In this document: in pieces, positions 1 to 64,000 of the stretch
How the letters are laid out: every line of letters begins with the position of its first letter
Numbering within the stretch: position 1 is the first letter of the stretch
IMG/VR virus record: IMGVR_UViG_3300001765_000052
From: a virus
Strand: one strand, 5' to 3'
Length of the DNA stretch: 64,000 bases
Notes under the pieces: model-generated
The model's input: only the letters and a program-made list of their open reading frames with translations
What the model was told of the DNA's origin: nothing
The model's database searches: none
Program-made: the position numbers and the translations under genes

Positions 1-1
1 T

Positions 2-403
2 GAACCGGAATATAGTACATTTGAGTTCAAAGAAAATATTATTAAATGTGCATTATCTGTATTTGGTACAGAGAAATTAATTGATTGGATTGAAGCTCAA
101 CTTAATAGTCCTGAATATAGTGATAAACATGCAAAATGGATTGATGAAACATTAAATTTTGTATTTAGTTCTAAGGTAAGAGATTTGAGCCACAATAATT
201 GGATTACTTTATTAACAGCTGGAAATAATATTAGAATAAAATCTAATTATAGCGATACTGTAAAATATTATTTATTTAACAGAGGTATTCTAGAAAATAA
301 ATGTAATATGACCATTCGTAGTTTTATACTATCTTGGGTAAGAAACACTGATGGAATAAATGATTTAATGGCATCTTTAAATGTACTATATGGTAAACGT
401 TAA
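2..403 (+). CDS. 3' part of a hypothetical phage protein (starts before the window)
   Basis: The frame of ORF 185..403 is open back to position 2 (EPEYSTFEFKENIIKCALSVFG...). Confidence 0.7.
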   Translation, partial: EPEYSTFEFKENIIKCALSVFGTEKLIDWIEAQLNSPEYSDKHAKWIDETLNFVFSSKVRDLSHNNWITLLTAGNNIRIKSNYSDTVKYYLFNRGILENKCNMTIRSFILSWVRNTDGINDLMASLNVLYGKR

Positions 404-419
404 AGGAGATTAAATTAAT

Positions 420-1940
420 ATGAAACTTAAGCCTTTATTGTTAGACATTGAACAGAATGAAGCTAACAAAGAAATAAATGAAATAGAAAATACAGGCTCA
501 TTAATACAACCAATTGAAACAGATAGTGATTACGGAGACCTTTTAGCGTCCGATGAAAAAGGTATTATTTTATCAGAACAAATAAATAATGAAATAGATG
601 CTGATGTGGCACTGGAAACTATAAGTAATTATTTAAAACAATCTTCCGTTAATAGTATATACGATAAACATACATTGAATATGACCAATGTTGCTATTGA
701 GGCTATTTATAATAGAGTTAATATTAGAGCAGAAAACCTTACGTTTTCAATGGAAAATTATTCGAGTGATCCGAAAGAAACTATTCGTTTAGCATTGGAA
801 GATATTAAAGAAAAAGCGGCTGCACTTTGGTTAGCAGTTAAAGAAAAAATTACATTGCTTGCTAAGTTCCTTGGTGAAAAGATGAATTATTTTAAACGTA
901 ATTTATCAAATATGAGAGCAAACGTAGTTAGATTAGAAAAAATTCTAGGTACAATTGATCGATCAGAACAGGCTAAATCAAAATACCTTAAACCTCAAAA
1001 CTGGTTTATAGACTTGATGTATTCCGACAAAGGGATGCCAATTGGATTAACTGGTATCGGAAAAGCCATAGAAGACCTTATACACAGTCATCGTAAAATG
1101 GCTACAACCAGTGTAAACAAGTATACTAAGTGGCTTTTAGCTAATTATAAACAAGCGCAATCCGATAGTAAAGCTTTTGGTACATTAAAAATAAGCCCAT
1201 CTGAATTTATACTACAGGGATCTTCTGAATTTAATCGATCTATTGGGCTTAAGCGGCCACTTGGGGATAATGTATTTTACAGAGGGAAAGAGCTTCCAGG
1301 TAACAAAGCTTTTTATACCCAAGTGAGACCTAAAGATAAAATAGGGATATCGTCTATTGGTACAATCGCGGATGTTGGATTTGGTATATACGATTATGAC
1401 CCACAAAGTTATAGATTAAATAGGTTAAATTTATATAATATATCCAAAATAAGTACAATAAGTTGGGTAGCTTCAATGGTGTTAACTTTTCCACTAATTG
1501 GTGTAACAGTAGGCGCAAGTGTAGCGTCTTTAGGTCCTGCTTTGTATGCAATTTATAAAAGTTCTGCTATTGCAGAAACCGGAAATAATGTTCGAATTGA
1601 TAAGAGTATGGTTTTTGAAACACTTACTATTGATCAAATTAAGAATGTGTTAAATGAAGTAAACAAAGGTATCAAAGAGTTACATAATTGGCACAATGAT
1701 GTTTTTGAAAACAACTGGAAGAAACCTGAACTTGATAGTATTATTAACAATATAACTGGGTTAGATAGAATTGAAGTTAATAACAATTCTAGTTTCCGGG
1801 CATTGAAAAGATATTGTATGGCACTATTAAATCTAATGAATTCAACTACTATCGGTGTTCATGCTTATGCATTTAAAACGTATGGTGCAATGATAAATTA
1901 CGCAGATAAATCACTTAAACAGTATAAACCTAAGGAATAA
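420..1940 (+). CDS. internal head (inner-body-type) virion protein
   Basis: Acidic N-terminal propeptide with VALE, FSME and LALE motifs matching the phiKZ-type head protease site [S/A/G]-x-E. SD GGAG upstream. First of four paralog-like genes. Confidence 0.65.
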   Translation: MKLKPLLLDIEQNEANKEINEIENTGSLIQPIETDSDYGDLLASDEKGIILSEQINNEIDADVALETISNYLKQSSVNSIYDKHTLNMTNVAIEAIYNRVNIRAENLTFSMENYSSDPKETIRLALEDIKEKAAALWLAVKEKITLLAKFLGEKMNYFKRNLSNMRANVVRLEKILGTIDRSEQAKSKYLKPQNWFIDLMYSDKGMPIGLTGIGKAIEDLIHSHRKMATTSVNKYTKWLLANYKQAQSDSKAFGTLKISPSEFILQGSSEFNRSIGLKRPLGDNVFYRGKELPGNKAFYTQVRPKDKIGISSIGTIADVGFGIYDYDPQSYRLNRLNLYNISKISTISWVASMVLTFPLIGVTVGASVASLGPALYAIYKSSAIAETGNNVRIDKSMVFETLTIDQIKNVLNEVNKGIKELHNWHNDVFENNWKKPELDSIINNITGLDRIEVNNNSSFRALKRYCMALLNLMNSTTIGVHAYAFKTYGAMINYADKSLKQYKPKE

Positions 1941-1944
1941 AAAT

Positions 1945-3465
1945 ATGAGTAGATTATATCTTTCGTTTGAAGATGATTCTAACGATGAAAATTATGAAAC
2001 AGATGAAACTATTGAAAAAGAAACTGGTGAAACTGAAGACACTGAAATCAAAGAAGAACTGGTCATTGGTGAATTAAATGTCGACGATGTACACGAAGAA
2101 AAAATCGAAAAGTTAAACGAAGAAAATGATATTAAAAGAGAAAGTGTAGATGATGCTCTAACTAGCACTACTGATTTAGCAGCTGTCGCAGAAGCATTAT
2201 TTCTTGCTATAGAAAAAAATGGCCATGTTGATCACACTTCCGTATCCATTGCATCAATTATTCTAGAGTCACATAAAACTAGAATGGGTTTTAAAAAAAA
2301 GAAACCAATAATTACACTAGAGAATTTTAATTTAAACAAAAATAATAATTCTAGAATAATTCTAGAAGATATTAAAGATGTGCTAAAGACAGTATGGGAT
2401 GTTATTATTAGAGCCATTAAATCTTCTATCGAATGGCTAAAAAGATTCTTTAGTCATTTGATTTATCAATTAGAAGATAAAACTGAAACCATTAAAAAGC
2501 TATCTACAAACATACTCAAACAAAGAAACGATTATAAATCTAATGCTAAGAGTAGCAATGGAGTTAATAAGTCAGGCGATAAGCTATGGGAAAACAAGAA
2601 ATACCATTTTGATAGAAGCAAATATTTACTTTGTCCAATTATAGCTCGTATGTTTACGGTCGGCGATGACGTGATTAAGAGCGGTGAATTTGTAAGTGAA
2701 TTCACGGAAATATCTTGGTTGGTTAATCCGAGTAAATCGAGCTATCAAAAAAGTTCAGAGATCTTTAACAACATGTTTGATAAAACATTTACTGGGACAG
2801 TTAAAGAAATTGTACAAAGTCAAATAGATGGTACTGCGCTTAATAAAAAATTAAACTTTGATCCATATGACCTTATTTTAGATGAACATAATTTTATAGT
2901 AGAAACTTCTTTTTATGATAAACCAGTTAAAGCTGGAAATGTGTTCTATATAAGAAAACCATATCTAGGAAACTTTGTAATAGCTTATGAATTTAACAAG
3001 TGTTATCCAGCTGGGCAAGGACCAACTCTAAACAATGATCAGGTGTTAGAAAACATAAAGTCATGGGATATCCAAACATCAAGTGTAGCAGCAAAGAAAT
3101 CAAATGATGGTTTTATCGAGTACCTTGAAGACGATATAATTGAAAATACAACTGATGTTGTATTATCGATTTTAGATGATCTTGGGAAATATCAGAAGTC
3201 ACTAGATAAAATAGATACCTTTAAAAAAGACATAACTGATATCGCTTCATTTGCGCGCTCCGCTCCTGAGAATAAAAATGGTTCACCGAATATGGTTACA
3301 ACTAATTTAGTCATTGCTGCAATGACTAATATTGTTGGATTAATGGATAAAAGCAGTGCTAAGTTTAACACTTATGCGATAGATCAATGTAATGCATGGT
3401 GCGAATTGTTAGAAGAAATATACAAAAAAGAAAAAGAAATCGCTGATGATAAACCAACAACTTAA
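1945..3465 (+). CDS. internal head virion protein paralog
   Basis: Acidic N-terminus with LSFE and ITLE motifs. The segment 'EDIKDVLKTVWDVIIRAIKSSIEWLKRFF' parallels segments in the neighbouring proteins. Confidence 0.65.
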   Translation: MSRLYLSFEDDSNDENYETDETIEKETGETEDTEIKEELVIGELNVDDVHEEKIEKLNEENDIKRESVDDALTSTTDLAAVAEALFLAIEKNGHVDHTSVSIASIILESHKTRMGFKKKKPIITLENFNLNKNNNSRIILEDIKDVLKTVWDVIIRAIKSSIEWLKRFFSHLIYQLEDKTETIKKLSTNILKQRNDYKSNAKSSNGVNKSGDKLWENKKYHFDRSKYLLCPIIARMFTVGDDVIKSGEFVSEFTEISWLVNPSKSSYQKSSEIFNNMFDKTFTGTVKEIVQSQIDGTALNKKLNFDPYDLILDEHNFIVETSFYDKPVKAGNVFYIRKPYLGNFVIAYEFNKCYPAGQGPTLNNDQVLENIKSWDIQTSSVAAKKSNDGFIEYLEDDIIENTTDVVLSILDDLGKYQKSLDKIDTFKKDITDIASFARSAPENKNGSPNMVTTNLVIAAMTNIVGLMDKSSAKFNTYAIDQCNAWCELLEEIYKKEKEIADDKPTT

Positions 3466-3515
3466 AAATACAATACTTAATATTAAGTTATTATTGTAGG
3501 TAATCACCTCAATAA

Positions 3516-3620
3516 TATGCTAGATAAAGCATTTACGTAAATTTTCTTTATATTGTTTTGGAGTATTTAAAATGGCTAGAATTGCAATTATGGCATTAGA
3601 GGGTATAGAAGAAGAAGAAG
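3516..3620 (+). repeat. copy 1 of a ~100-bp direct repeat (putative late promoter, leader and first codons)
   Basis: tatgctagataaagcatttacgtaaatttt...tattgttttggagta...atggctagaattgcaattatggcattaga also occurs at about 4888-4990. Confidence 0.9.
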
Positions 3621-4801
3621 TGGTCGAAGTGGAAGACACTTCTGTTGATACAACAGAAGTCGATGAAGTATCAACAGAGATTGAAGATAAATCGGAAACT
3701 ATCGATGAAGCCACTGAAATAAGCGACACCATGGGTGAAATGGCAGATGTTTTAGAAACACCAGCTGTCGGTACAGATGAACCAGCACCAGAAACATCTG
3801 GCACTGAAGAAGGCGCACCTCCGGACGTTGCTGTAGATGAAACACCAGTGGAAGCTAAAGAAGTGTCACCAGAAACCGCAGAAGTAGTTAAGATTGCTAC
3901 CGAGCATTTTCTAAAGCGTCTAGGCTACAAAAAGCGTAGTATGACATATGCTTTAGAATCATACGGTACATCTAAGTCAGCTAACAAAGAAACCATTAAA
4001 CAAATTCGCATTGCTCAAGAAGAGATTCAAAAACGTATCACTATTGCACAAGAAGGTATCTTAGATAGCATTAAGAATAAAATCGACATGATTTTAACAA
4101 ATAATGATAAATTAGTTACCAGATTAAATGCAGTTAGTTCAGCTTATGATTCTAATGGATTAGGTACGGAACCTATTAAGGCACCAGCGTTTGGTAAGTA
4201 TCTAAACATTTCAAGTAAAGCAAGCGTCACGGGTTCCGACGTTTTAAGTATTTACAAAAATGTCACAAAGAACGTTAACAATAAGGAACTTATTAATGCC
4301 TTAACTAGCGCGACAGCCGGAATGGAAAATATTACAAAAGCAATTAAAGGATCAACTTTTATTGCATTAAAGGCTGATGTAGATAAGACTGTTGAAGCAG
4401 CGAGAGTTGTTACTGGTATAGCAAGCGATATGGAAGGAACATTTCATACTAAAAGTAAAGGCATTTACGATGGTGATTTTGAACCAATATCAAAAAGCGA
4501 CAAACAGAAACTTTCTGCAACAATACTAAGTCTACTAGAAAGTAAAGAACTTAAAACTTCTGTTAAACTACTTAAAGATGCAATATCGAGCAACACGTGG
4601 ACTACTTTTATACAAACTAAATTTACGCGTGTTATGAGCACTAGTACCGCAGATATTGATAGTTCTAAAAATGCTATTAATAGTATAAACAATCTGGCAC
4701 GCGAAGTTTCAAATATTCTAAAAAATCAGCACGATGTTTGTCATGCTGGTATTGAATACATCAAAGCATCTACTAATAAAAAAGCACCAGTAGCTGCTTA
4801 A
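3572..4801 (+). CDS. internal head virion protein paralog
   Basis: MARIAIMALEG start, acidic propeptide, YALE and IAQE motifs, highly-expressed-type codon usage. Confidence 0.7.
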   Translation: MARIAIMALEGIEEEEVVEVEDTSVDTTEVDEVSTEIEDKSETIDEATEISDTMGEMADVLETPAVGTDEPAPETSGTEEGAPPDVAVDETPVEAKEVSPETAEVVKIATEHFLKRLGYKKRSMTYALESYGTSKSANKETIKQIRIAQEEIQKRITIAQEGILDSIKNKIDMILTNNDKLVTRLNAVSSAYDSNGLGTEPIKAPAFGKYLNISSKASVTGSDVLSIYKNVTKNVNNKELINALTSATAGMENITKAIKGSTFIALKADVDKTVEAARVVTGIASDMEGTFHTKSKGIYDGDFEPISKSDKQKLSATILSLLESKELKTSVKLLKDAISSNTWTTFIQTKFTRVMSTSTADIDSSKNAINSINNLAREVSNILKNQHDVCHAGIEYIKASTNKKAPVAA

Positions 4802-4831
4802 TCTGAAATAGAAATAACTGCTGTAAATATA

Positions 4832-4878
4832 ATACTGCCTACGATAACAGCTTAACTGCTGTTATCGTAGGCAGTATT
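4832..4878. terminator. long palindromic hairpin terminator
   Basis: atactgcctacgataacagc-ttaact-gctgttatcgtaggcagtat. Confidence 0.75.
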
Positions 4879-4887
4879 AATCTATTA

Positions 4888-4990
4888 TATGCTAGATAAA
4901 GCATTTACGTAAATTTTTTATTTGATATTGTTTTGGAGTAATTATTATGGCTAGAATTGCAATTATGGCATTAGAAGGTATGGAAGAAGA
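4888..4990 (+). repeat. copy 2 of the ~100-bp direct repeat
   Basis: Near-identical to 3516-3620. Confidence 0.9.
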
Positions 4991-6266
4991 AGTAGAAAAA
5001 GACACGCGTGCACCAGAAGAAGCAGCGGTAGATACAATTGCTGATTCACCTGAGCAAGATGTCACAGAAATGACCGAAGAAGCTGATACCGCTACCGATA
5101 TTGATGATGCAGTCGTTGAGTCAGAAGAAGTAAGTGATGCACTTACAGACATTGCTACCGAAATGAGAGCTAGTATGCTCGCTGGTGGAATGGATGAACA
5201 TAGTGCAAAAGCTATTAGCTTAGCTGTTGAACATATGTGCAAACGCATTGGGTTTCCCACTCATCGCTGCGGTTTTGCACTAGAAGGTTTCAGCAAAAAA
5301 GAAACACGTGTACAAGCTACCAAAATTGCCATGGAATCAGCCATGGACAAGGTGAAAGCCATTGGTAAAACTATCATGGAAGCCATCAGAAAAGTTATCG
5401 AAGCAGTGCAAAAATTCTTCGCTAATTTATTCAATGCTGCTAAGAAAAACAAGTCACGCGCAGAAACAATTATTGCTGCTGCTAATAAAGCCAAAAGTCT
5501 AGCGCCTAAGCAAATCAAAGGCAACAAGCTATTGGTTCGTGGTGGCAAATTCATTGCACCAGATAAGCTAGCATCCACATTACAAGAAAATCATAATCTT
5601 CTTAACAATGGTGTTTTACGCTCATTATCTGATGTTAATACATTTAAAAAAGTTATTAATTTAGCAGTTGATTCTCTGAAAAATGTTGATATTGAAAAAA
5701 TCAATGATAACATTACTGAATACAATAAGATAGTTGAATCGCAATTTGCCTGGGGTGACAGGAAAGAAGAAGATGGCGGTGTTGAATTTACAAGCAAAGC
5801 TGCATTCATAGGTGATAAAAATTATGTTGTTAAAGCTAGCGGCAAGTTCTTTAAACTTGATAAGTTTGGATTTGAAAATACAAAAGATTTCAAAGAAGTA
5901 GCTGATGCTGAAGTTACAAACTTAACTTCCGAACAAGCTATTGCTGTCTGTGAAAATATCATTGTAATAATGGATGATTTTCTTGAAAAAGAGAAAACAA
6001 TCAAAGATCTTAAAGATGCTTCGTTTTCATTTTTAAGCAGTTTAAAAACGGGTTACGACACCGATAAAACATTACATGATAAAGGTACTGGCGAGACAGA
6101 TTCCGGTAATATTGCGACTACCTTAACTGCTGTTATCACCAGCGTGAATAGTGTAGTTCGTTTTACCAACATATCACTGACTAAAATTCGTAGTTATGAA
6201 ATGTCGGTAGCCGGGGCAGCTCTTAGCTATGCGGCAAGTTCTATCAGTGGTGGAAGTGATAAATAA
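4947..6266 (+). CDS. internal head virion protein paralog
   Basis: Identical MARIAIMALEG start, FALE and IAME motifs. Confidence 0.7.
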   Translation: MARIAIMALEGMEEEVEKDTRAPEEAAVDTIADSPEQDVTEMTEEADTATDIDDAVVESEEVSDALTDIATEMRASMLAGGMDEHSAKAISLAVEHMCKRIGFPTHRCGFALEGFSKKETRVQATKIAMESAMDKVKAIGKTIMEAIRKVIEAVQKFFANLFNAAKKNKSRAETIIAAANKAKSLAPKQIKGNKLLVRGGKFIAPDKLASTLQENHNLLNNGVLRSLSDVNTFKKVINLAVDSLKNVDIEKINDNITEYNKIVESQFAWGDRKEEDGGVEFTSKAAFIGDKNYVVKASGKFFKLDKFGFENTKDFKEVADAEVTNLTSEQAIAVCENIIVIMDDFLEKEKTIKDLKDASFSFLSSLKTGYDTDKTLHDKGTGETDSGNIATTLTAVITSVNSVVRFTNISLTKIRSYEMSVAGAALSYAASSISGGSDK

Positions 6267-6339
6267 CAAGCACTGCCAGCACCAGATAAAGCTCTTCCAG
6301 CACCAACAAAGTAATTAAGCTAGACGGGTAAATAACATA

Positions 6340-6382
6340 TTAGCTCCACCTATATTAGTGTGACTAATATAGGTGGAGCTAT
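6340..6382. terminator. long palindromic hairpin terminator
   Basis: tagctccacctatattagt-gtg-actaatataggtggagcta followed by T residues. Confidence 0.75.
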
Positions 6383-6441
6383 GTTTTATATGTGAATTAA
6401 AAAACAAAGCAAAACATTGTGTGAGCTACAAAAGGATACAC

Positions 6442-8004
6442 ATGCCAAATATTATATTACCAATTGATGACTTGCAAGACAGTGTTAAGAGACCAGTGAT
6501 ATTTGATATCATAAGACAGGTTATGGATATCACACAAATATCACATAAGACACAAATTATGTTTCTTGGTGATGAGGGTCGAGCTGCCCAGCAAAATAGT
6601 ACTATTGATAAAAATAACTTTTTTGAGAATAGATGGAACTATAATGAAAAGGTAACTATTGAAGTCGATGAAGATTATGATAGAAATCATCTTATCAATA
6701 CATACATCAAGCAACCAGAAACAAATTATATTTTCAAAGACGAAGATATCCCTATCTATATCAAACCAGTTTACTCAATGAGCGAAGTAAAGATAACAGT
6801 TAAGTATCGTACTCGTGATAAAAATCAAGCTAACCGATGGCATAATGATATTCGCACTAACATTGCAAATATGCGAGATATTAATTTGCATGAAATCACT
6901 TATCATTATCACTTACAAGAACAGTTCATTGTTATTTTAAAAGAACTTCATAGATTAAGAGAAAATGTAGCTGGTTATAATGAGAGTTGGGATGATTACT
7001 TTATTAATAGGTTAACTAGTAAAGCCAGTATTATATCAAACATGTCTGGTCAACAAGTACTTTGGGCAATTGCAGAAAAACAAATTAGAGTACAAGGTTA
7101 TTTTGACTTTGAAGGCGCACCTGAAAAAGGAGATAGAGATGGTGATCATGATAACTGGGGTACTAGTTTTGTGTATACATTTGGATATCAAAAACCAATT
7201 GAGTGTAATATGTACTACCCAATTGTTATTCATAACCAACTCATCCCTGAAGATTACAGAATAAAAGATAAAGATTATACAATCGAAGATCAGTTAAGAA
7301 CTTTTACAAAATCCGGTAGGGCATTTGCTGAATTTGAAAGTGATATGAAATCACTTTCAATTAAAGGTAATGACGGCGTAGCTATTCCATACTTTGATGA
7401 ATTTATGCCATTCAGTATACTGCCATCTACTATTCGAGTATTAACTGGACTTACTGTAATAAATGAAGAAGATAAATTAACTTTATTTGATCTAAAAGAT
7501 TTAGGTAATATTAGTTTAGATCCGGTTATATTAGATTTTTTAATTAATTCGGAATACCCTTATATATGTAAATATTTTAAATCTATATTTTCATTAAGTT
7601 TATATAGAGGTGGATTTTTAACATCATCAGACAATTTAGAGATAGATCAAAATTTAATTGTTAAAAGTAAAATCGAATTATCCCTTAGAAAAACATACCA
7701 TGTTAGACTAAGTTTAGTTACGGATTTATCTTATTTACCATTAGATGCAATAGCACGTCTAAGAAAATACCCTGATGCGGCTAGAAAAATCATTAATGCT
7801 ATTAATACAGCAGTTATTGACTTAGGCGGACAAGAAGATATTAAAAAGAATACTTTGAGTGGATCAGATTTAGCAACCATCACTAAAATTATTGGAGCTA
7901 ATGATGATAAAGAAAATCTTATTTATACAAATGATACTGCTGGTAGAGGAACTCGTATGAATTTTATGCAATATTTATTTGTCCAAGCATTTAGAAAGGA
8001 TTAA
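6442..8004 (+). CDS. conserved jumbo-phage protein, probably virion structural
   Basis: Long ORF. The likely start is ATG 6442 after AAGGA, because the GTG at 6373 lies inside the terminator. Sits in the structural block. Confidence 0.55.
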   Translation: MPNIILPIDDLQDSVKRPVIFDIIRQVMDITQISHKTQIMFLGDEGRAAQQNSTIDKNNFFENRWNYNEKVTIEVDEDYDRNHLINTYIKQPETNYIFKDEDIPIYIKPVYSMSEVKITVKYRTRDKNQANRWHNDIRTNIANMRDINLHEITYHYHLQEQFIVILKELHRLRENVAGYNESWDDYFINRLTSKASIISNMSGQQVLWAIAEKQIRVQGYFDFEGAPEKGDRDGDHDNWGTSFVYTFGYQKPIECNMYYPIVIHNQLIPEDYRIKDKDYTIEDQLRTFTKSGRAFAEFESDMKSLSIKGNDGVAIPYFDEFMPFSILPSTIRVLTGLTVINEEDKLTLFDLKDLGNISLDPVILDFLINSEYPYICKYFKSIFSLSLYRGGFLTSSDNLEIDQNLIVKSKIELSLRKTYHVRLSLVTDLSYLPLDAIARLRKYPDAARKIINAINTAVIDLGGQEDIKKNTLSGSDLATITKIIGANDDKENLIYTNDTAGRGTRMNFMQYLFVQAFRKD

Positions 8005-8007
8005 TCT

Positions 8008-9396
8008 ATGGCACTCATTACTGGAGACCCGTTAAGAATAGATGGTATCGTTAAATCAAACCCATTAACACTACCATCCAGTGCTGTCAATACAGTTTTA
8101 GTTAATGATAGAAACTATAAATCTACTGTAGTTGATTTAAAATGGGAACCACGAGTTAACCTTTTAACTCACATTGAAGGTAGTTCTTGGGTAGTTGATT
8201 ACTATAGTCAGATTATTACTACTGACTCTAATCTTTCTGGTCAACAATATACAAAAAACCCCGTTTACCAATCATACACTTTGATTAAAAATATGGAGAT
8301 GAAAGTGTCGTCCCCACTTTCTACATCACAAGATGCTGAATCAAAATCAATGTTGGTTACAGGTAGTTCACTTTTATATCCTTTCATTATCCCTAATGAA
8401 GGTGATATGTTTATAGCCGATATAGGTGAAGGTAAAATCGGTATATTCAGAATTACAGATTCTATTAAGAAAAGTATTTTTAAAGAATCTTGTTACGAAA
8501 TAAGTTATGGTTTAAATAATGATGAAATTCTTACAGTAGAAGATCTATCACAAAAAACAGTCAAGACATACTACTTTCATAAAGACTTTTTAACATTTGG
8601 ACAGAATCCACTTCTAATCAGTACTGATAACGATGTGTTAATTAGTCTAGATAAAGCATATAGAAATCTTGCACACCAGTATTTTAGAAAATTCTTTAGT
8701 GATGAATTTAAAACTATTATGGTTCCGGCGCAACCATTCACAGTTTACGATCACTTTTTAGTAGATTATCTATTATCAGAATTTAATACTAGGGATTCTC
8801 AAGAAATAAGATATATTAGAAAACTAAACTTAGATGATGATCTAACGATGAAATGTGATAGTTTTTGGAAAGCATTAAAATACAGAGATGTATCTTATAT
8901 GAATACAATCTTTGCAAAGTCTGGTTTAGTTAACACTAGACAATTTACCAGTGATCCAGTTTTAGAAGGTATACGTTATACAGGTATTGATAAAGTTGTT
9001 TATCCATCTGACCCTACAGTCATTACGGATTATTTCTTAATCAATAGGAGTAAACTACTAGACATAGAAACACTATCACCTAGTCCAATAGTACCTGGAT
9101 CATCTAACGAAATGATCAGAGCTATTAATCTTAGAGGTACTGTCAGTACTATTATTGAATCAGTATATCCTATTACAATAGATGACTTCTATGTATTTAG
9201 TAGAAATTTCTACGATAGAACAAATACGCAATCTGTATTAGAAAGTGTAGTTTGGGAATATTTAGAAAATAAACCTATCGATTATGCTCAACTTCTTGAT
9301 ACTACTAAAACTTATTTTAGATGGGGTATATTAGAACAATTTTATTATATACCAATTATAATGACTTTAATCAAATCAGCAATTAGAGGATTTTAA
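8008..9396 (+). CDS. conserved jumbo-phage protein, probably virion structural
   Basis: 462-aa ORF coupled to its neighbours. The segments 'LLTHIEGSSWVVDYYSQ' and 'PNEGDMFIADIG' resemble phiKZ-like virion proteins. Confidence 0.55.
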   Translation: MALITGDPLRIDGIVKSNPLTLPSSAVNTVLVNDRNYKSTVVDLKWEPRVNLLTHIEGSSWVVDYYSQIITTDSNLSGQQYTKNPVYQSYTLIKNMEMKVSSPLSTSQDAESKSMLVTGSSLLYPFIIPNEGDMFIADIGEGKIGIFRITDSIKKSIFKESCYEISYGLNNDEILTVEDLSQKTVKTYYFHKDFLTFGQNPLLISTDNDVLISLDKAYRNLAHQYFRKFFSDEFKTIMVPAQPFTVYDHFLVDYLLSEFNTRDSQEIRYIRKLNLDDDLTMKCDSFWKALKYRDVSYMNTIFAKSGLVNTRQFTSDPVLEGIRYTGIDKVVYPSDPTVITDYFLINRSKLLDIETLSPSPIVPGSSNEMIRAINLRGTVSTIIESVYPITIDDFYVFSRNFYDRTNTQSVLESVVWEYLENKPIDYAQLLDTTKTYFRWGILEQFYYIPIIMTLIKSAIRGF

Positions 9397-9987
9397 ATGG
9401 ATGCTAAAGTACTGTCATCAAGTGATTTAGAAAAAACTGGATCTTTAATATGGGAGAGATTATTTCTAACATCAATGTGTTATAAAGATACTTTATCAGT
9501 AGAGCATATTAGGTTATTTGGTATGCCAACAGTAGGTGATACTACAATTGATAATGATATTCATAACCAAGTAGTTGATAGATATCTCACCATTAATCAA
9601 ATGGTCGATTATTTTAAAAAAGGTATTCAGGTATCAATTAAAATACACCCTGAAACAGAGGATATTTATAATATAATATCTGCATATCTTTTTGCTTGGA
9701 AACGCTATTTAGATAATGGAATAAATATAGGTGGTGCGCCTATAGAAGATTTGATAGCACTAGATCGTTTTGCAAGTTCAGTTTACGATCATGCGGTGGA
9801 ACATATTACGGAAGATTACATTCAATCTAGTATGTTAAGGTATGTCAGCAATAATAAATTAAGTAGATCTACTTTTGAAAAGAAACAAGTTATACATGAA
9901 GGTACTGGTGAAGTTAAGCGCCGTGAAAGTTTAGCTGAATCATTTTCAAATAAAATATACTCAGCAAAAACAAGATTATGGAGATAA
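9397..9987 (+). CDS. hypothetical conserved jumbo-phage protein
   Basis: 196-aa ORF abutting the upstream gene. Confidence 0.7.
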   Translation: MDAKVLSSSDLEKTGSLIWERLFLTSMCYKDTLSVEHIRLFGMPTVGDTTIDNDIHNQVVDRYLTINQMVDYFKKGIQVSIKIHPETEDIYNIISAYLFAWKRYLDNGINIGGAPIEDLIALDRFASSVYDHAVEHITEDYIQSSMLRYVSNNKLSRSTFEKKQVIHEGTGEVKRRESLAESFSNKIYSAKTRLWR

Positions 9988-9990
9988 AGT

Positions 9991-11352
9991 GTGGAAATAG
10001 AAAAAACACCCCTATGGAAAGATTCCAGAGATATTATTCTCAATGGAGATGATGAAGCTAAAGTCGGCTGGACTGCTATCATACATCTTAATAACGAGGA
10101 AAAAGAAATATATAAACCTATACAAGTTAAAGCTATTGATATCAGTAGAGACTATTGTTATGGCTATGCTGATGAAATAACTTGTACTCTAGAAATACCT
10201 TTGGGTAAATATGCTAGACGAATTTACCCAAATAGAAATCATTTAGAAATTACATTAACAAAGAAACCATTAATTGGTTATGGTAGAGATATAAATAAAG
10301 AAATACCAGAAAATACTGAAAAGTATACTGCTACTCTTATAGATGAGGGTAGATCAATTGTAGAAGGCCAAGGTACAGAAACAAATGATGAATATGCATT
10401 AGACTTAATGAGTATTCCACCTATTAAATTTCAACTCTATACAAAAGCAGTAGAACAAATAAGAATGATAACTGTTGGTGGTATATTTAGACAAACAAAA
10501 CTCGATGATGTTATTAAAGGTATTTTAACAAAAGAAACACAAAAAATAAAAATAGATAAAAAACTAATGTTAAAGGGTGTAGATTTAATACCAATATCTA
10601 ACAAAGAAAAAAAAGAACATGTTGTAATCACTCATGGAATTAAACTTTATGATTTACCTAATTATATTCAAAATAAGTATGGTGTTTATAATTCTGGATT
10701 AGGTAGTTATATACAAAATAATTTTTGGTATATTTTTACATTATACGATACAACTCAATTTGAAAAAAGAGAAAAGACATTAACTATGTTAATTCTCCCT
10801 ATAACTAAATGTCCTGAAATAGAAAAATCATATAAGAAAAAAGGTGATGCTTTAACTATCCTTATATCAAGTGACACTAGTTTTAAAGATGAAACAGATA
10901 AGAAATATCTTAACAATGGTAATGGTGTTAGATTAGGTGATTCGAGAAAATTTTTAAATAATTATAGCACAACAGAAGATAATAAAACAAAAGTAGTTAG
11001 AATAGAAAATAACAGTGAATTTATTACAGATAAAAGAGATAATGAATTAAACATTGTTAATGTAACTGGTAATAGAATTACATCAAATCCTTTTGTAGTA
11101 TATTCAGATATGTGTTGCAGAAAAGGTGGATTATATCAATGCATATGGGAAAATTCAAACCCTAGTTTAATATTTCCAGGTATGCTAGTTAAAATTATAT
11201 ACTTTGATAAAACAGATATTGTAGAGATATATGGAGTTATACTCGGTACTAAAAGTACTAGTCTTAGAATTGGTGAAATTAATTCAAAACGACATACTAC
11301 AAATACAAATCTATATATCTTTGTTCAAAATAAACCAAAGGAAGTAAAATGA
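9991..11352 (+). CDS. putative virion structural protein
   Basis: 453-aa ORF in the same operon. Function inferred from context only. Confidence 0.5.
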   Translation: MEIEKTPLWKDSRDIILNGDDEAKVGWTAIIHLNNEEKEIYKPIQVKAIDISRDYCYGYADEITCTLEIPLGKYARRIYPNRNHLEITLTKKPLIGYGRDINKEIPENTEKYTATLIDEGRSIVEGQGTETNDEYALDLMSIPPIKFQLYTKAVEQIRMITVGGIFRQTKLDDVIKGILTKETQKIKIDKKLMLKGVDLIPISNKEKKEHVVITHGIKLYDLPNYIQNKYGVYNSGLGSYIQNNFWYIFTLYDTTQFEKREKTLTMLILPITKCPEIEKSYKKKGDALTILISSDTSFKDETDKKYLNNGNGVRLGDSRKFLNNYSTTEDNKTKVVRIENNSEFITDKRDNELNIVNVTGNRITSNPFVVYSDMCCRKGGLYQCIWENSNPSLIFPGMLVKIIYFDKTDIVEIYGVILGTKSTSLRIGEINSKRHTTNTNLYIFVQNKPKEVK

Positions 11353-12044
11353 ATACAGGAATATTTATATCGTTAGAAGGCGTAGATGCAAGTGGTAAAA
11401 GTACAATGGTAGATCACATTGCACAAGAGTTCGAAAAAATGGGTAGAGTAGTAGTTAAAACTAGAGAACCAGGTGGTACTATTGTTTCTTCTAAATTAAG
11501 AGATATTTTAATTAATACTGAAAAAGAAACAATAGATCCAGTCGCACAACTATTAATGTTTTTATCATCTAGGATACAAAATATACAAAATATAATTATA
11601 CCTGCACTACTAGAAAATAAAATAGTAATATGCGATAGATTTATGGATTCAGCAGTATGCTACCAAGGCTGTTTAAAGGGTCTACAGTGGACTATCGAAT
11701 CACTGTCTAGTATAGACTCACTAAGATACTTAAAAGAGCGCCCAGACCACACTATTTTCTTTAATGTAGATCCAGATGTTTCTTTAAGTAGAGCTACCTC
11801 CAGAGGTGAACTCAACCAATTAGATAAAGAGTATTTGGATGAAAGAGAAAAAATAGTATATTATTTTAGAAAACATTTTGAATCAATAAAATTCATAGAA
11901 GATTCTTCTAAATATAGTATACACACTGTTAATTCAAATGTTAGTATAGATGAAGTTAAACAAGTGTTATCCACAATGATACAAGATAACAAATTAAATT
12001 GTAAAAAAAATTCTTTCTTTAAAAGAATAACACATAGGTATTAA
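11349..12044 (+). CDS. tmk: thymidylate kinase
   Basis: FISLEGVDASGKST P-loop, TREPGGT, ICDRFMDS..CYQG and PD motifs. Confidence 0.95.
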   Translation: MNTGIFISLEGVDASGKSTMVDHIAQEFEKMGRVVVKTREPGGTIVSSKLRDILINTEKETIDPVAQLLMFLSSRIQNIQNIIIPALLENKIVICDRFMDSAVCYQGCLKGLQWTIESLSSIDSLRYLKERPDHTIFFNVDPDVSLSRATSRGELNQLDKEYLDEREKIVYYFRKHFESIKFIEDSSKYSIHTVNSNVSIDEVKQVLSTMIQDNKLNCKKNSFFKRITHRY

Positions 12045-12045
12045 T

Positions 12046-12082
12046 AAAATCCACTATTAGTTTTTAGCTAATAGTGGATTTT
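12046..12082. terminator. bidirectional hairpin terminator between convergent genes
   Basis: taaaatccactattag-tttttag-ctaatagtggatttta. Confidence 0.7.
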
Positions 12083-12086
12083 ATAT

Positions 12087-12908
12087 TTAAACTATTTTTA
12101 AATGAGAATATTTATGTTTTGAAAAATATTGACTATCTTTTAAATACAAATAGATATTCTTATCCATTATGAAATAATCTAATGGAATATATATACCAGA
12201 TAAAAAGTAGCATATAGTTAATAATTTTTTTAAATTATTAATATCGCCATTAAGTGTTTTAAATAATTTTAAATTATTTTTTTCTATAAGTGACATCAAA
12301 CGAATAATATTTGGACACTTATTAGCATTTCTAGATACATAAAAAAATCCTTGATCAATTACATCAATAATTTCTTTCATTTGAAGTATATCTGCACCTG
12401 TTGATTCTTGCAATAAGTTAACATCAATATCATTTATGTCAGTTTTAATTAACCTCGTAATAGCGTAATATTGTAATATAATTGTTAATGTCGTTTTATC
12501 TAAATTGAATAACACTTGCGGTATACTAAAATTAAATAATACAGCACACGCAGTAATCAATCTCTTAATATTATCTTTGCTAGTGTCAGTTAAAGTTGTG
12601 TTAGTGTGTAATTCTTTACATATATTTAATAAATACGTCGAATTCATATGGTATATTTGATGGAAATAATTTTTAATGAAATTATCAGACCAACCACAAT
12701 TTTGATTTATAAAGTCATCTAAAATTTTTTTCTTTTCGTTATCATTTAATAAAATATCCCAATTAAAATGAATCCATCCATTTTTATTTGTAATTACTTC
12801 CAGTTGGTTAACGACTGGCTTTTGTCTATTAAAAATTTTGTCTAACATAAAAAATAAAATAACTATTAATGCACAATAAAATAAAAAATCCATATCACTT
12901 TGGTCCAT
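12087..12908 (-). CDS. hypothetical protein with N-terminal transmembrane segment
   Basis: 273-aa ORF with hydrophobic FLFYCALIVILFFML. Confidence 0.7.
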   Translation of the reverse strand: MDQSDMDFLFYCALIVILFFMLDKIFNRQKPVVNQLEVITNKNGWIHFNWDILLNDNEKKKILDDFINQNCGWSDNFIKNYFHQIYHMNSTYLLNICKELHTNTTLTDTSKDNIKRLITACAVLFNFSIPQVLFNLDKTTLTIILQYYAITRLIKTDINDIDVNLLQESTGADILQMKEIIDVIDQGFFYVSRNANKCPNIIRLMSLIEKNNLKLFKTLNGDINNLKKLLTICYFLSGIYIPLDYFIMDKNIYLYLKDSQYFSKHKYSHLKIV

Positions 12909-13406
12909 AAAACACCTACATTATAATTTGACACATAGAAATAGTTGATTATTTTTATTTTACTATAAATAAAAAAAGATATAGTTAAACAATATAATGA
13001 GTAAGTAAACCCAAATAATATATTAATTAATATATTATTTATCGTCTCGTCCGCGCTACGCACGAACATCGTGCTTGGTATTTATAGTTTTATATTATTA
13101 TAATTTTTTAATATATATTTAATAAATTATATATTAAAATACATTAAAAGTTATTTTATGCCCTTTTTTGGACTTGACGTCCAAGGGCATAAAAGTCTTT
13201 AATTATTCCGAAAATGATACGGCTCGTTTGTACGACAGTACAAACTTCGCACGTAGTAGGTAAAAGGTTAAAATATAAATACCAATAGATTTAATTCGCT
13301 ACGCTCTTAAATAGATATACAAACCCCCCTCCCTAACGGTTCCCCCCTCTAGGAACTATAACATACATTATGCTTATCATTTTTTACACAAACACTACAA
13401 TAATAT

Positions 13407-13485
13407 TCTAGATTTTTTCAATCTTATATTATTTTAATGTGTTAGTGTCTTAACCAATGCAGTTATGCTGTAAGGAGAATTTATT
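13407..13485 (+). promoter_or_regulatory. early-promoter and leader module (cassette 5' element)
   Basis: tctagattttttcaat..tatatta..tg, then a TGCAG/CTGTA hairpin and AGGAG. The TATATTA core resembles the phiKZ early promoter TATATTAC. Confidence 0.75.
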
Positions 13486-13902
13486 ATGAACTGGTTTACA
13501 AAGTCTTATGTCGCTGCTACAAGTGATTTAAAGAAAACTGACCTAGTGGCTAATTGGGGTGGATGTGAACATGTAGAAGCTGACACAAAGTCATTGCACA
13601 TTGTATCATACGAAAATGACCCTTGGGGTAGAGAAGGATATTGTCTCTGTAAGGAATGCTGGGACAAGTGCCAAGAGGAAGAAGAAGATAAAGAAGTGTT
13701 TTGCAATGATTGCAAGACAAAAGTAAAAAAGAAAGATTCTATTACTTGGACCTGGTATGATTTTTATGCTCCATCTGGAGACACACCACTTGTTATATGC
13801 AAAGCGTGTGCTACAAAAGAAACACATAAACGTAGAACCCAAAAAGATGAAGCCGACAGAAAAGCTGAGTTTGGTGACCATGATAACGATTATTGCGATT
13901 AA
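13486..13902 (+). CDS. Cys-rich (zinc-binding) hypothetical protein
   Basis: Several CxxC motifs, strong SD. Confidence 0.8.
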   Translation: MNWFTKSYVAATSDLKKTDLVANWGGCEHVEADTKSLHIVSYENDPWGREGYCLCKECWDKCQEEEEDKEVFCNDCKTKVKKKDSITWTWYDFYAPSGDTPLVICKACATKETHKRRTQKDEADRKAEFGDHDNDYCD

Positions 13903-13912
13903 CTAATGTATA

Positions 13913-13946
13913 AAAATAAACCATTGTGGGCTCTTATTTTTTTTTT
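13913..13946 (+). repeat. conserved 3' element type A (terminator-like)
   Basis: aaataaaccattgtgggctcttattttt is identical at about 20913 and 25074. Confidence 0.9.
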
Positions 13947-13993
13947 GTTTAAAAACAAATATAATCACATATTACAAATATGAAAGGATTTAA

Positions 13994-14299
13994 ATGATTA
14001 ATAAACCAGTAGTATTAAATTATAAAACCATGCCATCAAATGTTGAAGGTGTAAACATAATGAGACCTAGTCCATTTGGAAATCCATTTAAAATTCCACA
14101 AGATGGAACAAGGAATGAAGTGTGTGATAAATTTGAAGCATATGTAAATTCTAATTCTGTTTTAATCCAAAAAATTAAAACAGAATTAAAAGGAAAAAAC
14201 CTGGTGTGTTGTTGTAAAAAACCAAATAAAGAAGTTCGGTGTCACGGCGATACTCTTTTAAGAATCGCAAATGAAATTAATGAAAGCGATTATTTATGA
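13994..14299 (+). CDS. DUF4326-family protein
   Basis: RPSPFGNPF, LKGKNLVCCC and CHGDTL motifs. Confidence 0.8.
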   Translation: MINKPVVLNYKTMPSNVEGVNIMRPSPFGNPFKIPQDGTRNEVCDKFEAYVNSNSVLIQKIKTELKGKNLVCCCKKPNKEVRCHGDTLLRIANEINESDYL

Positions 14300-14604
14300 A
14301 TAAACCAGAACAAAGAATTGTTTGCGCAGCTTGTAGAAATAAAGATAATCATGTTATTATTGGAATCAGACATTTTGATACAATAATGCATACTACAATT
14401 GATGATAGATTAAACTTTTATCCAAATGAACATTGGGCTAATTGTGAACAAGGTTTTTTAGATCAATACGGTGAATTTTTTGATAGAAAGACTAGCTGGT
14501 TAATTGCTTGCTCTGCTAATCAAATAATTCGTTTAGTAGGAAATCAAACTAAAGAAGATTTAAATAAATCGGGTGTTGAACTTTATTCTGAAAATTTATA
14601 TTAA
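14296..14604 (+). CDS. conserved phage hypothetical protein
   Basis: IVCAA..RH..QGFLDQYGEFFDR..IA..Q..LYSE pattern, apparently related to 36396..36737. Confidence 0.75.
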   Translation: MNKPEQRIVCAACRNKDNHVIIGIRHFDTIMHTTIDDRLNFYPNEHWANCEQGFLDQYGEFFDRKTSWLIACSANQIIRLVGNQTKEDLNKSGVELYSENLY

Positions 14605-14608
14605 AATT

Positions 14609-14783
14609 ATGTATTTTTATAAATCATTAAAAGTTATATTTTCTATAATTTTAACTATAGTTTGGTTAATTGGTATAACTATATCAAAAGGTGTAGTATC
14701 AACTTATTTTTTCAATTATATTTCCACCGTATGCTTGGTATTTAGTTGTAGAGAAAATTACTAAAATGTATGGGTTTATTTGA
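14609..14783 (+). pseudogene. small membrane protein with a frameshift in a T-run
   Basis: MYFYKSLKVIFSIILTIVWLIGITISKGVVSTYF continues as SIIFPPYAWYLVVEKITKMYGFI* in another frame after the T6 run at about 14707-14712. Confidence 0.55.
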
Positions 14784-14813
14784 CATTAATATTTTTTAAA
14801 AAGGAAATTAAAA

Positions 14814-16181
14814 ATGAGTAACATTCAAGTAGGGATTACAGATCATTTAGATCCAGAAGTAGAAGCTATGGTAATGGCAATGTATAGTCGTAGCTATGCA
14901 CCAATTGAAGGGCGTATTCCTTCTAGTGAAGAATCTATTGAAGAACATAAAAAGAAACTAGGTAAATTTTATATTGGATACAATCACAAAAGTGTGGGTC
15001 AACTTGGAGATACAACAATTTGGATAGAAGGTGTCTCTATGCTTGCAGCTAAAGCTATTGAAAATCATCCTCTATATAACGGGCAAGAAAGTTCAACAAG
15101 ATATATTGACTTCTCCAGTCAACCAATGTTTTCACCTAATGAAGATATCGTGTATTGGCAAGAGAAATTTAGAGCTTTCTATATCAAAGCAGTTCCGTTA
15201 GTAATTGAAAAACTTAAATTAGAGTTTCCTCTAATAGAAAATGTTAAATATGTAGGTGATCCATTAACTAATAAAGACAGTGCTGTTTGGGAAAATACGA
15301 TTAAAGCAAGAGCTTTTGATATTTGTCGAGGAATCTTACCTGCAGGCTGCACTACTAATGTAGCATTCAAAGGTACATTTGACACTATCAACGACCATTT
15401 TGGTGAGATGCTGTATCACCCATGCCAAGAGATGAGAGATATTGCAGAAACAGTTCTTACTAAATTGAAAGAAAAATATCCATATGCTGCTATGGATATT
15501 GATAAACTAGAAGAAAGGCACACATATGTGAATAATATATTTTTCTATCAGTGTTTTGATGTATATGGGGAAAGCACTAGTGTAAAAGTTGTTACTGATC
15601 CAGAAAGTGCTAGTTTTAATGATTTAGAATTTTTTCATAAAAGAGATAAATTTTCTAAACTCAGTAGATTTATTTCTAATTTCTTTAGAATAAGGTTAAT
15701 AGGTTTACTTGATTTTGGATCTTATAGGGATATTCATAGGCATCGTAATGGTTATATTGGAATGGAAGCTTTGTCTATCGATAAAGGATTCCATGAATTT
15801 TATTTGAATAACCTTACACCTGAATTGACTGATGAATTAACAGATATTTTAAGTGAATATGAAGATTGGTATGAGAATATAGTTGACCTAGACACAATAA
15901 ATGGTTTAACATCTAATGAGCTTTATGATTTACAATATTGTACACCTATGGGCTATAGAGTAGCAATTGATTACAATTGCGACATCAATCAGGCTCTTTA
16001 TTTAATGGAACTTCGTTCCGGTAAAACAGTACATCAAACACTTAGAGAACTTATTCAATCTTGGGTAATACAATTAAAAGAAATTTATCCAACTTTAGAT
16101 ATCCATGCAGATATGGATAAAGATAATTTTACTCTTAAAAGAGGAAATCAGACATTTGATAATCTAATGTATCAAAATTAA
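14814..16181 (+). CDS. thyX: FAD-dependent thymidylate synthase (long form)
   Basis: YIGYNHKSV, QESSTRYIDF, ARAFDICRGILPAG, DFGSYRDIHRHR and ELRS motifs. Confidence 0.85.
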   Translation: MSNIQVGITDHLDPEVEAMVMAMYSRSYAPIEGRIPSSEESIEEHKKKLGKFYIGYNHKSVGQLGDTTIWIEGVSMLAAKAIENHPLYNGQESSTRYIDFSSQPMFSPNEDIVYWQEKFRAFYIKAVPLVIEKLKLEFPLIENVKYVGDPLTNKDSAVWENTIKARAFDICRGILPAGCTTNVAFKGTFDTINDHFGEMLYHPCQEMRDIAETVLTKLKEKYPYAAMDIDKLEERHTYVNNIFFYQCFDVYGESTSVKVVTDPESASFNDLEFFHKRDKFSKLSRFISNFFRIRLIGLLDFGSYRDIHRHRNGYIGMEALSIDKGFHEFYLNNLTPELTDELTDILSEYEDWYENIVDLDTINGLTSNELYDLQYCTPMGYRVAIDYNCDINQALYLMELRSGKTVHQTLRELIQSWVIQLKEIYPTLDIHADMDKDNFTLKRGNQTFDNLMYQN

Positions 16182-16439
16182 ATGAAAAAAAGTATTTATT
16201 ATCAAGGACCTAAAAAATTAAATACGTCAACTACTCCAGTTATTTCTGTTATAAAAGTTATATTGCCGCTTCTTTCAACTAATTTAATTACTCGTAATGA
16301 GGATATATTAGATTTTAATAATCTTGTTAATAAAAGTTATATTTCTATTCAGAAACCACAATATAACTTAAACAAAGACCGTTTATCTATATTAGGTAGA
16401 AGTACATATGGGCCTCAAAAGTTACATAGGAAAAAATAG
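16182..16439 (+). CDS. hypothetical protein
   Basis: ORF abutting thyX. Confidence 0.5.
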   Translation: MKKSIYYQGPKKLNTSTTPVISVIKVILPLLSTNLITRNEDILDFNNLVNKSYISIQKPQYNLNKDRLSILGRSTYGPQKLHRKK

Positions 16440-16753
16440 TGTTAATTATTTCTAAGAAAACAAAAGCAATTTCAGATAAACAGTATGCTAATCAAATTGA
16501 ATATTGGTTAAATTTAAAAAATAAATTTTTAGATAAAACCCAATCAACTTTTCTAAAAGAAGTTAATAAAGTAATTGGTGAGTATACTTATGTAAACATT
16601 GAATTAGAAAAATCTAATTTTTGCGTGTATTATACGGTAATTGAATTTCAAAGAAATAAAATTGATATATTATTTAGAAATACATCTCGAATCACTATTT
16701 CTAAACCAATTGAAATGTGTACTAATTTAATCCAGATCACCTTTGAGGTTTAA
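16439..16753 (+). CDS. hypothetical protein
   Basis: ORF in the operon, GTG start. Confidence 0.55.
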   Translation: MLIISKKTKAISDKQYANQIEYWLNLKNKFLDKTQSTFLKEVNKVIGEYTYVNIELEKSNFCVYYTVIEFQRNKIDILFRNTSRITISKPIEMCTNLIQITFEV

Positions 16754-16755
16754 AA

Positions 16756-17208
16756 ATGAATATAGTTATTGGAAATATTCTAAAAGAAACTAGAGGAATA
16801 TTAGTGCACAGTTGTAATGCTCAAGGTGTAATGGGCGCAGGATTAGCATATCAAATTAAGAAAAAATATCCAGCTGTATTTAATGATTATCTGAAATTAA
16901 TTGGAACGACATATCCCGATAACTTATTGGGTTCATCTGTAGTAACTAGTGTTTCGGATGAATTACATATTGTTAGTGGTATAGGTCAAATGTATTATGG
17001 AAAAGATCCTTTTACACGATATACAAGTTATCCAGCAATCAGACAAATCTTTGAAAGAGTAAATGGATTAGCTTTCAGATTAAAATTACCAGTAATTTTT
17101 CCAGAAATTGGTTGCGGATTAGGAAATGGTAATTGGGGTGTAATTGCTGAGATAATTGAATATACTTTAGATACCAGTATAGAACGAACTCTATTTAAAC
17201 TGAAATAA
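16756..17208 (+). CDS. macro-domain (ADP-ribose-binding or hydrolase) protein
   Basis: GNIL, VHSCNAQGVMGAGLA..IK and PEIGCGLGNGNW motifs. Confidence 0.9.
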   Translation: MNIVIGNILKETRGILVHSCNAQGVMGAGLAYQIKKKYPAVFNDYLKLIGTTYPDNLLGSSVVTSVSDELHIVSGIGQMYYGKDPFTRYTSYPAIRQIFERVNGLAFRLKLPVIFPEIGCGLGNGNWGVIAEIIEYTLDTSIERTLFKLK

Positions 17209-17214
17209 TATAAG

Positions 17215-17260
17215 ATGCCAGTAAGATACATACACAAATTGTATGTATCTTACTGGCATT
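17215..17260. terminator. long palindromic hairpin terminator
   Basis: atgccagtaagatacataca-caaat-tgtatgtatcttactggcat. Confidence 0.75.
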
Positions 17261-17287
17261 ATTTTATTTAAATTAAAGGAGTTTGTA

Positions 17288-17359
17288 ATGGAATCTAAAA
17301 AAGTAAACACAGCATCAACAATATTGACACAACTCTTAACAGGGAAAGAAAAGATTTAA
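17288..17359 (+). pseudogene. orphan 5' fragment homologous to the start of gene 18059
   Basis: AAAGGAG SD, then MESKKVNTASTILTQLLTGKEKI*, compared with MESNQKNKLVDILRQLGTGKDNQ at 18059. Confidence 0.75.
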
Positions 17360-18018
17360 ATATGCTTCCAAGTTACACCGTGTATTATTTTGAATATAGC
17401 ACCATTGCTGACATTATGCTTATCTGCTAAATTTTGCATAGATGTGACTTTTGGTATATATTCTATTCGTATATTTTTAACTTTTTCTTCATTTAATATA
17501 ACGCCAATTGCGTTTTCGCCGTGGCGATGACGTTTTTTATTAACTACATCTAAAGAATTATCTTTGTATGTACCCTGTTTTAAATGATCAGGATTAATAC
17601 ATTTTCTATTATCACATTCATGTAAAATTATATTACCATCAATAATTTCACCTTTATTTGCAATATAAGATAATCTATGCGCTTTGGTTACTTTACCGTC
17701 CACGTTTAATACGCCATATCCTGTTTTTGCGACAGCGCCTGTCCATTCAACACAACCATTGTCTTTTTTAATAGAATATTTATCTAACCTTGATTCGATT
17801 GACCTGGTAACAGATGCTTTGTCTTTATAATAGCAATCTAATGAACAATATTTTTGAGATGTGTTACCAGAAACTCTATTAAAAATTTTACCGCATCCTG
17901 CACACGTGGTTTTTAACATTTCTTCATTGTGTATTCTTCTGCATTCATATGAGCAATGTTGAATGTCTTTATGATGTGTTTTAAAAATAATGCCACATTG
18001 ATTACATTTTATTTCCAT
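17356..18018 (-). CDS. free-standing HNH homing endonuclease with N-terminal zinc-finger repeats
   Basis: CVEWTG..GYG..AHRLSY..ILHECDNRKCINPDHL..GT..DN, two CxxC...CS..C repeats and a C-terminal HTH-like segment. Opposite strand to its neighbours. Confidence 0.9.
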   Translation of the reverse strand: MEIKCNQCGIIFKTHHKDIQHCSYECRRIHNEEMLKTTCAGCGKIFNRVSGNTSQKYCSLDCYYKDKASVTRSIESRLDKYSIKKDNGCVEWTGAVAKTGYGVLNVDGKVTKAHRLSYIANKGEIIDGNIILHECDNRKCINPDHLKQGTYKDNSLDVVNKKRHRHGENAIGVILNEEKVKNIRIEYIPKVTSMQNLADKHNVSNGAIFKIIHGVTWKHI

Positions 18019-18058
18019 GTTTTCACCTATTTAATAATTTAACTGAGGACCTCATATT

Positions 18059-18334
18059 ATGGAATCTAATCAAAAAAATAAATTAGTTGATATTCTTAGA
18101 CAGCTCGGGACTGGAAAAGACAACCAAACGCACGATATTGTTCGTTGGTTAGCCGCAATTACATTTTTAGTATCCATTGGTTTAACTATTTATATTGTTA
18201 TTGTAAAAGATAAACCATTTGATATTCAAGAGTTTGGAATTGCTATATCAACATTGTTTGCATCTATTGGTGCAGCATTACGATTAAAAGAAACTACTGA
18301 GCCACCTGCATCGGAAGATAAACCAAAGGAATAA
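18059..18334 (+). CDS. small two-TM membrane protein (holin-like)
   Basis: Two hydrophobic helices and a charged C-tail. Confidence 0.6.
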   Translation: MESNQKNKLVDILRQLGTGKDNQTHDIVRWLAAITFLVSIGLTIYIVIVKDKPFDIQEFGIAISTLFASIGAALRLKETTEPPASEDKPKE

Positions 18335-18336
18335 AA

Positions 18337-20367
18337 ATGTTTTCGTATTTAAAAAGGTTAGCTGGTAATGTAACGGTTCGAGAAAATAATGGTATTATAA
18401 CAGTAGAAGGTGTAGATGCAGATGTTATTCAAAAAGATATTAAGACCATATGGGAAACAAATAAAATTAATGTTAATATGTTTTTGCATATCGGAGGCAG
18501 TAGTTTTTCTTTTTTATCTTTTTATGCTACCGATATACTCTATACATTAAATAAATTAACAGATAGCCAACATTCTGTTAAAATAAGTATTCGTACTTTA
18601 ACTAAGATAAAAGATAGGCTATTGGAACATACGTGGTTATCTAAAACACAATTAGATGCTCCTAGTATTTTAGATAGGTCGAAACTCAAAGATTTTATTT
18701 TTCAACCATTAGATTTTCAAGCTGAATTTTTTAATGTATACGAACAAAATATTTTTAAATATAGTTTAAAAGGATTTATGTTAGCAGCTAGTGCTGGAAG
18801 TGGCAAAACATATACGAGTTTAGCATTAACACATATGTTGGGTTTAGATAACATAATTATTGTTTGCCCTAAAGCTGCATTAATAAAAGTGTGGGAAGAA
18901 AGCATTAAATCATTATTTATTAATAAGCAAACATATTGGATATCCAATTCAGATACACCACCAACTGGTAAAGAAAGATTTATTGTTTGTCATTATGAAG
19001 CACTCTCTAAAGTGTTAGAATATTCAAATGCAATAAAGGATAATAAAGTTGCAGTTATTTTAGATGAAAGCCATAACCTCAATGAGATGAACTCCTTACG
19101 GTCGGGGAATTTTATTGAACTTTGTAACAAAGTAAAATCAGAGCATGTTATTTGGTTGTCAGGTACTCCTTTTAAAGCGACTGCATTGGAAGTAATACCT
19201 TTATTGCGTGCAATAGACCCTCTTTATAATAATGGCGTTGAAGAAAGCTTTAGAAAGATTTATGGTAAATCAGCAACTAGAGCTGTTGAGATTTTAAATA
19301 ATCGGTTAGGTTTAGTTACTTTTAAAGTAGAGAAAAAAGAATTAAAATTACTGCCACCAATATTTTCAGAAATTAAAGTAAAAATACCTAATTGTTCTAA
19401 ATACACTTTAACTGAAATTAAAATAGTAATGAAAAAATTCATATTGGATAGATATGAATATTACGAAAGTAGAAAAAAATTAGATGAAAAGATTTTCTAT
19501 GGTTGTTTAGATTATTATAGAAATACACTTAGGAATAAAAATGATATTGCACTGTATAATTTTTATAGAGAAAGTTTAGTATCTGTTATAAAATCAGGTG
19601 GTGATTTTTCTGCAAAAGAAGATATTATGTTTTGTAATAGATTTGAAGCAACTAAAATACTTCCAATATTACCGCCAGATAAAAAAGCTGGATTTAGAGA
19701 TACTAAATCTATTATTAAATACATCAAACTAAAAATACAAGGTGAAGCATTAGGTAGAGTATTTGGTGCTATGCGTGTACAATGCCATGTTGATATGGTT
19801 GATAAAATAGATTTTAAAGCTATATGCGAAAGTACATTAAAGAAAACAGTTGTATTTACTAGTTTTGTTCAAGTTGTTGAAAAAGCTCAAAAATACACAA
19901 CGGAAATTGGTTTAAATCCATTAGTAATATATGGTAAAACAAATGTAAATTTAGCATCTATAGTTACTTCATTTGAAAAAGATGATAATTTAAATCCATT
20001 GATTGCTACTTTTAAATCTTTATCCACAGCTGTTCCTTTAATTATGGCAGATACAGTTTTATTATTAGATTCACCTTATCGTGATTATATAGTACAGCAA
20101 TCTATATCACGGGTACATAGATTAGGCTCTACAACACAAGTTTATGTATATACATGTTCTTTAGATACCGGTGAAGAGATGAATATTTCAACTAGAAGTT
20201 TTGAGATTTTATCACAATGTCAAAACTTTGTAGAAAAATTAACTGGTGTTACTTCACCATTTATTTTAACAGATAATCCTGAAGAGTTAGAATTTAGTTT
20301 GGAAGGTCTAGATATTGAAATAATTGAATCTGTTTCTAATTTTAAACCTAATTTTATTAATTGGTAA
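18337..20367 (+). CDS. SNF2/DEAD-like superfamily 2 helicase
   Basis: AGSGKT Walker A, ILDESH, LSGTP and QSISRVHRLG motifs. Confidence 0.9.
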   Translation: MFSYLKRLAGNVTVRENNGIITVEGVDADVIQKDIKTIWETNKINVNMFLHIGGSSFSFLSFYATDILYTLNKLTDSQHSVKISIRTLTKIKDRLLEHTWLSKTQLDAPSILDRSKLKDFIFQPLDFQAEFFNVYEQNIFKYSLKGFMLAASAGSGKTYTSLALTHMLGLDNIIIVCPKAALIKVWEESIKSLFINKQTYWISNSDTPPTGKERFIVCHYEALSKVLEYSNAIKDNKVAVILDESHNLNEMNSLRSGNFIELCNKVKSEHVIWLSGTPFKATALEVIPLLRAIDPLYNNGVEESFRKIYGKSATRAVEILNNRLGLVTFKVEKKELKLLPPIFSEIKVKIPNCSKYTLTEIKIVMKKFILDRYEYYESRKKLDEKIFYGCLDYYRNTLRNKNDIALYNFYRESLVSVIKSGGDFSAKEDIMFCNRFEATKILPILPPDKKAGFRDTKSIIKYIKLKIQGEALGRVFGAMRVQCHVDMVDKIDFKAICESTLKKTVVFTSFVQVVEKAQKYTTEIGLNPLVIYGKTNVNLASIVTSFEKDDNLNPLIATFKSLSTAVPLIMADTVLLLDSPYRDYIVQQSISRVHRLGSTTQVYVYTCSLDTGEEMNISTRSFEILSQCQNFVEKLTGVTSPFILTDNPEELEFSLEGLDIEIIESVSNFKPNFINW

Positions 20368-20387
20368 GAAAAATTTAAATATTTAAT

Positions 20388-20434
20388 TATAAACTCCACT
20401 ACTAAACCTTAATTGGAATAGTAGTGGAGTTTAT
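20388..20434. terminator. hairpin terminator
   Basis: ataaactccactacta...tagtagtggagtttat. Confidence 0.7.
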
Positions 20435-20440
20435 GATTAT

Positions 20441-20519
20441 TCTAGATTTTTTCAATTGTATATTACTTTTATGAGATATTGTTTATTCAATGTAGTTATA
20501 CTACGAAGGGATTTAATTT
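20441..20519 (+). promoter_or_regulatory. early-promoter and leader module
   Basis: tctagattttttcaattgtatattac..., TGTAG/CTACG hairpin, then GAAGGG. Confidence 0.75.
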
Positions 20520-20900
20520 ATGAAAATGGTTATTGTGCGAGGTTTACCTGGTAGCGGTAAATCAACTATTGCAAAGCAATTAATTGGTAATGAAGTACAT
20601 ATCAAACATTTTGAAGCTGATATGTACTTCATGTCAAATGGTGCATATATATTCGATCATACAAGATTAAAAGAAGTGCACCAACAATGTCAAGCAGATG
20701 TGAAGTCTGCACTTCTTATCGGTTATGATGTTGTAGTTTCTAACACCTTCGTTAAGAAATGGGAAATAGAACCTTATCTTTTAATTGCAAAAGATATTGG
20801 TTGTGATGTTGAGGTAATTGTAGCAACTGGTGAATATAGTAATGTTCACGGTGTCCCAAAAGAGGTCATTGAAAGAATGAAATCAAATTGGGAGAGTTAA
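20520..20900 (+). CDS. P-loop kinase-like ATP-binding protein (AAA_33-like)
   Basis: IVRGLPGSGKST, EADMYF, VVVSNTF and NVHGVP motifs. Confidence 0.9.
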   Translation: MKMVIVRGLPGSGKSTIAKQLIGNEVHIKHFEADMYFMSNGAYIFDHTRLKEVHQQCQADVKSALLIGYDVVVSNTFVKKWEIEPYLLIAKDIGCDVEVIVATGEYSNVHGVPKEVIERMKSNWES

Positions 20901-20912
20901 TATAATTTCAAT

Positions 20913-20945
20913 AAATAAACCATTGTGGGCTCTTATTTTTTTTTT
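20913..20945 (+). repeat. conserved 3' element type A
   Basis: aaataaaccattgtgggctcttattttt. Confidence 0.9.
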
Positions 20946-20952
20946 CTCTTAA

Positions 20953-21032
20953 TCTAGATTTTTTCAATTATATATAACTAAACTGATATAATGTCTTATC
21001 AACAATGCGGCATAGCTGCGAAAGGGTTTTAG
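20953..21032 (+). promoter_or_regulatory. early-promoter and leader module
   Basis: tctagattttttcaattatatataac..., TGCGGC/GCTGCG hairpin, then AAAGGG. Confidence 0.75.
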
Positions 21033-21368
21033 ATGGAAACTGTGGATTGGGGATACTTAGCTGAACAGATAGAAATTATTAAAACTTTAAGTATTGTTGG
21101 AGGGCCATATGGAGGTATGGATAAAGAAAAACGTCTTAGAAGTGATTGGAAATTTTTATTTGAAATACTTTTGAAAAATAAAATGATTGCATTATCCAAA
21201 TCTTCAAAATTCAAACCAAAAATGGACCAACGTCTGCCTTATTATCCTTTTACTGAAATTTGTGACATAGGTCCAATAGAAGATTATGAAATTACAATTG
21301 GAGGAACAGTATATTTGAAAAAATTTCAAAATATGAAATTTCCAATAGAGAAAACTATTTGGGAATAA
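21033..21368 (+). CDS. hypothetical protein (cassette gene)
   Basis: 111-aa ORF between the conserved 5' and 3' elements. Confidence 0.75.
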   Translation: METVDWGYLAEQIEIIKTLSIVGGPYGGMDKEKRLRSDWKFLFEILLKNKMIALSKSSKFKPKMDQRLPYYPFTEICDIGPIEDYEITIGGTVYLKKFQNMKFPIEKTIWE

Positions 21369-21371
21369 AAT

Positions 21372-21408
21372 AAAAAAAATAACCCGGTGGCGGGCTCTAT
21401 TTTTTTTT
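21372..21408 (+). repeat. conserved 3' element type B
   Basis: aaataacccggtggcgggctctattttt. Variant copy at 58272. Confidence 0.85.
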
Positions 21409-21474
21409 GTTAAAAATAATCAATTTCACTAATTATTTGTAAGACCAACTTCTTTAACCAAAAGGTGATTAATA

Positions 21475-23937
21475 ATGAATCCACAATCAATTACAACAGA
21501 TGTACTTTTAGAAAAATATGCTAAAGGAAATGAAACCACAGAAAAAGATATTTTTTTGCGAGTAGCAAAAGGTGTTGCTTCTGTTGAAAAAGAAGAAGTA
21601 AGAAGCTATTGGGAAAATGCATTTCTCATTAATATGCAAAATGGTGCTATTGGTGCTGGTAGAATCATGTCAGCAGCGGGAACTAATATTGAAGCTACAC
21701 TTATTAATTGCTTTGTGCAAAATGTAGGCGATAGTATTCAAGGCGTTGATACTGATGGTAACCCAGGAATTTATGAAGCCCTCCGTGAAGCAGCTGAAAC
21801 ATTAAAACGCGGCGGTGGAGTAGGATATGATTTTTCTAAGATCCGTCCAAAGAATGCAAAAGTAGGTAAAGTAGGTGCTATGGCCAGTGGACCATGCAGC
21901 TATATGGATATTTTTGATACTAGTTGTAAAACAATTGAATCGGCTGGTCAACGCAGAGGTGCGCAGATGGGCGTATTGCGTATTGATCATCCAGATGTAT
22001 TAGAATTTATTAAAGCCAAAAGAACCAAAGGTCGTTGGAATAATTTTAATGTATCTTTGTTTATTACAGATTCATTTATGAATCTAAAAAATAACAATAA
22101 AGAAATTGAATTAGTGCACAAAGCTGAACCGTCAAATAAGTTGAAAAAAGAAGGTGCTTATTTACGAGGTGATGGTTTATGGGTATATTCAAAAGTATCT
22201 TCAACAGAACTTTGGGATACTATCATGCAATCTAATTATGATTATGCCGAGCCTGGAGTGTTGTTTGGCGATACTGCAAACAATGACAATAATTTACGCT
22301 ATTGTGAAACATTTGAAGCATGTAACCCATGTGCCGAGCAGTTCCTACCATCCAATGGATGTTGCGATTTAGGTCCAATTATTCTGCCTAAATTTGTAAA
22401 AGACCCATTTAAACTCAATGCTACTTTTGATACAGTAGCATTGAGTAAAACGGTAGCTATTCAAGTAAGATTTTTAGATAATGTTTTAGATGCGACACTT
22501 TGGCCATTAGAAGCGCAAAGAAAAGAATCTGAAAATAAACGTAGAATTGGTATTGGATTTACTGGATTAGCTAACACATTAGCTATGTTAAACCTTAAAT
22601 ACAATAGTCCAGAAGGATTAAAGAAAGCAGCAGAAATTGCTGAATTAATGAGGGATATTGCATATAAAACATCTATTGATTTAGCTAAAGAAAGAGGTGC
22701 ATTTCCACTTTTGAATGTAGCTGAATATTTAAAAGAAGGTACATTTGCATCCAGACTACCCGAAACATTAAAGAGTCTAATTAAAGAATTTGGTATTCGT
22801 AATTCTCATCTGTTAAGTATTGCACCAGTAGGAACAGTTTCATTAGCTTTTGCAGATAATGCTAGCAATGGAATTGAACCACCATATAGTTTAGCTTACA
22901 CTCGTAAAAAACGCATGGCTGATGGTACCACACAAGAGTATTTAGTAGTAGATCATTCTATTCGTGTTTATCTTGATACATTAGATTCATCATACTCTAA
23001 TAGTATTCTAGAAGCCATTGTTAATTATAAAGATTCTTTTACATTTTTAAATAATGAAATTAAATTAAAATCCATTCTTCCGCCATCAATAGTGACTGCA
23101 TTAGAACTAACACCATTTGAACATTTAGCAATGTTGGAAGTAGTGCAACCATTTATTGATAGTAGTATATCAAAAACCATTAATTGTCCCGAAGACATTA
23201 AATATGAAGAATTTAAATTTATTTATGATAAAGCACATATTTCTAAATTAAAAGGTGTAGCTACATATAGACCTAATAATATTTTAGGGTCAGTATTAAG
23301 TATAGATAAACCTAAAGAAACTATTATTCAAACTAACAATATAAATGAAATCGATCCTAATAATGTTTTAATTGCTAAAAGACCTACTGGTAAATTACAA
23401 TCAGTTACAGATAAGATTCAGTATTATGGAGATAACGGAGATTACACATTTTACGTTACTGTATCATTTATGAAAATTGATGGTATTAAAAATGGTACTA
23501 AAGTTATTATAGATAGACCTATTGAAATTTTCATTACAGTTTCTCCTGAGAGTGTTCCAGCTGAATGGGTGACAGTATATTCCAGAACTATGTCTTTGAT
23601 TGCCAGAACAAGTTATAGTTTGTTTACAAAAGCATTACAAGACAATAGATCTATTTCTACCGGTAAACATCAAATAAGATATGATTGGTATACCAAGGAA
23701 GATGGAACAAAAGTGCCTCGTCATCATAACTCAGATGTAGCTGTTATTTCTTATGCTATTCAACAAATTTTAGCAGGAAAAGATGATAGTGTTATTGAAA
23801 CAGTGATGCCTGAAGTTAATGTTAAACGTAAAAGTTTAGCTGGTAAAGAGTGCCCCGAATGTGGCGCTCGTGCCCTCATGAAAGTAGACAATTGCGAAAG
23901 ATGTGATGCATGTAACTATATTGGAAGTTGCGGTTAA
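21475..23937 (+). CDS. nrdJ: adenosylcobalamin-dependent (class II) ribonucleotide reductase
   Basis: AGRI, TLINCFV, GGGVGYDFS, RRGAQMG, NPCAEQ, CDLG, IAPVGT and DSSISKTIN motifs, plus a C-terminal CPECG...C..C zinc ribbon. No small-subunit gene adjacent. Confidence 0.9.
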   Translation: MNPQSITTDVLLEKYAKGNETTEKDIFLRVAKGVASVEKEEVRSYWENAFLINMQNGAIGAGRIMSAAGTNIEATLINCFVQNVGDSIQGVDTDGNPGIYEALREAAETLKRGGGVGYDFSKIRPKNAKVGKVGAMASGPCSYMDIFDTSCKTIESAGQRRGAQMGVLRIDHPDVLEFIKAKRTKGRWNNFNVSLFITDSFMNLKNNNKEIELVHKAEPSNKLKKEGAYLRGDGLWVYSKVSSTELWDTIMQSNYDYAEPGVLFGDTANNDNNLRYCETFEACNPCAEQFLPSNGCCDLGPIILPKFVKDPFKLNATFDTVALSKTVAIQVRFLDNVLDATLWPLEAQRKESENKRRIGIGFTGLANTLAMLNLKYNSPEGLKKAAEIAELMRDIAYKTSIDLAKERGAFPLLNVAEYLKEGTFASRLPETLKSLIKEFGIRNSHLLSIAPVGTVSLAFADNASNGIEPPYSLAYTRKKRMADGTTQEYLVVDHSIRVYLDTLDSSYSNSILEAIVNYKDSFTFLNNEIKLKSILPPSIVTALELTPFEHLAMLEVVQPFIDSSISKTINCPEDIKYEEFKFIYDKAHISKLKGVATYRPNNILGSVLSIDKPKETIIQTNNINEIDPNNVLIAKRPTGKLQSVTDKIQYYGDNGDYTFYVTVSFMKIDGIKNGTKVIIDRPIEIFITVSPESVPAEWVTVYSRTMSLIARTSYSLFTKALQDNRSISTGKHQIRYDWYTKEDGTKVPRHHNSDVAVISYAIQQILAGKDDSVIETVMPEVNVKRKSLAGKECPECGARALMKVDNCERCDACNYIGSCG

Positions 23938-23944
23938 AACATAT

Positions 23945-23980
23945 ATAATCTAGTTAAGTTTTTAAACTTAACTAGATTAT
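23945..23980. terminator. hairpin terminator
   Basis: ataatctagttaagttt-tt-aaacttaactagattat. Confidence 0.65.
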
Positions 23981-24004
23981 TAAATTTATTTTTGAAAGTT
24001 TATC

Positions 24005-24655
24005 ATGAAATCATTAGTTTTATACTCTACCATTGCAGGTGGTTTTTACACGCATACTGAAAATCTAGAAAAAGCTATTGGCATAGCTAGATCAAACGTA
24101 GGTGACGATGTATGGAAAAAAGGCTTTTCTGGAAAAGATTCATCTGGTGCTACTGCTGCAGCTATTACTGAATTGAATGTTGCAGGTATTGAACCTGTCA
24201 AAGTAGAAGGTGAGTTGAAGAATGTAAGCTTTGTGGAAAACAAAGATGGTGCAGGAAATGTTTATCCTAAACTAAGAGTGGATATTGCAAATGGTGATAA
24301 TGTAATGTTATTATCATTAGATCTAAAGAGCGATGTTGCACAACGGTTAATTGCTAAGTTAGATAATTGCCAGCCAGGTGACCATGTAAAGGTAGCTGCA
24401 TGGGCTAGTCCTGTAGACAGAGGTGAGCGCACTTTCATTAACCATGCTGTCAGTGTCAAGGGCGGACAAGGTGAAGAAGTCAAAGTTAATCCTGAATTCT
24501 CTAGCAACATAAAGAACCAAACTGAAGCTTTAGAGAATACTCTAAAGTCAGCTGGCATTAATGATGTAAAAGTTATTTCGGCAGCTAAAACAAATAAACG
24601 AATTGAAGCACATAAAGAAAAGTTGCTTGACATACAAAATAGATTTAAAACTTAA
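24005..24655 (+). CDS. hypothetical protein
   Basis: 216-aa ORF with highly-expressed-type codon usage. Confidence 0.8.
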   Translation: MKSLVLYSTIAGGFYTHTENLEKAIGIARSNVGDDVWKKGFSGKDSSGATAAAITELNVAGIEPVKVEGELKNVSFVENKDGAGNVYPKLRVDIANGDNVMLLSLDLKSDVAQRLIAKLDNCQPGDHVKVAAWASPVDRGERTFINHAVSVKGGQGEEVKVNPEFSSNIKNQTEALENTLKSAGINDVKVISAAKTNKRIEAHKEKLLDIQNRFKT

Positions 24656-24733
24656 TCCAGATTTTTTCAATCTTATATTACATTAATGAGATAGTGTCTT
24701 AGTTAATGCTACATAGTAGCGAAAGGATTTATT
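24656..24733 (+). promoter_or_regulatory. early-promoter and leader module
   Basis: tccagattttttcaatcttatattac..., TGCTAC/GTAGCG hairpin, then AAAGGA. Confidence 0.75.
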
Positions 24734-25057
24734 ATGAGTGAGTTTTTTCAATGTAAAAGTGAAAAAGATTGTTATGTAGGGTTAACTAAAAACGCCACAG
24801 ATGTTGTTCAAAGTTTACTTTTAATAAAAGGTAAAATAGGTGAGCGCGTGTGGAAACACCTCGATGATGAGTTTCATGAAAAAATCACAGCATCCGTTTA
24901 TATAAACGGAGGAAGTCACATATTTAGTCACCTTACATTAAAGAATAATGAAGGTGAGCATGATTGTTTTGGCTGGACATATAAAGAATATGTCGAAGGT
25001 GGTTTTGATTGGATTTCTGGAGAACAGTGTTGGTTTGGAAAAACCAACATAATGTAA
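24734..25057 (+). CDS. hypothetical protein (cassette gene)
   Basis: 107-aa ORF between the conserved elements. Confidence 0.8.
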   Translation: MSEFFQCKSEKDCYVGLTKNATDVVQSLLLIKGKIGERVWKHLDDEFHEKITASVYINGGSHIFSHLTLKNNEGEHDCFGWTYKEYVEGGFDWISGEQCWFGKTNIM

Positions 25058-25072
25058 ATTCTGTTTTAATTA

Positions 25073-25103
25073 AAAATAAACCATTGTGGGCTCTTATTTT
25101 TTT
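25073..25103 (+). repeat. conserved 3' element type A
   Basis: aaataaaccattgtgggctcttattttt. Confidence 0.9.
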
Positions 25104-25161
25104 GTTTCAAAATAAATTTAGCCATATATTACTAATATGTAATAACTTAAAGGAAACTAAA

Positions 25162-25425
25162 ATGCCAGACTTTAAATTACCATTTATTTATGCAACTGTA
25201 ACAAATAATACAAATCCAAATGATCTAGTGGTTTCCGAATGGACGGTTATTATTAGCGAACCGGGAATCTTCGGTATCGATCCAGCTACTTTTATTCTTA
25301 CTGAACCAATTACTCGTTTAGTATGTCCGACGAGCACACAAGAAGAAGAAGTGTTAAACCAGAAAATATTTCCTACATATCAAGATGCTTGGAATTATGT
25401 TCAGGATTGGTGGGTTGTTCAATGA
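25162..25425 (+). CDS. hypothetical protein
   Basis: Likely start is ATG 25162 after AAGGA. Early-promoter motif catatattactaatatg at about 25123. Confidence 0.7.
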   Translation: MPDFKLPFIYATVTNNTNPNDLVVSEWTVIISEPGIFGIDPATFILTEPITRLVCPTSTQEEEVLNQKIFPTYQDAWNYVQDWWVVQ

Positions 25426-25527
25426 TATAAACTAATTAAAAAATAAATAAATAAATATTTTTAATGGTATGTAAATTAAATAATTTACATATTTAAATCA
25501 AATCCTTAAAAAGAAAGAGGTAATGTT

Positions 25528-26073
25528 TTGCAATATATCAAATTAATATTTTTATATTTATGTTTATTTACAACTAATGTTTTTTCAGATACGTTAGATA
25601 GATTTATAGCATCGTTAGATGAGCAAGCTACTTCTGCTGAGTGGGTAGTAAAAAATGCACAAACAAAATTAACTCAGCAACAAGCGCAATCCATAGTGTC
25701 ACACACTTACGCGCACTCGTTATCAAACGATATCAATCCGAAACTATTACTGGCTCTAATAAAAACAGAAAGTGGTTTCATCAAAAATGCAAAATCCAAT
25801 CATAAAGCAATTGGCTTAACGCAGATAATTCAAAAATGGCATAAAAAGAAATTAAAAAATAGAAGTCCATTAAATCCTGTGGTAGCTATCGAAGTTGGAA
25901 CACTTATATTAAAAGAATGTTTCGTTTCAAACAAAAATAATGAAGTAAAAGCTTTATCTTGTTACAACGGATCTAAAAATAAAATTTATTTTAATAAAGT
26001 AAAGAAACAGGAGCATATACTCTCTACTTATATTAAAAATCAAACAATATTAACATTAGCACAAAACAATTAA
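25528..26073 (+). CDS. lytic transglycosylase (SLT domain) with signal peptide
   Basis: LLALIKTESGF..AKS..AIGLTQI and AL.CYNG motifs. Confidence 0.85.
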   Translation: MQYIKLIFLYLCLFTTNVFSDTLDRFIASLDEQATSAEWVVKNAQTKLTQQQAQSIVSHTYAHSLSNDINPKLLLALIKTESGFIKNAKSNHKAIGLTQIIQKWHKKKLKNRSPLNPVVAIEVGTLILKECFVSNKNNEVKALSCYNGSKNKIYFNKVKKQEHILSTYIKNQTILTLAQNN

Positions 26074-26229
26074 ACATTACTGTTTTTAAACATATGCAAT
26101 CATTAATACAATTATTTAACACCATAGGAATGAATCCAATTTTGATTTACAGTATATGTTTCTTGAACATAAAGAAAATTATAGATCTTTTATAGAAAAA
26201 TTACAATTATTAAATTAAATATAAACAAA

Positions 26230-26616
26230 ATGTTTACATGGCAAAGACGTGGTGGCTACGAAGTGTCAACTAAAGGTGATAAACGATTCAGTGCATTTAA
26301 TGCAATATTATCAGATGGGTTGAGTATTGAGATTACATATCAAACAAAAATAAAAGGCTACGATACTTGGCGCGAAGGAAAAGGTAAAGTGCCAATAAAT
26401 CAAAATGTAGATCTTTGGAAAGAGTATCTTAACTTATGGAGAATTTGGGCAAATAATAATTTACCTTTGATGCGGGAATTATACTTTCTAGCAAAAAATA
26501 AAAATTATATTTTATCTGATTGTTTCGCAAACACACCTATAAATCAAGCGCATGCATTAGCAGAAATTTTAAACGAGTTAATTGAAGGAAGTAAACATGA
26601 ACACAGAAATAGTTGA
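26230..26616 (+). CDS. conserved phage hypothetical protein
   Basis: YEVSTKGDKRFSAFNA...QAHALAEIL pattern. Confidence 0.75.
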   Translation: MFTWQRRGGYEVSTKGDKRFSAFNAILSDGLSIEITYQTKIKGYDTWREGKGKVPINQNVDLWKEYLNLWRIWANNNLPLMRELYFLAKNKNYILSDCFANTPINQAHALAEILNELIEGSKHEHRNS

Positions 26617-27025
26617 AGGCGAATATCTTGGAAGCATTACTTTTCTCAACATGACCGGGGATATTAGTCTAGCTTTCGGTGAATCTAATAGAGAAGCAAT
26701 GTTAAAACTTATTCGTAAGAAAATGAAAGAAGGGTATACATTTTTTACAGTGAAAACATATCCATTTAAAAAATTAACCCGAAAAGTAAAAGTAACATCT
26801 AAGAATATTGACAATATCAATGAAATTATTATAACTGATGAACAGTTTAATAAAATGGTATCAGATATGGATGATAAGGATATTGCAACAGTTGTTATTG
26901 ATAATAAAGTAAATCTGGTTAAGAGACAAGGTAAATCAGAATTTACTACACTTAAACGAGCTAATGATGCTGAAGATGTTATTGATAAAAACTCAATAGC
27001 TATTAGACCTATTTACGGTGGATAA
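26597..27025 (+). CDS. hypothetical protein
   Basis: ATG 26597 after GAAGGA. Confidence 0.75.
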   Translation: MNTEIVEGEYLGSITFLNMTGDISLAFGESNREAMLKLIRKKMKEGYTFFTVKTYPFKKLTRKVKVTSKNIDNINEIIITDEQFNKMVSDMDDKDIATVVIDNKVNLVKRQGKSEFTTLKRANDAEDVIDKNSIAIRPIYGG

Positions 27026-27042
27026 AATTTAAGAGGCGTGTA

Positions 27043-27741
27043 ATGCCTATTTTAATTACAAGACCAACACAAACAAATGGTGCTTATTATAGTGGCCCTA
27101 ATACAAGTACAATTATTACATCTACAATAACACCATTTTATTTTCATGCACCTAATACTTATAACAATTCTACAACACTCGCTACAACAAGTACAAATTT
27201 AATTTATTATCCTGGAACTAGTAGCACTTTTATACACTCTGGATTTCAAAATCATAATCTATATTACCCGAGTACCGTTGAATTTTATCCAAAGAAAAAA
27301 CTTATTCCGATAAGAGATGCAAAAAGTTCTATAAAAAGAGCTTTAAAATTATTGGATAATTTTAATATGCAGGATGATATCAAAATTTTCTTGAGTGGTA
27401 AAGATATAGAGATAAGTCATCCCGATTCAATCTATAAATTTGTGTTATCAATGAAGCCAGGTACACTAATTAGTAATACAGAAAAAAGTGGCTATACTAC
27501 ACCTTATAATTTATCCCTGTATACTAAAACAAACATTTATATTTCTAATCTATGTGTCTATCTAAAGGATACTCCGATATTAGATACAGTTTTAGCTATG
27601 GCAATGTTTATTAAATCTGGTGATGAAGAATTGCTATTAACTAAAGCAAATTTTTATAAGTTAACAAAAGATATTATGCTACTAGAAGATTTATCTAATA
27701 GAGCACCTTATCTAAAAAATAAATTCCATCTTAATAAATAA
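27043..27741 (+). CDS. hypothetical protein with Thr-rich N-terminus
   Basis: ORF with SD GAGG. Confidence 0.75.
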   Translation: MPILITRPTQTNGAYYSGPNTSTIITSTITPFYFHAPNTYNNSTTLATTSTNLIYYPGTSSTFIHSGFQNHNLYYPSTVEFYPKKKLIPIRDAKSSIKRALKLLDNFNMQDDIKIFLSGKDIEISHPDSIYKFVLSMKPGTLISNTEKSGYTTPYNLSLYTKTNIYISNLCVYLKDTPILDTVLAMAMFIKSGDEELLLTKANFYKLTKDIMLLEDLSNRAPYLKNKFHLNK

Positions 27742-27749
27742 GAAAATAA

Positions 27750-28148
27750 ATGAATATTGTTAATTTTCAAAACGAAATTTCATTAGAAATTAATGAAATT
27801 ATATCAACCTGGTTAGAAAATAATACCCTATATACCGAAAGACTGAATTTATACAATTACCCACGATGGGCAATAATTAGACTTTGTAATAATTATGAAA
27901 CAAACAATACATTAATAAAATATATTAGAAGTATTAATAATTGTTGTACTGATAAAAACTCTGTCGTAAATTCATTAACTAAAATTTATTTATTATTAAT
28001 GTTAAAGTATGCAGATATTGATATAAAGATATCTGTACCATTTAGAAAAAATGTTTATAAAGCGAGATTAAACAATTTTTTAAATAAATTACATTCTAGT
28101 ATTAAAGACGTTACACATTTAATAAAGACAAGTGAAAATGCATACTAA
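27750..28148 (+). CDS. hypothetical protein
   Basis: ORF in the operon. Confidence 0.6.
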   Translation: MNIVNFQNEISLEINEIISTWLENNTLYTERLNLYNYPRWAIIRLCNNYETNNTLIKYIRSINNCCTDKNSVVNSLTKIYLLLMLKYADIDIKISVPFRKNVYKARLNNFLNKLHSSIKDVTHLIKTSENAY

Positions 28149-28548
28149 ATCAGATATGTTAGTAATTAAAGTTTTAAATGAAACTGTAAAAAAACAAATT
28201 ATATTAGCTAAATCATCCTGTATATTAGCTAATAAAACATTAATATCTAAAACAAAATTAGATAAAATTGTAGCACCTGAATTAAAATTAACATTTGATG
28301 TAGAAAAAAATAATTTAGTTAAAAATTTAGAAAAACTAAATGAATCTATAATTTCAGCATCAGCTCAATCTATCCAGCATTTTGCAAAAGCAAAAGAATA
28401 TTCACTTTTATTTGATAAAGAAAATGAAAAAAATAAAATGCAAGAATTATTAAGTAAAATTATTAGAGAAACTAAGTTGACTGCAGTAAGTCAACAAATA
28501 GCAACAGATGCTTTTAACATATATCTAAAATTAATTATTTCCTTATGA
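28132..28548 (+). CDS. hypothetical protein
   Basis: ORF in the operon. Confidence 0.6.
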   Translation: MKMHTKSDMLVIKVLNETVKKQIILAKSSCILANKTLISKTKLDKIVAPELKLTFDVEKNNLVKNLEKLNESIISASAQSIQHFAKAKEYSLLFDKENEKNKMQELLSKIIRETKLTAVSQQIATDAFNIYLKLIISL

Positions 28549-28862
28549 TCAATGACTTGCAAAAATATTCACTTAAAGCAATTATTTTCGATAAAAAAAA
28601 TAATGTTTTAAGTATTGGATATAATTCATATGTCAAAACTCATCCGTATATGGCAGCACTCTCTGCCAGTTTTAATGAGCCATATAAAATTTACTTGCAT
28701 GCTGAAGTAGCTGCTATTCTCAAATGTCGAGATTTAACAAAAGCTCATCGAATACTCGTTACTAGAGTAGGTAAATCAGGTAATATTTTATTAGCTAAAC
28801 CATGTAAAATTTGTCAATCGGCAATTGAAGCTGCCGGTATTAAAATTGTAGAACATTCATAG
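28545..28862 (+). CDS. cytidine/dCMP deaminase-family protein
   Basis: IGYN, HAE and PCKIC zinc motifs. Confidence 0.85.
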   Translation: MINDLQKYSLKAIIFDKKNNVLSIGYNSYVKTHPYMAALSASFNEPYKIYLHAEVAAILKCRDLTKAHRILVTRVGKSGNILLAKPCKICQSAIEAAGIKIVEHS

Positions 28863-28871
28863 GAGTTTAAT

Positions 28872-29093
28872 ATGTCAATTGAAAATAACGTAGTCGATAT
28901 TAAAAGTATTCGTGCTAAAGCAGAAAAAGCCATTTTATTTAAAAACTCAAAAGGTCTTTTTTTAAGGATAATTTTTTGTGAAGAAGATCAGTTTTTCTGT
29001 GAAGACGAGAATACTTCTATAACTTATGCAGTAGAATATTCTAGTGTAGATACTAAAAAAGAAGCTTTTTACGAATTAACGTTAATTGAATAA
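28872..29093 (+). CDS. hypothetical protein
   Basis: AGGAG SD. Confidence 0.7.
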   Translation: MSIENNVVDIKSIRAKAEKAILFKNSKGLFLRIIFCEEDQFFCEDENTSITYAVEYSSVDTKKEAFYELTLIE

Positions 29094-29104
29094 AGGAGTA
29101 AATA

Positions 29105-29404
29105 ATGGAACGGCCTCTTTCAGCAGGTGATGTTTGTATTATTATAAATGGATTATCTCGTACAAAAAGCCCAAATATAGGTAAAATAGTCACAATCGAT
29201 AAACGAGTGTTTGGTGCACATGGAATGGACCACTCTCAATATGGTCCAGTATACAAATGTATCGGTCAAGAACTTTGGCAGCTTGGCGATAATGGTGAAT
29301 TCTTTTCTGTTACATCAGCAGATATTCCAGGTATCTGGTTAAAAAGAATTGACCCACCAAAACTTAATAAAGCTATAGAAAAAGTAATGGAAACAGAGAA
29401 GTAA
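29105..29404 (+). CDS. hypothetical protein (SH3-like fold possible)
   Basis: AAGGAG SD. 'LSAGDVCIII...NIGKIVT...WLKRIDPP'. Confidence 0.7.
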   Translation: MERPLSAGDVCIIINGLSRTKSPNIGKIVTIDKRVFGAHGMDHSQYGPVYKCIGQELWQLGDNGEFFSVTSADIPGIWLKRIDPPKLNKAIEKVMETEK

Positions 29405-29435
29405 GTGTGTAGCGTGTTAACTAAAAGGAGTTAAG

Positions 29436-29756
29436 ATGTCATCAGATGACGGTATTTATATATTATCTACAGTATGCGACAGAAAAAATATAGAAGGTAA
29501 TTGGTCAACAATTAAATGCGAACCTTATAAAGTATATAGAGTAGCATATGCGCAAGCAATAGATAATTTTTACTGGTATAAAGAACACGAAATATATAAC
29601 TTAGGTTCATATATGCAATTAATTTGGGGTAAATCTAAAGTACATACAGATATAAAAGATGCATACTTAGAAGCAACAGATATAGTTAAGAAAAACCCGT
29701 ACTTAGAGTATGGTATTAATAATATTGAAACAGATATGCATTTTTACGGAGACTGA
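29436..29756 (+). CDS. hypothetical protein
   Basis: AAGGAG SD. Confidence 0.75.
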   Translation: MSSDDGIYILSTVCDRKNIEGNWSTIKCEPYKVYRVAYAQAIDNFYWYKEHEIYNLGSYMQLIWGKSKVHTDIKDAYLEATDIVKKNPYLEYGINNIETDMHFYGD

Positions 29757-29832
29757 TAAATATTTTTATAATAATCTAGATTTAAATCTAGATTATTATA
29801 GTGACATATTACTAACTTGGAGTTTAAACAAA

Positions 29833-30189
29833 ATGAACCGGTCGACACTAAGTAGCTTCGTCATAGACAAAAAGTATTATGCACATGTATTTGATAATGA
29901 TAATGATTCAACATACATTATTAATAGTGAGGAGGTTATTCTCTATGAAGTAGATTACGAAGGATCTGTATTAGAATATACAAATAATATTCCTAATAAA
30001 TGCATAGGTAATTTTAAATTTAATCCATATCCTAATTGGGTATTTGTGGCTAACAAAAAAGATACAAATCAAATACATTTTAATAGTACAGATATAGACT
30101 TGATTCAGTTAGAGTTTTTATTCTTTAAAAACTATATTACATCTTTAATACAAGGAAACGAAAATGAAACTTTATACAATTCTCGCTAG
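29833..30189 (+). CDS. hypothetical protein
   Basis: ATG after GGAG, downstream of the promoter motif acatattactaacttg. Confidence 0.55.
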   Translation: MNRSTLSSFVIDKKYYAHVFDNDNDSTYIINSEEVILYEVDYEGSVLEYTNNIPNKCIGNFKFNPYPNWVFVANKKDTNQIHFNSTDIDLIQLEFLFFKNYITSLIQGNENETLYNSR

Positions 30190-31309
30190 TGCATTTTTAA
30201 GTGTTAGCGCTTATGCAACACCAATGCAAATACCAACGCATACATCTTATCTAAATCCAGTATTTCAAACACCAGATAATATTGATAGCTATTGGAATCT
30301 TGATACACATCTTACATGGTTACGTGAACCAACAGATGGTTGGGGCTACTATGCAATGTCGCACTTTCGATTTAACGGTGGTGGTTCGGGATACATGGGA
30401 CTAATGAAAGCATATGATGGAAAAACAGCTATTTTTTCAATGTGGGATGCATCGAGTACATCTAAAACTTCTCCAGCACACAAAAATTGTAAACGCTTCG
30501 GAACAGAAGGTACCGGCACACAGTGTTTTGTTAAAGGATTTAATTGGAAAGCAGGCATAGAATACAAGATGCGTTTAGAAAGGACACATGACAATCAATG
30601 GTCAGCGTTTGTTGTTGATGTGCTTACCGAAGAGGAAACATTGATTGGTTCTATCAATGTAGATAATGTACCTGGAAAAATCGGGTTTGGTGGTATAAGT
30701 CCAACTGGTAATCTTATCACTAATGAATATTTCATGAGCGTACCTAATCCAACATGTGAAAATGCACCATATTTTGGAGTAGAATGGAAAGGTCCATATA
30801 TTAATGATGTAACGGTTAAACCTAAATCATGGAGGAGTTCCAGAACAAATATTGGAACTAGTTGTCCTAATTTAAAATTGTATGCCGTAAAACCATATGT
30901 TAATAGAATGGAATCTGGATCTGGTGTCGTACCAACACCGGAACAAGAGGTGCCTAGTGTATTCGAGCCTGTACAATTACCATACGATCTAACCTATTAC
31001 GAGCAACTCGATTGTATATTTGATTGGTTAGAAGTTCGTTTAGGTAGTGAACTGAATAACCAACATTTATATAAAACAGTATCAGAATACGGTCAAGCTA
31101 ATGAATATGGTCCGTATGATCCAAAAGGATCATATTATCGAGACTACGGTTATGTGTACGACGATGGAGCTGGTGCAGCAATAGCTATTAGTAACTATTT
31201 CTATCAGTTTTATTTAATGAAGGCCGGTGTTACTGATAGAATTTTAGGTTCATTTAATATCATGAAAATGAAAACAAAGTGTGAAGCTGGCTCACCAACA
31301 GCACATTAA
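30164..31309 (+). CDS. secreted DUF3472-like beta-sandwich protein
   Basis: Signal peptide. GYMGL, AIFSMWD, RFGTEGTG and WKAG..YK motifs. Confidence 0.65.
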   Translation: MKLYTILASAFLSVSAYATPMQIPTHTSYLNPVFQTPDNIDSYWNLDTHLTWLREPTDGWGYYAMSHFRFNGGGSGYMGLMKAYDGKTAIFSMWDASSTSKTSPAHKNCKRFGTEGTGTQCFVKGFNWKAGIEYKMRLERTHDNQWSAFVVDVLTEEETLIGSINVDNVPGKIGFGGISPTGNLITNEYFMSVPNPTCENAPYFGVEWKGPYINDVTVKPKSWRSSRTNIGTSCPNLKLYAVKPYVNRMESGSGVVPTPEQEVPSVFEPVQLPYDLTYYEQLDCIFDWLEVRLGSELNNQHLYKTVSEYGQANEYGPYDPKGSYYRDYGYVYDDGAGAAIAISNYFYQFYLMKAGVTDRILGSFNIMKMKTKCEAGSPTAH

Positions 31310-31350
31310 AAGTATTTATTAATTGCAATATTTAATAAAAGGAAATTGAA

Positions 31351-31551
31351 ATGGATACAATGACAGTAGAGCAAAAGGTAGTGAAACAAATACAGGATAA
31401 ATATGATAGAGATTATAAAGTAATTGAAGAGAAAGCTTCTGAAATAATTACACAAAGAAATAACGATAAATTATCATTAGGATTAAAAAACCAACTTAAT
31501 GATTTAAATAAATTCGGTTTTTCTTTAAATTTAAATACACTTTTAAAATAA
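31351..31551 (+). CDS. hypothetical protein
   Basis: AAGGA SD. Confidence 0.6.
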   Translation: MDTMTVEQKVVKQIQDKYDRDYKVIEEKASEIITQRNNDKLSLGLKNQLNDLNKFGFSLNLNTLLK

Positions 31552-31579
31552 ATTTAATCAAAAAATATTATTCACTTAA

Positions 31580-31972
31580 ATATGTTTTACAACAACCGAT
31601 AAAGGCATTATCGGTACTACCAGTAAAGACACGATCGGTGGTACAGCTGCCGATAATTTCATTTACAGTAAAAGAGGTGCTGATCTTATTACTGGTTTTG
31701 CTGGTAATGATACGTTTGTGTTCTCAAAAACATTAGCGTCTCAATATCTGAATGACGTAGCTCAAATCACTGATTTCAAAGATGGCTTTGACATGATTGG
31801 GTTGCAAGGGTTGACATACAGTGAGCTTTGCATTGAACAAGGCACTGGATCACGCGAAGCTAATACTATCATATCACTGGTTACCGGTGATGCATTAGTT
31901 GTTTTGGTTGGTGTTAATTCATATATGATTACATCTAGTGACTTCACTAGTGTAATATATATCACGGTATAA
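31580..31972 (+). pseudogene. RTX/hemolysin-type calcium-binding C-terminal domain fragment
   Basis: The open frame encodes GTTSKDTIGGTAADNFIYSKRGADLITGFAGNDTFVF...ITDFKDGFDMIGL...LVGV...ITSSDF. The only ATG (31582) is one base out of frame. Confidence 0.7.
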
Positions 31973-32001
31973 TAAATAGGAGCCCTAGGGCTCCTATTTA
32001 T
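31972..32001. terminator. perfect palindrome terminator
   Basis: ataaataggagccct/agggctcctatttat. Confidence 0.75.
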
Positions 32002-32223
32002 CTTACTTCAGTTAGAAATCTATTTTTTATACTAAAAATAAGTTATTAAAAAAAGATTAGAACACTCAATTAATTGAGTGGAAATAGATAAGTGAATTCC
32101 AGATTAATAAAACCACATATTACTAAATTGTACTTAAACACGATTACTTGGAATACAGTATTTCTATTATTGAAACTCATTTAAGTTTCTTTAACAGTTA
32201 ACTAAAATCAAAGAGGTAAGAAA

Positions 32224-32466
32224 ATGGCTACTTTAATAATCCCTGATGTGAACGATCGTACTGTTAATTCACCTGCTATTCTTGTAAATAGTAAAACTAT
32301 TCTGAATATTTATAATTATAATAAAAATCTAAAATTACCTAAAATAAATCAGGATATTTTAGATTGGTTTAAAGAAGTTAGTAAAACATACATGTGGGAT
32401 GAAGTTATTCAATATGGACATGATGTTTTATTAGTCGCTAAAATTGTCATGGTTCAGAATAATTAA
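32224..32466 (+). CDS. hypothetical protein
   Basis: GAGG SD. Confidence 0.7.
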   Translation: MATLIIPDVNDRTVNSPAILVNSKTILNIYNYNKNLKLPKINQDILDWFKEVSKTYMWDEVIQYGHDVLLVAKIVMVQNN

Positions 32467-32497
32467 AGCATATATTATTTTAATGAGAGTAGTTTGT

Positions 32498-32574
32498 CCA
32501 CTAGTGGCCAAGTCGGGTTTAAGGCAACGACCTCATAAGTCGTCGATTCATTGGTTCAAATCCAATCTAGTGGA
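32498..32574 (+). tRNA. tRNA with CAU anticodon (probably Ile2, lysidine-modified; Met not excluded)
   Basis: Cloverleaf: ccactag/ctagtgg acceptor, gcc/ggc D stem, acgac-ctCATaa-gtcgt, attgg-ttcaaat-ccaat. CCA is not encoded. tilS lies about 240 nt downstream. Confidence 0.9.
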
Positions 32575-32597
32575 CAAACTACTCTCGTTTACATAAA

Positions 32598-32819
32598 ATG
32601 AAATTTAAAATGGATAATGCAAATACAAATCAAACTAAACTTGAAATAGATTTAGAAGCTGTTAAAAATGCATTAAGCGATTTTGTTCAAGGTTATCCGG
32701 AATTAGATCGGTTAATTAAAGAATCTGATTCGTTTGAATTAAAATGCAATAAAGGTACATTAAATCTTACTGTTGTAAATACTGGTTTGGTTACTACGTA
32801 TTCTAAACATTTAAGATGA
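32598..32819 (+). CDS. hypothetical protein
   Basis: ORF coupled to tilS through an ATGA overlap. Confidence 0.6.
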   Translation: MKFKMDNANTNQTKLEIDLEAVKNALSDFVQGYPELDRLIKESDSFELKCNKGTLNLTVVNTGLVTTYSKHLR

Positions 32820-33427
32820 AAATCTATTTTCTTAAATCAGCACCAAAAGAATGTTATCTTGCTTTTTCTGGTGGAGTAGATTCAGTGGTATTATTGGATC
32901 TATTAATTAGTAAAAAGGTAGATGTAACATTAGTTTGGGTGGATCATAACACGTCATGGTGCAAACAAGAATTTGAGTTTGCGAGAGAAACAGCCAAAAA
33001 ATATAAACTTGAATTAGTTTGTTATAAAATTAATCTATTTGACAAATCTACTTCACTAGAATGCTTTTGGTCTAGAGAAAGAAACAGAATATTTCAATCT
33101 TTAGATAAAAAAGTATTAGTTGGACACACGTTGGATGATGCAATGGAATGGTATGTAATGTCAGCATTCCAAGGAACTGTAAAGTTATTAGATTATCAAA
33201 ATCAGAATGTTCTTAGGCCATTATTAACAACATCCAAAGAAAAGATTTTACAGTATGCAAATAGAAATGATTTGGTGTATCTAATAGATCCTTCAAATTA
33301 CGATTCTGAATTTAATCTAAGGAATAAAGTTAGATTAAATTTAATACCGGAAGTGTTAAATTGTTTTCCTGGGTTACGCACAACAGTAGCAAAACTGATT
33401 CGTAGAAAAGAGTTTAAAAATGCTTAA
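32816..33427 (+). CDS. tilS: tRNA(Ile)-lysidine synthetase, catalytic domain only
   Basis: AFSGGVDSVVL PP-loop, GHTLDD..E, RPLL, DPSN and RNKVR motifs. Confidence 0.9.
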   Translation: MKIYFLKSAPKECYLAFSGGVDSVVLLDLLISKKVDVTLVWVDHNTSWCKQEFEFARETAKKYKLELVCYKINLFDKSTSLECFWSRERNRIFQSLDKKVLVGHTLDDAMEWYVMSAFQGTVKLLDYQNQNVLRPLLTTSKEKILQYANRNDLVYLIDPSNYDSEFNLRNKVRLNLIPEVLNCFPGLRTTVAKLIRRKEFKNA

Positions 33428-33632
33428 CATAATTATTGAGGGTCCAGATAAAGCTGGTAAAGGACATTTGATTGCACTCATTAGCCGTAAACTAAAGCAA
33501 TCAGGATTGAATGTAACTATTCAATCTGAAACAACACACAATGCACCAAAGATTGCAAAGACTGACGATGAATTAGTTGACAGGTTAAAAGATGTCGAGA
33601 TCTTTATAAAAGAAATGCAAACATTTTCTTAG
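33420..33632 (+). CDS. small P-loop protein (dNMP-kinase-like fragment)
   Basis: IIIEGPDKAGKG. Confidence 0.6.
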   Translation: MLNIIIEGPDKAGKGHLIALISRKLKQSGLNVTIQSETTHNAPKIAKTDDELVDRLKDVEIFIKEMQTFS

Positions 33633-33676
33633 AGTGACAAAGTTAATTAGGAAAAAAGAATTTAAGTAAAGTTTTA

Positions 33677-33764
33677 CCGCCTTGTCCCAATACCAGCCTT
33701 CTAAGCTGGCGTCGTTAAACAATTGGATGGATGACAAGAGGCTCGTTTCCTCCAGGGCGGTCCA
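33677..33764 (+). ncRNA. tRNA-like RNA lacking a D arm, with an Arg(UCU)-type anticodon loop
   Basis: ccgcctt/agggcgg acceptor plus T-CCA, ccagc-ctTCTaa-gctgg arm, gagg-ctcgttt-cctc T arm. Confidence 0.65.
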
Positions 33765-33799
33765 TACATTTTGTACATTAAAAGTTTGCCGGCATTTTA

Positions 33800-34145
33800 G
33801 CATATTAGTGTTTGTAGTTCATATGTGTATCTAATCACGAACGAAAAGCACCAGGCCCTAAGCCTGCATTAAAAAGATTCTGAACTGACAGAATTAACCA
33901 ATTAGGTATCAGTAAACCAAATTTAAGATCAAGATGTGTACGGTGTCTTGTGTGTACTAACGTATTGTAGTTCTAATGTGTGTATAATCACGAACGAAAA
34001 TACGGGGTGACGATACTGGGTTGTATTGAAGTCCCCTCCTTTCGAGGGCTTGCGTCGGACAGGCTTAACAAATTATACATCCGACAAATCCTAAATTATG
34101 GATTCGGCAACTTCGTTAAATGTTTGGTGTCAACTAAACATAATT
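33800..34145 (+). ncRNA. candidate large structured ncRNA (two loop-E-type hairpins, possible pseudoknot)
   Basis: Duplicated hairpin domains at 33808-33851 and 33961-34004 with compensatory closing stems, many other hairpins, and no credible ORF. Confidence 0.65.
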
Positions 34146-34175
34146 TTGTGTTAATATTCTTGTCAAGGAATTAAA

Positions 34176-34526
34176 ATGACTGTTACTATTTTAAATAGTT
34201 TAGATAAGCGTAAACGGTTACGTATTCGTAATACATTGACTGGCTTAGAGCTTCTACCAAATGTCAAAATAATTGATGAAGATGAATGTAATTTCATCCG
34301 AATTAAGCATAGACAGGAATATATTCCTGATTTTGAATTAGTGTGGTGTGATAACAAAAAACATTATAGAGTTTATATACTTATAGCAAGTACTAAACAC
34401 ATTAAAGAAAATAATGGTTATTGTATTTTCACCATACCCAATCAGTTAGCAGCAATGGGTTTTGGAACTATGTATGGTTTTATTTATAAATATCGTGCTA
34501 ATAATAAAATACCATTATTAGCATAA
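34176..34526 (+). CDS. hypothetical protein
   Basis: AAGGA SD. Confidence 0.75.
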   Translation: MTVTILNSLDKRKRLRIRNTLTGLELLPNVKIIDEDECNFIRIKHRQEYIPDFELVWCDNKKHYRVYILIASTKHIKENNGYCIFTIPNQLAAMGFGTMYGFIYKYRANNKIPLLA

Positions 34527-34541
34527 CGATTTTAAAAAATT

Positions 34542-34748
34542 ATGAATGATGCAATAATATTAGATAAACCTACTAACTCACCTATGAAATTTATAGGTGG
34601 AAGAAAATTCATACTTTCAATAATAGTAGTTATTTTAACTTCATTTCTTTGTTGGTTTAATAAAATAGACCAAGGTGTTTATTCTGTAGTTATTGTAGCT
34701 GTTATTGGGGCGTATATAACTGGTAATGTAATTCAGAAAAATAAATGA
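34542..34748 (+). CDS. small two-TM holin-like protein
   Basis: GRKFILSIIVV...VIGAYITGNV.QK pattern. Confidence 0.6.
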   Translation: MNDAIILDKPTNSPMKFIGGRKFILSIIVVILTSFLCWFNKIDQGVYSVVIVAVIGAYITGNVIQKNK

Positions 34749-34759
34749 GTTTATAGTAA

Positions 34760-35077
34760 AAGATGTTCATTTGAAATAGATTTGTTCACAAGTCTCCTCT
34801 TCTTGATTGTCATCGCACAATCGTCTATTTCAGTGTCTGTTGAATTGACAACAGTTACTTTTTTATAACGTATAACTTTCTGTGTAAATACGGCCTTTAT
34901 TGGGCTCAGTGAATTATGTTAACTTACGGAGCATCATTTACCAAAATGATGCTAATCTAGTTGATATCATTCGAACAGAACGCAAGAAATACACGAGACT
35001 ATCTGCAGAATAGGTTCTTGAGTACCACCCTTGAAGCTATTACTTTGGCCCTTATTCCTGGTAAGAATACCAGTCAA
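34760..35077. ncRNA. second candidate structured ncRNA (strand uncertain)
   Basis: About 320 nt without a credible ORF, with nested helices (tgaaataga/tctatttca, gattgt/acaatc, ctgttg/caacag, agcatcattt/aaatgatgct, ttctgt/acagaa). Confidence 0.45.
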
Positions 35078-35143
35078 AGAAATAACCTGAAATATACTGA
35101 AGAACCACTATCAGGTTCTTCAGTATATTTCAGGTTATTTCTT
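35077..35143. repeat. 30-bp perfect inverted repeat with 7-nt loop
   Basis: aagaaataacctgaaatatactgaagaacc-actatca-ggttcttcagtatatttcaggttatttctt. Confidence 0.95.
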
Positions 35144-35159
35144 ATTATGTTATATTTTT

Positions 35160-35861
35160 ATGTATATATTTAAAATTATTATTTTATTTTTTTGTTTTAT
35201 ATTTATAAATTGCGGAGGCGGTGGCAGTAGTATAGATATTAAAAATAATTCTCAAGTGTCTATTGAATTTAACGGGGATAGTTTAATGTACGGTGAAGGT
35301 ATAGCACTAAACATACCAAAATATATTAAATCTACGAATCCACAATGGACTATAGATGATAGAGGTATAAGTGGCTTAACAATGAAACTATTAGATATAG
35401 GTTATAGTGAACCATATTTGAATGCAAATAAATCATTATATCCTAGAGGTCCACAACTATCTTTTTCTAATGTTGAGCATAACAGTAATATAATAATTAT
35501 TGAATTAGGTGCTAATGATGCATATATACAATCATTAACTATAAATGAACCCAGTGAATTTAGTATGCATTTAACATCAATAGTTAACTATATTTTATAT
35601 CACAATAAAATACCAGTATTAGTATTAATACCGCAATTTTCTACAGATGGTATTTTTAATGAAGATACAAAAAAATATAGTGAATTAAATAATGCTATTA
35701 TAAGAAAAATAGCATTAGAAAAAAATTTAGATATCGTAGAATTAGATAAAGTACCATTTAATATTAGTGATACAATAGATGGTGTCCATAGAACTCAGAT
35801 AGCTTCTAACATGTTTGCTGATATGATAATCATAAAAATAAAAAATATATTAGATAGGTAA
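35160..35861 (+). CDS. SGNH/GDSL hydrolase, lipoprotein-like
   Basis: Signal peptide plus CGGGG, then GDSL, GISG, ELGAND and DGVH blocks. Confidence 0.85.
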   Translation: MYIFKIIILFFCFIFINCGGGGSSIDIKNNSQVSIEFNGDSLMYGEGIALNIPKYIKSTNPQWTIDDRGISGLTMKLLDIGYSEPYLNANKSLYPRGPQLSFSNVEHNSNIIIIELGANDAYIQSLTINEPSEFSMHLTSIVNYILYHNKIPVLVLIPQFSTDGIFNEDTKKYSELNNAIIRKIALEKNLDIVELDKVPFNISDTIDGVHRTQIASNMFADMIIIKIKNILDR

Positions 35862-35957
35862 TGTTATGAGTGCATAATCTCAATAGAAAATTCATGAAAA
35901 CTCCTTGACTATAGTCTTGTGCTAGACCGGATTAACCAATTATGCATCTAGTAAAAA

Positions 35958-36002
35958 ATCATATATCCTCTAACAGATTAGTTTGTTAGAGGATATATGA
36001 TT
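35958..36002. terminator. hairpin terminator
   Basis: atcatatatcctctaacaga...tttgttagaggatatatgat. Confidence 0.7.
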
Positions 36003-36091
36003 TAAATATTCGATACATGGGACTTTTTTCTTATTTCAAATTAATAAAACCACATATTACTAATTTGGAGTTTAAACTAAACAGGATTATT

Positions 36092-36412
36092 ATGGATAAT
36101 AAATTTTTATTTACAATTAATAAAAATATTAATGATATATTAATTGAATTAAAGGAACACCGTGTTAAATTTAACATAAATGAAATGTGCCATTTAGAAA
36201 CAATTCGAGTAGTTGCAGATATTAGTAATGAAGAATTAATTCAAATCAATTGGATTGGTTCCGTTGATAGTAAACAATTTTCTATTGAAGCAGATTATTG
36301 CCAAGATGGTACAGTATCAAATACATCAACTGTTATTTATCACGGTAACAGTAATTCATTTTTAGATGAAAAAAATATACCGGAAATTATCAACAATGCA
36401 AAGCACATCTGA
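36092..36412 (+). CDS. hypothetical protein
   Basis: ATG 36092 after AGGA. Promoter motif at about 36050. Confidence 0.65.
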   Translation: MDNKFLFTINKNINDILIELKEHRVKFNINEMCHLETIRVVADISNEELIQINWIGSVDSKQFSIEADYCQDGTVSNTSTVIYHGNSNSFLDEKNIPEIINNAKHI

Positions 36413-36737
36413 AGAACGTATCTTAGGTCCAGCTATTAGGATACTAAATGATAATAGAAAAACCGCTAAAGTGTTTTCTTTACCATTGCCAAATGATCAT
36501 GAAAATATAGATATAAATGATATATTTTTTAATGGTGTTAAAGTAACTGACATTATTATTGAAGCTGATCCAGGTGGTCGTATTAATTATGGCTACTATA
36601 CAAATTTTAATGCATTTGTAAATAGAGTAGACGCAATGGTTATAGCTAAAGAAGCTAATCAAATAGTTTATAATCCTAAGGGTGCTGTATTGTATACGTT
36701 TATGTTAATTGATTTTCAGAAAAGGAATTTAAAATGA
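36396..36737 (+). CDS. conserved phage hypothetical protein
   Basis: GYYTNFNAFVNRVDAMVIAKEANQI resembles the protein at 14296. Confidence 0.7.
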   Translation: MQSTSEERILGPAIRILNDNRKTAKVFSLPLPNDHENIDINDIFFNGVKVTDIIIEADPGGRINYGYYTNFNAFVNRVDAMVIAKEANQIVYNPKGAVLYTFMLIDFQKRNLK

Positions 36738-37612
36738 GCAACGCTCTATGCATTAAGAAAGAACAAATCTATTCACCAATCGAAGAATGGAAACCATTTC
36801 TGGTGGACAGAAGTCTTTGTGAAACAGATGAGAAACTATTACAAATTATACCATACGCTGTATTGATAGACAGTGAAAGTAATGATGTATTTTCTTATAC
36901 TCGTGGAAAAGCCGGAAATGAAGTTCGTTTACATTCTAAAATTAGTATAGGTATTGGTGGACATATTGAGGATGTTTTTGATGGTAGTATATTTGAATTA
37001 ATTGCAAATAATTTATCTCGTGAAATTAAAGAAGAAACTGATTGCTATTGCTCCGTTGGTGATATTGTAGATAATTTAGAAAATGGTTTTTACGACATCA
37101 TTTACAATCCAGAATCAGATGATCTTGTAGATCGTGTGCATGTAGGTATTGTATTATATATTAATGTACTAAAAAATCAATTGGCCAAATTTGAAGAAGA
37201 TGTCATTCATGAACCAAAGTGGTTAAGTCTTAAACAGTTATCCACATTGTTTCATATGAAAAACAATAGCCTAGAATACTGGTCATATCTAGCTAGTGGA
37301 GAAATTTTAAAGAATGAAAAAATTGAAAAAGAAATGAAAATGTATGAAATGCAATATGTGGAAATAAACACATATACAAATAATCATTTAAAACCTATTT
37401 CAATTAAAATAGTAATCGATATAACAGATAAAACATTAGCTAGTCAAGTAGAAGATTGGCAGAAAGGTAATGCAACTTTATGCGGTTATAGCGAGCATCC
37501 TAATTCAATAAATATAGAATATAAAGAGATGTTTATTAGCCCAGGTATGGGTATAAATTCTTCAGTAATTGCTGGAGATACGTTCAAAGTTGAGTTAAAA
37601 GATATAGAATAG
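36734..37612 (+). CDS. NUDIX-family phosphoesterase with C-terminal extension
   Basis: QIIPY, YTRG..NEVRLH.K.SIGIGGHI, REIKEE and VHVG motifs. Confidence 0.85.
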   Translation: MSNALCIKKEQIYSPIEEWKPFLVDRSLCETDEKLLQIIPYAVLIDSESNDVFSYTRGKAGNEVRLHSKISIGIGGHIEDVFDGSIFELIANNLSREIKEETDCYCSVGDIVDNLENGFYDIIYNPESDDLVDRVHVGIVLYINVLKNQLAKFEEDVIHEPKWLSLKQLSTLFHMKNNSLEYWSYLASGEILKNEKIEKEMKMYEMQYVEINTYTNNHLKPISIKIVIDITDKTLASQVEDWQKGNATLCGYSEHPNSINIEYKEMFISPGMGINSSVIAGDTFKVELKDIE

Positions 37613-37639
37613 TTTGTTTATTTATTTTGAAAGATATAT

Positions 37640-38002
37640 ATGTATATTCCGTATCCTGTATTAATGCCAATATCACAAATTGCACGAGTATGTCATGAAA
37701 CAAATCGTGCATATTGTCAAGCATTAGGTGATAATAGTCAGCCTACATGGGAAGAAGCACCTCAGTGGCAAAAAGATTCCGCTGTTAATGGTGTAATGTT
37801 TCATATTGATAATCCGGGAGCAGGACCTGAATACTCACATGTGGAATGGTTGAAACAAAAAACAGAAGAAGGTTGGATCTATGGTCCTGAAAAGAAACCG
37901 GAAGTTAAACAACATCCGTGTTGTGTTCCATATGACAAACTTCCAGTTGAACAAAAAGCTAAAGACTATATATTTAGATCGTTAGTACACTCATTAAAAT
38001 AA
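37640..38002 (+). CDS. RyR-domain protein
   Basis: IARVCHE..HVEWLKQKTEEGWIYG..HPCCVPYDKLP.EQKAKD. Confidence 0.85.
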   Translation: MYIPYPVLMPISQIARVCHETNRAYCQALGDNSQPTWEEAPQWQKDSAVNGVMFHIDNPGAGPEYSHVEWLKQKTEEGWIYGPEKKPEVKQHPCCVPYDKLPVEQKAKDYIFRSLVHSLK

Positions 38003-38010
38003 ATATAAAA

Positions 38011-38044
38011 ATGCATTACCTGACAAATTTGTCAGGTAATGCAT
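38011..38044. terminator. perfect palindrome terminator
   Basis: atgcattacctgacaaa/tttgtcaggtaatgcat. Confidence 0.75.
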
Positions 38045-38068
38045 AGATATACTATTTATTTTTAACAA

Positions 38069-38343
38069 TTAAATAGGAGCATGTGTATTATCGTAATCGC
38101 TAAGAGCTTTAACTACATCGTTTAAAGCTCTTTGCGCATTGGACAATTGAGCGTATGCTGATTGTAGCTGAGTCGTAGCAATTTGAATTTGTGTTTGATT
38201 TCGCTAGCTATTGCAGCAGATAATGCAGCTTGCTTTTGTGCTACAAGTGCGTTCTTCGCAGCTACATTGGCTTGAGCAACAGTGACTGCAGCAACTAGCG
38301 TAGCACGATATACAGGGTCGGAAGGAGGTAGAGATCCAGGTAT
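38069..38343 (-). pseudogene. Ala/Gln-rich coiled-coil gene with an ATA start and an internal frameshift
   Basis: After AGGAATTTAT the frame reads (I)PGSLPPSDPVYRATLVAAVTVAQANV...AAIAS, then NQTQIQIATTQLQSAYAQLSNAQRALNDVVKALSDYDNTHAPI* in a shifted frame. Confidence 0.55.
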
Positions 38344-38438
38344 ATAAATTCCTAAAAAAATAAAATATTGCGTAATTTATAAGTACGCAAAAAAACCTAT
38401 TTATCTGATTATTTCAGTTTACAGATAAAATGCACACA

Positions 38439-39599
38439 TTATGGGGGATTTACTACAACTGGAGGATTAACAACTACAGGTGGAGTAACCGTTGGTACTA
38501 TTTGGACCACAGGGGGATTTACTACAACTGGAGGATTAACAACTACAGGTGGAGTAACCGTTGGTACTATTTGGACCACAGGTGTGATAACAGGTGTCGG
38601 TGTAGTCGTCGTTGTAAATGCCCCAGAGCCTAATGTGCCTGTGCCACTTAAACTACTAAATGTTCCGCTACCTAATACACCAGTTCCTGATAATGTGTTT
38701 GTTGTAGTTGTATTGGTAGTAGTTGTATTATTAGTTATATTAGGTGCCGGTACGCCGCCACTATTAGCTACACTGGCTAGTGCATTTGATCCAGCTGTAC
38801 TAATTGAACTCATACCAGCTACACTAGTATTAGCTACACTTGTTAGCGCCGTAGTACCTGCTACAGTTGTAGTAGTTAAAGCTGTATTTCCAGATTTTAC
38901 TATTTCAGTAGTAGCTAAATTATTAGATTTAGCTACTTCGGTTAATGCAACAGTTCCAGCTGTGGCTACATTTGTTAAAGCATTATATCCGACACCAGAT
39001 ACTGTTGCTAATGTTGAACTATTTGAAATAGCCAAATTAGTTAAGGAAGTGTTTCCAGATGTAGCTATATTAGCTAAAGAAGTATTCCCGGATGTAGCTA
39101 TATTAGTCATGCCAGTAGCACCAGTTTGTGCAGTGGCAGATATGCTTTGGCCCATATTTGCAAATGTATTATTTGTCGATTGGGCAACAGAAGCTGCATT
39201 ATTACTACTATTTATAGCAACATCGGAACTCTTTTTAATACTGTATAATTGTGTTACACCTGGTATAACAACACTAGCCCATCTTAAAAGTGTTTCACCT
39301 ACCGGAGTGGGTGCCGCAATTTGGACAGCTTGTTGTTGAGGTTGTTGGTTATTCTGGTTAAGATTTTGCATAGCCATCACTGTAGCTATTTTAGCAGTAT
39401 TATCTCCACTAACTGCTATTGCAGAGTAAGCATTATATCTAGCTATGTCAGCTAAAGACTTTGCTTTAGCTTGCTCTTCAATCGATTTATTATTAGAATC
39501 TATAATGCTTTTTTGCATGTTTATATATAACTCATAGTCATTAGTAGCACAACCAGTTAATAATAAAGCTGTAATAATACTTATTTTTTTCATATACAA
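38439..39599 (-). CDS. lipoprotein with low-complexity Thr/Ala/Asn repeats and a Pro/Val tail
   Basis: Lipobox LLTGC, repeated IATSGNTSL units and a 23-aa tandem duplication. Confidence 0.85.
   Translation of the reverse strand: MYMKKISIITALLLTGCATNDYELYINMQKSIIDSNNKSIEEQAKAKSLADIARYNAYSAIAVSGDNTAKIATVMAMQNLNQNNQQPQQQAVQIAAPTPVGETLLRWASVVIPGVTQLYSIKKSSDVAINSSNNAASVAQSTNNTFANMGQSISATAQTGATGMTNIATSGNTSLANIATSGNTSLTNLAISNSSTLATVSGVGYNALTNVATAGTVALTEVAKSNNLATTEIVKSGNTALTTTTVAGTTALTSVANTSVAGMSSISTAGSNALASVANSGGVPAPNITNNTTTTNTTTTNTLSGTGVLGSGTFSSLSGTGTLGSGAFTTTTTPTPVITPVVQIVPTVTPPVVVNPPVVVNPPVVQIVPTVTPPVVVNPPVVVNPP
38443..38582. repeat. 69-bp exact tandem duplication within the lipoprotein gene
   Basis: gggggatttactacaactggagg...tatttggaccaca at 38443 and 38512. 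Confidence 0.9.
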
Positions 39600-39704
39600 T
39601 CCTTTTTAAAATTTCAAATTAATTTCATATCATTTGTAATCTTTTATGATCACATATTACTAATATGTGAAACAGTAATAACAATTTACAATTTATAAAA
39701 TACC

Positions 39705-42103
<2,399 letters not shown>

Positions 42104-42124
42104 TTTTTAAACAAAGGAGTTATT

Positions 42125-42757
42125 ATGTTAGACGGTTTTTCTGAGTTGAATACACTTGGCAGTGATTATTATCCAGCAGTATATGCTTTATTATTTGATA
42201 AATCTAATAAAACATATGTGGGTGTTACATCTAATGCATATCGTTTACAACACTCTATCAAGTCATGGTTTAAGTATGATTATGGATTCAGTATGGCTGT
42301 ATTAAATGAACATAAAAAGAATAGAAAATATAAATTTCTGGTATATAAAGCAAAAAGTTTTGAAGAAGCCAATATAATTAAAAACACTATCCTTAATGTT
42401 TACAAAGGTAGTGAGTGGTTGTTAAATAGACGATTATGCGATAATATTATTAAACGTACAACCATTCACCTAGTTGATTGCCAGTCTACCTATAAAGTGA
42501 ATACAACATATTCACTAAAAACTACACTCACACTCAAGGAACTCCAGGCTGAAAAATCTGTACTCTTGGCTCAAATGGATGAAAAAATTGAAGCAGCACG
42601 ACTTTCTGAGCTTCCAGACGCTTTGCGACAGGCTCGTGAACTCATCAGTGTCTTTGGGTTTACTTCAGCCGACTTGTTTCAAAGCGAGAGTTTAATTGCA
42701 GTGACTGGTATTGATTCATCAAACTCTGATTACCGCGTCTCCCAGGTGTATCATTAA
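42125..42757 (+). CDS. GIY-YIG-like domain fused to an H-NS-type oligomerisation domain
   Basis: AVY..(K)TYVG.T.N at the N-terminus and TLKELQAEK..L..QMDEKIEAAR..E...A..QARELISVFGFT..DLF at the C-terminus. Confidence 0.6.
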   Translation: MLDGFSELNTLGSDYYPAVYALLFDKSNKTYVGVTSNAYRLQHSIKSWFKYDYGFSMAVLNEHKKNRKYKFLVYKAKSFEEANIIKNTILNVYKGSEWLLNRRLCDNIIKRTTIHLVDCQSTYKVNTTYSLKTTLTLKELQAEKSVLLAQMDEKIEAARLSELPDALRQARELISVFGFTSADLFQSESLIAVTGIDSSNSDYRVSQVYH

Positions 42758-42815
42758 TTAGTAACTAAAAATAAACAAACTACCTGTAAATAATTTTTAC
42801 AGGTAGTAAAAATAT

Positions 42816-43418
42816 ATGAAAAAAAGAAATGATTATGTAAGCTTCCTAATTTATAATGATTTAATTAATATAATAATAAATACATTATTTTATCAATATG
42901 ATTTAATGTTTGTTAAAAAGTACAATATTCAAAAAAGCTACCCACATGTTACAAAATTAACTACAATAGATCAATTTGAGGATAAATTAACTGTTTGTTT
43001 TAAATTAGATGAATTCTCTAATTTGTATTTAAGTTTAGAAACTAACGGGGATATAATAGAGTGCGGTAAAAATGTTTTTAGTTTAAGTGGCAAAAAACCA
43101 GAAGAAGTAAATAACTTCATTAACTTCTCTATATCACATATTATCAGTTATTATATTGAACCCAGATTAGGTATTAAAAGTGAATACCCTCGATACATAA
43201 AGCCTAACATAATAAGTTCCGATGTAGGTTTTATGAAAAAAATAAGTGATATTAGAGAAGAGGGTGAGATGTATAAATATATCATAATGTTTGAAGATAA
43301 TACTCATCATACTGTATTGACTGATTCAAAAATTAAAAGTAATATAAAAAGGGGTGATTATGGTTTTCTAGACGAATTAAATAGTTTTAATTTTGTTTCT
43401 AAAGAATCAATCAATTAA
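42816..43418 (+). CDS. hypothetical protein
   Basis: 200-aa ORF. Confidence 0.7.
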   Translation: MKKRNDYVSFLIYNDLINIIINTLFYQYDLMFVKKYNIQKSYPHVTKLTTIDQFEDKLTVCFKLDEFSNLYLSLETNGDIIECGKNVFSLSGKKPEEVNNFINFSISHIISYYIEPRLGIKSEYPRYIKPNIISSDVGFMKKISDIREEGEMYKYIIMFEDNTHHTVLTDSKIKSNIKRGDYGFLDELNSFNFVSKESIN

Positions 43419-43437
43419 TTAATTATTGGAGATAAAT

Positions 43438-44220
43438 ATGATTTTGGCCGATAAACAAATTGCTAGATTATGCGAAGTACCTAAATATGTAATCACTAAA
43501 GTTACACCTGTAGTTCAAGAAGTTGATGACGGTGAAGGTATTTTAGTAAAAAAAATAGTGCACAATATAACTTATGAATATTCAAATTTAACAACTAAAG
43601 AAATAGTAGAATTTTACAGCAATAATAGTAATAAAACATTTACAATTAAAGAAATAAGAGAACTTACTGAAGAGGAAATGCTTCAACAAAAACCAATGAT
43701 TTATCCTTTTTCCAATGAACAGGTAAACGAAAATATACATGAGGACGGTACAGTCGAAAAGATAATTTCTTATGGACTTGGGCCATATTCTTATGATGTA
43801 TCTTTGGCAACAGAGTTTAAAATATTTACAAGCAAAGAAGATATTATTATTGATCCTAAAGATTTCAAAGAAAATATCTTTGAAACGATAAAAACAGATA
43901 CATGTATAGTTCCACCAAATGGTTTTGTGTTAGGCAGGTCAAATGAATACTTTAATATGCCTCCTGTCATTACTGGTATTCTAATAAGTAAATCAACTTA
44001 TTCCAGATCTGGTTTAAATATGTTTGCATCTGTAATTCAGTGTGGTTTCAAAGGAAATGTTGTATTGGAATTTGCCAATACAACTCCATATCCAATCAAA
44101 CTTTATGCTAATGAAGGATGTGCACAAGTAGTATTTTATAGAGGCGAAACTGCTTCTAAAATGAATTATTCCCAGGGCCGATATAGTAATCAAACAGGAA
44201 TACAATTACCTTTTGTTTAA
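43438..44220 (+). CDS. dcd: dCTP deaminase with an N-terminal insertion
   Basis: ISYGLG.YSYDV, VPPNGFVLGRS.EYF.MP, KSTYSRSG and YANEG.AQ motifs. ATG 43438 follows GGAG. Confidence 0.92.
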   Translation: MILADKQIARLCEVPKYVITKVTPVVQEVDDGEGILVKKIVHNITYEYSNLTTKEIVEFYSNNSNKTFTIKEIRELTEEEMLQQKPMIYPFSNEQVNENIHEDGTVEKIISYGLGPYSYDVSLATEFKIFTSKEDIIIDPKDFKENIFETIKTDTCIVPPNGFVLGRSNEYFNMPPVITGILISKSTYSRSGLNMFASVIQCGFKGNVVLEFANTTPYPIKLYANEGCAQVVFYRGETASKMNYSQGRYSNQTGIQLPFV

Positions 44221-44230
44221 GGATTAAATT

Positions 44231-44449
44231 ATGACCGATAATAAAGAAGAGTTATGTCCTAATTGCGGAGAACCAGGTAAACACTATATAGAGGAAAGTA
44301 ATTTCATGGGAGGTTTTTGGACATGTAATAAATATTACGGTCCGGATGGTATACGTTTGAAAGAACACACAATAATTACAGATAATTTATTTCAAGCTAA
44401 TATATTAAATATTATGTTTGGTTTTAATAATGATAAAACAAACAGATGA
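44231..44449 (+). CDS. hypothetical protein with CPNCG motif
   Basis: AAGGA SD. Confidence 0.65.
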   Translation: MTDNKEELCPNCGEPGKHYIEESNFMGGFWTCNKYYGPDGIRLKEHTIITDNLFQANILNIMFGFNNDKTNR

Positions 44450-44684
44450 TATAGTTGAACTTATTGTAGCGTTACATAGAAAGCTACTTAATATTAATTC
44501 AGATATCAGATTTTTACGAAAACAAAAATATCATAAATCAATAGATTTAATAGAATTAATAGAGAAGAGAAAAAAAATTGACTCTACATTAAGTTTAACA
44601 AAAAAATTAATTAACCATCACACATCGGATGATGACTGTTATAAATTATATGCGCAATACCTTAATGTGTACAAATCCACTTAA
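44430..44684 (+). CDS. hypothetical protein
   Basis: ORF in the operon. Confidence 0.55.
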   Translation: MIKQTDDIVELIVALHRKLLNINSDIRFLRKQKYHKSIDLIELIEKRKKIDSTLSLTKKLINHHTSDDDCYKLYAQYLNVYKST

Positions 44685-44690
44685 ATTAAA

Positions 44691-44930
44691 ATGACAATCA
44701 CTTATACCTACTTGGAACAAATTACCAAAAAATTTAAAATTAGCGATGCAATTAATGCAGCTAAATTTATTCTTCGGGATAAATATAATATTAATCCAGC
44801 TGATATATGTTTGCAACATATAACATCAAACAAAATGAAATTGTTTACACCTATTACTGTTATTGAGTTAAATGAAATATCTGATAAAATAGTGTCGCAA
44901 ACTAAACAGCTTAGGGGGATTAAATATTGA
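44691..44930 (+). CDS. hypothetical protein
   Basis: ORF in the operon. Confidence 0.55.
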   Translation: MTITYTYLEQITKKFKISDAINAAKFILRDKYNINPADICLQHITSNKMKLFTPITVIELNEISDKIVSQTKQLRGIKY

Positions 44931-45020
44931 TTTTAAATTAAATTGATCACATATTACTAATTTGGATATATTAACATAACTTATTATGTTAAAAGGCTTA
45001 TAAGACACGCCTAATCCAAG

Positions 45021-45977
45021 TTGTCTAATTATATCGACATCAATATGTACACTAGTTTGAACAATGTAAATCCAGGCAAGGGTGATCTGGATATTTTTAC
45101 AACTAAACAGAAAAGCGATAACGATGAGATTATCTCGTTGTATATCACTCCGTACAAACAATTTTATCTAATCAATGTGACACCAAGGTTTATTGATAAT
45201 AAAGTAGAGAATATAAAAACTAAAACACATCTTACTTCAAAAGAAGGATTTGATTGGATCGAAGAAAACTGTCCTGAACATGAAGACACTGTTATTGGTA
45301 TCATTAATGATAAAAAATCTACGGTCGATAAAGTTATAAAAGATAATATATCGGGAGCATGCGATATTTTTACAATTATTAAAAATAATCCAAATTGTTC
45401 TAATGATTATGTGTGCGGTGTTTCAAAGAAAACAATAAAATATACACGCACAGCTATTTCAAATCTTATTAGCAATGGATTGGTTGTCAGAGTAAATGGT
45501 TTATTGACTGCTGTCAGTGATATTTATTTGCCAAAAGCTAAATATGCTAAGCATTTAAAAAATGTTAAAGCAAAACTAAATCAATTACCGGTTAAAATTG
45601 AAAAGGTAGAAATAATGGATAATGTTAAGAAATTAAATGAAATTAACATAGAAATTGATAAATTAAAAAACATGGAAAAAATTATAGAAAAAGAACAAGT
45701 TGAAAAAGTACAAGAGCCTTCAGAAGTTATTACATTGTTTGGCAATAATTTAGAAATTCTAAAAAATTACCAGCAATACTTAACTCAACAATTTGGATTT
45801 GAGCCTACGTATATGCAAACAATAGAAAATATTCTAGGTAATATTCATAGATTTATACCTCAGCATTTAAAGGGTGCACCAAGTATGGCACCTGGGGTTT
45901 CATCTCAGGCATTTATAAATCCAAATTATTTTCCACAGCCTCCACAGTCAAGTTTTATACACATGAATCCTCGGTAA
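45021..45977 (+). CDS. hypothetical protein with winged-helix-like domain
   Basis: IFTIIKNNPNCS...ISNLISNGLV. Start position uncertain. Confidence 0.6.
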   Translation: MSNYIDINMYTSLNNVNPGKGDLDIFTTKQKSDNDEIISLYITPYKQFYLINVTPRFIDNKVENIKTKTHLTSKEGFDWIEENCPEHEDTVIGIINDKKSTVDKVIKDNISGACDIFTIIKNNPNCSNDYVCGVSKKTIKYTRTAISNLISNGLVVRVNGLLTAVSDIYLPKAKYAKHLKNVKAKLNQLPVKIEKVEIMDNVKKLNEINIEIDKLKNMEKIIEKEQVEKVQEPSEVITLFGNNLEILKNYQQYLTQQFGFEPTYMQTIENILGNIHRFIPQHLKGAPSMAPGVSSQAFINPNYFPQPPQSSFIHMNPR

Positions 45978-46000
45978 ATCTAATTAACATTAAAAAGGAA

Positions 46001-46600
46001 ATGAAAATGAAAAATAACCCTAAACAAAAAGACGATATCCGGTTGCATCACCATGTAGTTTACGAGTACATCAAAAGTAACCCTGGAGTTTGTAAAGGAT
46101 GCATAGCTGAAAATTTTAACTTCTGTGTCATGCCCGTTCTAGATGATCTCCTGGAAGAAGGTGCAATTACTGTATCGGATGAAGGTTCGTTTACAGTAAA
46201 CTATGCTGGTTTTAAATATTCAAAAGAGGCAGTTATTAAAATTGTCGATGATGATTATAAGCCCATGAAATTTAAACAGCAAACGGTTAAAACTGAACCC
46301 AGTAAGCCATGGTCAGAAATGACCCACAAAGAAAGGATCATGGATGCCGAGTTGAAAGCCAAAGCTTTGAGGAAGTCATCACACACAACAATTAAGACGG
46401 ATAAGATCTTATTAGATGAACAGCTTTCCAAACAAACCGGTGAGCAAATGCAGTCACCTCCAAACGATCGTATTGAATTGTCTATAAAAGAATATAATCA
46501 AATCAATGAACTTAAGCATCGTTTTGCGGAAGGTTTTGGAGTTGAGTTAACGACTGAACAAGTTATCAAACGTGCGCTTTGGTTTGCTATGATGCATTGA
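46001..46600 (+). CDS. hypothetical protein with winged-helix-like domain
   Basis: VYEYIKSNPG...IAE...LDDLLEEGAI. Confidence 0.65.
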   Translation: MKMKNNPKQKDDIRLHHHVVYEYIKSNPGVCKGCIAENFNFCVMPVLDDLLEEGAITVSDEGSFTVNYAGFKYSKEAVIKIVDDDYKPMKFKQQTVKTEPSKPWSEMTHKERIMDAELKAKALRKSSHTTIKTDKILLDEQLSKQTGEQMQSPPNDRIELSIKEYNQINELKHRFAEGFGVELTTEQVIKRALWFAMMH

Positions 46601-46615
46601 AGTAAACAACATAAT

Positions 46616-46647
46616 ACCTAAACTACTCTTAATTGAGTAGTTTAGGT
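46616..46647. terminator. hairpin terminator
   Basis: acctaaactactc-ttaatt-gagtagtttaggt. Confidence 0.7.
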
Positions 46648-46669
46648 AAATATGATTTTTTTTTTTATT

Positions 46670-47430
46670 TTACCAAGATAAAAATGCAGGTTTTAGTTCT
46701 GGTTCTTTTAACATTCTCCAAAATTTATCACCTGTTCGTTTACCTGTTATTATTTCAGTTCTTTTAAAACCACATTTTTCAAACGTAGCCAGGCTAGCCG
46801 CATTATGTGGCTCAATAAAAGCTAAACCATATTCCTTATCAGAAAAGAATTCACTAACTGCTTTACTAGCTAAACCTTTTTTTCTATATTGCGGTAATAT
46901 ATAAATAGCCCCAGTTCTCCAATACATTCTTTTTTTGTATTCAGTTTGTCTAGGTGTATAGAATCCAGCTATTACTTTACCATAGTAAATAGGTACTCTG
47001 GTCTTATTTTTATCAACTTCAATAATGTCATTTAAAAATGGATCGTTATCGGCTTGTTGTAATATTTCTAATGGAATAGTTTCTTTATAATTCTCTAAAG
47101 AAGTATTTATTTCTCCAGATATAAATAACTCTTTACTTATTCGTAAATAAGGTAATTTTTTTACATTTAAACTTACTGCTTTTTTTAATCGATGAAACCC
47201 ATCGACAACTAGTTCTTTACTATAAAATTTTGTTACTAATAGGGGCGCAGTTAAATCAACATTATTAGTTCTAATTTTATCTTCTGCACTATTATCGTTA
47301 TCATATTCCAATACCCATTTTATTAAATCCACATCGATTTCTAATATAGGTTGATTATGTGTTTGTTTCCAAAAATAATTTAAATCGTAAATTTTACCTT
47401 TACTTTTAAAAGTGCTATTTTCTTCTTGAT
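46670..47430 (-). CDS. ParB/Srx-like domain fused to a GNAT acetyltransferase
   Basis: PLLV..VVDGFHRL.KA (ParB/Srx) and IYILPQYRKKGLA..N.AS...FEKCGF (GNAT). The frame is open about 100 nt upstream of the called GTG, so the start is uncertain. Confidence 0.75.
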
Positions 47431-47828
47431 ATACTAAGTTTAGCCAGTAAATCTAATATAGCTTCTTTTTGAGAATCTATTAAAATGAAATGTTCTTTAG
47501 GTGGTTGTGAAGGTGTATTTTTATCAACCTCCCATACTTCTTTACACCATTTCAAATCCACCGGATCTATAACACCATCAGGTACACCAAACTTTAAAAA
47601 AACTTTTTGTTTATCTTTAGGCATGTACTGATACCTACTGCAACCACGAGAATGTGCAATATATAGATCAGCATCGAGTTTAGGTAATGTTTTATCATCA
47701 CCATTATCAAACTCTACTTTATCGACACCGTTTTCTTTTAAAAACAATTCAATGTCTTTGTAATACTTCCTAGCTATATCATTATTAATATAACTAGGGT
47801 TACCTTTGATGATAATTGCTTTTACCAT
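47415..47828 (-). CDS. hypothetical protein (small alpha/beta-hydrolase-like)
   Basis: IAHSRG nucleophile-elbow-like motif. Confidence 0.6.
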   Translation of the reverse strand: MVKAIIIKGNPSYINNDIARKYYKDIELFLKENGVDKVEFDNGDDKTLPKLDADLYIAHSRGCSRYQYMPKDKQKVFLKFGVPDGVIDPVDLKWCKEVWEVDKNTPSQPPKEHFILIDSQKEAILDLLAKLSISRRK

Positions 47829-48571
47829 TTTAAGTACTCCGGTGCTAATGTTGCATAAGAGAGTAAAGCAGCCGATTGATTCTTAGCTTCAGTGTATTCC
47901 CCAGTATTGCATTTTCTAATAATGAAATCAGATTCATTATCAACACTTCTTGTATCATGTGATTTAAATATTATATCAGCTTTATAGTAACCTGCTGGTA
48001 ATACATTATTTTTACTAAATCTTAATCCATTAGTACATGTGTGAGATATATAAGCACTAATTGTTTTAATAGGTTCTATGCTACTTCTATTTTGAGTTAA
48101 TATAGAACTAATAAATATTTTTCCTACTTCAATAGGTTTTACTTGTAAACTTTGTTTATTATAACTGACCAACCAATGTTCTAACGTTCTAGAAGAATCG
48201 TAAACTAGTTTATCGGTTGGCTTAATGCAATGTGTATACGGCATTTCACTAATAATGTATCCACCTTTAAATTGATCCTTACCTTTAGTTTTCATGTACA
48301 CTGAGGACAATACATCGGAATCTACTCTGGCATATCCAATTATGCAACCAACTAAATCGGGTGCCACGGTAATTCTAGCAGTAGTATCATTTTCACTAGG
48401 TGCTGCTGATGTAGGCATTCTAGGAATAAATGTTTTAGGTACATTTTTATCAATATGCAACATAACACCGCCTTCTTTAAAGCTTAGTATAGTTGAATTT
48501 TTTTGTACGATTGGTGATTGCATTAACAACCAATCACTGATATCTTTTCTATCTGCTTCTAAATTATCCAT
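47822..48571 (-). CDS. conserved jumbo-phage hypothetical protein
   Basis: FIPRMP..EN.T..RITVAP...C..GY. Ends in APEYLKW. Confidence 0.75.
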   Translation of the reverse strand: MDNLEADRKDISDWLLMQSPIVQKNSTILSFKEGGVMLHIDKNVPKTFIPRMPTSAAPSENDTTARITVAPDLVGCIIGYARVDSDVLSSVYMKTKGKDQFKGGYIISEMPYTHCIKPTDKLVYDSSRTLEHWLVSYNKQSLQVKPIEVGKIFISSILTQNRSSIEPIKTISAYISHTCTNGLRFSKNNVLPAGYYKADIIFKSHDTRSVDNESDFIIRKCNTGEYTEAKNQSAALLSYATLAPEYLKW

Positions 48572-48607
48572 TAAATTTCCTTTTGTTTTTAGTCATAAGA
48601 TTTGTAT

Positions 48608-48683
48608 TCTAGAATTTTTCAGTTATATATTATTTAATTGGAATTAGTTAATTACTTGTACTGTTGTACAGAAAGGTATATTT
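48608..48683 (+). promoter_or_regulatory. early-promoter and leader module
   Basis: tctagaatttttcagttatatatta..., CTGT/ACAG hairpin, then AAAGG. Confidence 0.65.
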
Positions 48684-49166
48684 ATGTTTGGGTATCTTTT
48701 GGCATTTGTTATGAAATTCGCAGCTGTCCTCACATCGGAAGGTGTGCGTATCAAAGACTTCCGGTTTGCCGGAAGTGATTGTGTGGAAATTTTCTTCTTT
48801 GAATCATATTGGAAGTTAGAAATTATTTACGATACAGACGAGAATGGTTTGATTAGTATTTACATTCATGACCCCAACAGTGAAGAATACAAATCAGTAT
48901 CGTTTATAATTGAACATGGATTATCTGTTGAACAGTTTACCACCGCATTTATAACATTAGTAGACATTGATAAATTTAAACCAGCAAAAAAGTATTTCTT
49001 TACTAAATTATGTAAGAAATGCGGCACTGTTTATTTCAAAAGAGAAATAAACAAGGTTGTGTACCAAAACCAATTGGATAATGATAATATCCAAGAAGTG
49101 TTTTCTAATTATGCACAAGAACAGTGCATTCAATTGGAAAGCACTTGTGAAAAGTGTTCTAGCTAA
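48684..49166 (+). CDS. hypothetical protein with C-terminal CxxC pairs
   Basis: Single + strand gene inside a - strand block, with its own promoter module. Confidence 0.75.
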   Translation: MFGYLLAFVMKFAAVLTSEGVRIKDFRFAGSDCVEIFFFESYWKLEIIYDTDENGLISIYIHDPNSEEYKSVSFIIEHGLSVEQFTTAFITLVDIDKFKPAKKYFFTKLCKKCGTVYFKREINKVVYQNQLDNDNIQEVFSNYAQEQCIQLESTCEKCSS

Positions 49167-49174
49167 TTATACCA

Positions 49175-49212
49175 TAGTACACGTACTCCCTTAATTGGGA
49201 GTACGTGTACTA
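49175..49212. terminator. bidirectional palindromic terminator
   Basis: tagtacacgtactccc-ttaatt-gggagtacgtgtacta. Confidence 0.8.
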
Positions 49213-49222
49213 CAAATATTTT

Positions 49223-50347
49223 TTAAATTTTTTGTGCTACTATAGTAACAATTAAACCTTTTATATCCGCATCAATTACAGCTGGAGCTTCAATAATATC
49301 AAAAGTGATTCTCTCGCCTTTGGCTACCATTGTATCAACCATATTAGGATTCGGTGTAGCGGAACTTGTAGATGAACCAGTCATAAAATCTATAAGCATA
49401 TATACACTATTAAAAATAGATACACCAGATACTTTTACATCTACCGTTAATTTTACGGCAGGGTCTGTAGTACTACCAAAATTACATACAAATGCATCTA
49501 TCCAGATATCTTTTATATCCATATCAAATGGTACTACAAAATATCCTTTATTTAAACTAGCGACACAGGTTTCATCAACAGCAGTTAACTGTGCGGTAAA
49601 CGGATAGGTTACAATTGGTGCAGGTGTACCAGCTGGTCCTTGAATACCTTGTGGTCCTTGAGGACCTTCAGCACCTGGTAAACCTTGAATACCCTGTGGA
49701 CCTGCTGGACCAGTATCACCTTGTGGACCTGGAATGTTTGACACACCATCAGCACCTGTTAAACCTTGAATACCCTGTAGACCCGTATCACCTTTAGGAC
49801 CTTGTGGACCTGGAATGTTTGACACACCATCAGCACCTTGAACACCTTGAGGACCATCTGGTCCAGGTATAATGGAATCTGCTCCAGGGATACCTTGAAT
49901 ACCTTGAACGCCTTGTGGTCCAGTTTCACCTTGAATACCCTGAGTACCCTGTGGACCTTGAGGACCTTCTACAGTTGAATCAGCACCCGCTGGGCCTTGT
50001 GGACCTGCTGGACCTGTAAGACCTTGTGGCCCAACTTCACCTTGAATACCTTGTGGACCTGCTACACCTTGAGCACCTTGGGGTCCTGGAACTAATGAAT
50101 CTAGACCTGTAGCACCTGTATCACCTTTAGGACCAGTAGCACCAGTAGTGCCAGTAGGTCCGACCAAACTAAGCAACCATTCTGCTTCAGTACCGATGAA
50201 ACCTTTAGATACAGCTAAATCGTATGCGTTTTTATAAGCAGGAATAATACTTACAGGGGCGCTTTTGCTAACACCACCTTGTACAATTTCAATAAGTTCA
50301 ACTCCAGTGAGTGAACTAGCAACAGGTAATTCTGATATTTTAGACAT
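49223..50347 (-). CDS. collagen-like (Gly-X-Y) fibre protein
   Basis: Long GPQG/GxQG repeats after 'AYDLAV..GFIGTEAEWL.SL.G'. Confidence 0.9.
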   Translation of the reverse strand: MSKISELPVASSLTGVELIEIVQGGVSKSAPVSIIPAYKNAYDLAVSKGFIGTEAEWLLSLVGPTGTTGATGPKGDTGATGLDSLVPGPQGAQGVAGPQGIQGEVGPQGLTGPAGPQGPAGADSTVEGPQGPQGTQGIQGETGPQGVQGIQGIPGADSIIPGPDGPQGVQGADGVSNIPGPQGPKGDTGLQGIQGLTGADGVSNIPGPQGDTGPAGPQGIQGLPGAEGPQGPQGIQGPAGTPAPIVTYPFTAQLTAVDETCVASLNKGYFVVPFDMDIKDIWIDAFVCNFGSTTDPAVKLTVDVKVSGVSIFNSVYMLIDFMTGSSTSSATPNPNMVDTMVAKGERITFDIIEAPAVIDADIKGLIVTIVAQKI

Positions 50348-50368
50348 GATTATCCATTCATAAAAAAG

Positions 50369-50899
50369 TTAATTAAGTTCTCGTGGTAGACCATTTTCAG
50401 TCAATCGCATCGATCCATTTTCAGTTGTTCTATATGCCGCAGGAACAATATAATTTATTGTCATACGTATATCATCACCAATCCAAGCTGGATTGCTAGG
50501 GCTTACTTTAAAACTAAAAGGACTAATTGGATTTAATACCGTTTTATCAACAATATCATCTTCAACTAAGCTCAGCTCAAATTCTCTATTTATATCATCC
50601 AATAGATCACTGACCTTTAGTGGAAATTGTCTATATGTTGTAAATGTTTTATTTCCAAGAATATCAGTTAGTTCTAATCTTCTATAAATATATCCTGATT
50701 CTTCTGCAGATATATCTTTATTTCCATCAGTGATATTTACGTTTACAAATGTATTTTCGTCGTTTGTAATATCTACTCGCATATCGAGCACCTTCGGTAC
50801 TCCTAATCTAATCTTATCCGCAGTGAATACAATATCATTAAAAATTGATATCTGATCCAATGCAATTAATTTAGATGATTTTTTAAAATTACTACTCAT
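50369..50899 (-). CDS. putative virion protein
   Basis: YRRLEL, IN.EF...L.EDD and AWIG motifs, C-terminal RxTENG repeats, adjacent to the fibre gene. Confidence 0.6.
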   Translation of the reverse strand: MSSNFKKSSKLIALDQISIFNDIVFTADKIRLGVPKVLDMRVDITNDENTFVNVNITDGNKDISAEESGYIYRRLELTDILGNKTFTTYRQFPLKVSDLLDDINREFELSLVEDDIVDKTVLNPISPFSFKVSPSNPAWIGDDIRMTINYIVPAAYRTTENGSMRLTENGLPRELN

Positions 50900-50962
50900 C
50901 TATAATTCCTTTAAAATATTAATATAGAGCCCTATATTATTTATCATTCACAAGATTTGTAT

Positions 50963-51044
50963 TTTAGATTTTTTCAGTTGTATATTATTTAATTGAACAG
51001 TAATTGTCCTGTTCGTAATTGCAGTACACTGCGAGAAAGATTAT
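50963..51044 (+). promoter_or_regulatory. early-promoter and leader module
   Basis: tttagattttttcagttgtatatta..., then a TGCAG/CTGCG hairpin. Confidence 0.7.
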
Positions 51045-51383
51045 ATGGAATTTATTCTTATTATTGTGAAGACTATCATGTCAAGTATTATTGACAGTGG
51101 GCATATGTTTGATTCGGTTGAGTTTGGAAGACTCAACCGAATCAACATTAGGATGAAACCTAAACCTGAACAATGTGTTCAAATTCTGATTCGTCCTGGC
51201 GAGGGAGATAAAGAAGTAGTTATATTAGTATCGGTACCAACAGGCCCTGATCTATTATATACTGATTACAAGTATGTAATCTACAGTCATACTCACACAT
51301 ATGCTGAGCTTAAAAAATATTCTGACTTTATTGTCAGAATAACTGACTCTATATCTGTTAAAAAAACAGATAATATAGATTAG
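51045..51383 (+). CDS. hypothetical protein
   Basis: Single + strand gene inside a - strand block, with its own promoter module. Confidence 0.7.
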   Translation: MEFILIIVKTIMSSIIDSGHMFDSVEFGRLNRINIRMKPKPEQCVQILIRPGEGDKEVVILVSVPTGPDLLYTDYKYVIYSHTHTYAELKKYSDFIVRITDSISVKKTDNID

Positions 51384-51389
51384 TAAAAC

Positions 51390-51435
51390 ATGAGCACTAT
51401 CATTACCTATTTAAATAGGTAATGATAGTGCTCAT
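51390..51435. terminator. perfect palindrome terminator
   Basis: atgagcactatcattacctattt/aaataggtaatgatagtgctcat. Confidence 0.8.
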
Positions 51436-51445
51436 AACTTATTTT

Positions 51446-51832
51446 TTAATTTTCAGTGTTTTGCCAAAACGGAACAGCATCTCCGTTTCCAGATCCTACT
51501 GATTCTGCACCTAATCGTTTAGAATGTATTGCTGGTTTATTTAAATCGTCAGGAATGGGTCCCTTAATAGGAAATGGTAATACAAAATACATTTGGTCTT
51601 GTGGTATCACATCTACCCCCCTATGTTTATCTCTTTGTAGAGTTAAGTATGCTCGGTTATTTACAAACTCAATGTGCATATAAATTCCCAAATCGTATTC
51701 TTGATCGATTTGTTTACTACCAGAAAAATAACCTCTACCAGGTAATAACTTTACAAAGTTTTGATGGCCATCTCTGATTAGTTGTTTTGCGTCAGTTGAC
51801 AATTGATGGGGTGTTATAAAAGTGATTCTTCT
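51446..51832 (-). CDS. dnaB: DnaB-like replicative helicase, exon 2
   Basis: RRITFITPHQLSTDAKQ...YFSGSKQIDQEYDL...RDKHRG. Joins exon 1 in frame. Confidence 0.88.
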   Translation of the reverse strand, partial: RRITFITPHQLSTDAKQLIRDGHQNFVKLLPGRGYFSGSKQIDQEYDLGIYMHIEFVNNRAYLTLQRDKHRGVDVIPQDQMYFVLPFPIKGPIPDDLNKPAIHSKRLGAESVGSGNGDAVPFWQNTEN

Positions 51833-53621
51833 CTTTTTGTCCAGTTAGTTCGTTAATCTAACCCGGTGTGCTACGACACCCGCCAATACTTTCATATTGG
51901 AACAGACTATATCTTCATCCCCAGCATTATCTGGTAGGATGTTCTCCGCTTCGGAGGCACTGCCTCCTACTCGCATCGCTGCGATAGTCGTTGAACCTTA
52001 TCCACTGTATCTCTACATAGAGGATCTTGGCTGCTGATTACCCAATCCAAATCGTTTTCAAACTATGGCTTTAGCTTTCGCTTCGCAGTAGTGATTTGGC
52101 TCTTTAGGGACTCCCAGCAATTCAAAGAAAATACATTAAAACATTACTGTTTTAATGACCTGAAAACAAACCCTTTAAAAGGTTCTCCGGTAAATATCCT
52201 ACGCTTAACAGTCCTAAACTCAACGCCCGACACAGTGGCGGCATGTTTTATTGAGTTAGCAATAGTTTCCACACCAGTAGAAACATTTGTTATTGAGACT
52301 CTATCGTGCGTAGTTGGTTTATTCTTATAATCATTTAGATTAAAATCTTTGTTTCTAGGGACAACAACCCATTTGTTAGAATAAATGAACTTGAATCCAC
52401 GACTTAAATCGTATTGCAATTCAGTTCGGCTTCTTCCAATATGTGCTGCTGATTCAATAATTGATTTAAAAATATATGCCTTACTATTTTCTAAATCATG
52501 GACAAAATACGGTCCAATTATTGAATTTCTGACATAACTAACTTCCAGATCAGGATATTTTTCTTTGAATAATCCAATGGCGTAATCTAAACTACTTCTT
52601 TTATCTTTCAATCCAGAATGTAATTTATATTTATTACGAAATTTTTTTGAATTTGAGAATCTATTAATTTCACCTGTCGATTTGTCTAACACTGTTATTG
52701 TGAAAATCGATTTAGTAAAAGAAAAATCTTCATTTTTGTTTTCGTAATACCAAGGACTATCGTCGTCAAAATATTTTATCTCGTATCGTTTCTTGTAAGC
52801 CGCACCAGGCAATTTATTTACTAAACTCCCTGGGACTATATTTGACATACCTAGAACACGAGACATTTCTCCTGCTGACCTATAAATAACAATTTCTCCA
52901 GTAACAATATCTCTGGTTTTCATTTTACTACAACCAGAGTTTAAACCAATATCAAACGCATGATTAGAATTACGCTCGTATGTGCACCACTCTAAATTAC
53001 TTAGTTTGTTGTTGGTTTTATTACCGTCGATATGATTCACTATTGGTTTATTAATGAAATCGTTATTTGGAAGCCACGCTAATGCCATTAGACGATGAAC
53101 GCGAGTGTTTCTATTTCCGCCTTTATCTGGTGAATAAATAAAAATTACTTCGTACTCGTCTAGTATTTCCCTATCGGTGACTATTTTTCCAGTTAAAGTA
53201 TCTAGAACATCTGAATCTATATTTATAGCGTATCTAGAGTAATTTGGTATAAAACGAAAACCTTCTTTATAATAAATAGGTTCACTAAACATCATTATTT
53301 TGCCACAACTAACTCTTAGAATTTTATGTGGATTGTAAAACTTAATTTTATCTATATGTTTATCTAAATCGTGTATATGATCTAATTCATACCACGCTAA
53401 AAGCGAAACCCAAATTACACTTCGTTTAATTATTTTACCAAATAATTCTATATATACAAATTTATCAATTCTCTTTAACTGTATTTTAGTACCGTAATTA
53501 TCAAAGAAATCACCTTGTAGATTTACAAGAATATTTATATTACCGGGTATCTTTTTAATCATTTTACGTTTTTCCTATGTTTCATACCATAGGTGCGTAA
53601 TTTGATCGGTGTTGTTCGTTA
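51833..53621 (-). mobile_element. group I self-splicing intron carrying an HNH endonuclease gene
   Basis: Minus strand has P (AAUUGCUGGGA), Q (AAUCAGCAG), R (GUUCAACGACUAU) and S (AAGAUAUAGUC), with P7 gactat/atagtc. Exon 1 ends in U, the intron ends in G, and splicing restores ...NFFST-RRITFITPHQLS. Confidence 0.92.
52144..53562 (-). CDS. intron-encoded HNH homing endonuclease (NUMOD4/HNH/NUMOD1-like)
   Basis: VHRLMALAWLPN..VNHIDGNKTNN..SNLEWCT...N..HA, with C-terminal 'SI..AA' repeats. Confidence 0.9.
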   Translation of the reverse strand: MIKKIPGNINILVNLQGDFFDNYGTKIQLKRIDKFVYIELFGKIIKRSVIWVSLLAWYELDHIHDLDKHIDKIKFYNPHKILRVSCGKIMMFSEPIYYKEGFRFIPNYSRYAINIDSDVLDTLTGKIVTDREILDEYEVIFIYSPDKGGNRNTRVHRLMALAWLPNNDFINKPIVNHIDGNKTNNKLSNLEWCTYERNSNHAFDIGLNSGCSKMKTRDIVTGEIVIYRSAGEMSRVLGMSNIVPGSLVNKLPGAAYKKRYEIKYFDDDSPWYYENKNEDFSFTKSIFTITVLDKSTGEINRFSNSKKFRNKYKLHSGLKDKRSSLDYAIGLFKEKYPDLEVSYVRNSIIGPYFVHDLENSKAYIFKSIIESAAHIGRSRTELQYDLSRGFKFIYSNKWVVVPRNKDFNLNDYKNKPTTHDRVSITNVSTGVETIANSIKHAATVSGVEFRTVKRRIFTGEPFKGFVFRSLKQ

Positions 53622-54773
53622 AGTTGAAAAAAAGTTTCTAGTCCTTCTATACAAATCTCTTAATGAGTGCCCCATAGGACCTTCTTCGCATCCAGTAGTA
53701 GGCAGCATTGGTAGGTAGTCTACAATGCATAAATGTATTTCATACCCATTTGCCTCTAATTCTAAAACATAGTTTTGCAAGTCTTTGTATGTCCAATTAG
53801 TAGGATCTACTCTGAGCATTCTAATCTGGTATCCATTGACCTGCATTTTTTCTTTGACATAGCTAGCCATTTCTATATTACTGAGTTTATCAATCTCGGG
53901 TAATATATTATATTCATTATACCATAAATTCTGATAAAGGAATTGCAAATTGCTAGACAGATTATCCTCAAAAGAAATCCTTAATAACATTGGTTTCTTA
54001 TTAGGATTTATCATTACTGGTTTATTGTATATAGCAATTTGCTTAAACAATGTTAATGTAAAACCAGTTTTATATTTATGCTGTAATGCAGGTAACACTA
54101 TTTGCTCACCTCTTCTAAATCCACCTTGAAGCATAGTGTTAAGTGCTTGCCAACCAGTTACTAGTAAACCAGTATGATCAGCATTAGCTTTAACTTCCGC
54201 AAACATTTCACTTAAACTACTAGTATCACCAATATCCACACTGTTAATAATAGATGGATCTTTTTTACCAGATTCTATTTGATATGGCTCTAATTTAATA
54301 CACAGATCATTAACAAAAGTTCTGACATTTTTAATTTTCTCTCTCTTAAACATTATTTCGTTACTAGCTGACTTAATAATCTTAACTATCTCATTTTCTC
54401 TAAAGATGTCATTGATATATCTTCTAATACTAATAATAGTTCGTTTTAAACTACCTTCATCCATGTCTTTATCGATACCTTGATGAAAAGCTTCATATAA
54501 CTTTTCATCATCTAAACAGTTAACCTTTAAACGTTGTAATAATTCTTCTTTTTCATACACTGTATCAAAAGGGTTATTACATAAATAAATAGCGGTTGTT
54601 TTTAATGAATCTAATACTTCTGCACTATGGCTCAACGTTAATGATGATTCTGGTGTTTTAATTTCTTCCAAGACTGTTCTAACTAAATCTGCACTATTTT
54701 CTGATTTTTCAAGGAGTAAACTTTCCCTGTATAAAAGAGTAATGCACTTACAAAGAATTAATTTATTATCCAT
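53622..54773 (-). CDS. dnaB: DnaB-like replicative helicase, exon 1
   Basis: TGWQALNTMLQGGFRRGE, ALQHKYKTG Walker A variant and VDYL. Synteny with capsid and RNAP genes matches phiKZ gp118-gp123. Confidence 0.9.
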
Positions 54774-54915
54774 TTTTAATCAATTTGTTTTATATGATGT
54801 GCTAGTCCACGAAATGTGTGGCACAATATTCTAGTGATTGTATTTTTATTTTCCGTAATTTAATTTGTTAACAAATATAATATAGTCTGAGGCAACATCT
54901 AAAAAGGAATAGTTC

Positions 54916-55446
54916 ATGAGCATTCGTGTTGAAAAGAATATCTTTCTAGTACCATATTGGTTAGTTAACACTGTAGTTAGAAACAATTTTACTATTGATA
55001 CCATATTAAATTTAGAGAAACTAATTGACGTAACTAGTCCGGAAGATTTAGCATTAACTTCTTTACTTAATGAGAGAAGCGAAAAAGTTTTTGGTATTGG
55101 TTCTTTTGCAACATCTTTATATGATAATTGGTATAAAAATTCATTTGGATGGAGTAAATTTGAATCTCAGATTAAACCATTAACACCATTGGTACAAGAT
55201 GATCTAGATGCACGTTTATTTAATGAATCTTCAAAAACAGAAATATATCCAGTTCCATTTGAAATAAAAGATGTCAATCAGAATACATTTTTGGTAATTA
55301 TATATCCGGGTTTTTTCAGCGAGGACGATGCCAAGAAACATAGATTTGAATTAACTAGTTCCCTTTTAAAGTTATTTTATGTCTATGAAGGTTATGATAA
55401 TATGGCTCGACGCCAATTATTTGAGTGTTATATAAATCAACTGTAA
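54916..55446 (+). CDS. conserved jumbo-phage hypothetical protein
   Basis: Lies between dnaB and the capsid gene. AAGGA SD. Confidence 0.75.
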   Translation: MSIRVEKNIFLVPYWLVNTVVRNNFTIDTILNLEKLIDVTSPEDLALTSLLNERSEKVFGIGSFATSLYDNWYKNSFGWSKFESQIKPLTPLVQDDLDARLFNESSKTEIYPVPFEIKDVNQNTFLVIIYPGFFSEDDAKKHRFELTSSLLKLFYVYEGYDNMARRQLFECYINQL

Positions 55447-55564
55447 ATAATGCAATTAATTTATAGACAATATTGTGTATAATGATACAATATAAATTAA
55501 AACATTATTGCTGTTTAATTTTATTTTCTAATTTTTTAAATTTTACTTAAAGGAATGTTTTCAA

Positions 55565-57778
55565 ATGAAGCATCAAAATCTTTTTAGCAATCGTGGAATG
55601 ACTCCACAGATTGAAGCGTCTCCAGTTGCATTAGTTCTAGAGTCACTACAAGCAGTTGTCAACCAAGGTCCTGGACAATTCGCTACACCTGAAGTAGCTA
55701 AAGCTGCTATGGCGATGGAAGGTATGACCCCTGATAAACAATTTCAACTAAATACAGCTGTATCTAATTTGTCAAACGTCATCGACACTTGCCTTAAAAC
55801 TCTTCCTGGTTTTGGTAAGCTTAATATTGCACAAGAGTCAGCAGCAATTGCTGCTGGTGTTATAGCATCTGCACCTCAATCGTACTACATGAAGCCACAG
55901 CAAACAGCTGGTGCCCTTCAAGCAGCTGCCACTGGTACCAACACTACTGTTATTGGTAATGCTGGCATTAACGGCGCTATGGAGTCACGTGCGTTTTCAT
56001 TGGAAGCTTTTGACACAAAAGAAAATAAAAACGCAATGGTTTATTCAGTTGCTTACAATATGCAAGCAGCTCGCCAAGATGAGTTCGGTGAAGCCTTTTT
56101 CCCAACAATCGTTGTTACTCCTGACAACGTCGGCTTCATGGTATCAATTCGTTTGATCTATGTACAAGATGAAGTTCGTCGTGAACTTAATGGTTCCCTA
56201 GATAAATTCGGACGTAAAAATATCATTAAGGCAGTTATTGATGCAACTATCCTTCGTAATGACCAAACTAAAATTGTACCAATCGTACGTACCGGTGGTG
56301 GTGCTAATGATTCTACTGCTATGTTCGTTGCTGCTGCCGATGTTGCTCCTTACACAGTTACTCTAGACACACAACCTGTAGTCACCGCACCGTTAGCTGT
56401 TGGTAAAAAATTCTCTCTATTGGGCATTTCACAAACTGCTGCACTATTAGCTACTGGTATCCTTGATAGTACTGACGCTATTGATTCAGCAGTTCGTTTA
56501 AGCGCAGTATATGTTAAGATTAAAGCTGATGCTACTAATCCAGCAGCTGTTATTAAGTTTAATGTAGATAAGCTCCCACGTACTGACTTTAACTATGCAG
56601 TACAAGGTAATACTCGTCTGCTACAACTCAACTTTGAAACCGATGCACTACGTGTAGTTGCTACGACCAAGAAGATCGATGGTGCAGTTGTTCCACAACT
56701 TGCTGCTCTCACTGATCATACTGTCCGTTTAGGCTCTACTTTGTTTGGTTCAGTTCTACAAGATAAGGGCGATACAGTTGTAAATACTGGTGATTGCTCA
56801 GTTGCTAAAGTAACTACTATTGACGGCCAGATCATGGATCTAACCGCTGGTGCTGGTGCTACAATTGCTGCTATTTTTGCTGGCGCTGCTGTTATTGGTT
56901 ACGACTTAGTCGCATACCGTACCAATAGTAACCGTCGTCAACGTGGTCAGCTGATTGATACTCAATATGTCAATCATCTCTACACTGTGCCTCTGCTGCC
57001 CCCCATCACTGCTCTTCGTCCAGTTGGCGACACGGAAGCTAATGACAGCTCACTACTATCAGCTCTAATTACTACTACGCACATTCGTACTAGCAATGCA
57101 GCTGTCGGTGCTCTATTAGATGCTCGTGATTTCTTACGTGAATATGTTAACTCTTCTGATTTAGCAACTGATGCACCTGAAATTCTAGGTGTTTCTCGTT
57201 ATTTAGTATCACCTGCTTATGCAGAAGATACTCTTGATACTGAAACACAAATTGATTCACTGAAGTCTTCTGACCGTGCTGAAGATATGGTTGCTTTGAT
57301 TATCAACAAGATTCGTGACATGGCTTATCGCTTACACGTGACTTCTGGTTATAAGGCTGCTTGCGATGCATTGTTTGATGGTGCTGCACCTAAGCCAATG
57401 GTTATTATCGGTACAGACCCAATCCTGAACCGTTACCTAACCCTAAATGGTGACATGCGTCTACTAGGTGAATACTTTGATTACAAGTTAGTTTCTACAC
57501 TAGACAGCCGTATGACCGGTAAGCTCATTCTTACATTCGGTATGGAAACCAGCTACAACTCAGGTGTGCCTAACCCAATGCACTTTGGTTCAATGGCATG
57601 GAAGCCAGAATTAACTCTGATGATGCCTATCGTTCGTAACGGTGCAACTACTATGGAACTTACTGTTCAGCCTTCATTCCGTCACATTGTAAATCTGCCT
57701 GTTATGGGTTCATTGGATGTTATCAATATCCAAAACATCATCGCAGATAAGAGCATTGTAAATACACACGTTGTGTAA
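55565..57778 (+). CDS. major capsid protein (phiKZ gp120-like)
   Basis: 737 aa, propeptide with AME, AQE and SLE sites, YN..AARQDEFGEAFFPT and RTNSNRRQRG motifs, strongly biased codon usage, synteny. Confidence 0.88.
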   Translation: MKHQNLFSNRGMTPQIEASPVALVLESLQAVVNQGPGQFATPEVAKAAMAMEGMTPDKQFQLNTAVSNLSNVIDTCLKTLPGFGKLNIAQESAAIAAGVIASAPQSYYMKPQQTAGALQAAATGTNTTVIGNAGINGAMESRAFSLEAFDTKENKNAMVYSVAYNMQAARQDEFGEAFFPTIVVTPDNVGFMVSIRLIYVQDEVRRELNGSLDKFGRKNIIKAVIDATILRNDQTKIVPIVRTGGGANDSTAMFVAAADVAPYTVTLDTQPVVTAPLAVGKKFSLLGISQTAALLATGILDSTDAIDSAVRLSAVYVKIKADATNPAAVIKFNVDKLPRTDFNYAVQGNTRLLQLNFETDALRVVATTKKIDGAVVPQLAALTDHTVRLGSTLFGSVLQDKGDTVVNTGDCSVAKVTTIDGQIMDLTAGAGATIAAIFAGAAVIGYDLVAYRTNSNRRQRGQLIDTQYVNHLYTVPLLPPITALRPVGDTEANDSSLLSALITTTHIRTSNAAVGALLDARDFLREYVNSSDLATDAPEILGVSRYLVSPAYAEDTLDTETQIDSLKSSDRAEDMVALIINKIRDMAYRLHVTSGYKAACDALFDGAAPKPMVIIGTDPILNRYLTLNGDMRLLGEYFDYKLVSTLDSRMTGKLILTFGMETSYNSGVPNPMHFGSMAWKPELTLMMPIVRNGATTMELTVQPSFRHIVNLPVMGSLDVINIQNIIADKSIVNTHVV

Positions 57779-57858
57779 TCTAATTTTCAATGTTTTATTA
57801 GTTAAAGAATATACTTCTTTAAACTAAAAATATCGCTACTGAATAGGTAGGTTATTTT

Positions 57859-57903
57859 CATATATCCCTAGCTTAGCTCATAAGGCTTTGCTAGGGATAT
57901 ATG
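57859..57903 (+). terminator. hairpin terminator after the capsid gene
   Basis: catatatccctagc...gctagggatatatg. Confidence 0.7.
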
Positions 57904-57909
57904 TTGTAA

Positions 57910-58018
57910 TCTAGATTTTTTTTAGTCACATATAACTAATTTGAATAGGTATATGCCTTACTTGTTTAGAGTGTTATGTACTCTACAAATACACAATATA
58001 AACTTTGAAAGGGTTTAT
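57910..58018 (+). promoter_or_regulatory. early-promoter and leader module (longer variant)
   Basis: tctagattttttttagtcacatataactaatttgaataggtat. A similar copy is at 63921. Confidence 0.65.
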
Positions 58019-58267
58019 ATGACTGATCGTATTCTGGAGGATTGGAAAATTCTCCCGCTTCACGGTGGCGGTGTTACCGCCACCGGCAAGATTGGCGGCG
58101 CCGAGTGGCGTACGACCAAGGTGGTAAACACACGCCCTGGTCAGATCCGGACTGAGTCCGGATCGGTCTACACCCTGGGTGCCCAAAACACAGGCATGTG
58201 GATGATGCAACTGCAGGTCAAGCGGCCTGCAGAGTATGCCAACTTGCAAAAGCAGGGCATACTTTAA
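58019..58267 (+). CDS. GC-rich small hypothetical protein
   Basis: ATG after GAAAGGG. Visibly GC-rich codons. 'LEDW...WRTTKVV...IRTESGSVYTLG'. Confidence 0.8.
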   Translation: MTDRILEDWKILPLHGGGVTATGKIGGAEWRTTKVVNTRPGQIRTESGSVYTLGAQNTGMWMMQLQVKRPAEYANLQKQGIL

Positions 58268-58271
58268 AAAC

Positions 58272-58307
58272 AAAAACAACCCGGTGGCGGGCTCTGTTTT
58301 TTTTTTT
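58272..58307 (+). repeat. conserved 3' element type B
   Basis: aaacaacccggtggcgggctctgttttt, a compensatory variant of the 21372 copy. Confidence 0.85.
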
Positions 58308-58372
58308 AATTTACATTCTGGATATATTTAATCATATATTACTAACATGTAACAGCACTAAGGAAATAGAAA

Positions 58373-58620
58373 ATGAAACCAGTTAAATGGAAAGATGATA
58401 AGGTGAAATCTATTCTGCTAGAATATGGTCACCAATGAAACAGATTCTCCTAGAAAAAGAAGAATCTGATAAACAGTACTATGAAGATTACATCAGAGAC
58501 ATGGAAGATGATTGGAACATCAATTATGATAAAGAACACGGTAACAATAATTTAGATGAAACCAAAGTAATTGATTATCCAAAAGACGAGAAGTATTTAT
58601 TTACAATAAATACAATTTAA
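58373..58620 (+). CDS. small acidic hypothetical protein (two ORFs or one frameshifted gene)
   Basis: MKPVKWKDDKVKSILLEYGHQ* overlaps MKQILLEKEE... at ATGA 58435. Confidence 0.45.
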
Positions 58621-58663
58621 AATAAACCAACTACAACCTTTAATAGGTTTGTAGTTGGTTTAT
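58621..58663. terminator. hairpin terminator
   Basis: aataaaccaactacaa...ttgtagttggtttatt. Confidence 0.7.
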
Positions 58664-58730
58664 TTTGTTAATTACTCTATATTTTTTTAATCATATATTA
58701 CTAATATGTAGCTAAATTCAGGAGTACATA

Positions 58731-60158
58731 ATGATACAACAAGAAAATATACCACCTATTTTTTCTAATGGTAATATTGCTGTTAGATTACATATGGATT
58801 CCACACATACATATTACGGTAGCCCGTATAGTTCACAAACAACATTTGACTTACAGGAGGAACTTAGACAGAGCAGTTATTCAGAAGAAATTTATTACAT
58901 CAATACCACACACAGAGATTTAACAGTTATGGGTAGAAATGGCCTAGCAGTCTCTATACCTCGTGTTTCATCTAAAAATAGTAGTGGTTTTATTATAAGG
59001 AAAATAATAAAAATAAAAGGTGATAGTTTAAATTCAGCAATTCTAGGCGTTAAGGCATTGGCGCATGTAGATAGTTCTGAATTACAAGAAATTAAAAAGG
59101 CAATTATTGGTATCGATACGAATAAATATTCGTTTACATCAGTAATGATCGATTACCAAATAAACATAATAGATTTACAAAATAGAGGTGGGACACTTTA
59201 CCACTATGAAACAGATTTGATTATATCTTTAAACGATATTCTCAAGATAGATGAACATCCGTATAGTACAAAATTTCTAGGTATTGGTACGTTTGGAATT
59301 ATAAACGATTATAGTAAGCAAAGTGAATTAAACTTAAAAATAAAATATGTTAACCATGAATTAAATGCGCACCCAGTTTTTATTAATATATTAGGTAAAG
59401 TATTTAAAGTATACCCACAACGAGATTCACCATCTAGGATCGTATACTCACCTAAGATTGGTGAAAAAGTATTTGGTGATTATCTTCTATTCTTTTATTC
59501 GTCTAAAAATGACACTGATACAAATACAGATAACGGGGTATCTAGCATTAAGATGACGCTAGCAGAGGCTAGAGAAAAGATTGGTTTACATGATAATTAT
59601 AAAGACGCATTAAATTTTGGAAACATAGAACTGACAAGAAAAGAAGAACTATCTGAACTAAACCATAAATTAGAATTATTAAAACAAAGCACAGCTGCCG
59701 AAAAGTTAAAATTTGAGAAAGATGATTTTGAGAGAAAAGAAAAAATATTAATAAAGGAACATGAATTAGAGTTAACAAAAAAAGAAACTGCTAAGTTAAA
59801 GCAAGACCTAGAGAGTTCAACCTTAGAGAGTAAGACAAAACAAAGTTTAATAGATGCAAAATTGCAAGAATTGGAGAATGCTAAAAAAATACTTGATATT
59901 GAACAGAAATATCGAGATGATCAAATAGATAAAGAACGTAAAAGCTTTGATGAAAAACTTAAAAACACCAGAGAGGAAAATGAACACAAGTTAAAACAAG
60001 AAGCTTTGTATTGGAAAGATTTTTATGAAAGAAGAAGTTATGAAAGGAAAGATACGTCCGAAATTGTAAAGTTTATACCTGGGGTACTTTTAGGTATTAT
60101 AGGTATAGCAATAGCTGTAATAAAACTAGCACCTAGTAATCAAACGGTTGTTAAATAA
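58731..60158 (+). CDS. conserved jumbo-phage coiled-coil protein with C-terminal TM anchor
   Basis: Long K/E coiled coil, then RSYERKDTSEIVKFIPG and a hydrophobic helix. Precedes the RNAP gene. Confidence 0.75.
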   Translation: MIQQENIPPIFSNGNIAVRLHMDSTHTYYGSPYSSQTTFDLQEELRQSSYSEEIYYINTTHRDLTVMGRNGLAVSIPRVSSKNSSGFIIRKIIKIKGDSLNSAILGVKALAHVDSSELQEIKKAIIGIDTNKYSFTSVMIDYQINIIDLQNRGGTLYHYETDLIISLNDILKIDEHPYSTKFLGIGTFGIINDYSKQSELNLKIKYVNHELNAHPVFINILGKVFKVYPQRDSPSRIVYSPKIGEKVFGDYLLFFYSSKNDTDTNTDNGVSSIKMTLAEAREKIGLHDNYKDALNFGNIELTRKEELSELNHKLELLKQSTAAEKLKFEKDDFERKEKILIKEHELELTKKETAKLKQDLESSTLESKTKQSLIDAKLQELENAKKILDIEQKYRDDQIDKERKSFDEKLKNTREENEHKLKQEALYWKDFYERRSYERKDTSEIVKFIPGVLLGIIGIAIAVIKLAPSNQTVVK

Positions 60159-60231
60159 ATCATAAAAATATAAACATATGTTATAAATATGGGTAAATGC
60201 AACGAAAATCATATCCTAAAGAAGGTATTTC

Positions 60232-61854
60232 ATGTTTCCGAAATCTATGCAGTCACTAATCAATGACAATACACCAAAGCTAAATAGAGATCTAGCGGAG
60301 GGTTTGGCATGTAAACACATGACGCAAGTGGAACAATATGTAGATAGTATCTTTTCATCGTCTGCTGGTGGATTTCCGACCGGCATGGTTTATAATGGTT
60401 ATAGACGATGTACACCACAAGAAGAGTATTATGAGTTAACAAAGAAAAAAGGTAGTCGCTGTATGTTCGATGTAGCACGAAGCGACGTCTATCTAGTTGA
60501 GTTTATGTTTAGCTATGAAGGGGAACCTCTTCCGTCTAAATATTTGTTGATGCCTTTTGTAGGTGATGCTGGTTCGATTTATCTAGGTGGGTCAAAGTTC
60601 ACAATTTCACCTATACTCTCGGACCGTGTCATTTCAGTACACCTTACAAATGTATTCGTAAGATTATTAAAAGCTAGGTTGACTTTTAAAAGAGTTCCTC
60701 AGCATTACATGGTTAACAGTGTCCGCGAAAGTGTACAAGTAGCTTATGGTTATATTTATAATGAAAATAGCGACAGTGGTTCTACAAGTAAAACTGTTAA
60801 AACATATTGTACGTTAACACATTATCTATTTTGTAAATATGGGTTTCATGATACTTTCAGTATGTTTACAAATTGTAACCCAGTAGTGGGGACAACCGAT
60901 ACAATTAATGAGACAACACATCCGCAAAATGAATGGGTTATATGTAATAGTAGTTGTTATATGTCTACTAATAAACCAAAAGGTTTTAGTAAGATGTATT
61001 ATGAACCCAGTAAAATATGTTTAGCAATACGCATAGAGGAATTTACTACAATTGTAAAAAATCTAGTAGGTGGTTTCTTTTACTGTGTGGATCAATTTCC
61101 AACATTTATTCTTCCGGAATATATTAACCATAAAGAATTATGGATGTATTTATTAGGTCAAATTATTTGGAGCCCTGATGTTAATCGTGGAAAATTAATC
61201 AGTGATGTATCTGATCACATTGCATCATTAGATGAATATGTTGATAATATTGTTATAAATAAATTAGCAGATATTGGTTTTAATTGTACAGACATTTATC
61301 AAATATTCTTTTTAATTATTGATAAATTTGACGAATGGTTATTATCATCTGGTGACAGAGTTAATACAATGTATAATAAAGAACTGAGTATACTTTATTA
61401 TGTTTGTTATGAAATTAGTAGTAGTATTGTCAAATTGTGTTTTAAACTTAAAGCAGCGCAAAAGAAAGATATTAATAAGAATAAGATTATTGGTATTATG
61501 AATAAAGGTTTGAAACCCGGACTCATATATAAAATAACAAAGGATCACGGAGAAGTATCTACAGTGTATACTTCTGGTGATAACAAAGCGTTAAAAGCTA
61601 CATTAATCTTAGTTTCCCAGAGTGGTAGTAAAAGAAACAAAACTAAGAAAGACAGACTATCTTTAGCAGATCCTGGAAAGCGACTTAATGCATCTATAGC
61701 AGAAGTTGGAAGTTATTGTGGTTTATCAAAAGCCGAACCAACAGGGAGAAACAAACTGAATTTATGTGTAAAAATTAATTCTACTGGGTTAATATTACGA
61801 AACCCAAAATATACAGAATTAATAGACAATGTGCAGAATCTCATCCGAAGATAA
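60232..61854 (+). CDS. non-virion RNA polymerase beta subunit, N-terminal part (phiKZ gp123-like)
   Basis: LLMPFV...IYLGGSKF.ISPILSD, LFCKYG and SIAEVGS....SK.EP.GR..LN motifs, plus synteny after the capsid gene. Confidence 0.75.
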   Translation: MFPKSMQSLINDNTPKLNRDLAEGLACKHMTQVEQYVDSIFSSSAGGFPTGMVYNGYRRCTPQEEYYELTKKKGSRCMFDVARSDVYLVEFMFSYEGEPLPSKYLLMPFVGDAGSIYLGGSKFTISPILSDRVISVHLTNVFVRLLKARLTFKRVPQHYMVNSVRESVQVAYGYIYNENSDSGSTSKTVKTYCTLTHYLFCKYGFHDTFSMFTNCNPVVGTTDTINETTHPQNEWVICNSSCYMSTNKPKGFSKMYYEPSKICLAIRIEEFTTIVKNLVGGFFYCVDQFPTFILPEYINHKELWMYLLGQIIWSPDVNRGKLISDVSDHIASLDEYVDNIVINKLADIGFNCTDIYQIFFLIIDKFDEWLLSSGDRVNTMYNKELSILYYVCYEISSSIVKLCFKLKAAQKKDINKNKIIGIMNKGLKPGLIYKITKDHGEVSTVYTSGDNKALKATLILVSQSGSKRNKTKKDRLSLADPGKRLNASIAEVGSYCGLSKAEPTGRNKLNLCVKINSTGLILRNPKYTELIDNVQNLIRR

Positions 61855-61866
61855 AAGGAACACGAA

Positions 61867-63861
61867 ATGCAAAACAATCAATTACCATTCCCTATTGATA
61901 AACTTATCAATAATTTTGTTTACACACAACCTGGTAATTTTAATGGACAATTAAATATCCCAGTAAATCCAATGCTGATGCCGTATCTTTCTTTTATAGG
62001 AACATCGTGTATCGAAGCTATTCAATCGAAGGCAAATGATAATCCACTTCGGGTATTTTTGTTTAACCAAATGTCCCAAAATGCGTACAATAACCAACAG
62101 TTTTACAGTTTGGTTAAATTGACAGCAGAATATGCAGACATGGGTTTATCTAAAGGTACATATGCAAATCCAAATGATGCAATCATTGATAGCTCCATAA
62201 AGATGACTGAATTATTAGGTATTAGTAATGTTAATACGTATCCTGCATTAAGTTCGTATTTACCTATGACCATGAATCAATCTATTCAAAATGGATTGAA
62301 TATACTGAATAGGGTAGCACAGGAGTTATCCCAGTTCCAAAGTTCTAATAATGGATTCAGAAATCAACAAAATTTTGTAAATCCAACCGCTCAGCAATTT
62401 AACCAACCATTTACACCACAAGTACCGCAACAACAATTTAATAGACCGTTTGTTCCTCAACAGCAATTTAACCAACCGAATAATGGAATGTATGGCCAAC
62501 AAAATAACAATCAAATGTTTAGTAATATGCGAAACAGTATGGTGCAACAACCTGGAGCACCTGGATTAAATGGTTCATATTTAGTTAATGAACCACTACC
62601 GGCTCCAGTGCCAAATGCAGTACCTGTACAACCTATTGTTCAACCACAACCTATAACACCTGTTAACTATTCTGGTGATAATGAATGTGATCAATATGGT
62701 AAACTTATTAAATGGATTCCATGTGAAGAATACCCATTTAATTTAGCATATAACAAACATTCACATGACCTGCGATATGAGTCAAAATCAGAAAAAGTAA
62801 CCAAACCGTTTACTTTAGAATTAACACCAGAAAAGCTTATGGAGCGAATTAAGCAATTTAAAGCCAGAACTATACCCGATACATTTATTCCAACAAGTGA
62901 TAAGGAAACTAATGAACGTAAGAATGAATTTATTTATGGGTTAAATAAAGGTAAAATTTCAGATAGAAAAAAGGATCTTGATATCATGTTAGATAAGTTG
63001 GAAGACACAGAGGTTTCTAAAGATTCCGTAGTTGAGCTAATTACAACGAAAGATAAAAATTCTATCGGTATTAGTGATGAAGAAATCTGGCGAGATTGTG
63101 ATACAATGTTAAAAGCAAAGATAGTTGATGATGATAAAATCATCGCTTACAGTACTGGTGCTATTTTGAATGACCCGTACATCAGTGTCGAAGATCCAAA
63201 ACCACTACTGGATAAATTGTTAGGATGTGATAATTTTATCAAGTTTACTAGTACACTTAAGGACTCTAAGGCAATAGCTTTAAAGGCTGAAAATCAAACG
63301 GATGCTATGGCGACTATTAATTATATTAATAAGCGAATAACTGATAAACTTAATAGGTTTTTGAATAATCAATTAGCATTACCTACTAGCATTGATTCGT
63401 TTATTGATGAAGGTGTAGAACTTATTGATTATGTTCACGTTAAATATGGTGAAAAATTTAGCAACGAAATACGTGCAGAACAGTATACAATTATTAAGGA
63501 TTCATGTGTATACGCTGCTGAAGGGTTTGAGTCTTCTTTGTCACCATATTACGCACCACCAGTTTTAGAAAATGTTGATATTAAACCTTGTATTACTTAT
63601 TTATTAACATCTGATTATTTTGTTTCGCTAAATTGTTTCAGTGTTGACTTAGATTTTGAAATCCCTGAAGGTACTAACTCAGTTGCGATATTCTTTGAAA
63701 ATGTTCCTATATTGTACAGACTAGCTGCTCTTTTATATCATCAGGCGGATAACTACAATATGAAGTTTAACCGATGCTTAATCCGAACATTGGATCGCAA
63801 AGTTTTTATACTTACAAGAAGTTGTATTGATAGTAACACTTTCTTGATTGGAGTGGTTTAA
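61867..63861 (+). CDS. conserved jumbo-phage protein with a Gln/Asn/Pro-rich disordered middle
   Basis: 664-aa ORF with QQFNQPF repeats. Confidence 0.75.
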   Translation: MQNNQLPFPIDKLINNFVYTQPGNFNGQLNIPVNPMLMPYLSFIGTSCIEAIQSKANDNPLRVFLFNQMSQNAYNNQQFYSLVKLTAEYADMGLSKGTYANPNDAIIDSSIKMTELLGISNVNTYPALSSYLPMTMNQSIQNGLNILNRVAQELSQFQSSNNGFRNQQNFVNPTAQQFNQPFTPQVPQQQFNRPFVPQQQFNQPNNGMYGQQNNNQMFSNMRNSMVQQPGAPGLNGSYLVNEPLPAPVPNAVPVQPIVQPQPITPVNYSGDNECDQYGKLIKWIPCEEYPFNLAYNKHSHDLRYESKSEKVTKPFTLELTPEKLMERIKQFKARTIPDTFIPTSDKETNERKNEFIYGLNKGKISDRKKDLDIMLDKLEDTEVSKDSVVELITTKDKNSIGISDEEIWRDCDTMLKAKIVDDDKIIAYSTGAILNDPYISVEDPKPLLDKLLGCDNFIKFTSTLKDSKAIALKAENQTDAMATINYINKRITDKLNRFLNNQLALPTSIDSFIDEGVELIDYVHVKYGEKFSNEIRAEQYTIIKDSCVYAAEGFESSLSPYYAPPVLENVDIKPCITYLLTSDYFVSLNCFSVDLDFEIPEGTNSVAIFFENVPILYRLAALLYHQADNYNMKFNRCLIRTLDRKVFILTRSCIDSNTFLIGVV

Positions 63862-63870
63862 ATTTACATA

Positions 63871-63906
63871 CATAAAAAGAGGATGCGCTAGGCTCCTCTT
63901 TTTATG
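63871..63906 (+). terminator. hairpin terminator
   Basis: cataaaaagagga...tcctctttttatg. Confidence 0.7.
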
Positions 63907-63920
63907 CTATAAAATCGTAT

Positions 63921-64000
63921 TCCAGATTTTTTCAATCACATATGACTAAATTGAATAGGTATAGTAATGTCTTACTAATACTGTTATTCATTAGTGTAAA
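63921..64000 (+). promoter_or_regulatory. early-promoter and leader module (gene lies beyond the window)
   Basis: tccagattttttcaatcacatatgactaaattgaataggtat. Confidence 0.6.

Follow-up and report, generated by a model that had tools for sequence, protein, structure and literature searches.

Why are unrelated small genes, dispersed along a fragment of viral DNA, enclosed between the same 5' and 3' elements, and do these elements serve expression or gene capture? The window, by which we mean the whole 64,000-nt stretch of DNA analyzed, is by its gene content part of the genome of a phiKZ-like jumbo phage with an RNA polymerase (RNAP) of its own. Encoded there are the major capsid protein and internal head proteins of phiKZ type, an SNF2 helicase with about 45% identity to its counterpart in Pseudomonas phage Noxifer and, at 60232-61854, an RNAP beta-like subunit, in keeping with the multisubunit RNAP expected with phiKZ-type promoters. 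The GC content is about 0.31, and the phage belongs to a low-GC clade. Megablast of 13-26 kb against GenBank phages gave no match, a locus search with the helicase as single protein recovered no relatives, and a helicase profile search returned only relatives of at most 48% identity, near whose helicases the 3' element is absent; helicases 65 to 79% identical to that of the window exist on other contigs. The relatives compared come from metagenomes; the 5' arm is conserved across genomes whose core genes show only about 70% identity, and L113 is a 96%-identical relative. We think it probable that the cassettes are autonomous early transcription units of a phiKZ-like jumbo phage, with a turnover of accessory genes like that of morons and of PeSL cassettes.

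Cassette layout and the 5' arm

Seven complete 5' modules, and an eighth cut by the window end (63921-64000), precede small genes, all on the + strand. Five of these genes also have a conserved 3' element, of type A or type B. The first cassette consists of a 5' arm at 13407-13485 (box, TATATT-type core, leader and Shine-Dalgarno sequence; leader hairpin at 13458-13472; PWM 39), a gene for a 138-aa protein of phrog_8344 (13486-13902) and a type A element (13914-13940), about 30 nt after which lies a promoter-type site with its core at 13969. The second begins directly behind a 13-bp hairpin terminator with its 5' arm at 20441-20519 (hairpin at 20492-20504), encodes a 126-aa AAA_33 P-loop kinase-like protein with its best homologues in unrelated phages (20520-20900) and ends in a type A element (20913-20939) that abuts the 5' arm of the third. 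That arm (20953-21032; hairpin at 21007-21019) precedes the gene of a 111-aa ORFan (21033-21368) and a type B element (21377-21403). The fourth has its 5' arm at 24656-24733 (hairpin at 24708-24720), the gene of a 107-aa ORFan whose protein is identical in L113 (24734-25057), and a type A element (25074-25100) followed by a promoter-type site with its core at 25126. The fifth starts behind the major capsid gene terminator with a variant 5' arm that has two extra T and a longer leader (57910-58018); its cargo, a singleton ORFan of 82 aa (58019-58267), has a GC content of about 0.50 compared with about 0.31 for the window, and its type B element (58274-58300) is followed by a promoter-type site at 58317.

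Two further cassettes end differently. One lies within a - strand block, with its 5' arm at 48608-48683 (hairpin at 48657-48670) and a gene for a 160-aa protein (48684-49166) that ends at a unique bidirectional hairpin (49175-49212). The other has its 5' arm at 50963-51044 (hairpin at about 51021-51032) and the gene of a 112-aa ORFan (51045-51383), and ends at a bidirectional hairpin at 51390-51435.

This layout agrees with an earlier note on this DNA, which had described five unrelated genes in common arms, give or take 0 to 5 nt in its coordinates. The genes start 78 to 109 nt after the module start and end 6 to 16 nt before the 3' element, and the cargo proteins have no mutual similarity. 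The note was also right that the modules of 48684 and 51045 (at 48608 and 50963) oppose their - strand surroundings and that several modules stand directly behind a terminator or another cassette (20441, 20953 and 57910). Tandem duplication followed by divergence of the cargo was considered as an origin and rejected because the cargo proteins are unrelated.

The 5' arm is made up of an upstream box, TCYAGATTTTTT, a (T/C)ATAT(T/A)AC core, a conserved TG some 5 nt beyond the core and a leader of about 45 nt. With at most one mismatch, the box occurs 13 times in the window (3.2 expected). The core and the downstream TAA-WTTG match TATATTAC sites before + strand genes in phiKZ intergenic regions, and a review describes AT-rich motifs of this kind, about 10 nt long and located at -10, as early promoters of the virion RNAP (Sokolova et al. 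2020, PMC7598289). The module stands at the strong-consensus end of a continuum, which includes about 10 more promoter-type sites on the + strand; the promoter-type sites precede replication-type genes, ORFans and a tRNA, and a scan of the window found none upstream of the capsid gene. Spacing and hexamers do not fit a sigma-70 consensus early promoter, the motif being of the phiKZ type, and sigma-70-like sites occur in the window at or below shuffle expectation, that is, without enrichment. The same 36-nt module is also found on other jumbo-phage contigs with a GC content of 45 to 55%. On these motifs, the 5' module would be the early promoter of the clade, read by the injected virion RNAP, and the conserved TG probably marks the start site.

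Directly before the GAAAGG Shine-Dalgarno sequence, the leader forms a 5-bp hairpin that is supported by covariation (91% paired, 15 cells with double changes, observed score reached in 0 of 500 shuffles). Among 1.7 Mb of jumbo-phage loci the hairpin is confined to the low-GC clade, and Rfam contains no family corresponding to the leader or to the 3' element. The leader hairpin probably sets translation efficiency, mRNA stability or the binding of a regulator; as a covarying hairpin beside a ribosome-binding site, it is a new RNA motif of small size.

Cargo turnover at the arm boundaries

The earlier note had proposed a gene-capture or shuffling system and had suggested aligning relatives to see whether cargo is swapped or absent. 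Four sites show such differences. L113 has an extra cassette with both arms as in the window and an unrelated cargo of 71 aa, and homology stops exactly at the ATG on one side and some 10 nt short of the 3' element on the other. The 51045 cassette, missing as a whole from G002 and L115, stands between two genes that are neighbors in the relative and brings its own promoter and terminator, as a moron does. Behind the capsid gene, the window and G002 have different cargo and L115 has a TnpB gene. In G003 and L111 the flanks are the same and the cassettes unrelated. At these four sites the differences are bounded by motifs and involve ORFans, as in PeSL regions. Two genes are exceptions: the 13486 cargo is ancestral, occupying a position syntenic with ORF161 of the distant Ralstonia phage RSL2, and so does not qualify as a moron, and the 48684 cargo has a homologue of 39% identity that occupies the same place in G002. 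Because these two are conserved, the arms are expression signals first and not marks of mobile genes as such.

What remains of the proposal is thus a set of fixed arms at whose boundaries cargo is inserted, absent or replaced. Nothing points to a dedicated capture system: the arms correspond to a general early promoter and a phiKZ-style terminator that are likewise used for operons, a tRNA and ancestral genes, and the cassettes have no recombinase linked to them. The note had named two patterns that would speak against it, 3' elements independent of the module and cargo that is fixed and syntenic across relatives; neither is found throughout.

The arms measure about 80 to 110 nt (5') and 30 to 45 nt (3') and are near-identical between loci and between co-occurring relatives; at this length and similarity they are also ready substrates for homologous recombination. 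Recombination between arms would explain why relatives have different ORFans, often of atypical GC content, in the same arms, and by analogy with PeSL it is plausible. A more ambitious version is possible but rather doubtful in our view: the arms would be portable homology common to an entire guild of jumbo phages that occur together, among them GC-rich phages with the promoter in common; recombination between arms, perhaps through excised circles, would routinely move early accessory genes between loci and phages, and the clade-specific hairpin beside the Shine-Dalgarno sequence would be the operator of a phage post-transcriptional regulator controlling all cassettes.

We consider it unlikely that the arms are purely regulatory, conserved for RNAP, ribosome and termination, with the cargo differences left to homing endonucleases, IS elements and illegitimate recombination. 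The use of one promoter for operons, a tRNA and ancestral genes would suit such arms, as would phiKZ itself with its conserved early promoters and terminators, the HNH and TnpB genes that occupy the hot spot behind the capsid gene, and the 51045 cassette, which is inserted between - strand genes where relatives have no resident arm, so that arm-to-arm recombination cannot explain its insertion. Against this stand the arrest of L113 homology exactly at the arm edges and the extent of the 5' arm, which is kept over its 80 to 110 nt between non-syntenic loci and across genomes with core genes of only about 70% identity, taking in the 10 nt or so upstream of the box and leader stretches that look non-functional.

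The 3' element

Type A (27 nt) is identical at 13914, 20913 and 25074, and type B occurs at 21377 and 58274, as the earlier note had reported; for either type, 0 occurrences are expected by chance. The element is a two-tier hairpin: its lower stem is of A/U, its short upper stem reads CC..GG, and an unpaired CUC, then U(U)AU and a U-run come next. For type B, folding gives -11 to -15 kcal/mol (z of -2.6 to -3.5) with 4 to 5 GC pairs, and the outer stem covaries, with a compensatory change at 58274. Type A reaches -3.2 kcal/mol (z of about 0) with only 2 to 3 pairs, no better than shuffled sequence, and hairpin stability therefore does not explain its perfect conservation. Action on the - strand was considered and dropped, as the element folds there only marginally better. 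In both types the downstream TTAT pairs with an upstream ATAA (AAATAA...TTATTT in type A, AATA...TAT in type B). The phiKZ examples have the same ATAA-stem-loop-TTAT layout, often followed by an early promoter, and conserved phiKZ terminators consist of a stem-loop and TTAT (Putzeys et al. 2024, PMC10914365).

Four of the five elements in the window have a promoter-type site about 15 to 45 nt downstream, the site after 21377 being degenerate. Of 17 elements counted over the window and its relatives, 13 have a promoter-type site 280 to 510 nt upstream and one gene-sized ORF in the interval, and a 14th (58274) follows the variant module at 57910, which the score matrix missed. The earlier observation that the element occurs only after cassette genes is correct for the window, where it is found only behind module-driven genes; in relatives it occasionally closes a two-gene unit or follows a 409-aa gene. 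A looser pattern scan of viral contigs returned mostly chance terminator-like matches.

We infer that the 3' element terminates transcription in the phiKZ style and would insulate the unit in both directions. There is only a slight chance that it, and type A especially, is mainly a binding site for a protein or RNase, or a processing or stability signal, at the mRNA 3' end. The weak type A hairpin would be in keeping with such a signal, as would the conservation of sequence rather than structure across phages about 70% identical and the failure of a simple terminator scan to call either type on the + strand, which it misses because the CUC spacer intervenes; termination agrees with the position 6 to 16 nt past the stop codon, the presence of a U-run, covariation in the outer stem and the parallel with phiKZ. 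It is highly improbable that a phage enzyme uses the element for integron-like, site-specific capture as an attC-like imperfect palindrome with unpaired bases, for although type A is perfectly conserved despite its weak fold, every variant keeps the unpaired CUC and cargo replacement is precise, a scan of about 45 proteins of the window and its neighbors revealed no integrase or recombinase, the cassettes all have promoters of their own, empty sites with a lone 3' element were not found, and the layout matches phiKZ terminators.

Comparison with known systems

If the cassettes are early transcription units, the arms mark early-expressed ORFans, which are likely to be host-takeover or anti-defense genes. 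The predicted early promoter, leader and terminator of an uncultivated low-GC clade can moreover serve in annotating related metagenomic contigs and in mining them.

Among the closest counterparts are the moron-like monocistronic units of phiKZ with their early promoters and terminators (PMC10914365, PMC7598289), which share the core promoter motif, the two-tier terminator layout and, as at 48684 and 51045, genes that stand singly on the opposite strand within gene blocks. In contrast, only the present clade has this upstream box, leader hairpin and exact terminator sequence, type A almost lacks a GC stem, and cargo replacement between arms is documented here through relatives.

The earlier note had likened the cassettes to PeSL cassettes of T4-type phages, which are defined by promoter-early stem-loop motifs (Arbiol et al. 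2010, PMC2839356; Comeau et al. 2014, PMC4122927). The likeness is apt: a conserved early promoter together with a stem-loop brackets ORFans that lie in variable regions, relatives differ through insertion, deletion or replacement within the bounds of these motifs, and terminator and promoter form composites, here at 20913-20990. Unlike in PeSL, the promoter appears to be a phiKZ-type phage-RNAP promoter and not a sigma-70 one, a conserved leader hairpin with the Shine-Dalgarno sequence is added, the 3' element is a separate conserved unit, and the phage family is unrelated.

Integron cassettes, too, are single genes open to exchange, with a conserved imperfect palindrome behind each, but here attI is lacking, no integrase was seen among the scanned proteins, and the cassettes, unlike the promoterless ones of integrons, have their own promoters and are dispersed instead of forming one array. 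Morons (Juhala/Hendrix) likewise bring their own promoter and terminator, are inserted between adjacent genes (as at 51045) and may be of atypical composition (as at 58019). They differ from the present cassettes, which belong to a lytic jumbo phage, presumably use phage-RNAP promoters and have near-identical copies of their arms in place of unrelated signals. The moron and PeSL view of accessory-gene turnover would thereby extend to nucleus-forming, RNAP-encoding jumbo phages.

The host phage and its repeated cassettes

To judge from its genes, the window is a fragment of the genome of an uncultivated jumbo phage that is phiKZ-like and encodes RNAP. Genes for a phiKZ-type major capsid protein (55565-57778) and for internal head proteins are present, as is one for an SNF2 helicase with ~45% identity to its counterpart in Pseudomonas phage Noxifer. 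In jumbo phages, homologues of a further protein (60232-61854) carry the annotation RNA polymerase beta subunit. Other products are a DnaB-like helicase, an NAD-dependent ligase and a ribonucleotide reductase. GC is ~31%, and megablast with 13-26 kb of the window found no near-identical GenBank phage record.

A group I intron (51883-52179; Rfam score 103.5 bits) splits the DnaB-like helicase gene (51446-54773, - strand) and harbours an HNH endonuclease ORF (52144-53562); the intron-bearing ~1.8-kb segment is precisely missing in the metagenomic relative G002. A free-standing HNH endonuclease gene (HNH_3 domain; 17356-18018, - strand) is flanked by + strand genes and precedes the SNF2 helicase. 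Two internal-head-protein genes (3572-4801 and 4947-6266) are paralogous, and their upstream sequences and first codons (3509-3620, 4881-4995) are 89-95% identical; this common upstream stretch may regulate both genes late in infection. Inside a repeat-rich ORF region lies a perfect 69-nt tandem duplication (38443-38580), and a collagen-like repeat gene (49223-50347, - strand) has many 9-nt-phased repeats.

The earlier note had described unrelated small genes wrapped in the same 5' and 3' elements, and this observation stands. Full 5' modules occur at 13407, 20441, 20953, 24656, 48608, 50963, 57910 and 63921 (all +), and the box, TCYAGATTTTTT, is over-represented in the window (13 sites observed, 3.2 expected). 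The 3' element is exact over 27 nt at 13914, 20913 and 25074 in its type A form and present at 21377 and 58274 in its type B form, with none expected by chance in either case. The five genes said to end near a 3' element stop 6-16 nt before it, and the seven cargo proteins (starting at 13486, 20520, 21033, 24734, 48684, 51045 and 58019) lack mutual similarity.

The proposed pairing of the arms was borne out. A weight matrix made from the 5' modules was used to scan for promoter-type sites, and 13 of the 17 3' elements counted in the window and its metagenomic relatives lie 280-510 nt 3' of such a site with one gene-sized ORF between. The element at 58274 is a fourteenth paired case, as it lies downstream of the 57910 module, which the matrix missed because of its two extra T. 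The remaining three elements follow multi-gene units in G001 and L115 and, in L112, a 409-aa gene whose upstream sequence is truncated.

Signals carried by the arms

We conclude from sequence comparison that the 5' module is probably the clade's early promoter, with a predicted class and start site. Several points argue for this assignment: phiKZ intergenic regions repeat the same TATATTAC + TAA-WTTG motif, for example 5' of the nuclear shell gene; according to a review (PMC7598289), early units of RNAP-encoding jumbo phages have, near -10, a conserved AT-rich motif of ~10 nt that the virion RNAP reads; the 36-nt module including the box recurs in other jumbo-phage contigs with a GC of 45-55%; and the window shows no enrichment of sigma-70-like sites. 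When 30 nt either side of the TATATTAC core were compared in phiKZ (L195, 2635-2725 and 4486-4576), the sites at 2665 and 4516 were identical from ~17 nt 5' of the core to the end of the 30 nt on its 3' side, so that duplicated 5' arms exist in phiKZ too. In the window, the matrix found a continuum of weaker core-sharing sites (29787, 32098, 32453, 58317 and 58676, all +) and core-only sites (13969, 25126, 36054, 39654 and 44951, all +), and no comparable site was found upstream of the capsid gene. One promoter-type site lies directly 5' of a tRNA gene (32453-32574; Rfam tRNA, 58.6 bits), so that this promoter family serves a non-coding gene as well.

Between promoter and ATG, the leader forms a hairpin (5-bp stem, 3-4 nt loop) immediately 5' of a GAAAGG Shine-Dalgarno sequence. 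Among 18 copies taken from the window and its relatives, pairing is 91% and there are 15 double-change cells; 0 of 500 shuffles reach the hairpin's covariation score. It matches no Rfam family and is restricted to this low-GC clade in a strict search of 1.7 Mb of jumbo-phage loci, including 50 kb of phiKZ. One copy, within an operon of G002, has no promoter, which points to translation or mRNA fate rather than transcription as the process the hairpin acts on.

The 3' element is best read as the clade's putative version of the phiKZ-type terminator. All variants have a common layout (A-rich tract, CC(C), loop, (G)GG, unpaired CUC, U(U)AU, U-run), and the two type B copies differ by a compensatory change in the outer A/U stem. 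In phiKZ, 61 terminators have been reported in which TTAT follows a conserved stem-loop (Putzeys et al. 2024, PMC10914365); in its sequence they read as ATAA, GC stem-loop and TTAT, several with an early promoter ~50 nt downstream, the same architecture as in the window's 3' arm. Predicted folds are -11 to -15 kcal/mol for type B and -3.2 kcal/mol for type A, the latter no better than shuffles; - strand folds are only slightly better. Structure does not explain why the weak type A is conserved exactly between phages with only ~70% identity in their genes.

Turnover and residence of the cargo

The earlier note had inferred a gene-capture or shuffling system with exchangeable cargo. Alignment of syntenic loci revealed insertion, absence and replacement at the arms, but two cargo genes are resident. 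The most telling case of turnover is L113, a relative 96% identical to window 24204-25919 that has the orthologous cassette and a second one, with a left arm 93% identical to 24568-24736, a right arm 88% identical to 25069-25193 and an unrelated 71-aa cargo gene: homology ends exactly at the ATG and restarts ~10 nt 5' of the 3' element. Adjoining this extra cassette (L113:1858-2716) are a 49-aa truncated copy of the homologue of window gene 26230 and a 74-aa chimeric ORF, N-terminally like gene 25162 and C-terminally like gene 26230, which point to unequal recombination or to a duplication.

G002 is syntenic with window 39.7-61.8 kb at ~70% identity. The cassette at 50963-51466 is missing from both G002 and L115, and no resident arm was found at the 51045 insertion site in relatives. 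A hot spot lies just 3' of the major capsid gene: there the window has a single cassette, G002 a 348-aa HNH endonuclease (L116:9910-10956) and, framed by the same arms, three different cargo genes, and L115 a TnpB gene (OrfB_IS605 + Cas12f1-like TNB; 2-1180, - strand). G003 and L111 have common flanking genes but enclose unrelated cassettes, which end in type B in G003 and in type A/B-variant elements in L111. Many cargo genes are GC-atypical (0.45-0.58 versus ~0.30), and the 58019 cargo is a singleton among a 5.8-billion-protein collection.

Cargo 13486, however, is from a family conserved in jumbo phages of Ralstonia, Salmonella, Erwinia and Vibrio and occupies the same syntenic position as in RSL2, and G002 has a homologue of 48684 at the corresponding place; therefore, the arms also serve resident genes and are, on comparative grounds, expression signals first. 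A scan of ~45 window and neighbour proteins gave no recombinase associated with the cassettes, and a dedicated gene-capture system is not supported.

Relation to known systems

An integron was rejected as the identity of the system. It works like morons and like the PeSL (promoter-early stem-loop) cassettes of T4-type phages, but lacks the sigma-70 promoter that defines the latter. Taken one by one, its signals belong to the early-promoter and terminator families of phiKZ, and moron-like single-gene units on the opposite strand within phiKZ gene blocks (Putzeys et al., PMC10914365) have the same arrangement as 48684 and 51045. What is new are the clade-specific arms, the covarying hairpin beside the Shine-Dalgarno sequence and the comparative evidence of exact cargo replacement.

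What the first reader, a model, noticed from the sequence alone, without database searches (positions are those of the whole stretch)
33677..33764. D-arm-less tRNA-like RNA with an Arg(UCU) anticodon loop and encoded CCA
Seen: a 7-bp acceptor stem, a 3' UCCA, a T-like arm (loop CTCGTTT) and a canonical anticodon arm ccagc-CTTCTAA-gctgg. Only about 9 nt separate the acceptor and anticodon arms, so there is no D arm. That linker (ccaat) can instead pair with attgg in a ~28-nt insert 3' of the anticodon arm, and cttgtc can pair alternatively with gacaag. It lies just upstream of the ornate RNA candidate. Inference: a non-canonical tRNA, a decoy for anticodon nucleases or tRNA-modifying toxins, or a processing signal that releases the downstream RNA.
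Basis: partly seen in the sequence, partly recalled or inferred. Interest (0 to 1): 0.7.

Follow-up and report, generated by a model that had tools for sequence, protein, structure and literature searches.

The report
Rewired, pseudoknotted phage arginine tRNA
This 88-base gene in a giant phage is very probably a working arginine tRNA for the codon AGA, but half of its D-arm lies after the anticodon arm, so it folds as a pseudoknot rather than the textbook cloverleaf; it belongs to a widespread phage family that gene finders miss and that I found in no paper.

Summary
At 33677-33764 (+) there is an acceptor stem, U73-CCA, a perfect CUUCUAA (UCU) anticodon arm and a T arm, but no D hairpin. ARAGORN and Rfam's tRNA model do not call it.

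It is not a decayed tRNA. A covariance model built from 29 other phage sequences, without the window, hits exactly these coordinates at 86.7 bits (E 6e-22).

The family has:
- an 8-bp acceptor stem and a 4-bp T stem;
- a D-loop-like GGAUGGA motif;
- a second helix (GTCGTT/GATGAC) that makes the fold an H-type pseudoknot.

In the family, 99% of cells pair and 19 of 22 pairs show compensatory changes.

Members sit in phage tRNA clusters. They fill the Arg(UCU) slot: 0 of 30 loci hold a canonical tRNA-Arg(UCU), and 3 of 3 whole phage genomes lack one.

Here the gene lies beside a tRNA(CAU) and a short TilS, in a phage where AGA makes up 51% of Arg codons.

Best reading: a functional non-cloverleaf tRNA-Arg (about 0.75). 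Charging and decoding are untested.

This copy's T loop (C54/U58) is unique to its lineage.

This scan has found the same family before on other DNA.

The parts
33677..33764 (+). Whole rewired tRNA-Arg(UCU) gene, 88 nt, CCA encoded
   Evidence: Covariance model R1, built without the window, hits exactly here: 86.7 bits, E 5.8e-22. Sequence.
33677..33684 (+). Acceptor stem, 5' strand (CCGCCTTG), 8 nt; pairs with 33753-33760
   Evidence: All 8 pairs covary in the family; 97.6% of cells are paired.
33685..33686 (+). Linker U (U8-like) and the first C of the invariant CCC
   Evidence: Y then CCC is invariant in the alignments. The role is inferred.
33687..33691 (+). X helix, 5' strand (CCAAT); takes the place of D-stem strand 22-25 and runs on into the anticodon stem
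   Evidence: RNAalifold predicts it on its own. 100% of cells are paired; 3 of 5 pairs covary and the other 2 never vary.
33692..33692 (+). Invariant A between the X helix and the anticodon stem (position-26-like)
   Evidence: Invariant column.
33693..33709 (+). Anticodon arm CCAGC-CUUCUAA-GCUGG; anticodon UCU at 33700-33702
   Evidence: The loop is invariant in the 29 sequences of alignment A1 and in this copy; one later member (AhSzw-1) has CCU. All 5 stem pairs covary. 28 of 28 hits of an anticodon-free pattern carry TCT.
33711..33716 (+). V helix, 5' strand (GTCGTT); pairs with 33730-33735
   Evidence: Part of the single-sequence minimum-energy fold. Within-sequence complementarity scores 4.73 against 3.96 +/- 0.14 for mismatched partners; 11 different complementary pairs occur.
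33717..33721 (+). A-rich connector (AAACA), loop 2 of the pseudoknot
   Evidence: A-rich in all members.
33722..33726 (+). X helix, 3' strand (ATTGG); takes the place of D-stem strand 10-13
33727..33731 (+). D-loop-like AUGGA; read as A14, G18, G19 and A20 (the ArgRS determinant)
   Evidence: The GG is invariant and the following A nearly so. The assignment to tRNA positions is inferred from canonical phage tRNA-Arg D loops (UGGAUAG) and from the fuller D loop of the 7/5 variant.
33730..33735 (+). V helix, 3' strand (GATGAC); ends 2 nt before the T stem, like a variable arm
33738..33752 (+). T arm GAGG-CUCGUUU-CCUC; the loop has C54 and U58 where all other members have U54 and A58
   Evidence: 4-bp stem, 100% paired, 3 of 4 pairs covary. 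The deviant loop is seen only here and in the relative L190.
33753..33764 (+). Acceptor stem, 3' strand (CAGGGCGG), discriminator U73, encoded CCA
   Evidence: Most of the 31 aligned members encode CCA.
32816..33427 (+). Context: short TilS (lysidine synthetase, N-domain only), 203 aa
   Evidence: TIGR02432 at 100.2 bits against a cut-off of 93.6. PF01171 at 89.8 bits. About 90 homologs of about 200 aa, many on large contigs.
32498..32575 (+). Context: tRNA with CAU anticodon, probably tRNA-Ile2, the TilS substrate that reads AUA
   Evidence: ARAGORN and Rfam tRNA. 30 of 80 phage TilS loci hold a tRNA(CAT) within 4 kb. The Ile2 identity is inferred.

Best explanation
The element is a gene for a working elongator tRNA-Arg(UCU) that reads AGA, the phage's commonest arginine codon. 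It does not fold as a cloverleaf.

Proposed fold:
- The acceptor stem (8 bp) and T stem (4 bp) together keep the standard 12-bp branch that EF-Tu binds.
- After one U and one C, the strand CCAAT runs through a single A straight into the anticodon stem.
- CCAAT pairs with ATTGG, which lies after the anticodon arm. This 5-bp helix (X) extends the anticodon stem the way a D stem does.
- Next comes AUGGA, which acts as a compact D loop: GG docks on the T loop and the following A serves as A20, the main ArgRS determinant.
- The flanking segments GTCGTT and GATGAC pair (helix V), like a class II variable arm. The whole fold is therefore an H-type pseudoknot with the anticodon hairpin sitting in loop 1.

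In terms of segment order, the D-stem 5' strand and the D loop have moved from before the anticodon arm to behind it.

The RNA would be cut out by RNase P and 3' exonucleases, charged by the host ArgRS and used on the ribosome. Together with the neighbouring tRNA(CAU) and TilS, it would supply AGA and AUA decoding for a 30% G+C phage.

Shown here: the helices, the invariant motifs, family membership, the genomic slot and the codon demand. Inferred: the three-dimensional equivalences, processing, charging and decoding. Why the core is rewired is unknown. Escape from tRNA-targeting defences that read the D loop is a guess.
For: 1. Membership. Model R1, built from 29 other sequences, hits 33677-33764 at 86.7 bits. 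This is inside the family range of 74-104 bits; ordinary tRNAs score 25 bits or less.
2. Structure. RNAalifold recovers the acceptor, X, anticodon and T helices unaided. 99.1% of 682 cells pair, 19 of 22 pairs have double changes, no shuffle of 500 does as well, and slid controls reach at most 53%. Helix V is supported by the own-partner versus swapped-partner test.
3. tRNA-specific constraints. The CUUCUAA loop is invariant. 28 of 28 hits of a pattern that left the anticodon free are UCU. The only other anticodon seen is CCU, also Arg, in Aeromonas phage AhSzw-1. The acceptor/T branch is 12 bp. CCA is encoded in most members. A conserved GGA matches G18-G19-A20, and A20, C35 and U36 are the bacterial Arg identity set (PMC9976931).
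4. Slot.
   - Members lie inside tRNA clusters, for example 14 nt after tRNA-Thr in fHyAci03.
   - None of 30 family loci holds a canonical tRNA-Arg(UCU), even with 27 other tRNAs including Arg(ACG) and Arg(UCG).
   - The whole genomes of fHyAci03, KissB and ME3 have no canonical tRNA-Arg.
   - Phages with related TilS genes carry a canonical tRNA-Arg(UCU) near TilS instead.
5. Demand. In the window's long ORFs, AGA is 51% of Arg codons and AUA is 34% of Ile codons. TilS and a tRNA(CAU) lie 0.25-1.2 kb upstream.
6. Constraint in this lineage. The relative L190 differs at 24 of 508 flanking bases but at 0 of the 88 element bases. Three mat samples from 2020 show a variant that differs at a dozen flanking places; where their contigs cover the element (one fully, one nearly fully) it is unchanged.
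Against: There is no expression, processing or aminoacylation data for this copy or, as far as I found, for any member.

This copy's T loop (CUCGUUU) lacks the U54-A58 pair that every other member keeps, so it could be impaired.

The discriminator varies across the family.

The two C-G pairs of helix X and the proposed U-A58 pair never vary, so covariation cannot tell pairing from tertiary contacts. The assignment of the GGA to G18-G19-A20 is by analogy only.

Alignments fitted to a model lean towards its structure, and my search patterns fixed some motifs (CCC, GGATGG, the T loop).

The mismatches between L190 and the window are clustered, so the P of about 0.01 for 0 of 88 is not robust.
Confidence: 0.75

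Rival explanations
1. It is a tRNA mimic that is not used for decoding: a decoy or sponge for an anticodon nuclease, a tRNA-modifying toxin or another tRNA-binding host factor that reads the Arg(UCU) anticodon loop.
For: The anticodon loop is the most conserved part. tRNA-targeting defences, and phage tRNAs that counter them, are well documented (PMC10264068, PMC11464382). Many members stand alone without other tRNAs: 12 of 30 loci.
Against: A decoy should accompany a working tRNA, not replace it, yet no canonical tRNA-Arg(UCU) co-occurs. A decoy for an anticodon nuclease has no need for a 12-bp acceptor/T branch, an encoded CCA or an A20-like nucleotide, and all three are conserved. The codon demand fits decoding.
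Confidence: 0.12
2. It is a tRNA-like punctuation mark: an RNase P/RNase Z processing signal that releases the neighbouring structured RNAs (33800-34145) or mRNAs from a long transcript.
For: It lies 36 nt upstream of two copies of a conserved structured RNA module, on the same strand (earlier notes).
Against: Family members elsewhere are followed by ORFs or tRNAs, not by that module. In the relative L190, 259 extra bases separate the two. A punctuation signal has no need for an invariant UCU anticodon loop.
Confidence: 0.05
3. It is a decaying or already impaired copy: once a member of the working family, but now losing function, as the aberrant T loop (C54/U58) might suggest.
For: In every alignment made here, only this lineage lacks U54 and A58, which form the reverse-Hoogsteen pair of the T loop (established tRNA knowledge).
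Against: All 22 helix pairs, the anticodon loop, the GGAUGGA motif and CCA are intact, and the score of 86.7 bits is mid-range for the family. The sequence is identical in a relative that is 95% identical in the flanks, and unchanged, where covered, in samples taken six years apart. Both members of the 54-58 pair changed together.
Confidence: 0.06

Closest known systems
Canonical bacterial and phage class I tRNA-Arg(UCU) (Rfam RF00005), e.g. the genes near TilS in related phage contigs L110 and L112
   Same: Same CUUCUAA anticodon loop and 5-bp anticodon stem. 12-bp acceptor/T branch, T loop (UUCGAUU in most members), GG-A D-loop motif and encoded CCA. Same place in phage tRNA clusters and next to TilS and tRNA(CAU).
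   Different: No D hairpin. The D-stem 5' strand and D loop lie after the anticodon arm, so the fold is a pseudoknot. The branch is 8/4 instead of 7/5. RF00005 and ARAGORN do not detect it.
D-armless mitochondrial tRNA-Ser(UCU/GCU) of animals, e.g. [quoted passage not shown]
   Same: No D hairpin between the acceptor and anticodon stems. Anticodon for AGN codons.
   Different: Those tRNAs replace the D arm with a short flexible connector and are shortened. This one is longer than a normal tRNA, rebuilds a D-stem-like helix and D loop from a distant segment, keeps a full T arm, and is made to work with bacterial, not mitochondrial, factors.
(8/4) allo-tRNAs and the (8/4) tRNA-Ser and tRNA-His of bacteria and phages (Mukai et al., PMC5389517)
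   Same: 8-bp acceptor plus 4-bp T stem; a long extra arm between the anticodon and T arms; occurrence in phages.
   Different: Allo-tRNAs are cloverleaves with a long D stem and tetraloop, and have Ser, His or varied anticodons. That paper reports no Arg(UCU) species without a D hairpin.
Phage tRNAs that escape tRNA-targeting defences (T5 tRNAs against PARIS and retrons; PMC10264068, PMC11464382, PMC12409363)
   Same: A phage-encoded tRNA that differs from the host tRNA. AriB is reported to make base-specific D-loop contacts, and type I-A retrons are suggested to cut D loops.
   Different: Those tRNAs keep the cloverleaf and change a few bases, mostly in the anticodon stem-loop. Here the anticodon loop is unchanged and the core topology is altered. 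No link to any defence has been tested.

Membership tests
Rewired phage tRNA-Arg family (defined here by model R1) | Full-length match to a covariance model built from other members | tested here: met
   86.7 bits, E 5.8e-22, model positions 1-86 of 86, the only hit in the window. Family range is 74-104 bits and the next class scores 43 or less.
Rewired phage tRNA-Arg family (defined here by model R1) | Helix between the 5' linker (CCNNN) and NNNGG located 3' of the anticodon arm | tested here: met
   CCAAT/ATTGG in the window. 100% of cells are paired, and 3 of 5 pairs show double changes across 31 sequences.
Rewired phage tRNA-Arg family (defined here by model R1) | 8-bp acceptor stem plus 4-bp T stem | tested here: met
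   G33684-C33753 forms the 8th acceptor pair. That pair is GC, CG, AU, UA or UG in 28 of 31 members.
Rewired phage tRNA-Arg family (defined here by model R1) | CUUCUAA anticodon loop and the GGAUGGA motif | tested here: met
   Both are present. The loop and both GG doublets are invariant columns and the rest of the motif is nearly so.
Rewired phage tRNA-Arg family (defined here by model R1) | T loop UUCRAUU | tested here: not met
   The window has CUCGUUU (C54, U58). Every other member has U54 and A58.
Canonical tRNA (Rfam RF00005, cloverleaf) | D hairpin between acceptor and anticodon stems; match to the tRNA model | tested here: not met
   No RF00005 hit even at E <= 10 on a 751-base stretch. 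ARAGORN finds nothing in any mode. The same holds for the fHyAci03 member.
Canonical tRNA (Rfam RF00005, cloverleaf) | Aminoacylation and use in translation | not testable with these tools
   No RNA run holds the stretch. Biochemistry is needed.
Metazoan mitochondrial D-armless tRNA-Ser | D arm replaced by a short unpaired connector, with no substitute helix | tested here: not met
   The connector pairs with a distal segment, with covariation.
(8/4) allo-tRNA (PMC5389517) | 8/4 branch together with a long D stem capped by a tetraloop, in a cloverleaf | tested here: not met
   The 8/4 branch is present, but there is no D hairpin.

The most novel reading that the evidence does not exclude
The family is a natural non-cloverleaf elongator tRNA. 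It is charged by host ArgRS and used by bacterial ribosomes. Its transplanted D stem and D loop were selected because they make the phage's AGA-decoding tRNA invisible to host or rival-phage tRNA nucleases (or modification enzymes) that read the D arm or D loop. In this phiKZ-like lineage the changed T loop (C54/U58) would be a further step of the same escape.
Probability: 0.2. Interest if true: 0.92.

Novelty: new variant of a known kind. Interest (0 to 1): 0.78.

Why it matters
The cloverleaf is taken to be universal for cytoplasmic and bacterial tRNAs; the accepted exceptions are shrunken mitochondrial tRNAs. A widespread phage tRNA that keeps every functional module but joins them in a different order would have several consequences.
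- It would show that the L shape can be reached by another topology.
- It would give tRNA engineers a natural orthogonal scaffold.
- It would show how ArgRS, RNase P, EF-Tu and the ribosome tolerate a rebuilt core.

On the practical side, tRNA finders miss these genes. Phage tRNA inventories and codon-compensation analyses therefore lack their AGA tRNA, and some records annotate spurious ORFs over the gene (for example KissB).

For this phage, the gene completes a small module (tRNA(CAU), TilS, tRNA-Arg(UCU)) for the A-ending codons AUA and AGA.

Tried and rejected
- BLAST of the 801-base region against cultured phages found nothing. Only short-query, relaxed searches found relatives.
- Single-sequence folding is not significant (z = -1.15).
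- The sigma-70 promoter and terminator scan gave background numbers only, and this phage type probably uses other promoters.
- The search for related loci with the single TilS protein found nothing in viral contigs. The alignment query worked, but only 2 of 80 TilS loci hold a (7/5-type) rewired tRNA. TilS linkage is therefore not a family trait.
- No RNA holder was listed for the stretch, so expression could not be examined. The only runs laid were DNA contigs.
- No whole genome is held for the window. I could not check whether this phage has a canonical tRNA-Arg(UCU) elsewhere.
- Literature searches for a description of such tRNAs found none. Mukai et al. (PMC5389517) and the review PMC7609411 do not cover them.
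- Rejected:
  - a recent D-arm deletion (the architecture is conserved);
  - the cttgtc/gacaag alternative helix;
  - tmRNA (ARAGORN);
  - a possible pairing of this copy's T-loop GUUU with the AAAC connector (other members do not share it).

Full report
**What is there.** The stretch 33677-33764 (+) lies in a 543-base gap between ORFs (33632-34176) of a 30% G+C phage-like window. It reads as follows:
- 8-nt acceptor strand;
- U, then C;
- CCAAT;
- A;
- anticodon arm CCAGC-CUUCUAA-GCUGG;
- C;
- GTCGTT;
- AAACA;
- ATTGG;
- AUG;
- GATGAC;
- AA;
- T arm GAGG-CUCGUUU-CCUC;
- 8-nt acceptor strand;
- U;
- CCA.

ARAGORN (all modes tried) and Rfam's tRNA model (even at E <= 10) do not report it. The single-sequence fold is unremarkable (z = -1.15).

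**It belongs to a conserved family.**
- An exact search for the 17-nt anticodon arm in IMG/VR gave mostly normal tRNA-Arg(UCU). It also gave several sequences with the same odd layout, in which the linker/insert pairing changes in step: CCAAT/ATTGG, CCTAC/GTAGG, CCGAC/GTCGG, CCTGC/GCAGG.
- Two degenerate pattern scans added about 25 more distinct members. The second scan left the anticodon free, and all 28 hits carry TCT.
- RNAalifold on 29 sequences, without the window, predicts four helices unaided: an 8-bp acceptor, the 5-bp linker/insert helix X enclosing the anticodon arm, the anticodon stem, and a 4-bp T stem.
- A covariance model from that alignment finds 33677-33764 as the only hit in the window (86.7 bits, E 5.8e-22).
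- Family members score 74-104 bits, a looser related type about 40, and ordinary tRNAs 25 or less.
- On 31 sequences, 99.1% of cells pair and 19 of 22 pairs have compensatory double changes. No shuffle of 500 reaches this, and slid registers give at most 53%.
- A second helix V (GTCGTT/GATGAC here) lies between the segment after the anticodon stem and the segment before the T stem. Own partners score 4.73 and swapped partners 3.96 +/- 0.14 (maximum 4.37). Eleven different complementary pairs occur.
- X and V interleave, so the fold is an H-type pseudoknot with the anticodon hairpin in loop 1.

**How I read the fold (inference).** In segment order, the D-stem 5' strand and the D loop have moved behind the anticodon arm.
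- CCAAT occupies the place of D-stem strand 22-25 and runs through one A (like position 26) into the anticodon stem.
- ATTGG stands for strand 10-13.
- The following AUGGA is a compact D loop (A14, G18, G19, A20).
- Canonical phage tRNA-Arg D loops read UGGAUAG.
- A related 7/5-type rewired tRNA has a fuller UAAYUGGAG after its three-pair helix.
- Helix V then behaves like a class II variable arm whose loop carries these parts.
- The 8+4 acceptor/T branch keeps the 12 bp that EF-Tu needs (PMC5389517).
- A20, C35 and U36 are the bacterial arginine identity set (PMC9976931).
- The two C-G pairs of X never vary, so pairing and tertiary use cannot be told apart there.

**Where members occur.**
- Cultured phages carry the gene, always unannotated or under a spurious ORF: Acinetobacter phages fHyAci03 (14 nt after tRNA-Thr, inside the tRNA cluster), KissB and ME3; Salicola phage SCTP-2; Salmonella phage Arash; Nitrincola phage 1M3-16; and Aeromonas phage AhSzw-1. 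The last has two in tandem, CCU and UCU.
- None of 30 family loci holds a canonical tRNA-Arg(UCU). This includes a locus with 27 tRNAs, among them Arg(ACG) and Arg(UCG).
- The whole genomes of fHyAci03, KissB and ME3 contain no canonical tRNA-Arg.
- The anticodon-free pattern found only four hits, all in metagenome-assembled genomes, in one genome each of 185,579 prokaryote species, against 28 in IMG/VR.

**This window's setting.**
- The ORF just upstream (32816-33427) is a short TilS. It passes the curated cut-off of TIGR02432 (100.2 against 93.6 bits).
- A tRNA(CAU) lies at 32498-32575. It is probably the tRNA-Ile2 that TilS converts to read AUA: 30 of 80 phage TilS loci have a tRNA(CAT) nearby.
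- Seven of those TilS loci carry a canonical tRNA-Arg(UCU), so the same module exists with the normal gene.
- ME3 and Nitrincola 1M3-16 also pair the rewired gene with a tRNA(CAU).
- In the window's 40 long ORFs, AGA is 51% of Arg codons and AUA is 34% of Ile codons.

**Constraint in this lineage.**
- A related mat-phage contig (L190) is 95.3% identical over 508 flanking bases (24 differences) and identical over the 88 bases.
- Three mat samples from 2020 carry a variant with 12 listed differences in 33400-34000. One contig spans the whole element and another reaches 33756; neither differs from the window inside it.
- The differences are clustered, so this is only moderate support.

**What is unusual about this copy.** Its T loop is CUCGUUU, with C54 and U58. 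Every other member keeps U54 and A58. Both partners of the 54-58 pair changed, and the change is shared with L190. I cannot say whether it weakens the elbow or is adaptive.

**Rivals.**
- A decoy fits poorly, because the gene replaces the normal tRNA rather than accompanying it and keeps features that a decoy would not need.
- A processing signal for the downstream RNA modules fits poorly, because other members lack those modules and L190 has 259 extra bases in between.
- Decay is unlikely, since all helices and motifs are intact.

**Literature and earlier notes.**
- I found no paper describing such tRNAs.
- This scan has flagged the same family on many other genomes, and other agents reached similar readings.
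- I reached the same reading independently before consulting those notes. I treat them as leads, not support.
- One note says that part of the same claim on other DNA later fell, without saying which part. Claims such as 'phage-only' or 'first outside mitochondria' should therefore be made with care.

**Verdict.**
- Observation: confirmed.
- Interpretation: a non-canonical tRNA is supported; decoy and processing signal are not.
- Best reading: a functional, pseudoknotted tRNA-Arg(UCU), probability about 0.75. Expression, charging and decoding are untested.

Noticed in passing
window 32816-33427 (+) and 32498-32575 (+): A 203-aa TilS consisting of the N-terminal PP-loop domain only (TIGR02432 above its cut-off) lies next to a tRNA(CAU). 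About 90 homologs of about 200 aa occur in metagenomes, and 212 viral contig stretches encode a relative. This looks like a phage AUA-decoding module (tRNA-Ile2 plus lysidine synthetase).
   Followed up: partly
window 32485-32496 and 32575-32586: The tRNA(CAU) is flanked by a perfect 12-nt inverted repeat (GAGAGTAGTTTG / CAAACTACTCTC). T32497 also faces the discriminator A32574, so the acceptor stem could extend to a helix of about 20 bp. No CCA is encoded. This is an unusual precursor structure.
   Followed up: no
L135:3450-3529, L124:6104-6185, L047:12999-13080 and 13348-13429: A second, looser type of rewired tRNA-Arg. It has a 7/5 branch, U8-A9, a 3-bp YCUC/GAG helix around the anticodon arm and a fuller D-loop-like UAAYUGGAG behind it. 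Anticodons are UCU and, in L047, CCU. It scores about 40 bits with model R1.
   Followed up: partly
L212:1401-1488 and 1495-1579 (Aeromonas phage AhSzw-1, MG676225.1): Two rewired 8/4 tRNA-Arg genes in tandem, one with anticodon CCU and one with UCU. Both are unannotated in the record.
   Followed up: partly
L084:12942-13023: An 8/4 tRNA-like gene with a GCA (Cys) anticodon, a D hairpin and a long extra arm, on the same viral contig as a rewired tRNA-Arg. It resembles the 8/4 species of Mukai et al.
   Followed up: no
window 33790/33807; L190:509-767: A related mat phage, and the variant seen in the 2020 samples, carry 259 extra bases between the tRNA gene and the downstream structured-RNA modules. 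The extra bases include a GC-rich hairpin. Contig ends pile up at this junction.
   Followed up: partly
window 33800-34145 (+): Two copies of a motif (...TAATCACGAACGAAAA...) lie in the structured-RNA region just downstream. Other agents have described this region as a double-pseudoknot RNA module. It is not part of the tRNA family.
   Followed up: no
window 51883-52179 (-): A group I intron matches Rfam RF00028 at 103.5 bits.
   Followed up: no
L208:49-122 and L206:96-167 (Acinetobacter phage ME3): ME3 carries a tRNA with a CUA (amber-reading) anticodon, and another tRNA-like gene for which ARAGORN gives an undetermined two-base anticodon.
   Followed up: no

Follow-up and report, generated by a model that had tools for sequence, protein, structure and literature searches.

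At positions 33,800 to 34,145, the + strand encodes a self-contained RNA module of about 105–125 nt twice in tandem. Copy 1 spans 33808–33913 and copy 2 spans 33961–34085, and a third copy lies at ~35858–35951, 1.9 kb downstream of the tandem pair. The module is a compact, doubly knotted fold: it consists of a classical H-type pseudoknot, the third loop of which contains eight nucleotides that pair with the entire apical loop of a hairpin located at the 5′ end of the module. Comparison of the copies with one another and between strains shows that this RNA fold is real and under selection; it appears to be uncatalogued, and it is repeated in the genome of a jumbo phage. In the following, "window" denotes the whole stretch of 64,000 nt of viral DNA that was analyzed (IMG/VR record IMGVR_UViG_3300001765_000052).

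The window is AT-rich phage DNA (about 30% G+C) originating from microbial-mat metagenomes, and it encodes ribonucleotide reductase, a ligase of the NAD-dependent type and a single tRNA(CAU), and contains a group I intron. Two features identify the phage as a phiKZ-like jumbo phage, namely, the PhiKZ-type major capsid gene found on sister contigs and the early-promoter core YATATTAC, present in the window phage in 10 perfect TCA-YATATTAC-TAA copies, which resembles the predicted phiKZ promoter TATATTAC (PMC7058600). The tandem copies are located in a 543-nt gap without genes (33633–34175), between the gene for a conserved 70-aa P-loop mini-protein, itself 3′ of a minimal TilS, and the gene for a 116-aa protein that starts at 34176. 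The G+C content of the gap is 0.37–0.41, compared to about 0.25–0.30 in its surroundings. A 64-codon ORF at 33980–34174 is ruled out by +1 and −23 nt indels among strains. A tRNA-like element and the tRNA(CAU) gene are close to the gap, and neither ARAGORN nor the Rfam tRNA model detected a tRNA or tmRNA within 33633–34175. The original prediction was borne out in that the + strand carries a structured element of non-coding RNA in a true gene-free gap near a tRNA gene. The prediction had not assigned the element to a family, and cmscan against Rfam 15 gave no match for it at the gathering threshold in a scan of the whole window, while at E ≤ 10 the regions 33500–34300 and 34700–36100 returned only chance snoRNA and miRNA rows.

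The copies were delineated by several searches that converged on the same sites. Two hairpin domains had been described at 33808–33851 and 33961–34004, and the repeat search agrees, aligning 33812–33847 with 33965–34000 at 89% identity; an independent repeat search returned a 24-nt core of the 3′ part three times. A descriptor specifying a stem-closed 8-nt loop with its complement following TAACNA matched exactly three sites, at 33828, 33981 and 35871, and a descriptor of the 3′ half alone recovered the same three sites in the 64 kb, with two chance matches in 3.1 Mb of other phage DNA. By comparison, a purely structural descriptor was far too loose (4056 matches in 3.2 Mb). In the window, nhmmer found the same three sites and nothing else, and a covariance model scored the three copies at 131, 126 and 108 bits, with the next match at 18 bits. 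The covariance model also detected a divergent fourth version in a sister strain, denoted copy 3v (L309:7532–7651, 57.8 bits). Several other candidates were rejected. A degenerate fourth copy at about 34870–34935, suspected by eye, was unsupported by blastn, nhmmer and the covariance model; the marginal covariance-model matches at 24711–24816 and L432:8334–8439 both lie over coding sequence; and a reading of "RYYYAAC", also judged by eye, as an integron attC-like site has no complementary GTTRRRY partner.

All copies share the same order of elements: a hairpin H with an 8-nt apical loop c, an A-rich strand and a variable insert, followed by strand a, a linker, b, a′, AAC(A/C)A, c′ and b′. The insert, which is about 20–45 nt long and mostly forms one or two hairpins, has its own length and sequence in each copy. 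Helix a:a′ has 7 bp, the linker comprises 1–2 nt, helix b:b′ has 5–6 bp, and b abuts a′ directly. The two helices a:a′ and b:b′ constitute the H-type pseudoknot, with the layout a-b-a′-AACMA-c′-b′, and the order a-b-a′-b′ is found in all copies, with both helices covarying. The 8-nt strand c′ lies within loop 3 of this pseudoknot, and its partner is loop c of the 5′ hairpin. Each copy has private a, b and c sequences, so that neighboring copies cannot mispair. The c:c′ pairing, the H-type pseudoknot and the third copy were all absent from the original prediction.

In copy 1, hairpin H (33808–33851) consists of a closing stem (33808–13/33846–51), a GUA/GAA internal loop (33814–16/33843–45), a stem (33817–20/33839–42), an AUAU bulge, a top stem (33825–27/33836–38) and the apical loop c (33828–35); the minimum free energy (MFE) fold reproduces the hairpin, with z = −3.1. 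It is followed by the insert hairpin CAGGC-CCUAA-GCCUG (33852–33866) and by the pseudoknot (33876–33913), in which a (33876–82), b (33884–88), a′ (33889–95), AACCA (33896–900), c′ (33901–08) and b′ (33909–13) are arranged such that c:c′ is paired at 8/8, b:b′ at 5/5 and a:a′ at 7/7 positions. A further candidate hairpin, caagat/gtcttg (33930–33950), one of the originally listed stems, is visible in the sequence between copies 1 and 2 and also appears in the MFE fold. Hairpin H of copy 2 (33961–34004) has a closing stem at 33961–66/33999–34004, the GUA/GAA loop, a stem at 33970–73/33992–95, a top stem at 33978–80/33989–91 and loop c at 33981–88; its UAAU bulge is replaced by AUAU, the copy 1 version, in other strains. 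The variable insert of copy 2 (34005–34045) contributes to two hairpins (34012–16/34023–27 and 34034–38/34044–48), and its pseudoknot (34046–34085) is composed of a (34046–52), b (34054–59), a′ (34060–66), AACAA (34067–71), c′ (34072–79) and b′ (34080–85). Copy 3 has the top stem (35867–70/35879–82) and loop c (35871–78) with no loop-E-type lower stem, followed by a (35913–19), b (35922–26), a′ (35927–33), AACCA (35934–38), c′ (35939–46) and b′ (35947–51).

The evidence for this fold and for its selection comes from covariation among the copies. In an alignment of six sequences, 94.4% of the pair cells are paired and 11 pairs are changed on both sides; none of 500 shuffles was as good, and sliding the partners by 1–3 columns reduced the paired fraction to 29–39%. 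Pairing is complete (100%) in c:c′, in b:b′ and in the top stem of hairpin H, four of the five b:b′ pairs are changed on both sides, and a:a′ contains three such pairs. The three copies of the window alone have 90% of the cells paired and 9 pairs changed on both sides. The alignment was fitted by a model to c:c′ and a:a′, and neither b:b′ nor the top stem was modeled, so that these two helices represent independent checks. The covariation is based on four distinct paralogues plus minor variants, all from one phage lineage. The a-strand columns of copy 1 are off by one in the alignment, its linker being one residue shorter, and reading copy 1 in its own register gives GAUUCUG/CAGAAUU with 7/7 pairs. 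Individual changes follow the same pattern: between copies 3 and 3v, a G-C pair of c:c′ is replaced by A-U, the last b:b′ pair changes from A-U to G-C, and three a:a′ pairs are compensated, and between copies 1 and 3 the top stem of H changes from GUG/CAC to GAG/CUC. Two of the stems listed in the original prediction belong to this covarying set, as ttctg/cagaa corresponds to helix a:a′ of copy 1 and gtcgga/tccgac to helix b:b′ of copy 2. The helices contain several G.U pairs that would become C.A mismatches on the − strand; therefore, the + strand is the folded one.

The lower part of hairpin H is less general than the remainder of the module. As had been proposed, the closing stems of copies 1 and 2 (GUGUUU/AAGCAC and CGUAUU/AAUACG) differ and both form; the differences affect four of six pairs. 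The internal loop above them had been assigned to the loop-E (bulged-G) motif, which is an asymmetric internal loop, AGUA/GAA, with a bulged G. The loop found here is a symmetric 3×3 GUA/GAA loop between U-A and G-C pairs, and the assignment is not established. Copies 1 and 2 are identical at the loop and thus provide no comparative support for loop E. Copies 3 and 3v, which have no equivalent lower stem, lack the GUA/GAA loop altogether, and it is not a defining part of the module.

Sister strains were recovered via 90%-identity cluster members of the flanking proteins, and the strain comparison comprises contigs of four other runs and the contigs L300, L309 and L312. Strands c, c′, b, b′ and a′ of copies 1 and 2 show zero changes among the strains compared. 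Changes inside helices occur at three positions, and pairing is kept in all of them: C33856U retains its pair in the copy 1 insert hairpin as U.G, U34027C converts G.U to G-C in the copy 2 insert hairpin, and U34050C converts U.G to C-G in helix a:a′ of copy 2. The surroundings of the modules and the parts between them behave differently. In other strains, a U is inserted after 34034, which disturbs the second insert hairpin of copy 2. A 23-nt segment (34089–34111), identified by the repeat search as a diverged tandem duplicate of c′-b′, is absent in L300, L309, L312 and runs X3–X5. In L309, a 237-nt insert reaches exactly to the base with which hairpin H of copy 1 begins.

These observations bear on the original idea of a single large ornate RNA of 350–480 nt, in which all listed stems would form one architecture held together by a long-range pseudoknot between 33859–66 and 34060–67. 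The whole gap may well be one transcript, and the 605-nt region of L309 folds far better than shuffles (z = −5.6). However, the conserved unit is a portable module of ~100 nt that occurs three times, once on its own at ~35858–35951, whereas the between-module parts and the surroundings vary by the 237-nt insert at the 5′ edge, the 23-nt indel and the +1 insertion. The sequences taagcctg and caggctta are indeed complementary, but four perfect 8-mer pairs were observed in the gap, compared with a mean of 3.06 per 543-nt shuffle, so that their match is at chance level and does not stand as a pseudoknot or a switch. Moreover, the 3′ half coincides with strand a′ of copy 2 and would clash with a covarying local helix, and the 5′ half provides the 3′ arm for a local hairpin (33852–56/33862–66). 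We regard this pairing as due to chance, and at most as a weak alternative pairing. Two further stems of the proposed architecture are present as sequences and fail as conserved structures: ccctc/gaggg shares positions with helix a of copy 2 and is disturbed by the additional T after 34034, which falls in ccctc, and aatcc/ggatt lies inside the 34089–34111 segment that other strains lack. There is also no match to GOLLD or ROOL. A single ornate RNA is very improbable.

The module travels with accessory cassettes. L312 and L314 lack the block comprising tRNA(CAU), TilS, the 70-aa protein and the tRNA-like element, but still carry copies 1 and 2 together with the 237-nt insert and the 116/124-aa gene. 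Consequently, the module is not tied to the tRNA-like RNA. Copy 3 is found behind an unrelated GDSL-lipase gene, beginning at its stop codon, and is missing together with that gene in sister strains. At this third locus, a sister strain has a terminator-like hairpin, copy 3v and an 18-bp hairpin; in the window, about 280 nt of other structured sequence, the GDSL-lipase gene and copy 3 are found between the same two hairpins. About 45 kb of sister-strain genome revealed only the same three loci.

The sequences bordering the modules suggest how they may be transcribed. The region 33600–36200 contains three YATATTAS octamers, two of which abut copies 1 and 3 and occupy the same alignment columns (P about 2.5e-4); the remaining octamer is a strong promoter of a cassette. 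The early-promoter-like octamer at copy 1, CATATTAG (33801–33808, + strand), abuts the 5′ end of the copy and agrees with YATATTAC at seven of eight positions. Its counterpart TATATTAG (35846–35853, + strand) lies just 5′ of copy 3, within the end of the GDSL-lipase ORF. A conserved hairpin is found 3′ of each unit. The first, a 9-bp hairpin followed by AAUUUUGUGUU (34120–34153), may represent the 3′ end or terminator of a two-module RNA; its stem atgtttggt/actaaacat (34120–28/34133–41) had been listed in the original prediction and is present and identical in all strains. The second, an 18-bp hairpin (35958–36001), is a possible 3′ end for copy 3 and is kept in L309 with one compensatory change from U-A to C-G.

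We favor, with a probability of roughly 45%, the reading that the modules are early small non-coding RNAs of the phiKZ-like jumbo phage, with the knot as a passive binding platform. A two-module RNA would extend from about 33808 to about 34150 and a single-module RNA from about 35855 to about 36003; both would start at a YATATTAG octamer that resembles an early promoter and end at a hairpin. The knot would serve as a stable platform, resistant to nucleases, to which a phage or host factor binds or by which such a factor is titrated, and it would neither sense a ligand nor act as a structural switch for a downstream gene. Small RNAs, including those derived from 5′-UTRs, are documented in phiKZ-like phages (PMC11512511). 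Both proposed ends have weaknesses. Against a promoter function of the octamers, they end in G, whereas the strong promoters end in C, they lack the flanking TCA..TAA, and in L309 the insert takes the place of the octamer preceding copy 1. In addition, early promoter motifs of jumbo phages are centered near −10 (PMC7598289); transcription would then begin around 33814, within the closing stem of copy 1, although this stem covaries between the first two copies. Against a terminator function, the U run following the hairpin after copy 2 is weak, and it is weaker still in other strains (T34146C).

The hairpins 3′ of the modules can also be viewed from the perspective of the genes that follow. The tandem copies might form a cis-acting leader (a riboswitch, an attenuator or a processive antiterminator) that controls read-through of the hairpin into the 116-aa gene at 34176, with copy 3 acting likewise. 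In every strain, the tandem copies are directly upstream of the U-run hairpin, which is followed by the 116-aa ORF, and homologues of this gene in other phages also follow long non-coding regions, the one in L301 being preceded by 900 nt of other structured non-coding DNA. Tandem aptamers are known as well. Yet 6–35 nt separate b′ from the next hairpin, and the two share no strand and form no evident mutually exclusive fold; the genes downstream of copies 2 and 3 are unrelated; the gene after copy 3 has its own strong promoter at 36053; and the loci of the 116-aa homologues in L184 and L301 do not contain the motif. The lack of a shared strand between the module and the following hairpin, together with the unrelated downstream genes, disfavors a switch of the riboswitch type, and we consider a leader function unlikely.

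The 116-aa protein itself could be of interest if the modules were a type III toxin-antitoxin RNA antitoxin, or a phage-made mimic thereof, with this protein as the partner. The arrangement of tandem pseudoknot-forming RNA repeats, a hairpin and a small ORF is reminiscent of toxIN. In type III systems (ToxIN, CptIN, TenpIN), short RNA repeats of about 36 nt are arranged head to tail and precede the gene for an endoribonuclease of the ToxN/AbiQ family; the repeats described here, by contrast, are spaced by 153–171 nt (about 150) with unrelated spacers. The protein has no sequence match in Pfam, PHROG, PADLOC or the PDB and no usable ESM Atlas feature match; its AlphaFold model (pLDDT 82) is an alpha-beta5-alpha sandwich, and a fold search with this model gave generic alpha-beta sandwich matches only (Z ≤ 8.4). 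Without a Pfam or PADLOC match, with such a generic fold, and with no partner gene of this kind at copy 3, an antitoxin role is very improbable.

Other explanations start from the compact fold of the module rather than from its neighbors. The module might be a new class of small self-cleaving ribozyme that processes transcripts of the accessory cassettes and the neighboring tRNA-like RNA, comparable to phage hammerhead, twister, pistol and HDV-like (theta) ribozymes. Its size of about 100 nt and the double pseudoknot would fit, as would the small number of unpaired residues that hardly vary (at the b/a′ junction, in the A-rich strand after the hairpin, and AAC(A/C)A in loop 3), and so would its position at cassette borders and beside tRNA-type genes; moreover, type I hammerheads occupy the equivalent neighborhood in the related TilS-carrying phages L239 and L241. 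On the other hand, no match was obtained to the Rfam models of hammerhead, HDV-like, twister, twister-sister, pistol or hatchet at E ≤ 10, and the topology seems to differ from the layouts of pistol, twister and HDV. Furthermore, in copy 3v the supposedly invariant GA/UC is changed to GG/CC and GAAAA is lost. We regard a ribozyme of this kind as improbable.

A knot that blocks exonucleases and shields the adjoining transcript end, functionally like the flavivirus xrRNAs, would also be consistent with a compact fold that ties a hairpin loop to a strand further downstream. xrRNAs likewise occur as tandem copies in flaviviral 3′ UTRs, and the start of copy 3 at the GDSL stop codon, as well as its loss together with that gene in sister strains, could be understood in this way. 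The copies, however, are already flanked by simple terminator hairpins, and copy 3v follows a terminator-like hairpin and not a gene. A role in RNA stability is about as improbable as self-cleavage. More broadly, a catalytic or mechanically resistant fold, be it a new self-cleaving class or a phage counterpart of xrRNA, that cuts out or shields small early RNAs appears unlikely.

As far as could be searched, the module family is confined to one phage species complex. No match was obtained by blastn in distant mode among the INPHARED phages. In IMG/VR, scans with six patterns returned, among the matches listed, inspected hits that were all chance or coding, and pattern scans of JGI metagenome contigs and GTDB genome contigs gave inspected hits that were likewise chance or coding only. 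The source phage itself is absent from INPHARED and from the returns of the IMG/VR, JGI-contig and GTDB-contig scans. Queries with single flanking proteins in IMG/VR gave no match. The minimal TilS beside the gap has about 70 phage homologues, and 80 IMG/VR loci around TilS homologues (1.4 Mb), obtained by a TilS alignment search, contained no motif according to either the descriptor or the covariance model. The motif was also not found in the full records of the five closest relatives, in the closest syntenic relative, L184, or next to homologues of the 116-aa gene with 57–59% identity (among them L301).

If the fold is confirmed, it represents a new RNA architecture, an H-type pseudoknot in which the apical loop of a hairpin lying upstream clamps the third loop. 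The three to four "orthogonal" copies in one genome constitute a ready-made series of compensatory mutations, and the small size of the module makes it directly accessible to biochemistry and structure determination. The narrow distribution limits the immediate impact. The finding adds to the growing evidence that phiKZ-like jumbo phages hold a repertoire of structured RNAs in accessory, tRNA-linked regions.

Several known systems share individual traits with the module. The same type of virus is the source of the small RNAs of phiKZ-like phages detected by ONT-cappable-seq of 201phi2-1 and phiKZ, which are also short non-coding units between a promoter-like element and a hairpin, some of them adjoining tRNA genes (PMC11512511). 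Their definition relies on mapped transcript ends together with simple hairpins from prediction, whereas the module described here is defined, from sequence alone, by a covarying double pseudoknot that is present in three copies. GOLLD and ROOL are likewise phage-associated, non-coding and near tRNA genes. They are single multi-domain RNAs of several hundred nucleotides, unlike the modular unit of ~100 nt from one phage lineage reported here, which has no match to their covariance models at any threshold.

H-type pseudoknots with an A-rich loop 3 are found, for example, in the preQ1-II and SAM-II riboswitches and in viral frameshift knots. The module has the same order S1-L1-S2-S1′-L3-S2′, with an L1 of 1–2 nt and an A-rich start of loop 3, and as no residue separates S2 from S1′, these helices can stack. 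It differs in that its loop 3 includes an additional 8-nt strand, the partner of which is the apical loop of a separate hairpin further upstream, and, in contrast to the riboswitches, it has no Rfam riboswitch match and no evident expression platform. A last comparison concerns the hammerhead-bearing RNAs upstream of TilS in L239 and L241, which matched neither the covariance model nor the descriptor of the module. The hammerhead is present in these RNAs and absent from the module locus, and their organization is also different, as two hairpin loops pair with one central strand.

Judged from the sequences of the sister-strain contigs, the AUA-decoding module is accessory within the phage population, because the whole tRNA(CAU)-69aa-TilS-70aa-tRNA-like block is absent in some strains. 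It is missing in its entirety from contigs L312 and L314, with L309 and L311 as the comparison strains. The tRNA-like RNA of this block (window 33677-33767, plus strand) lies immediately 5' of copy 1, the first of the double-pseudoknot RNA modules. It has a UCU anticodon-type loop and an encoded CCA, lacks a D arm, and was called neither by ARAGORN nor by Rfam. Between strains, the segment 33633-33790 has zero substitutions, versus a divergence of about 3.8% in the flanking ORFs. The gene of the 70-aa protein (33420-33632, plus strand) overlaps the TilS stop codon. The match of this P-loop protein to thymidylate kinases is limited to the first ~40 residues; its location next to TilS is kept in the relatives L184, L297 and L309.

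Variation between strains extends to both sides of the RNA modules. In sister strains, a 237-nt insert is located between the tRNA-like RNA and copy 1 (L309:6371-6623 and L312:3805-4060). This insert contains a G+C-rich hairpin in which a U-A pair of one strain is replaced by G-C in another, a compensatory exchange, along with three more hairpins and one TATAATTAC promoter-like site. It also carries an AT-rich ~26-nt unit, which L312 has as a tandem duplicate. Folding of the full 605-nt region including the insert yielded z = -5.6. Further downstream, the window strain carries a cassette of 1091 nt (34864-35954) that consists of a structured stretch of ~280 nt, in which positions 35087-35133 form a 20-bp inverted repeat, the GDSL-lipase ORF, and copy 3 of the module, whereas the sister strains have at that place only copy 3v, the divergent counterpart of copy 3. 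The region 34510-34834, which contains a 68-aa membrane-type ORF, is likewise strain-variable.

The 116-aa protein encoded directly after copies 1 and 2 (34176-34526, plus strand) belongs to a tiny family with the conserved signature PDFELxWCxxKKHYRVYILIA...RANNK. AlphaFold models it as an alpha-beta5-alpha sandwich (pLDDT 82), for which the structural matches are all generic (frataxin, PsiB and E2-like; Z 6-8). In another phage, a 57%-identical homologue of this gene is preceded by ~900 nt of G+C-rich, ORF-poor sequence (L301:700-1600), in which no tRNA, no Rfam match and no copy of the double-pseudoknot module were found.

On the plus strand of the window, the sequence TCA-YATATTAC-TAA occurs ten times (at 13968, 25125, 29805, 32116, 36053, 39653, 44950, 57929, 58335 and 58694), often with TCYAGATTTTT 15-20 nt ahead of it. 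This set looks like the early promoter family of the phage, and it is akin to the predicted phiKZ promoter, given as TATATTAC (PMC7058600). In a sister strain, a structured, G+C-richer stretch of ~230 nt lies between a TCCAGATTTTTT promoter element on its 5' side and an 18-bp terminator that includes a T run (L309:7700-7970), an arrangement that likely represents a small-RNA gene.

Related phages harbor complete type I hammerheads upstream of TilS or of a tRNA array (L241:9762-9850 and L239:15755-15905), without a call at the Rfam gathering threshold. Both have an elaborated stem III and share GAUUGUAGAG...GAACCAUAUUGU; cleavage is predicted after GUC or AUA.
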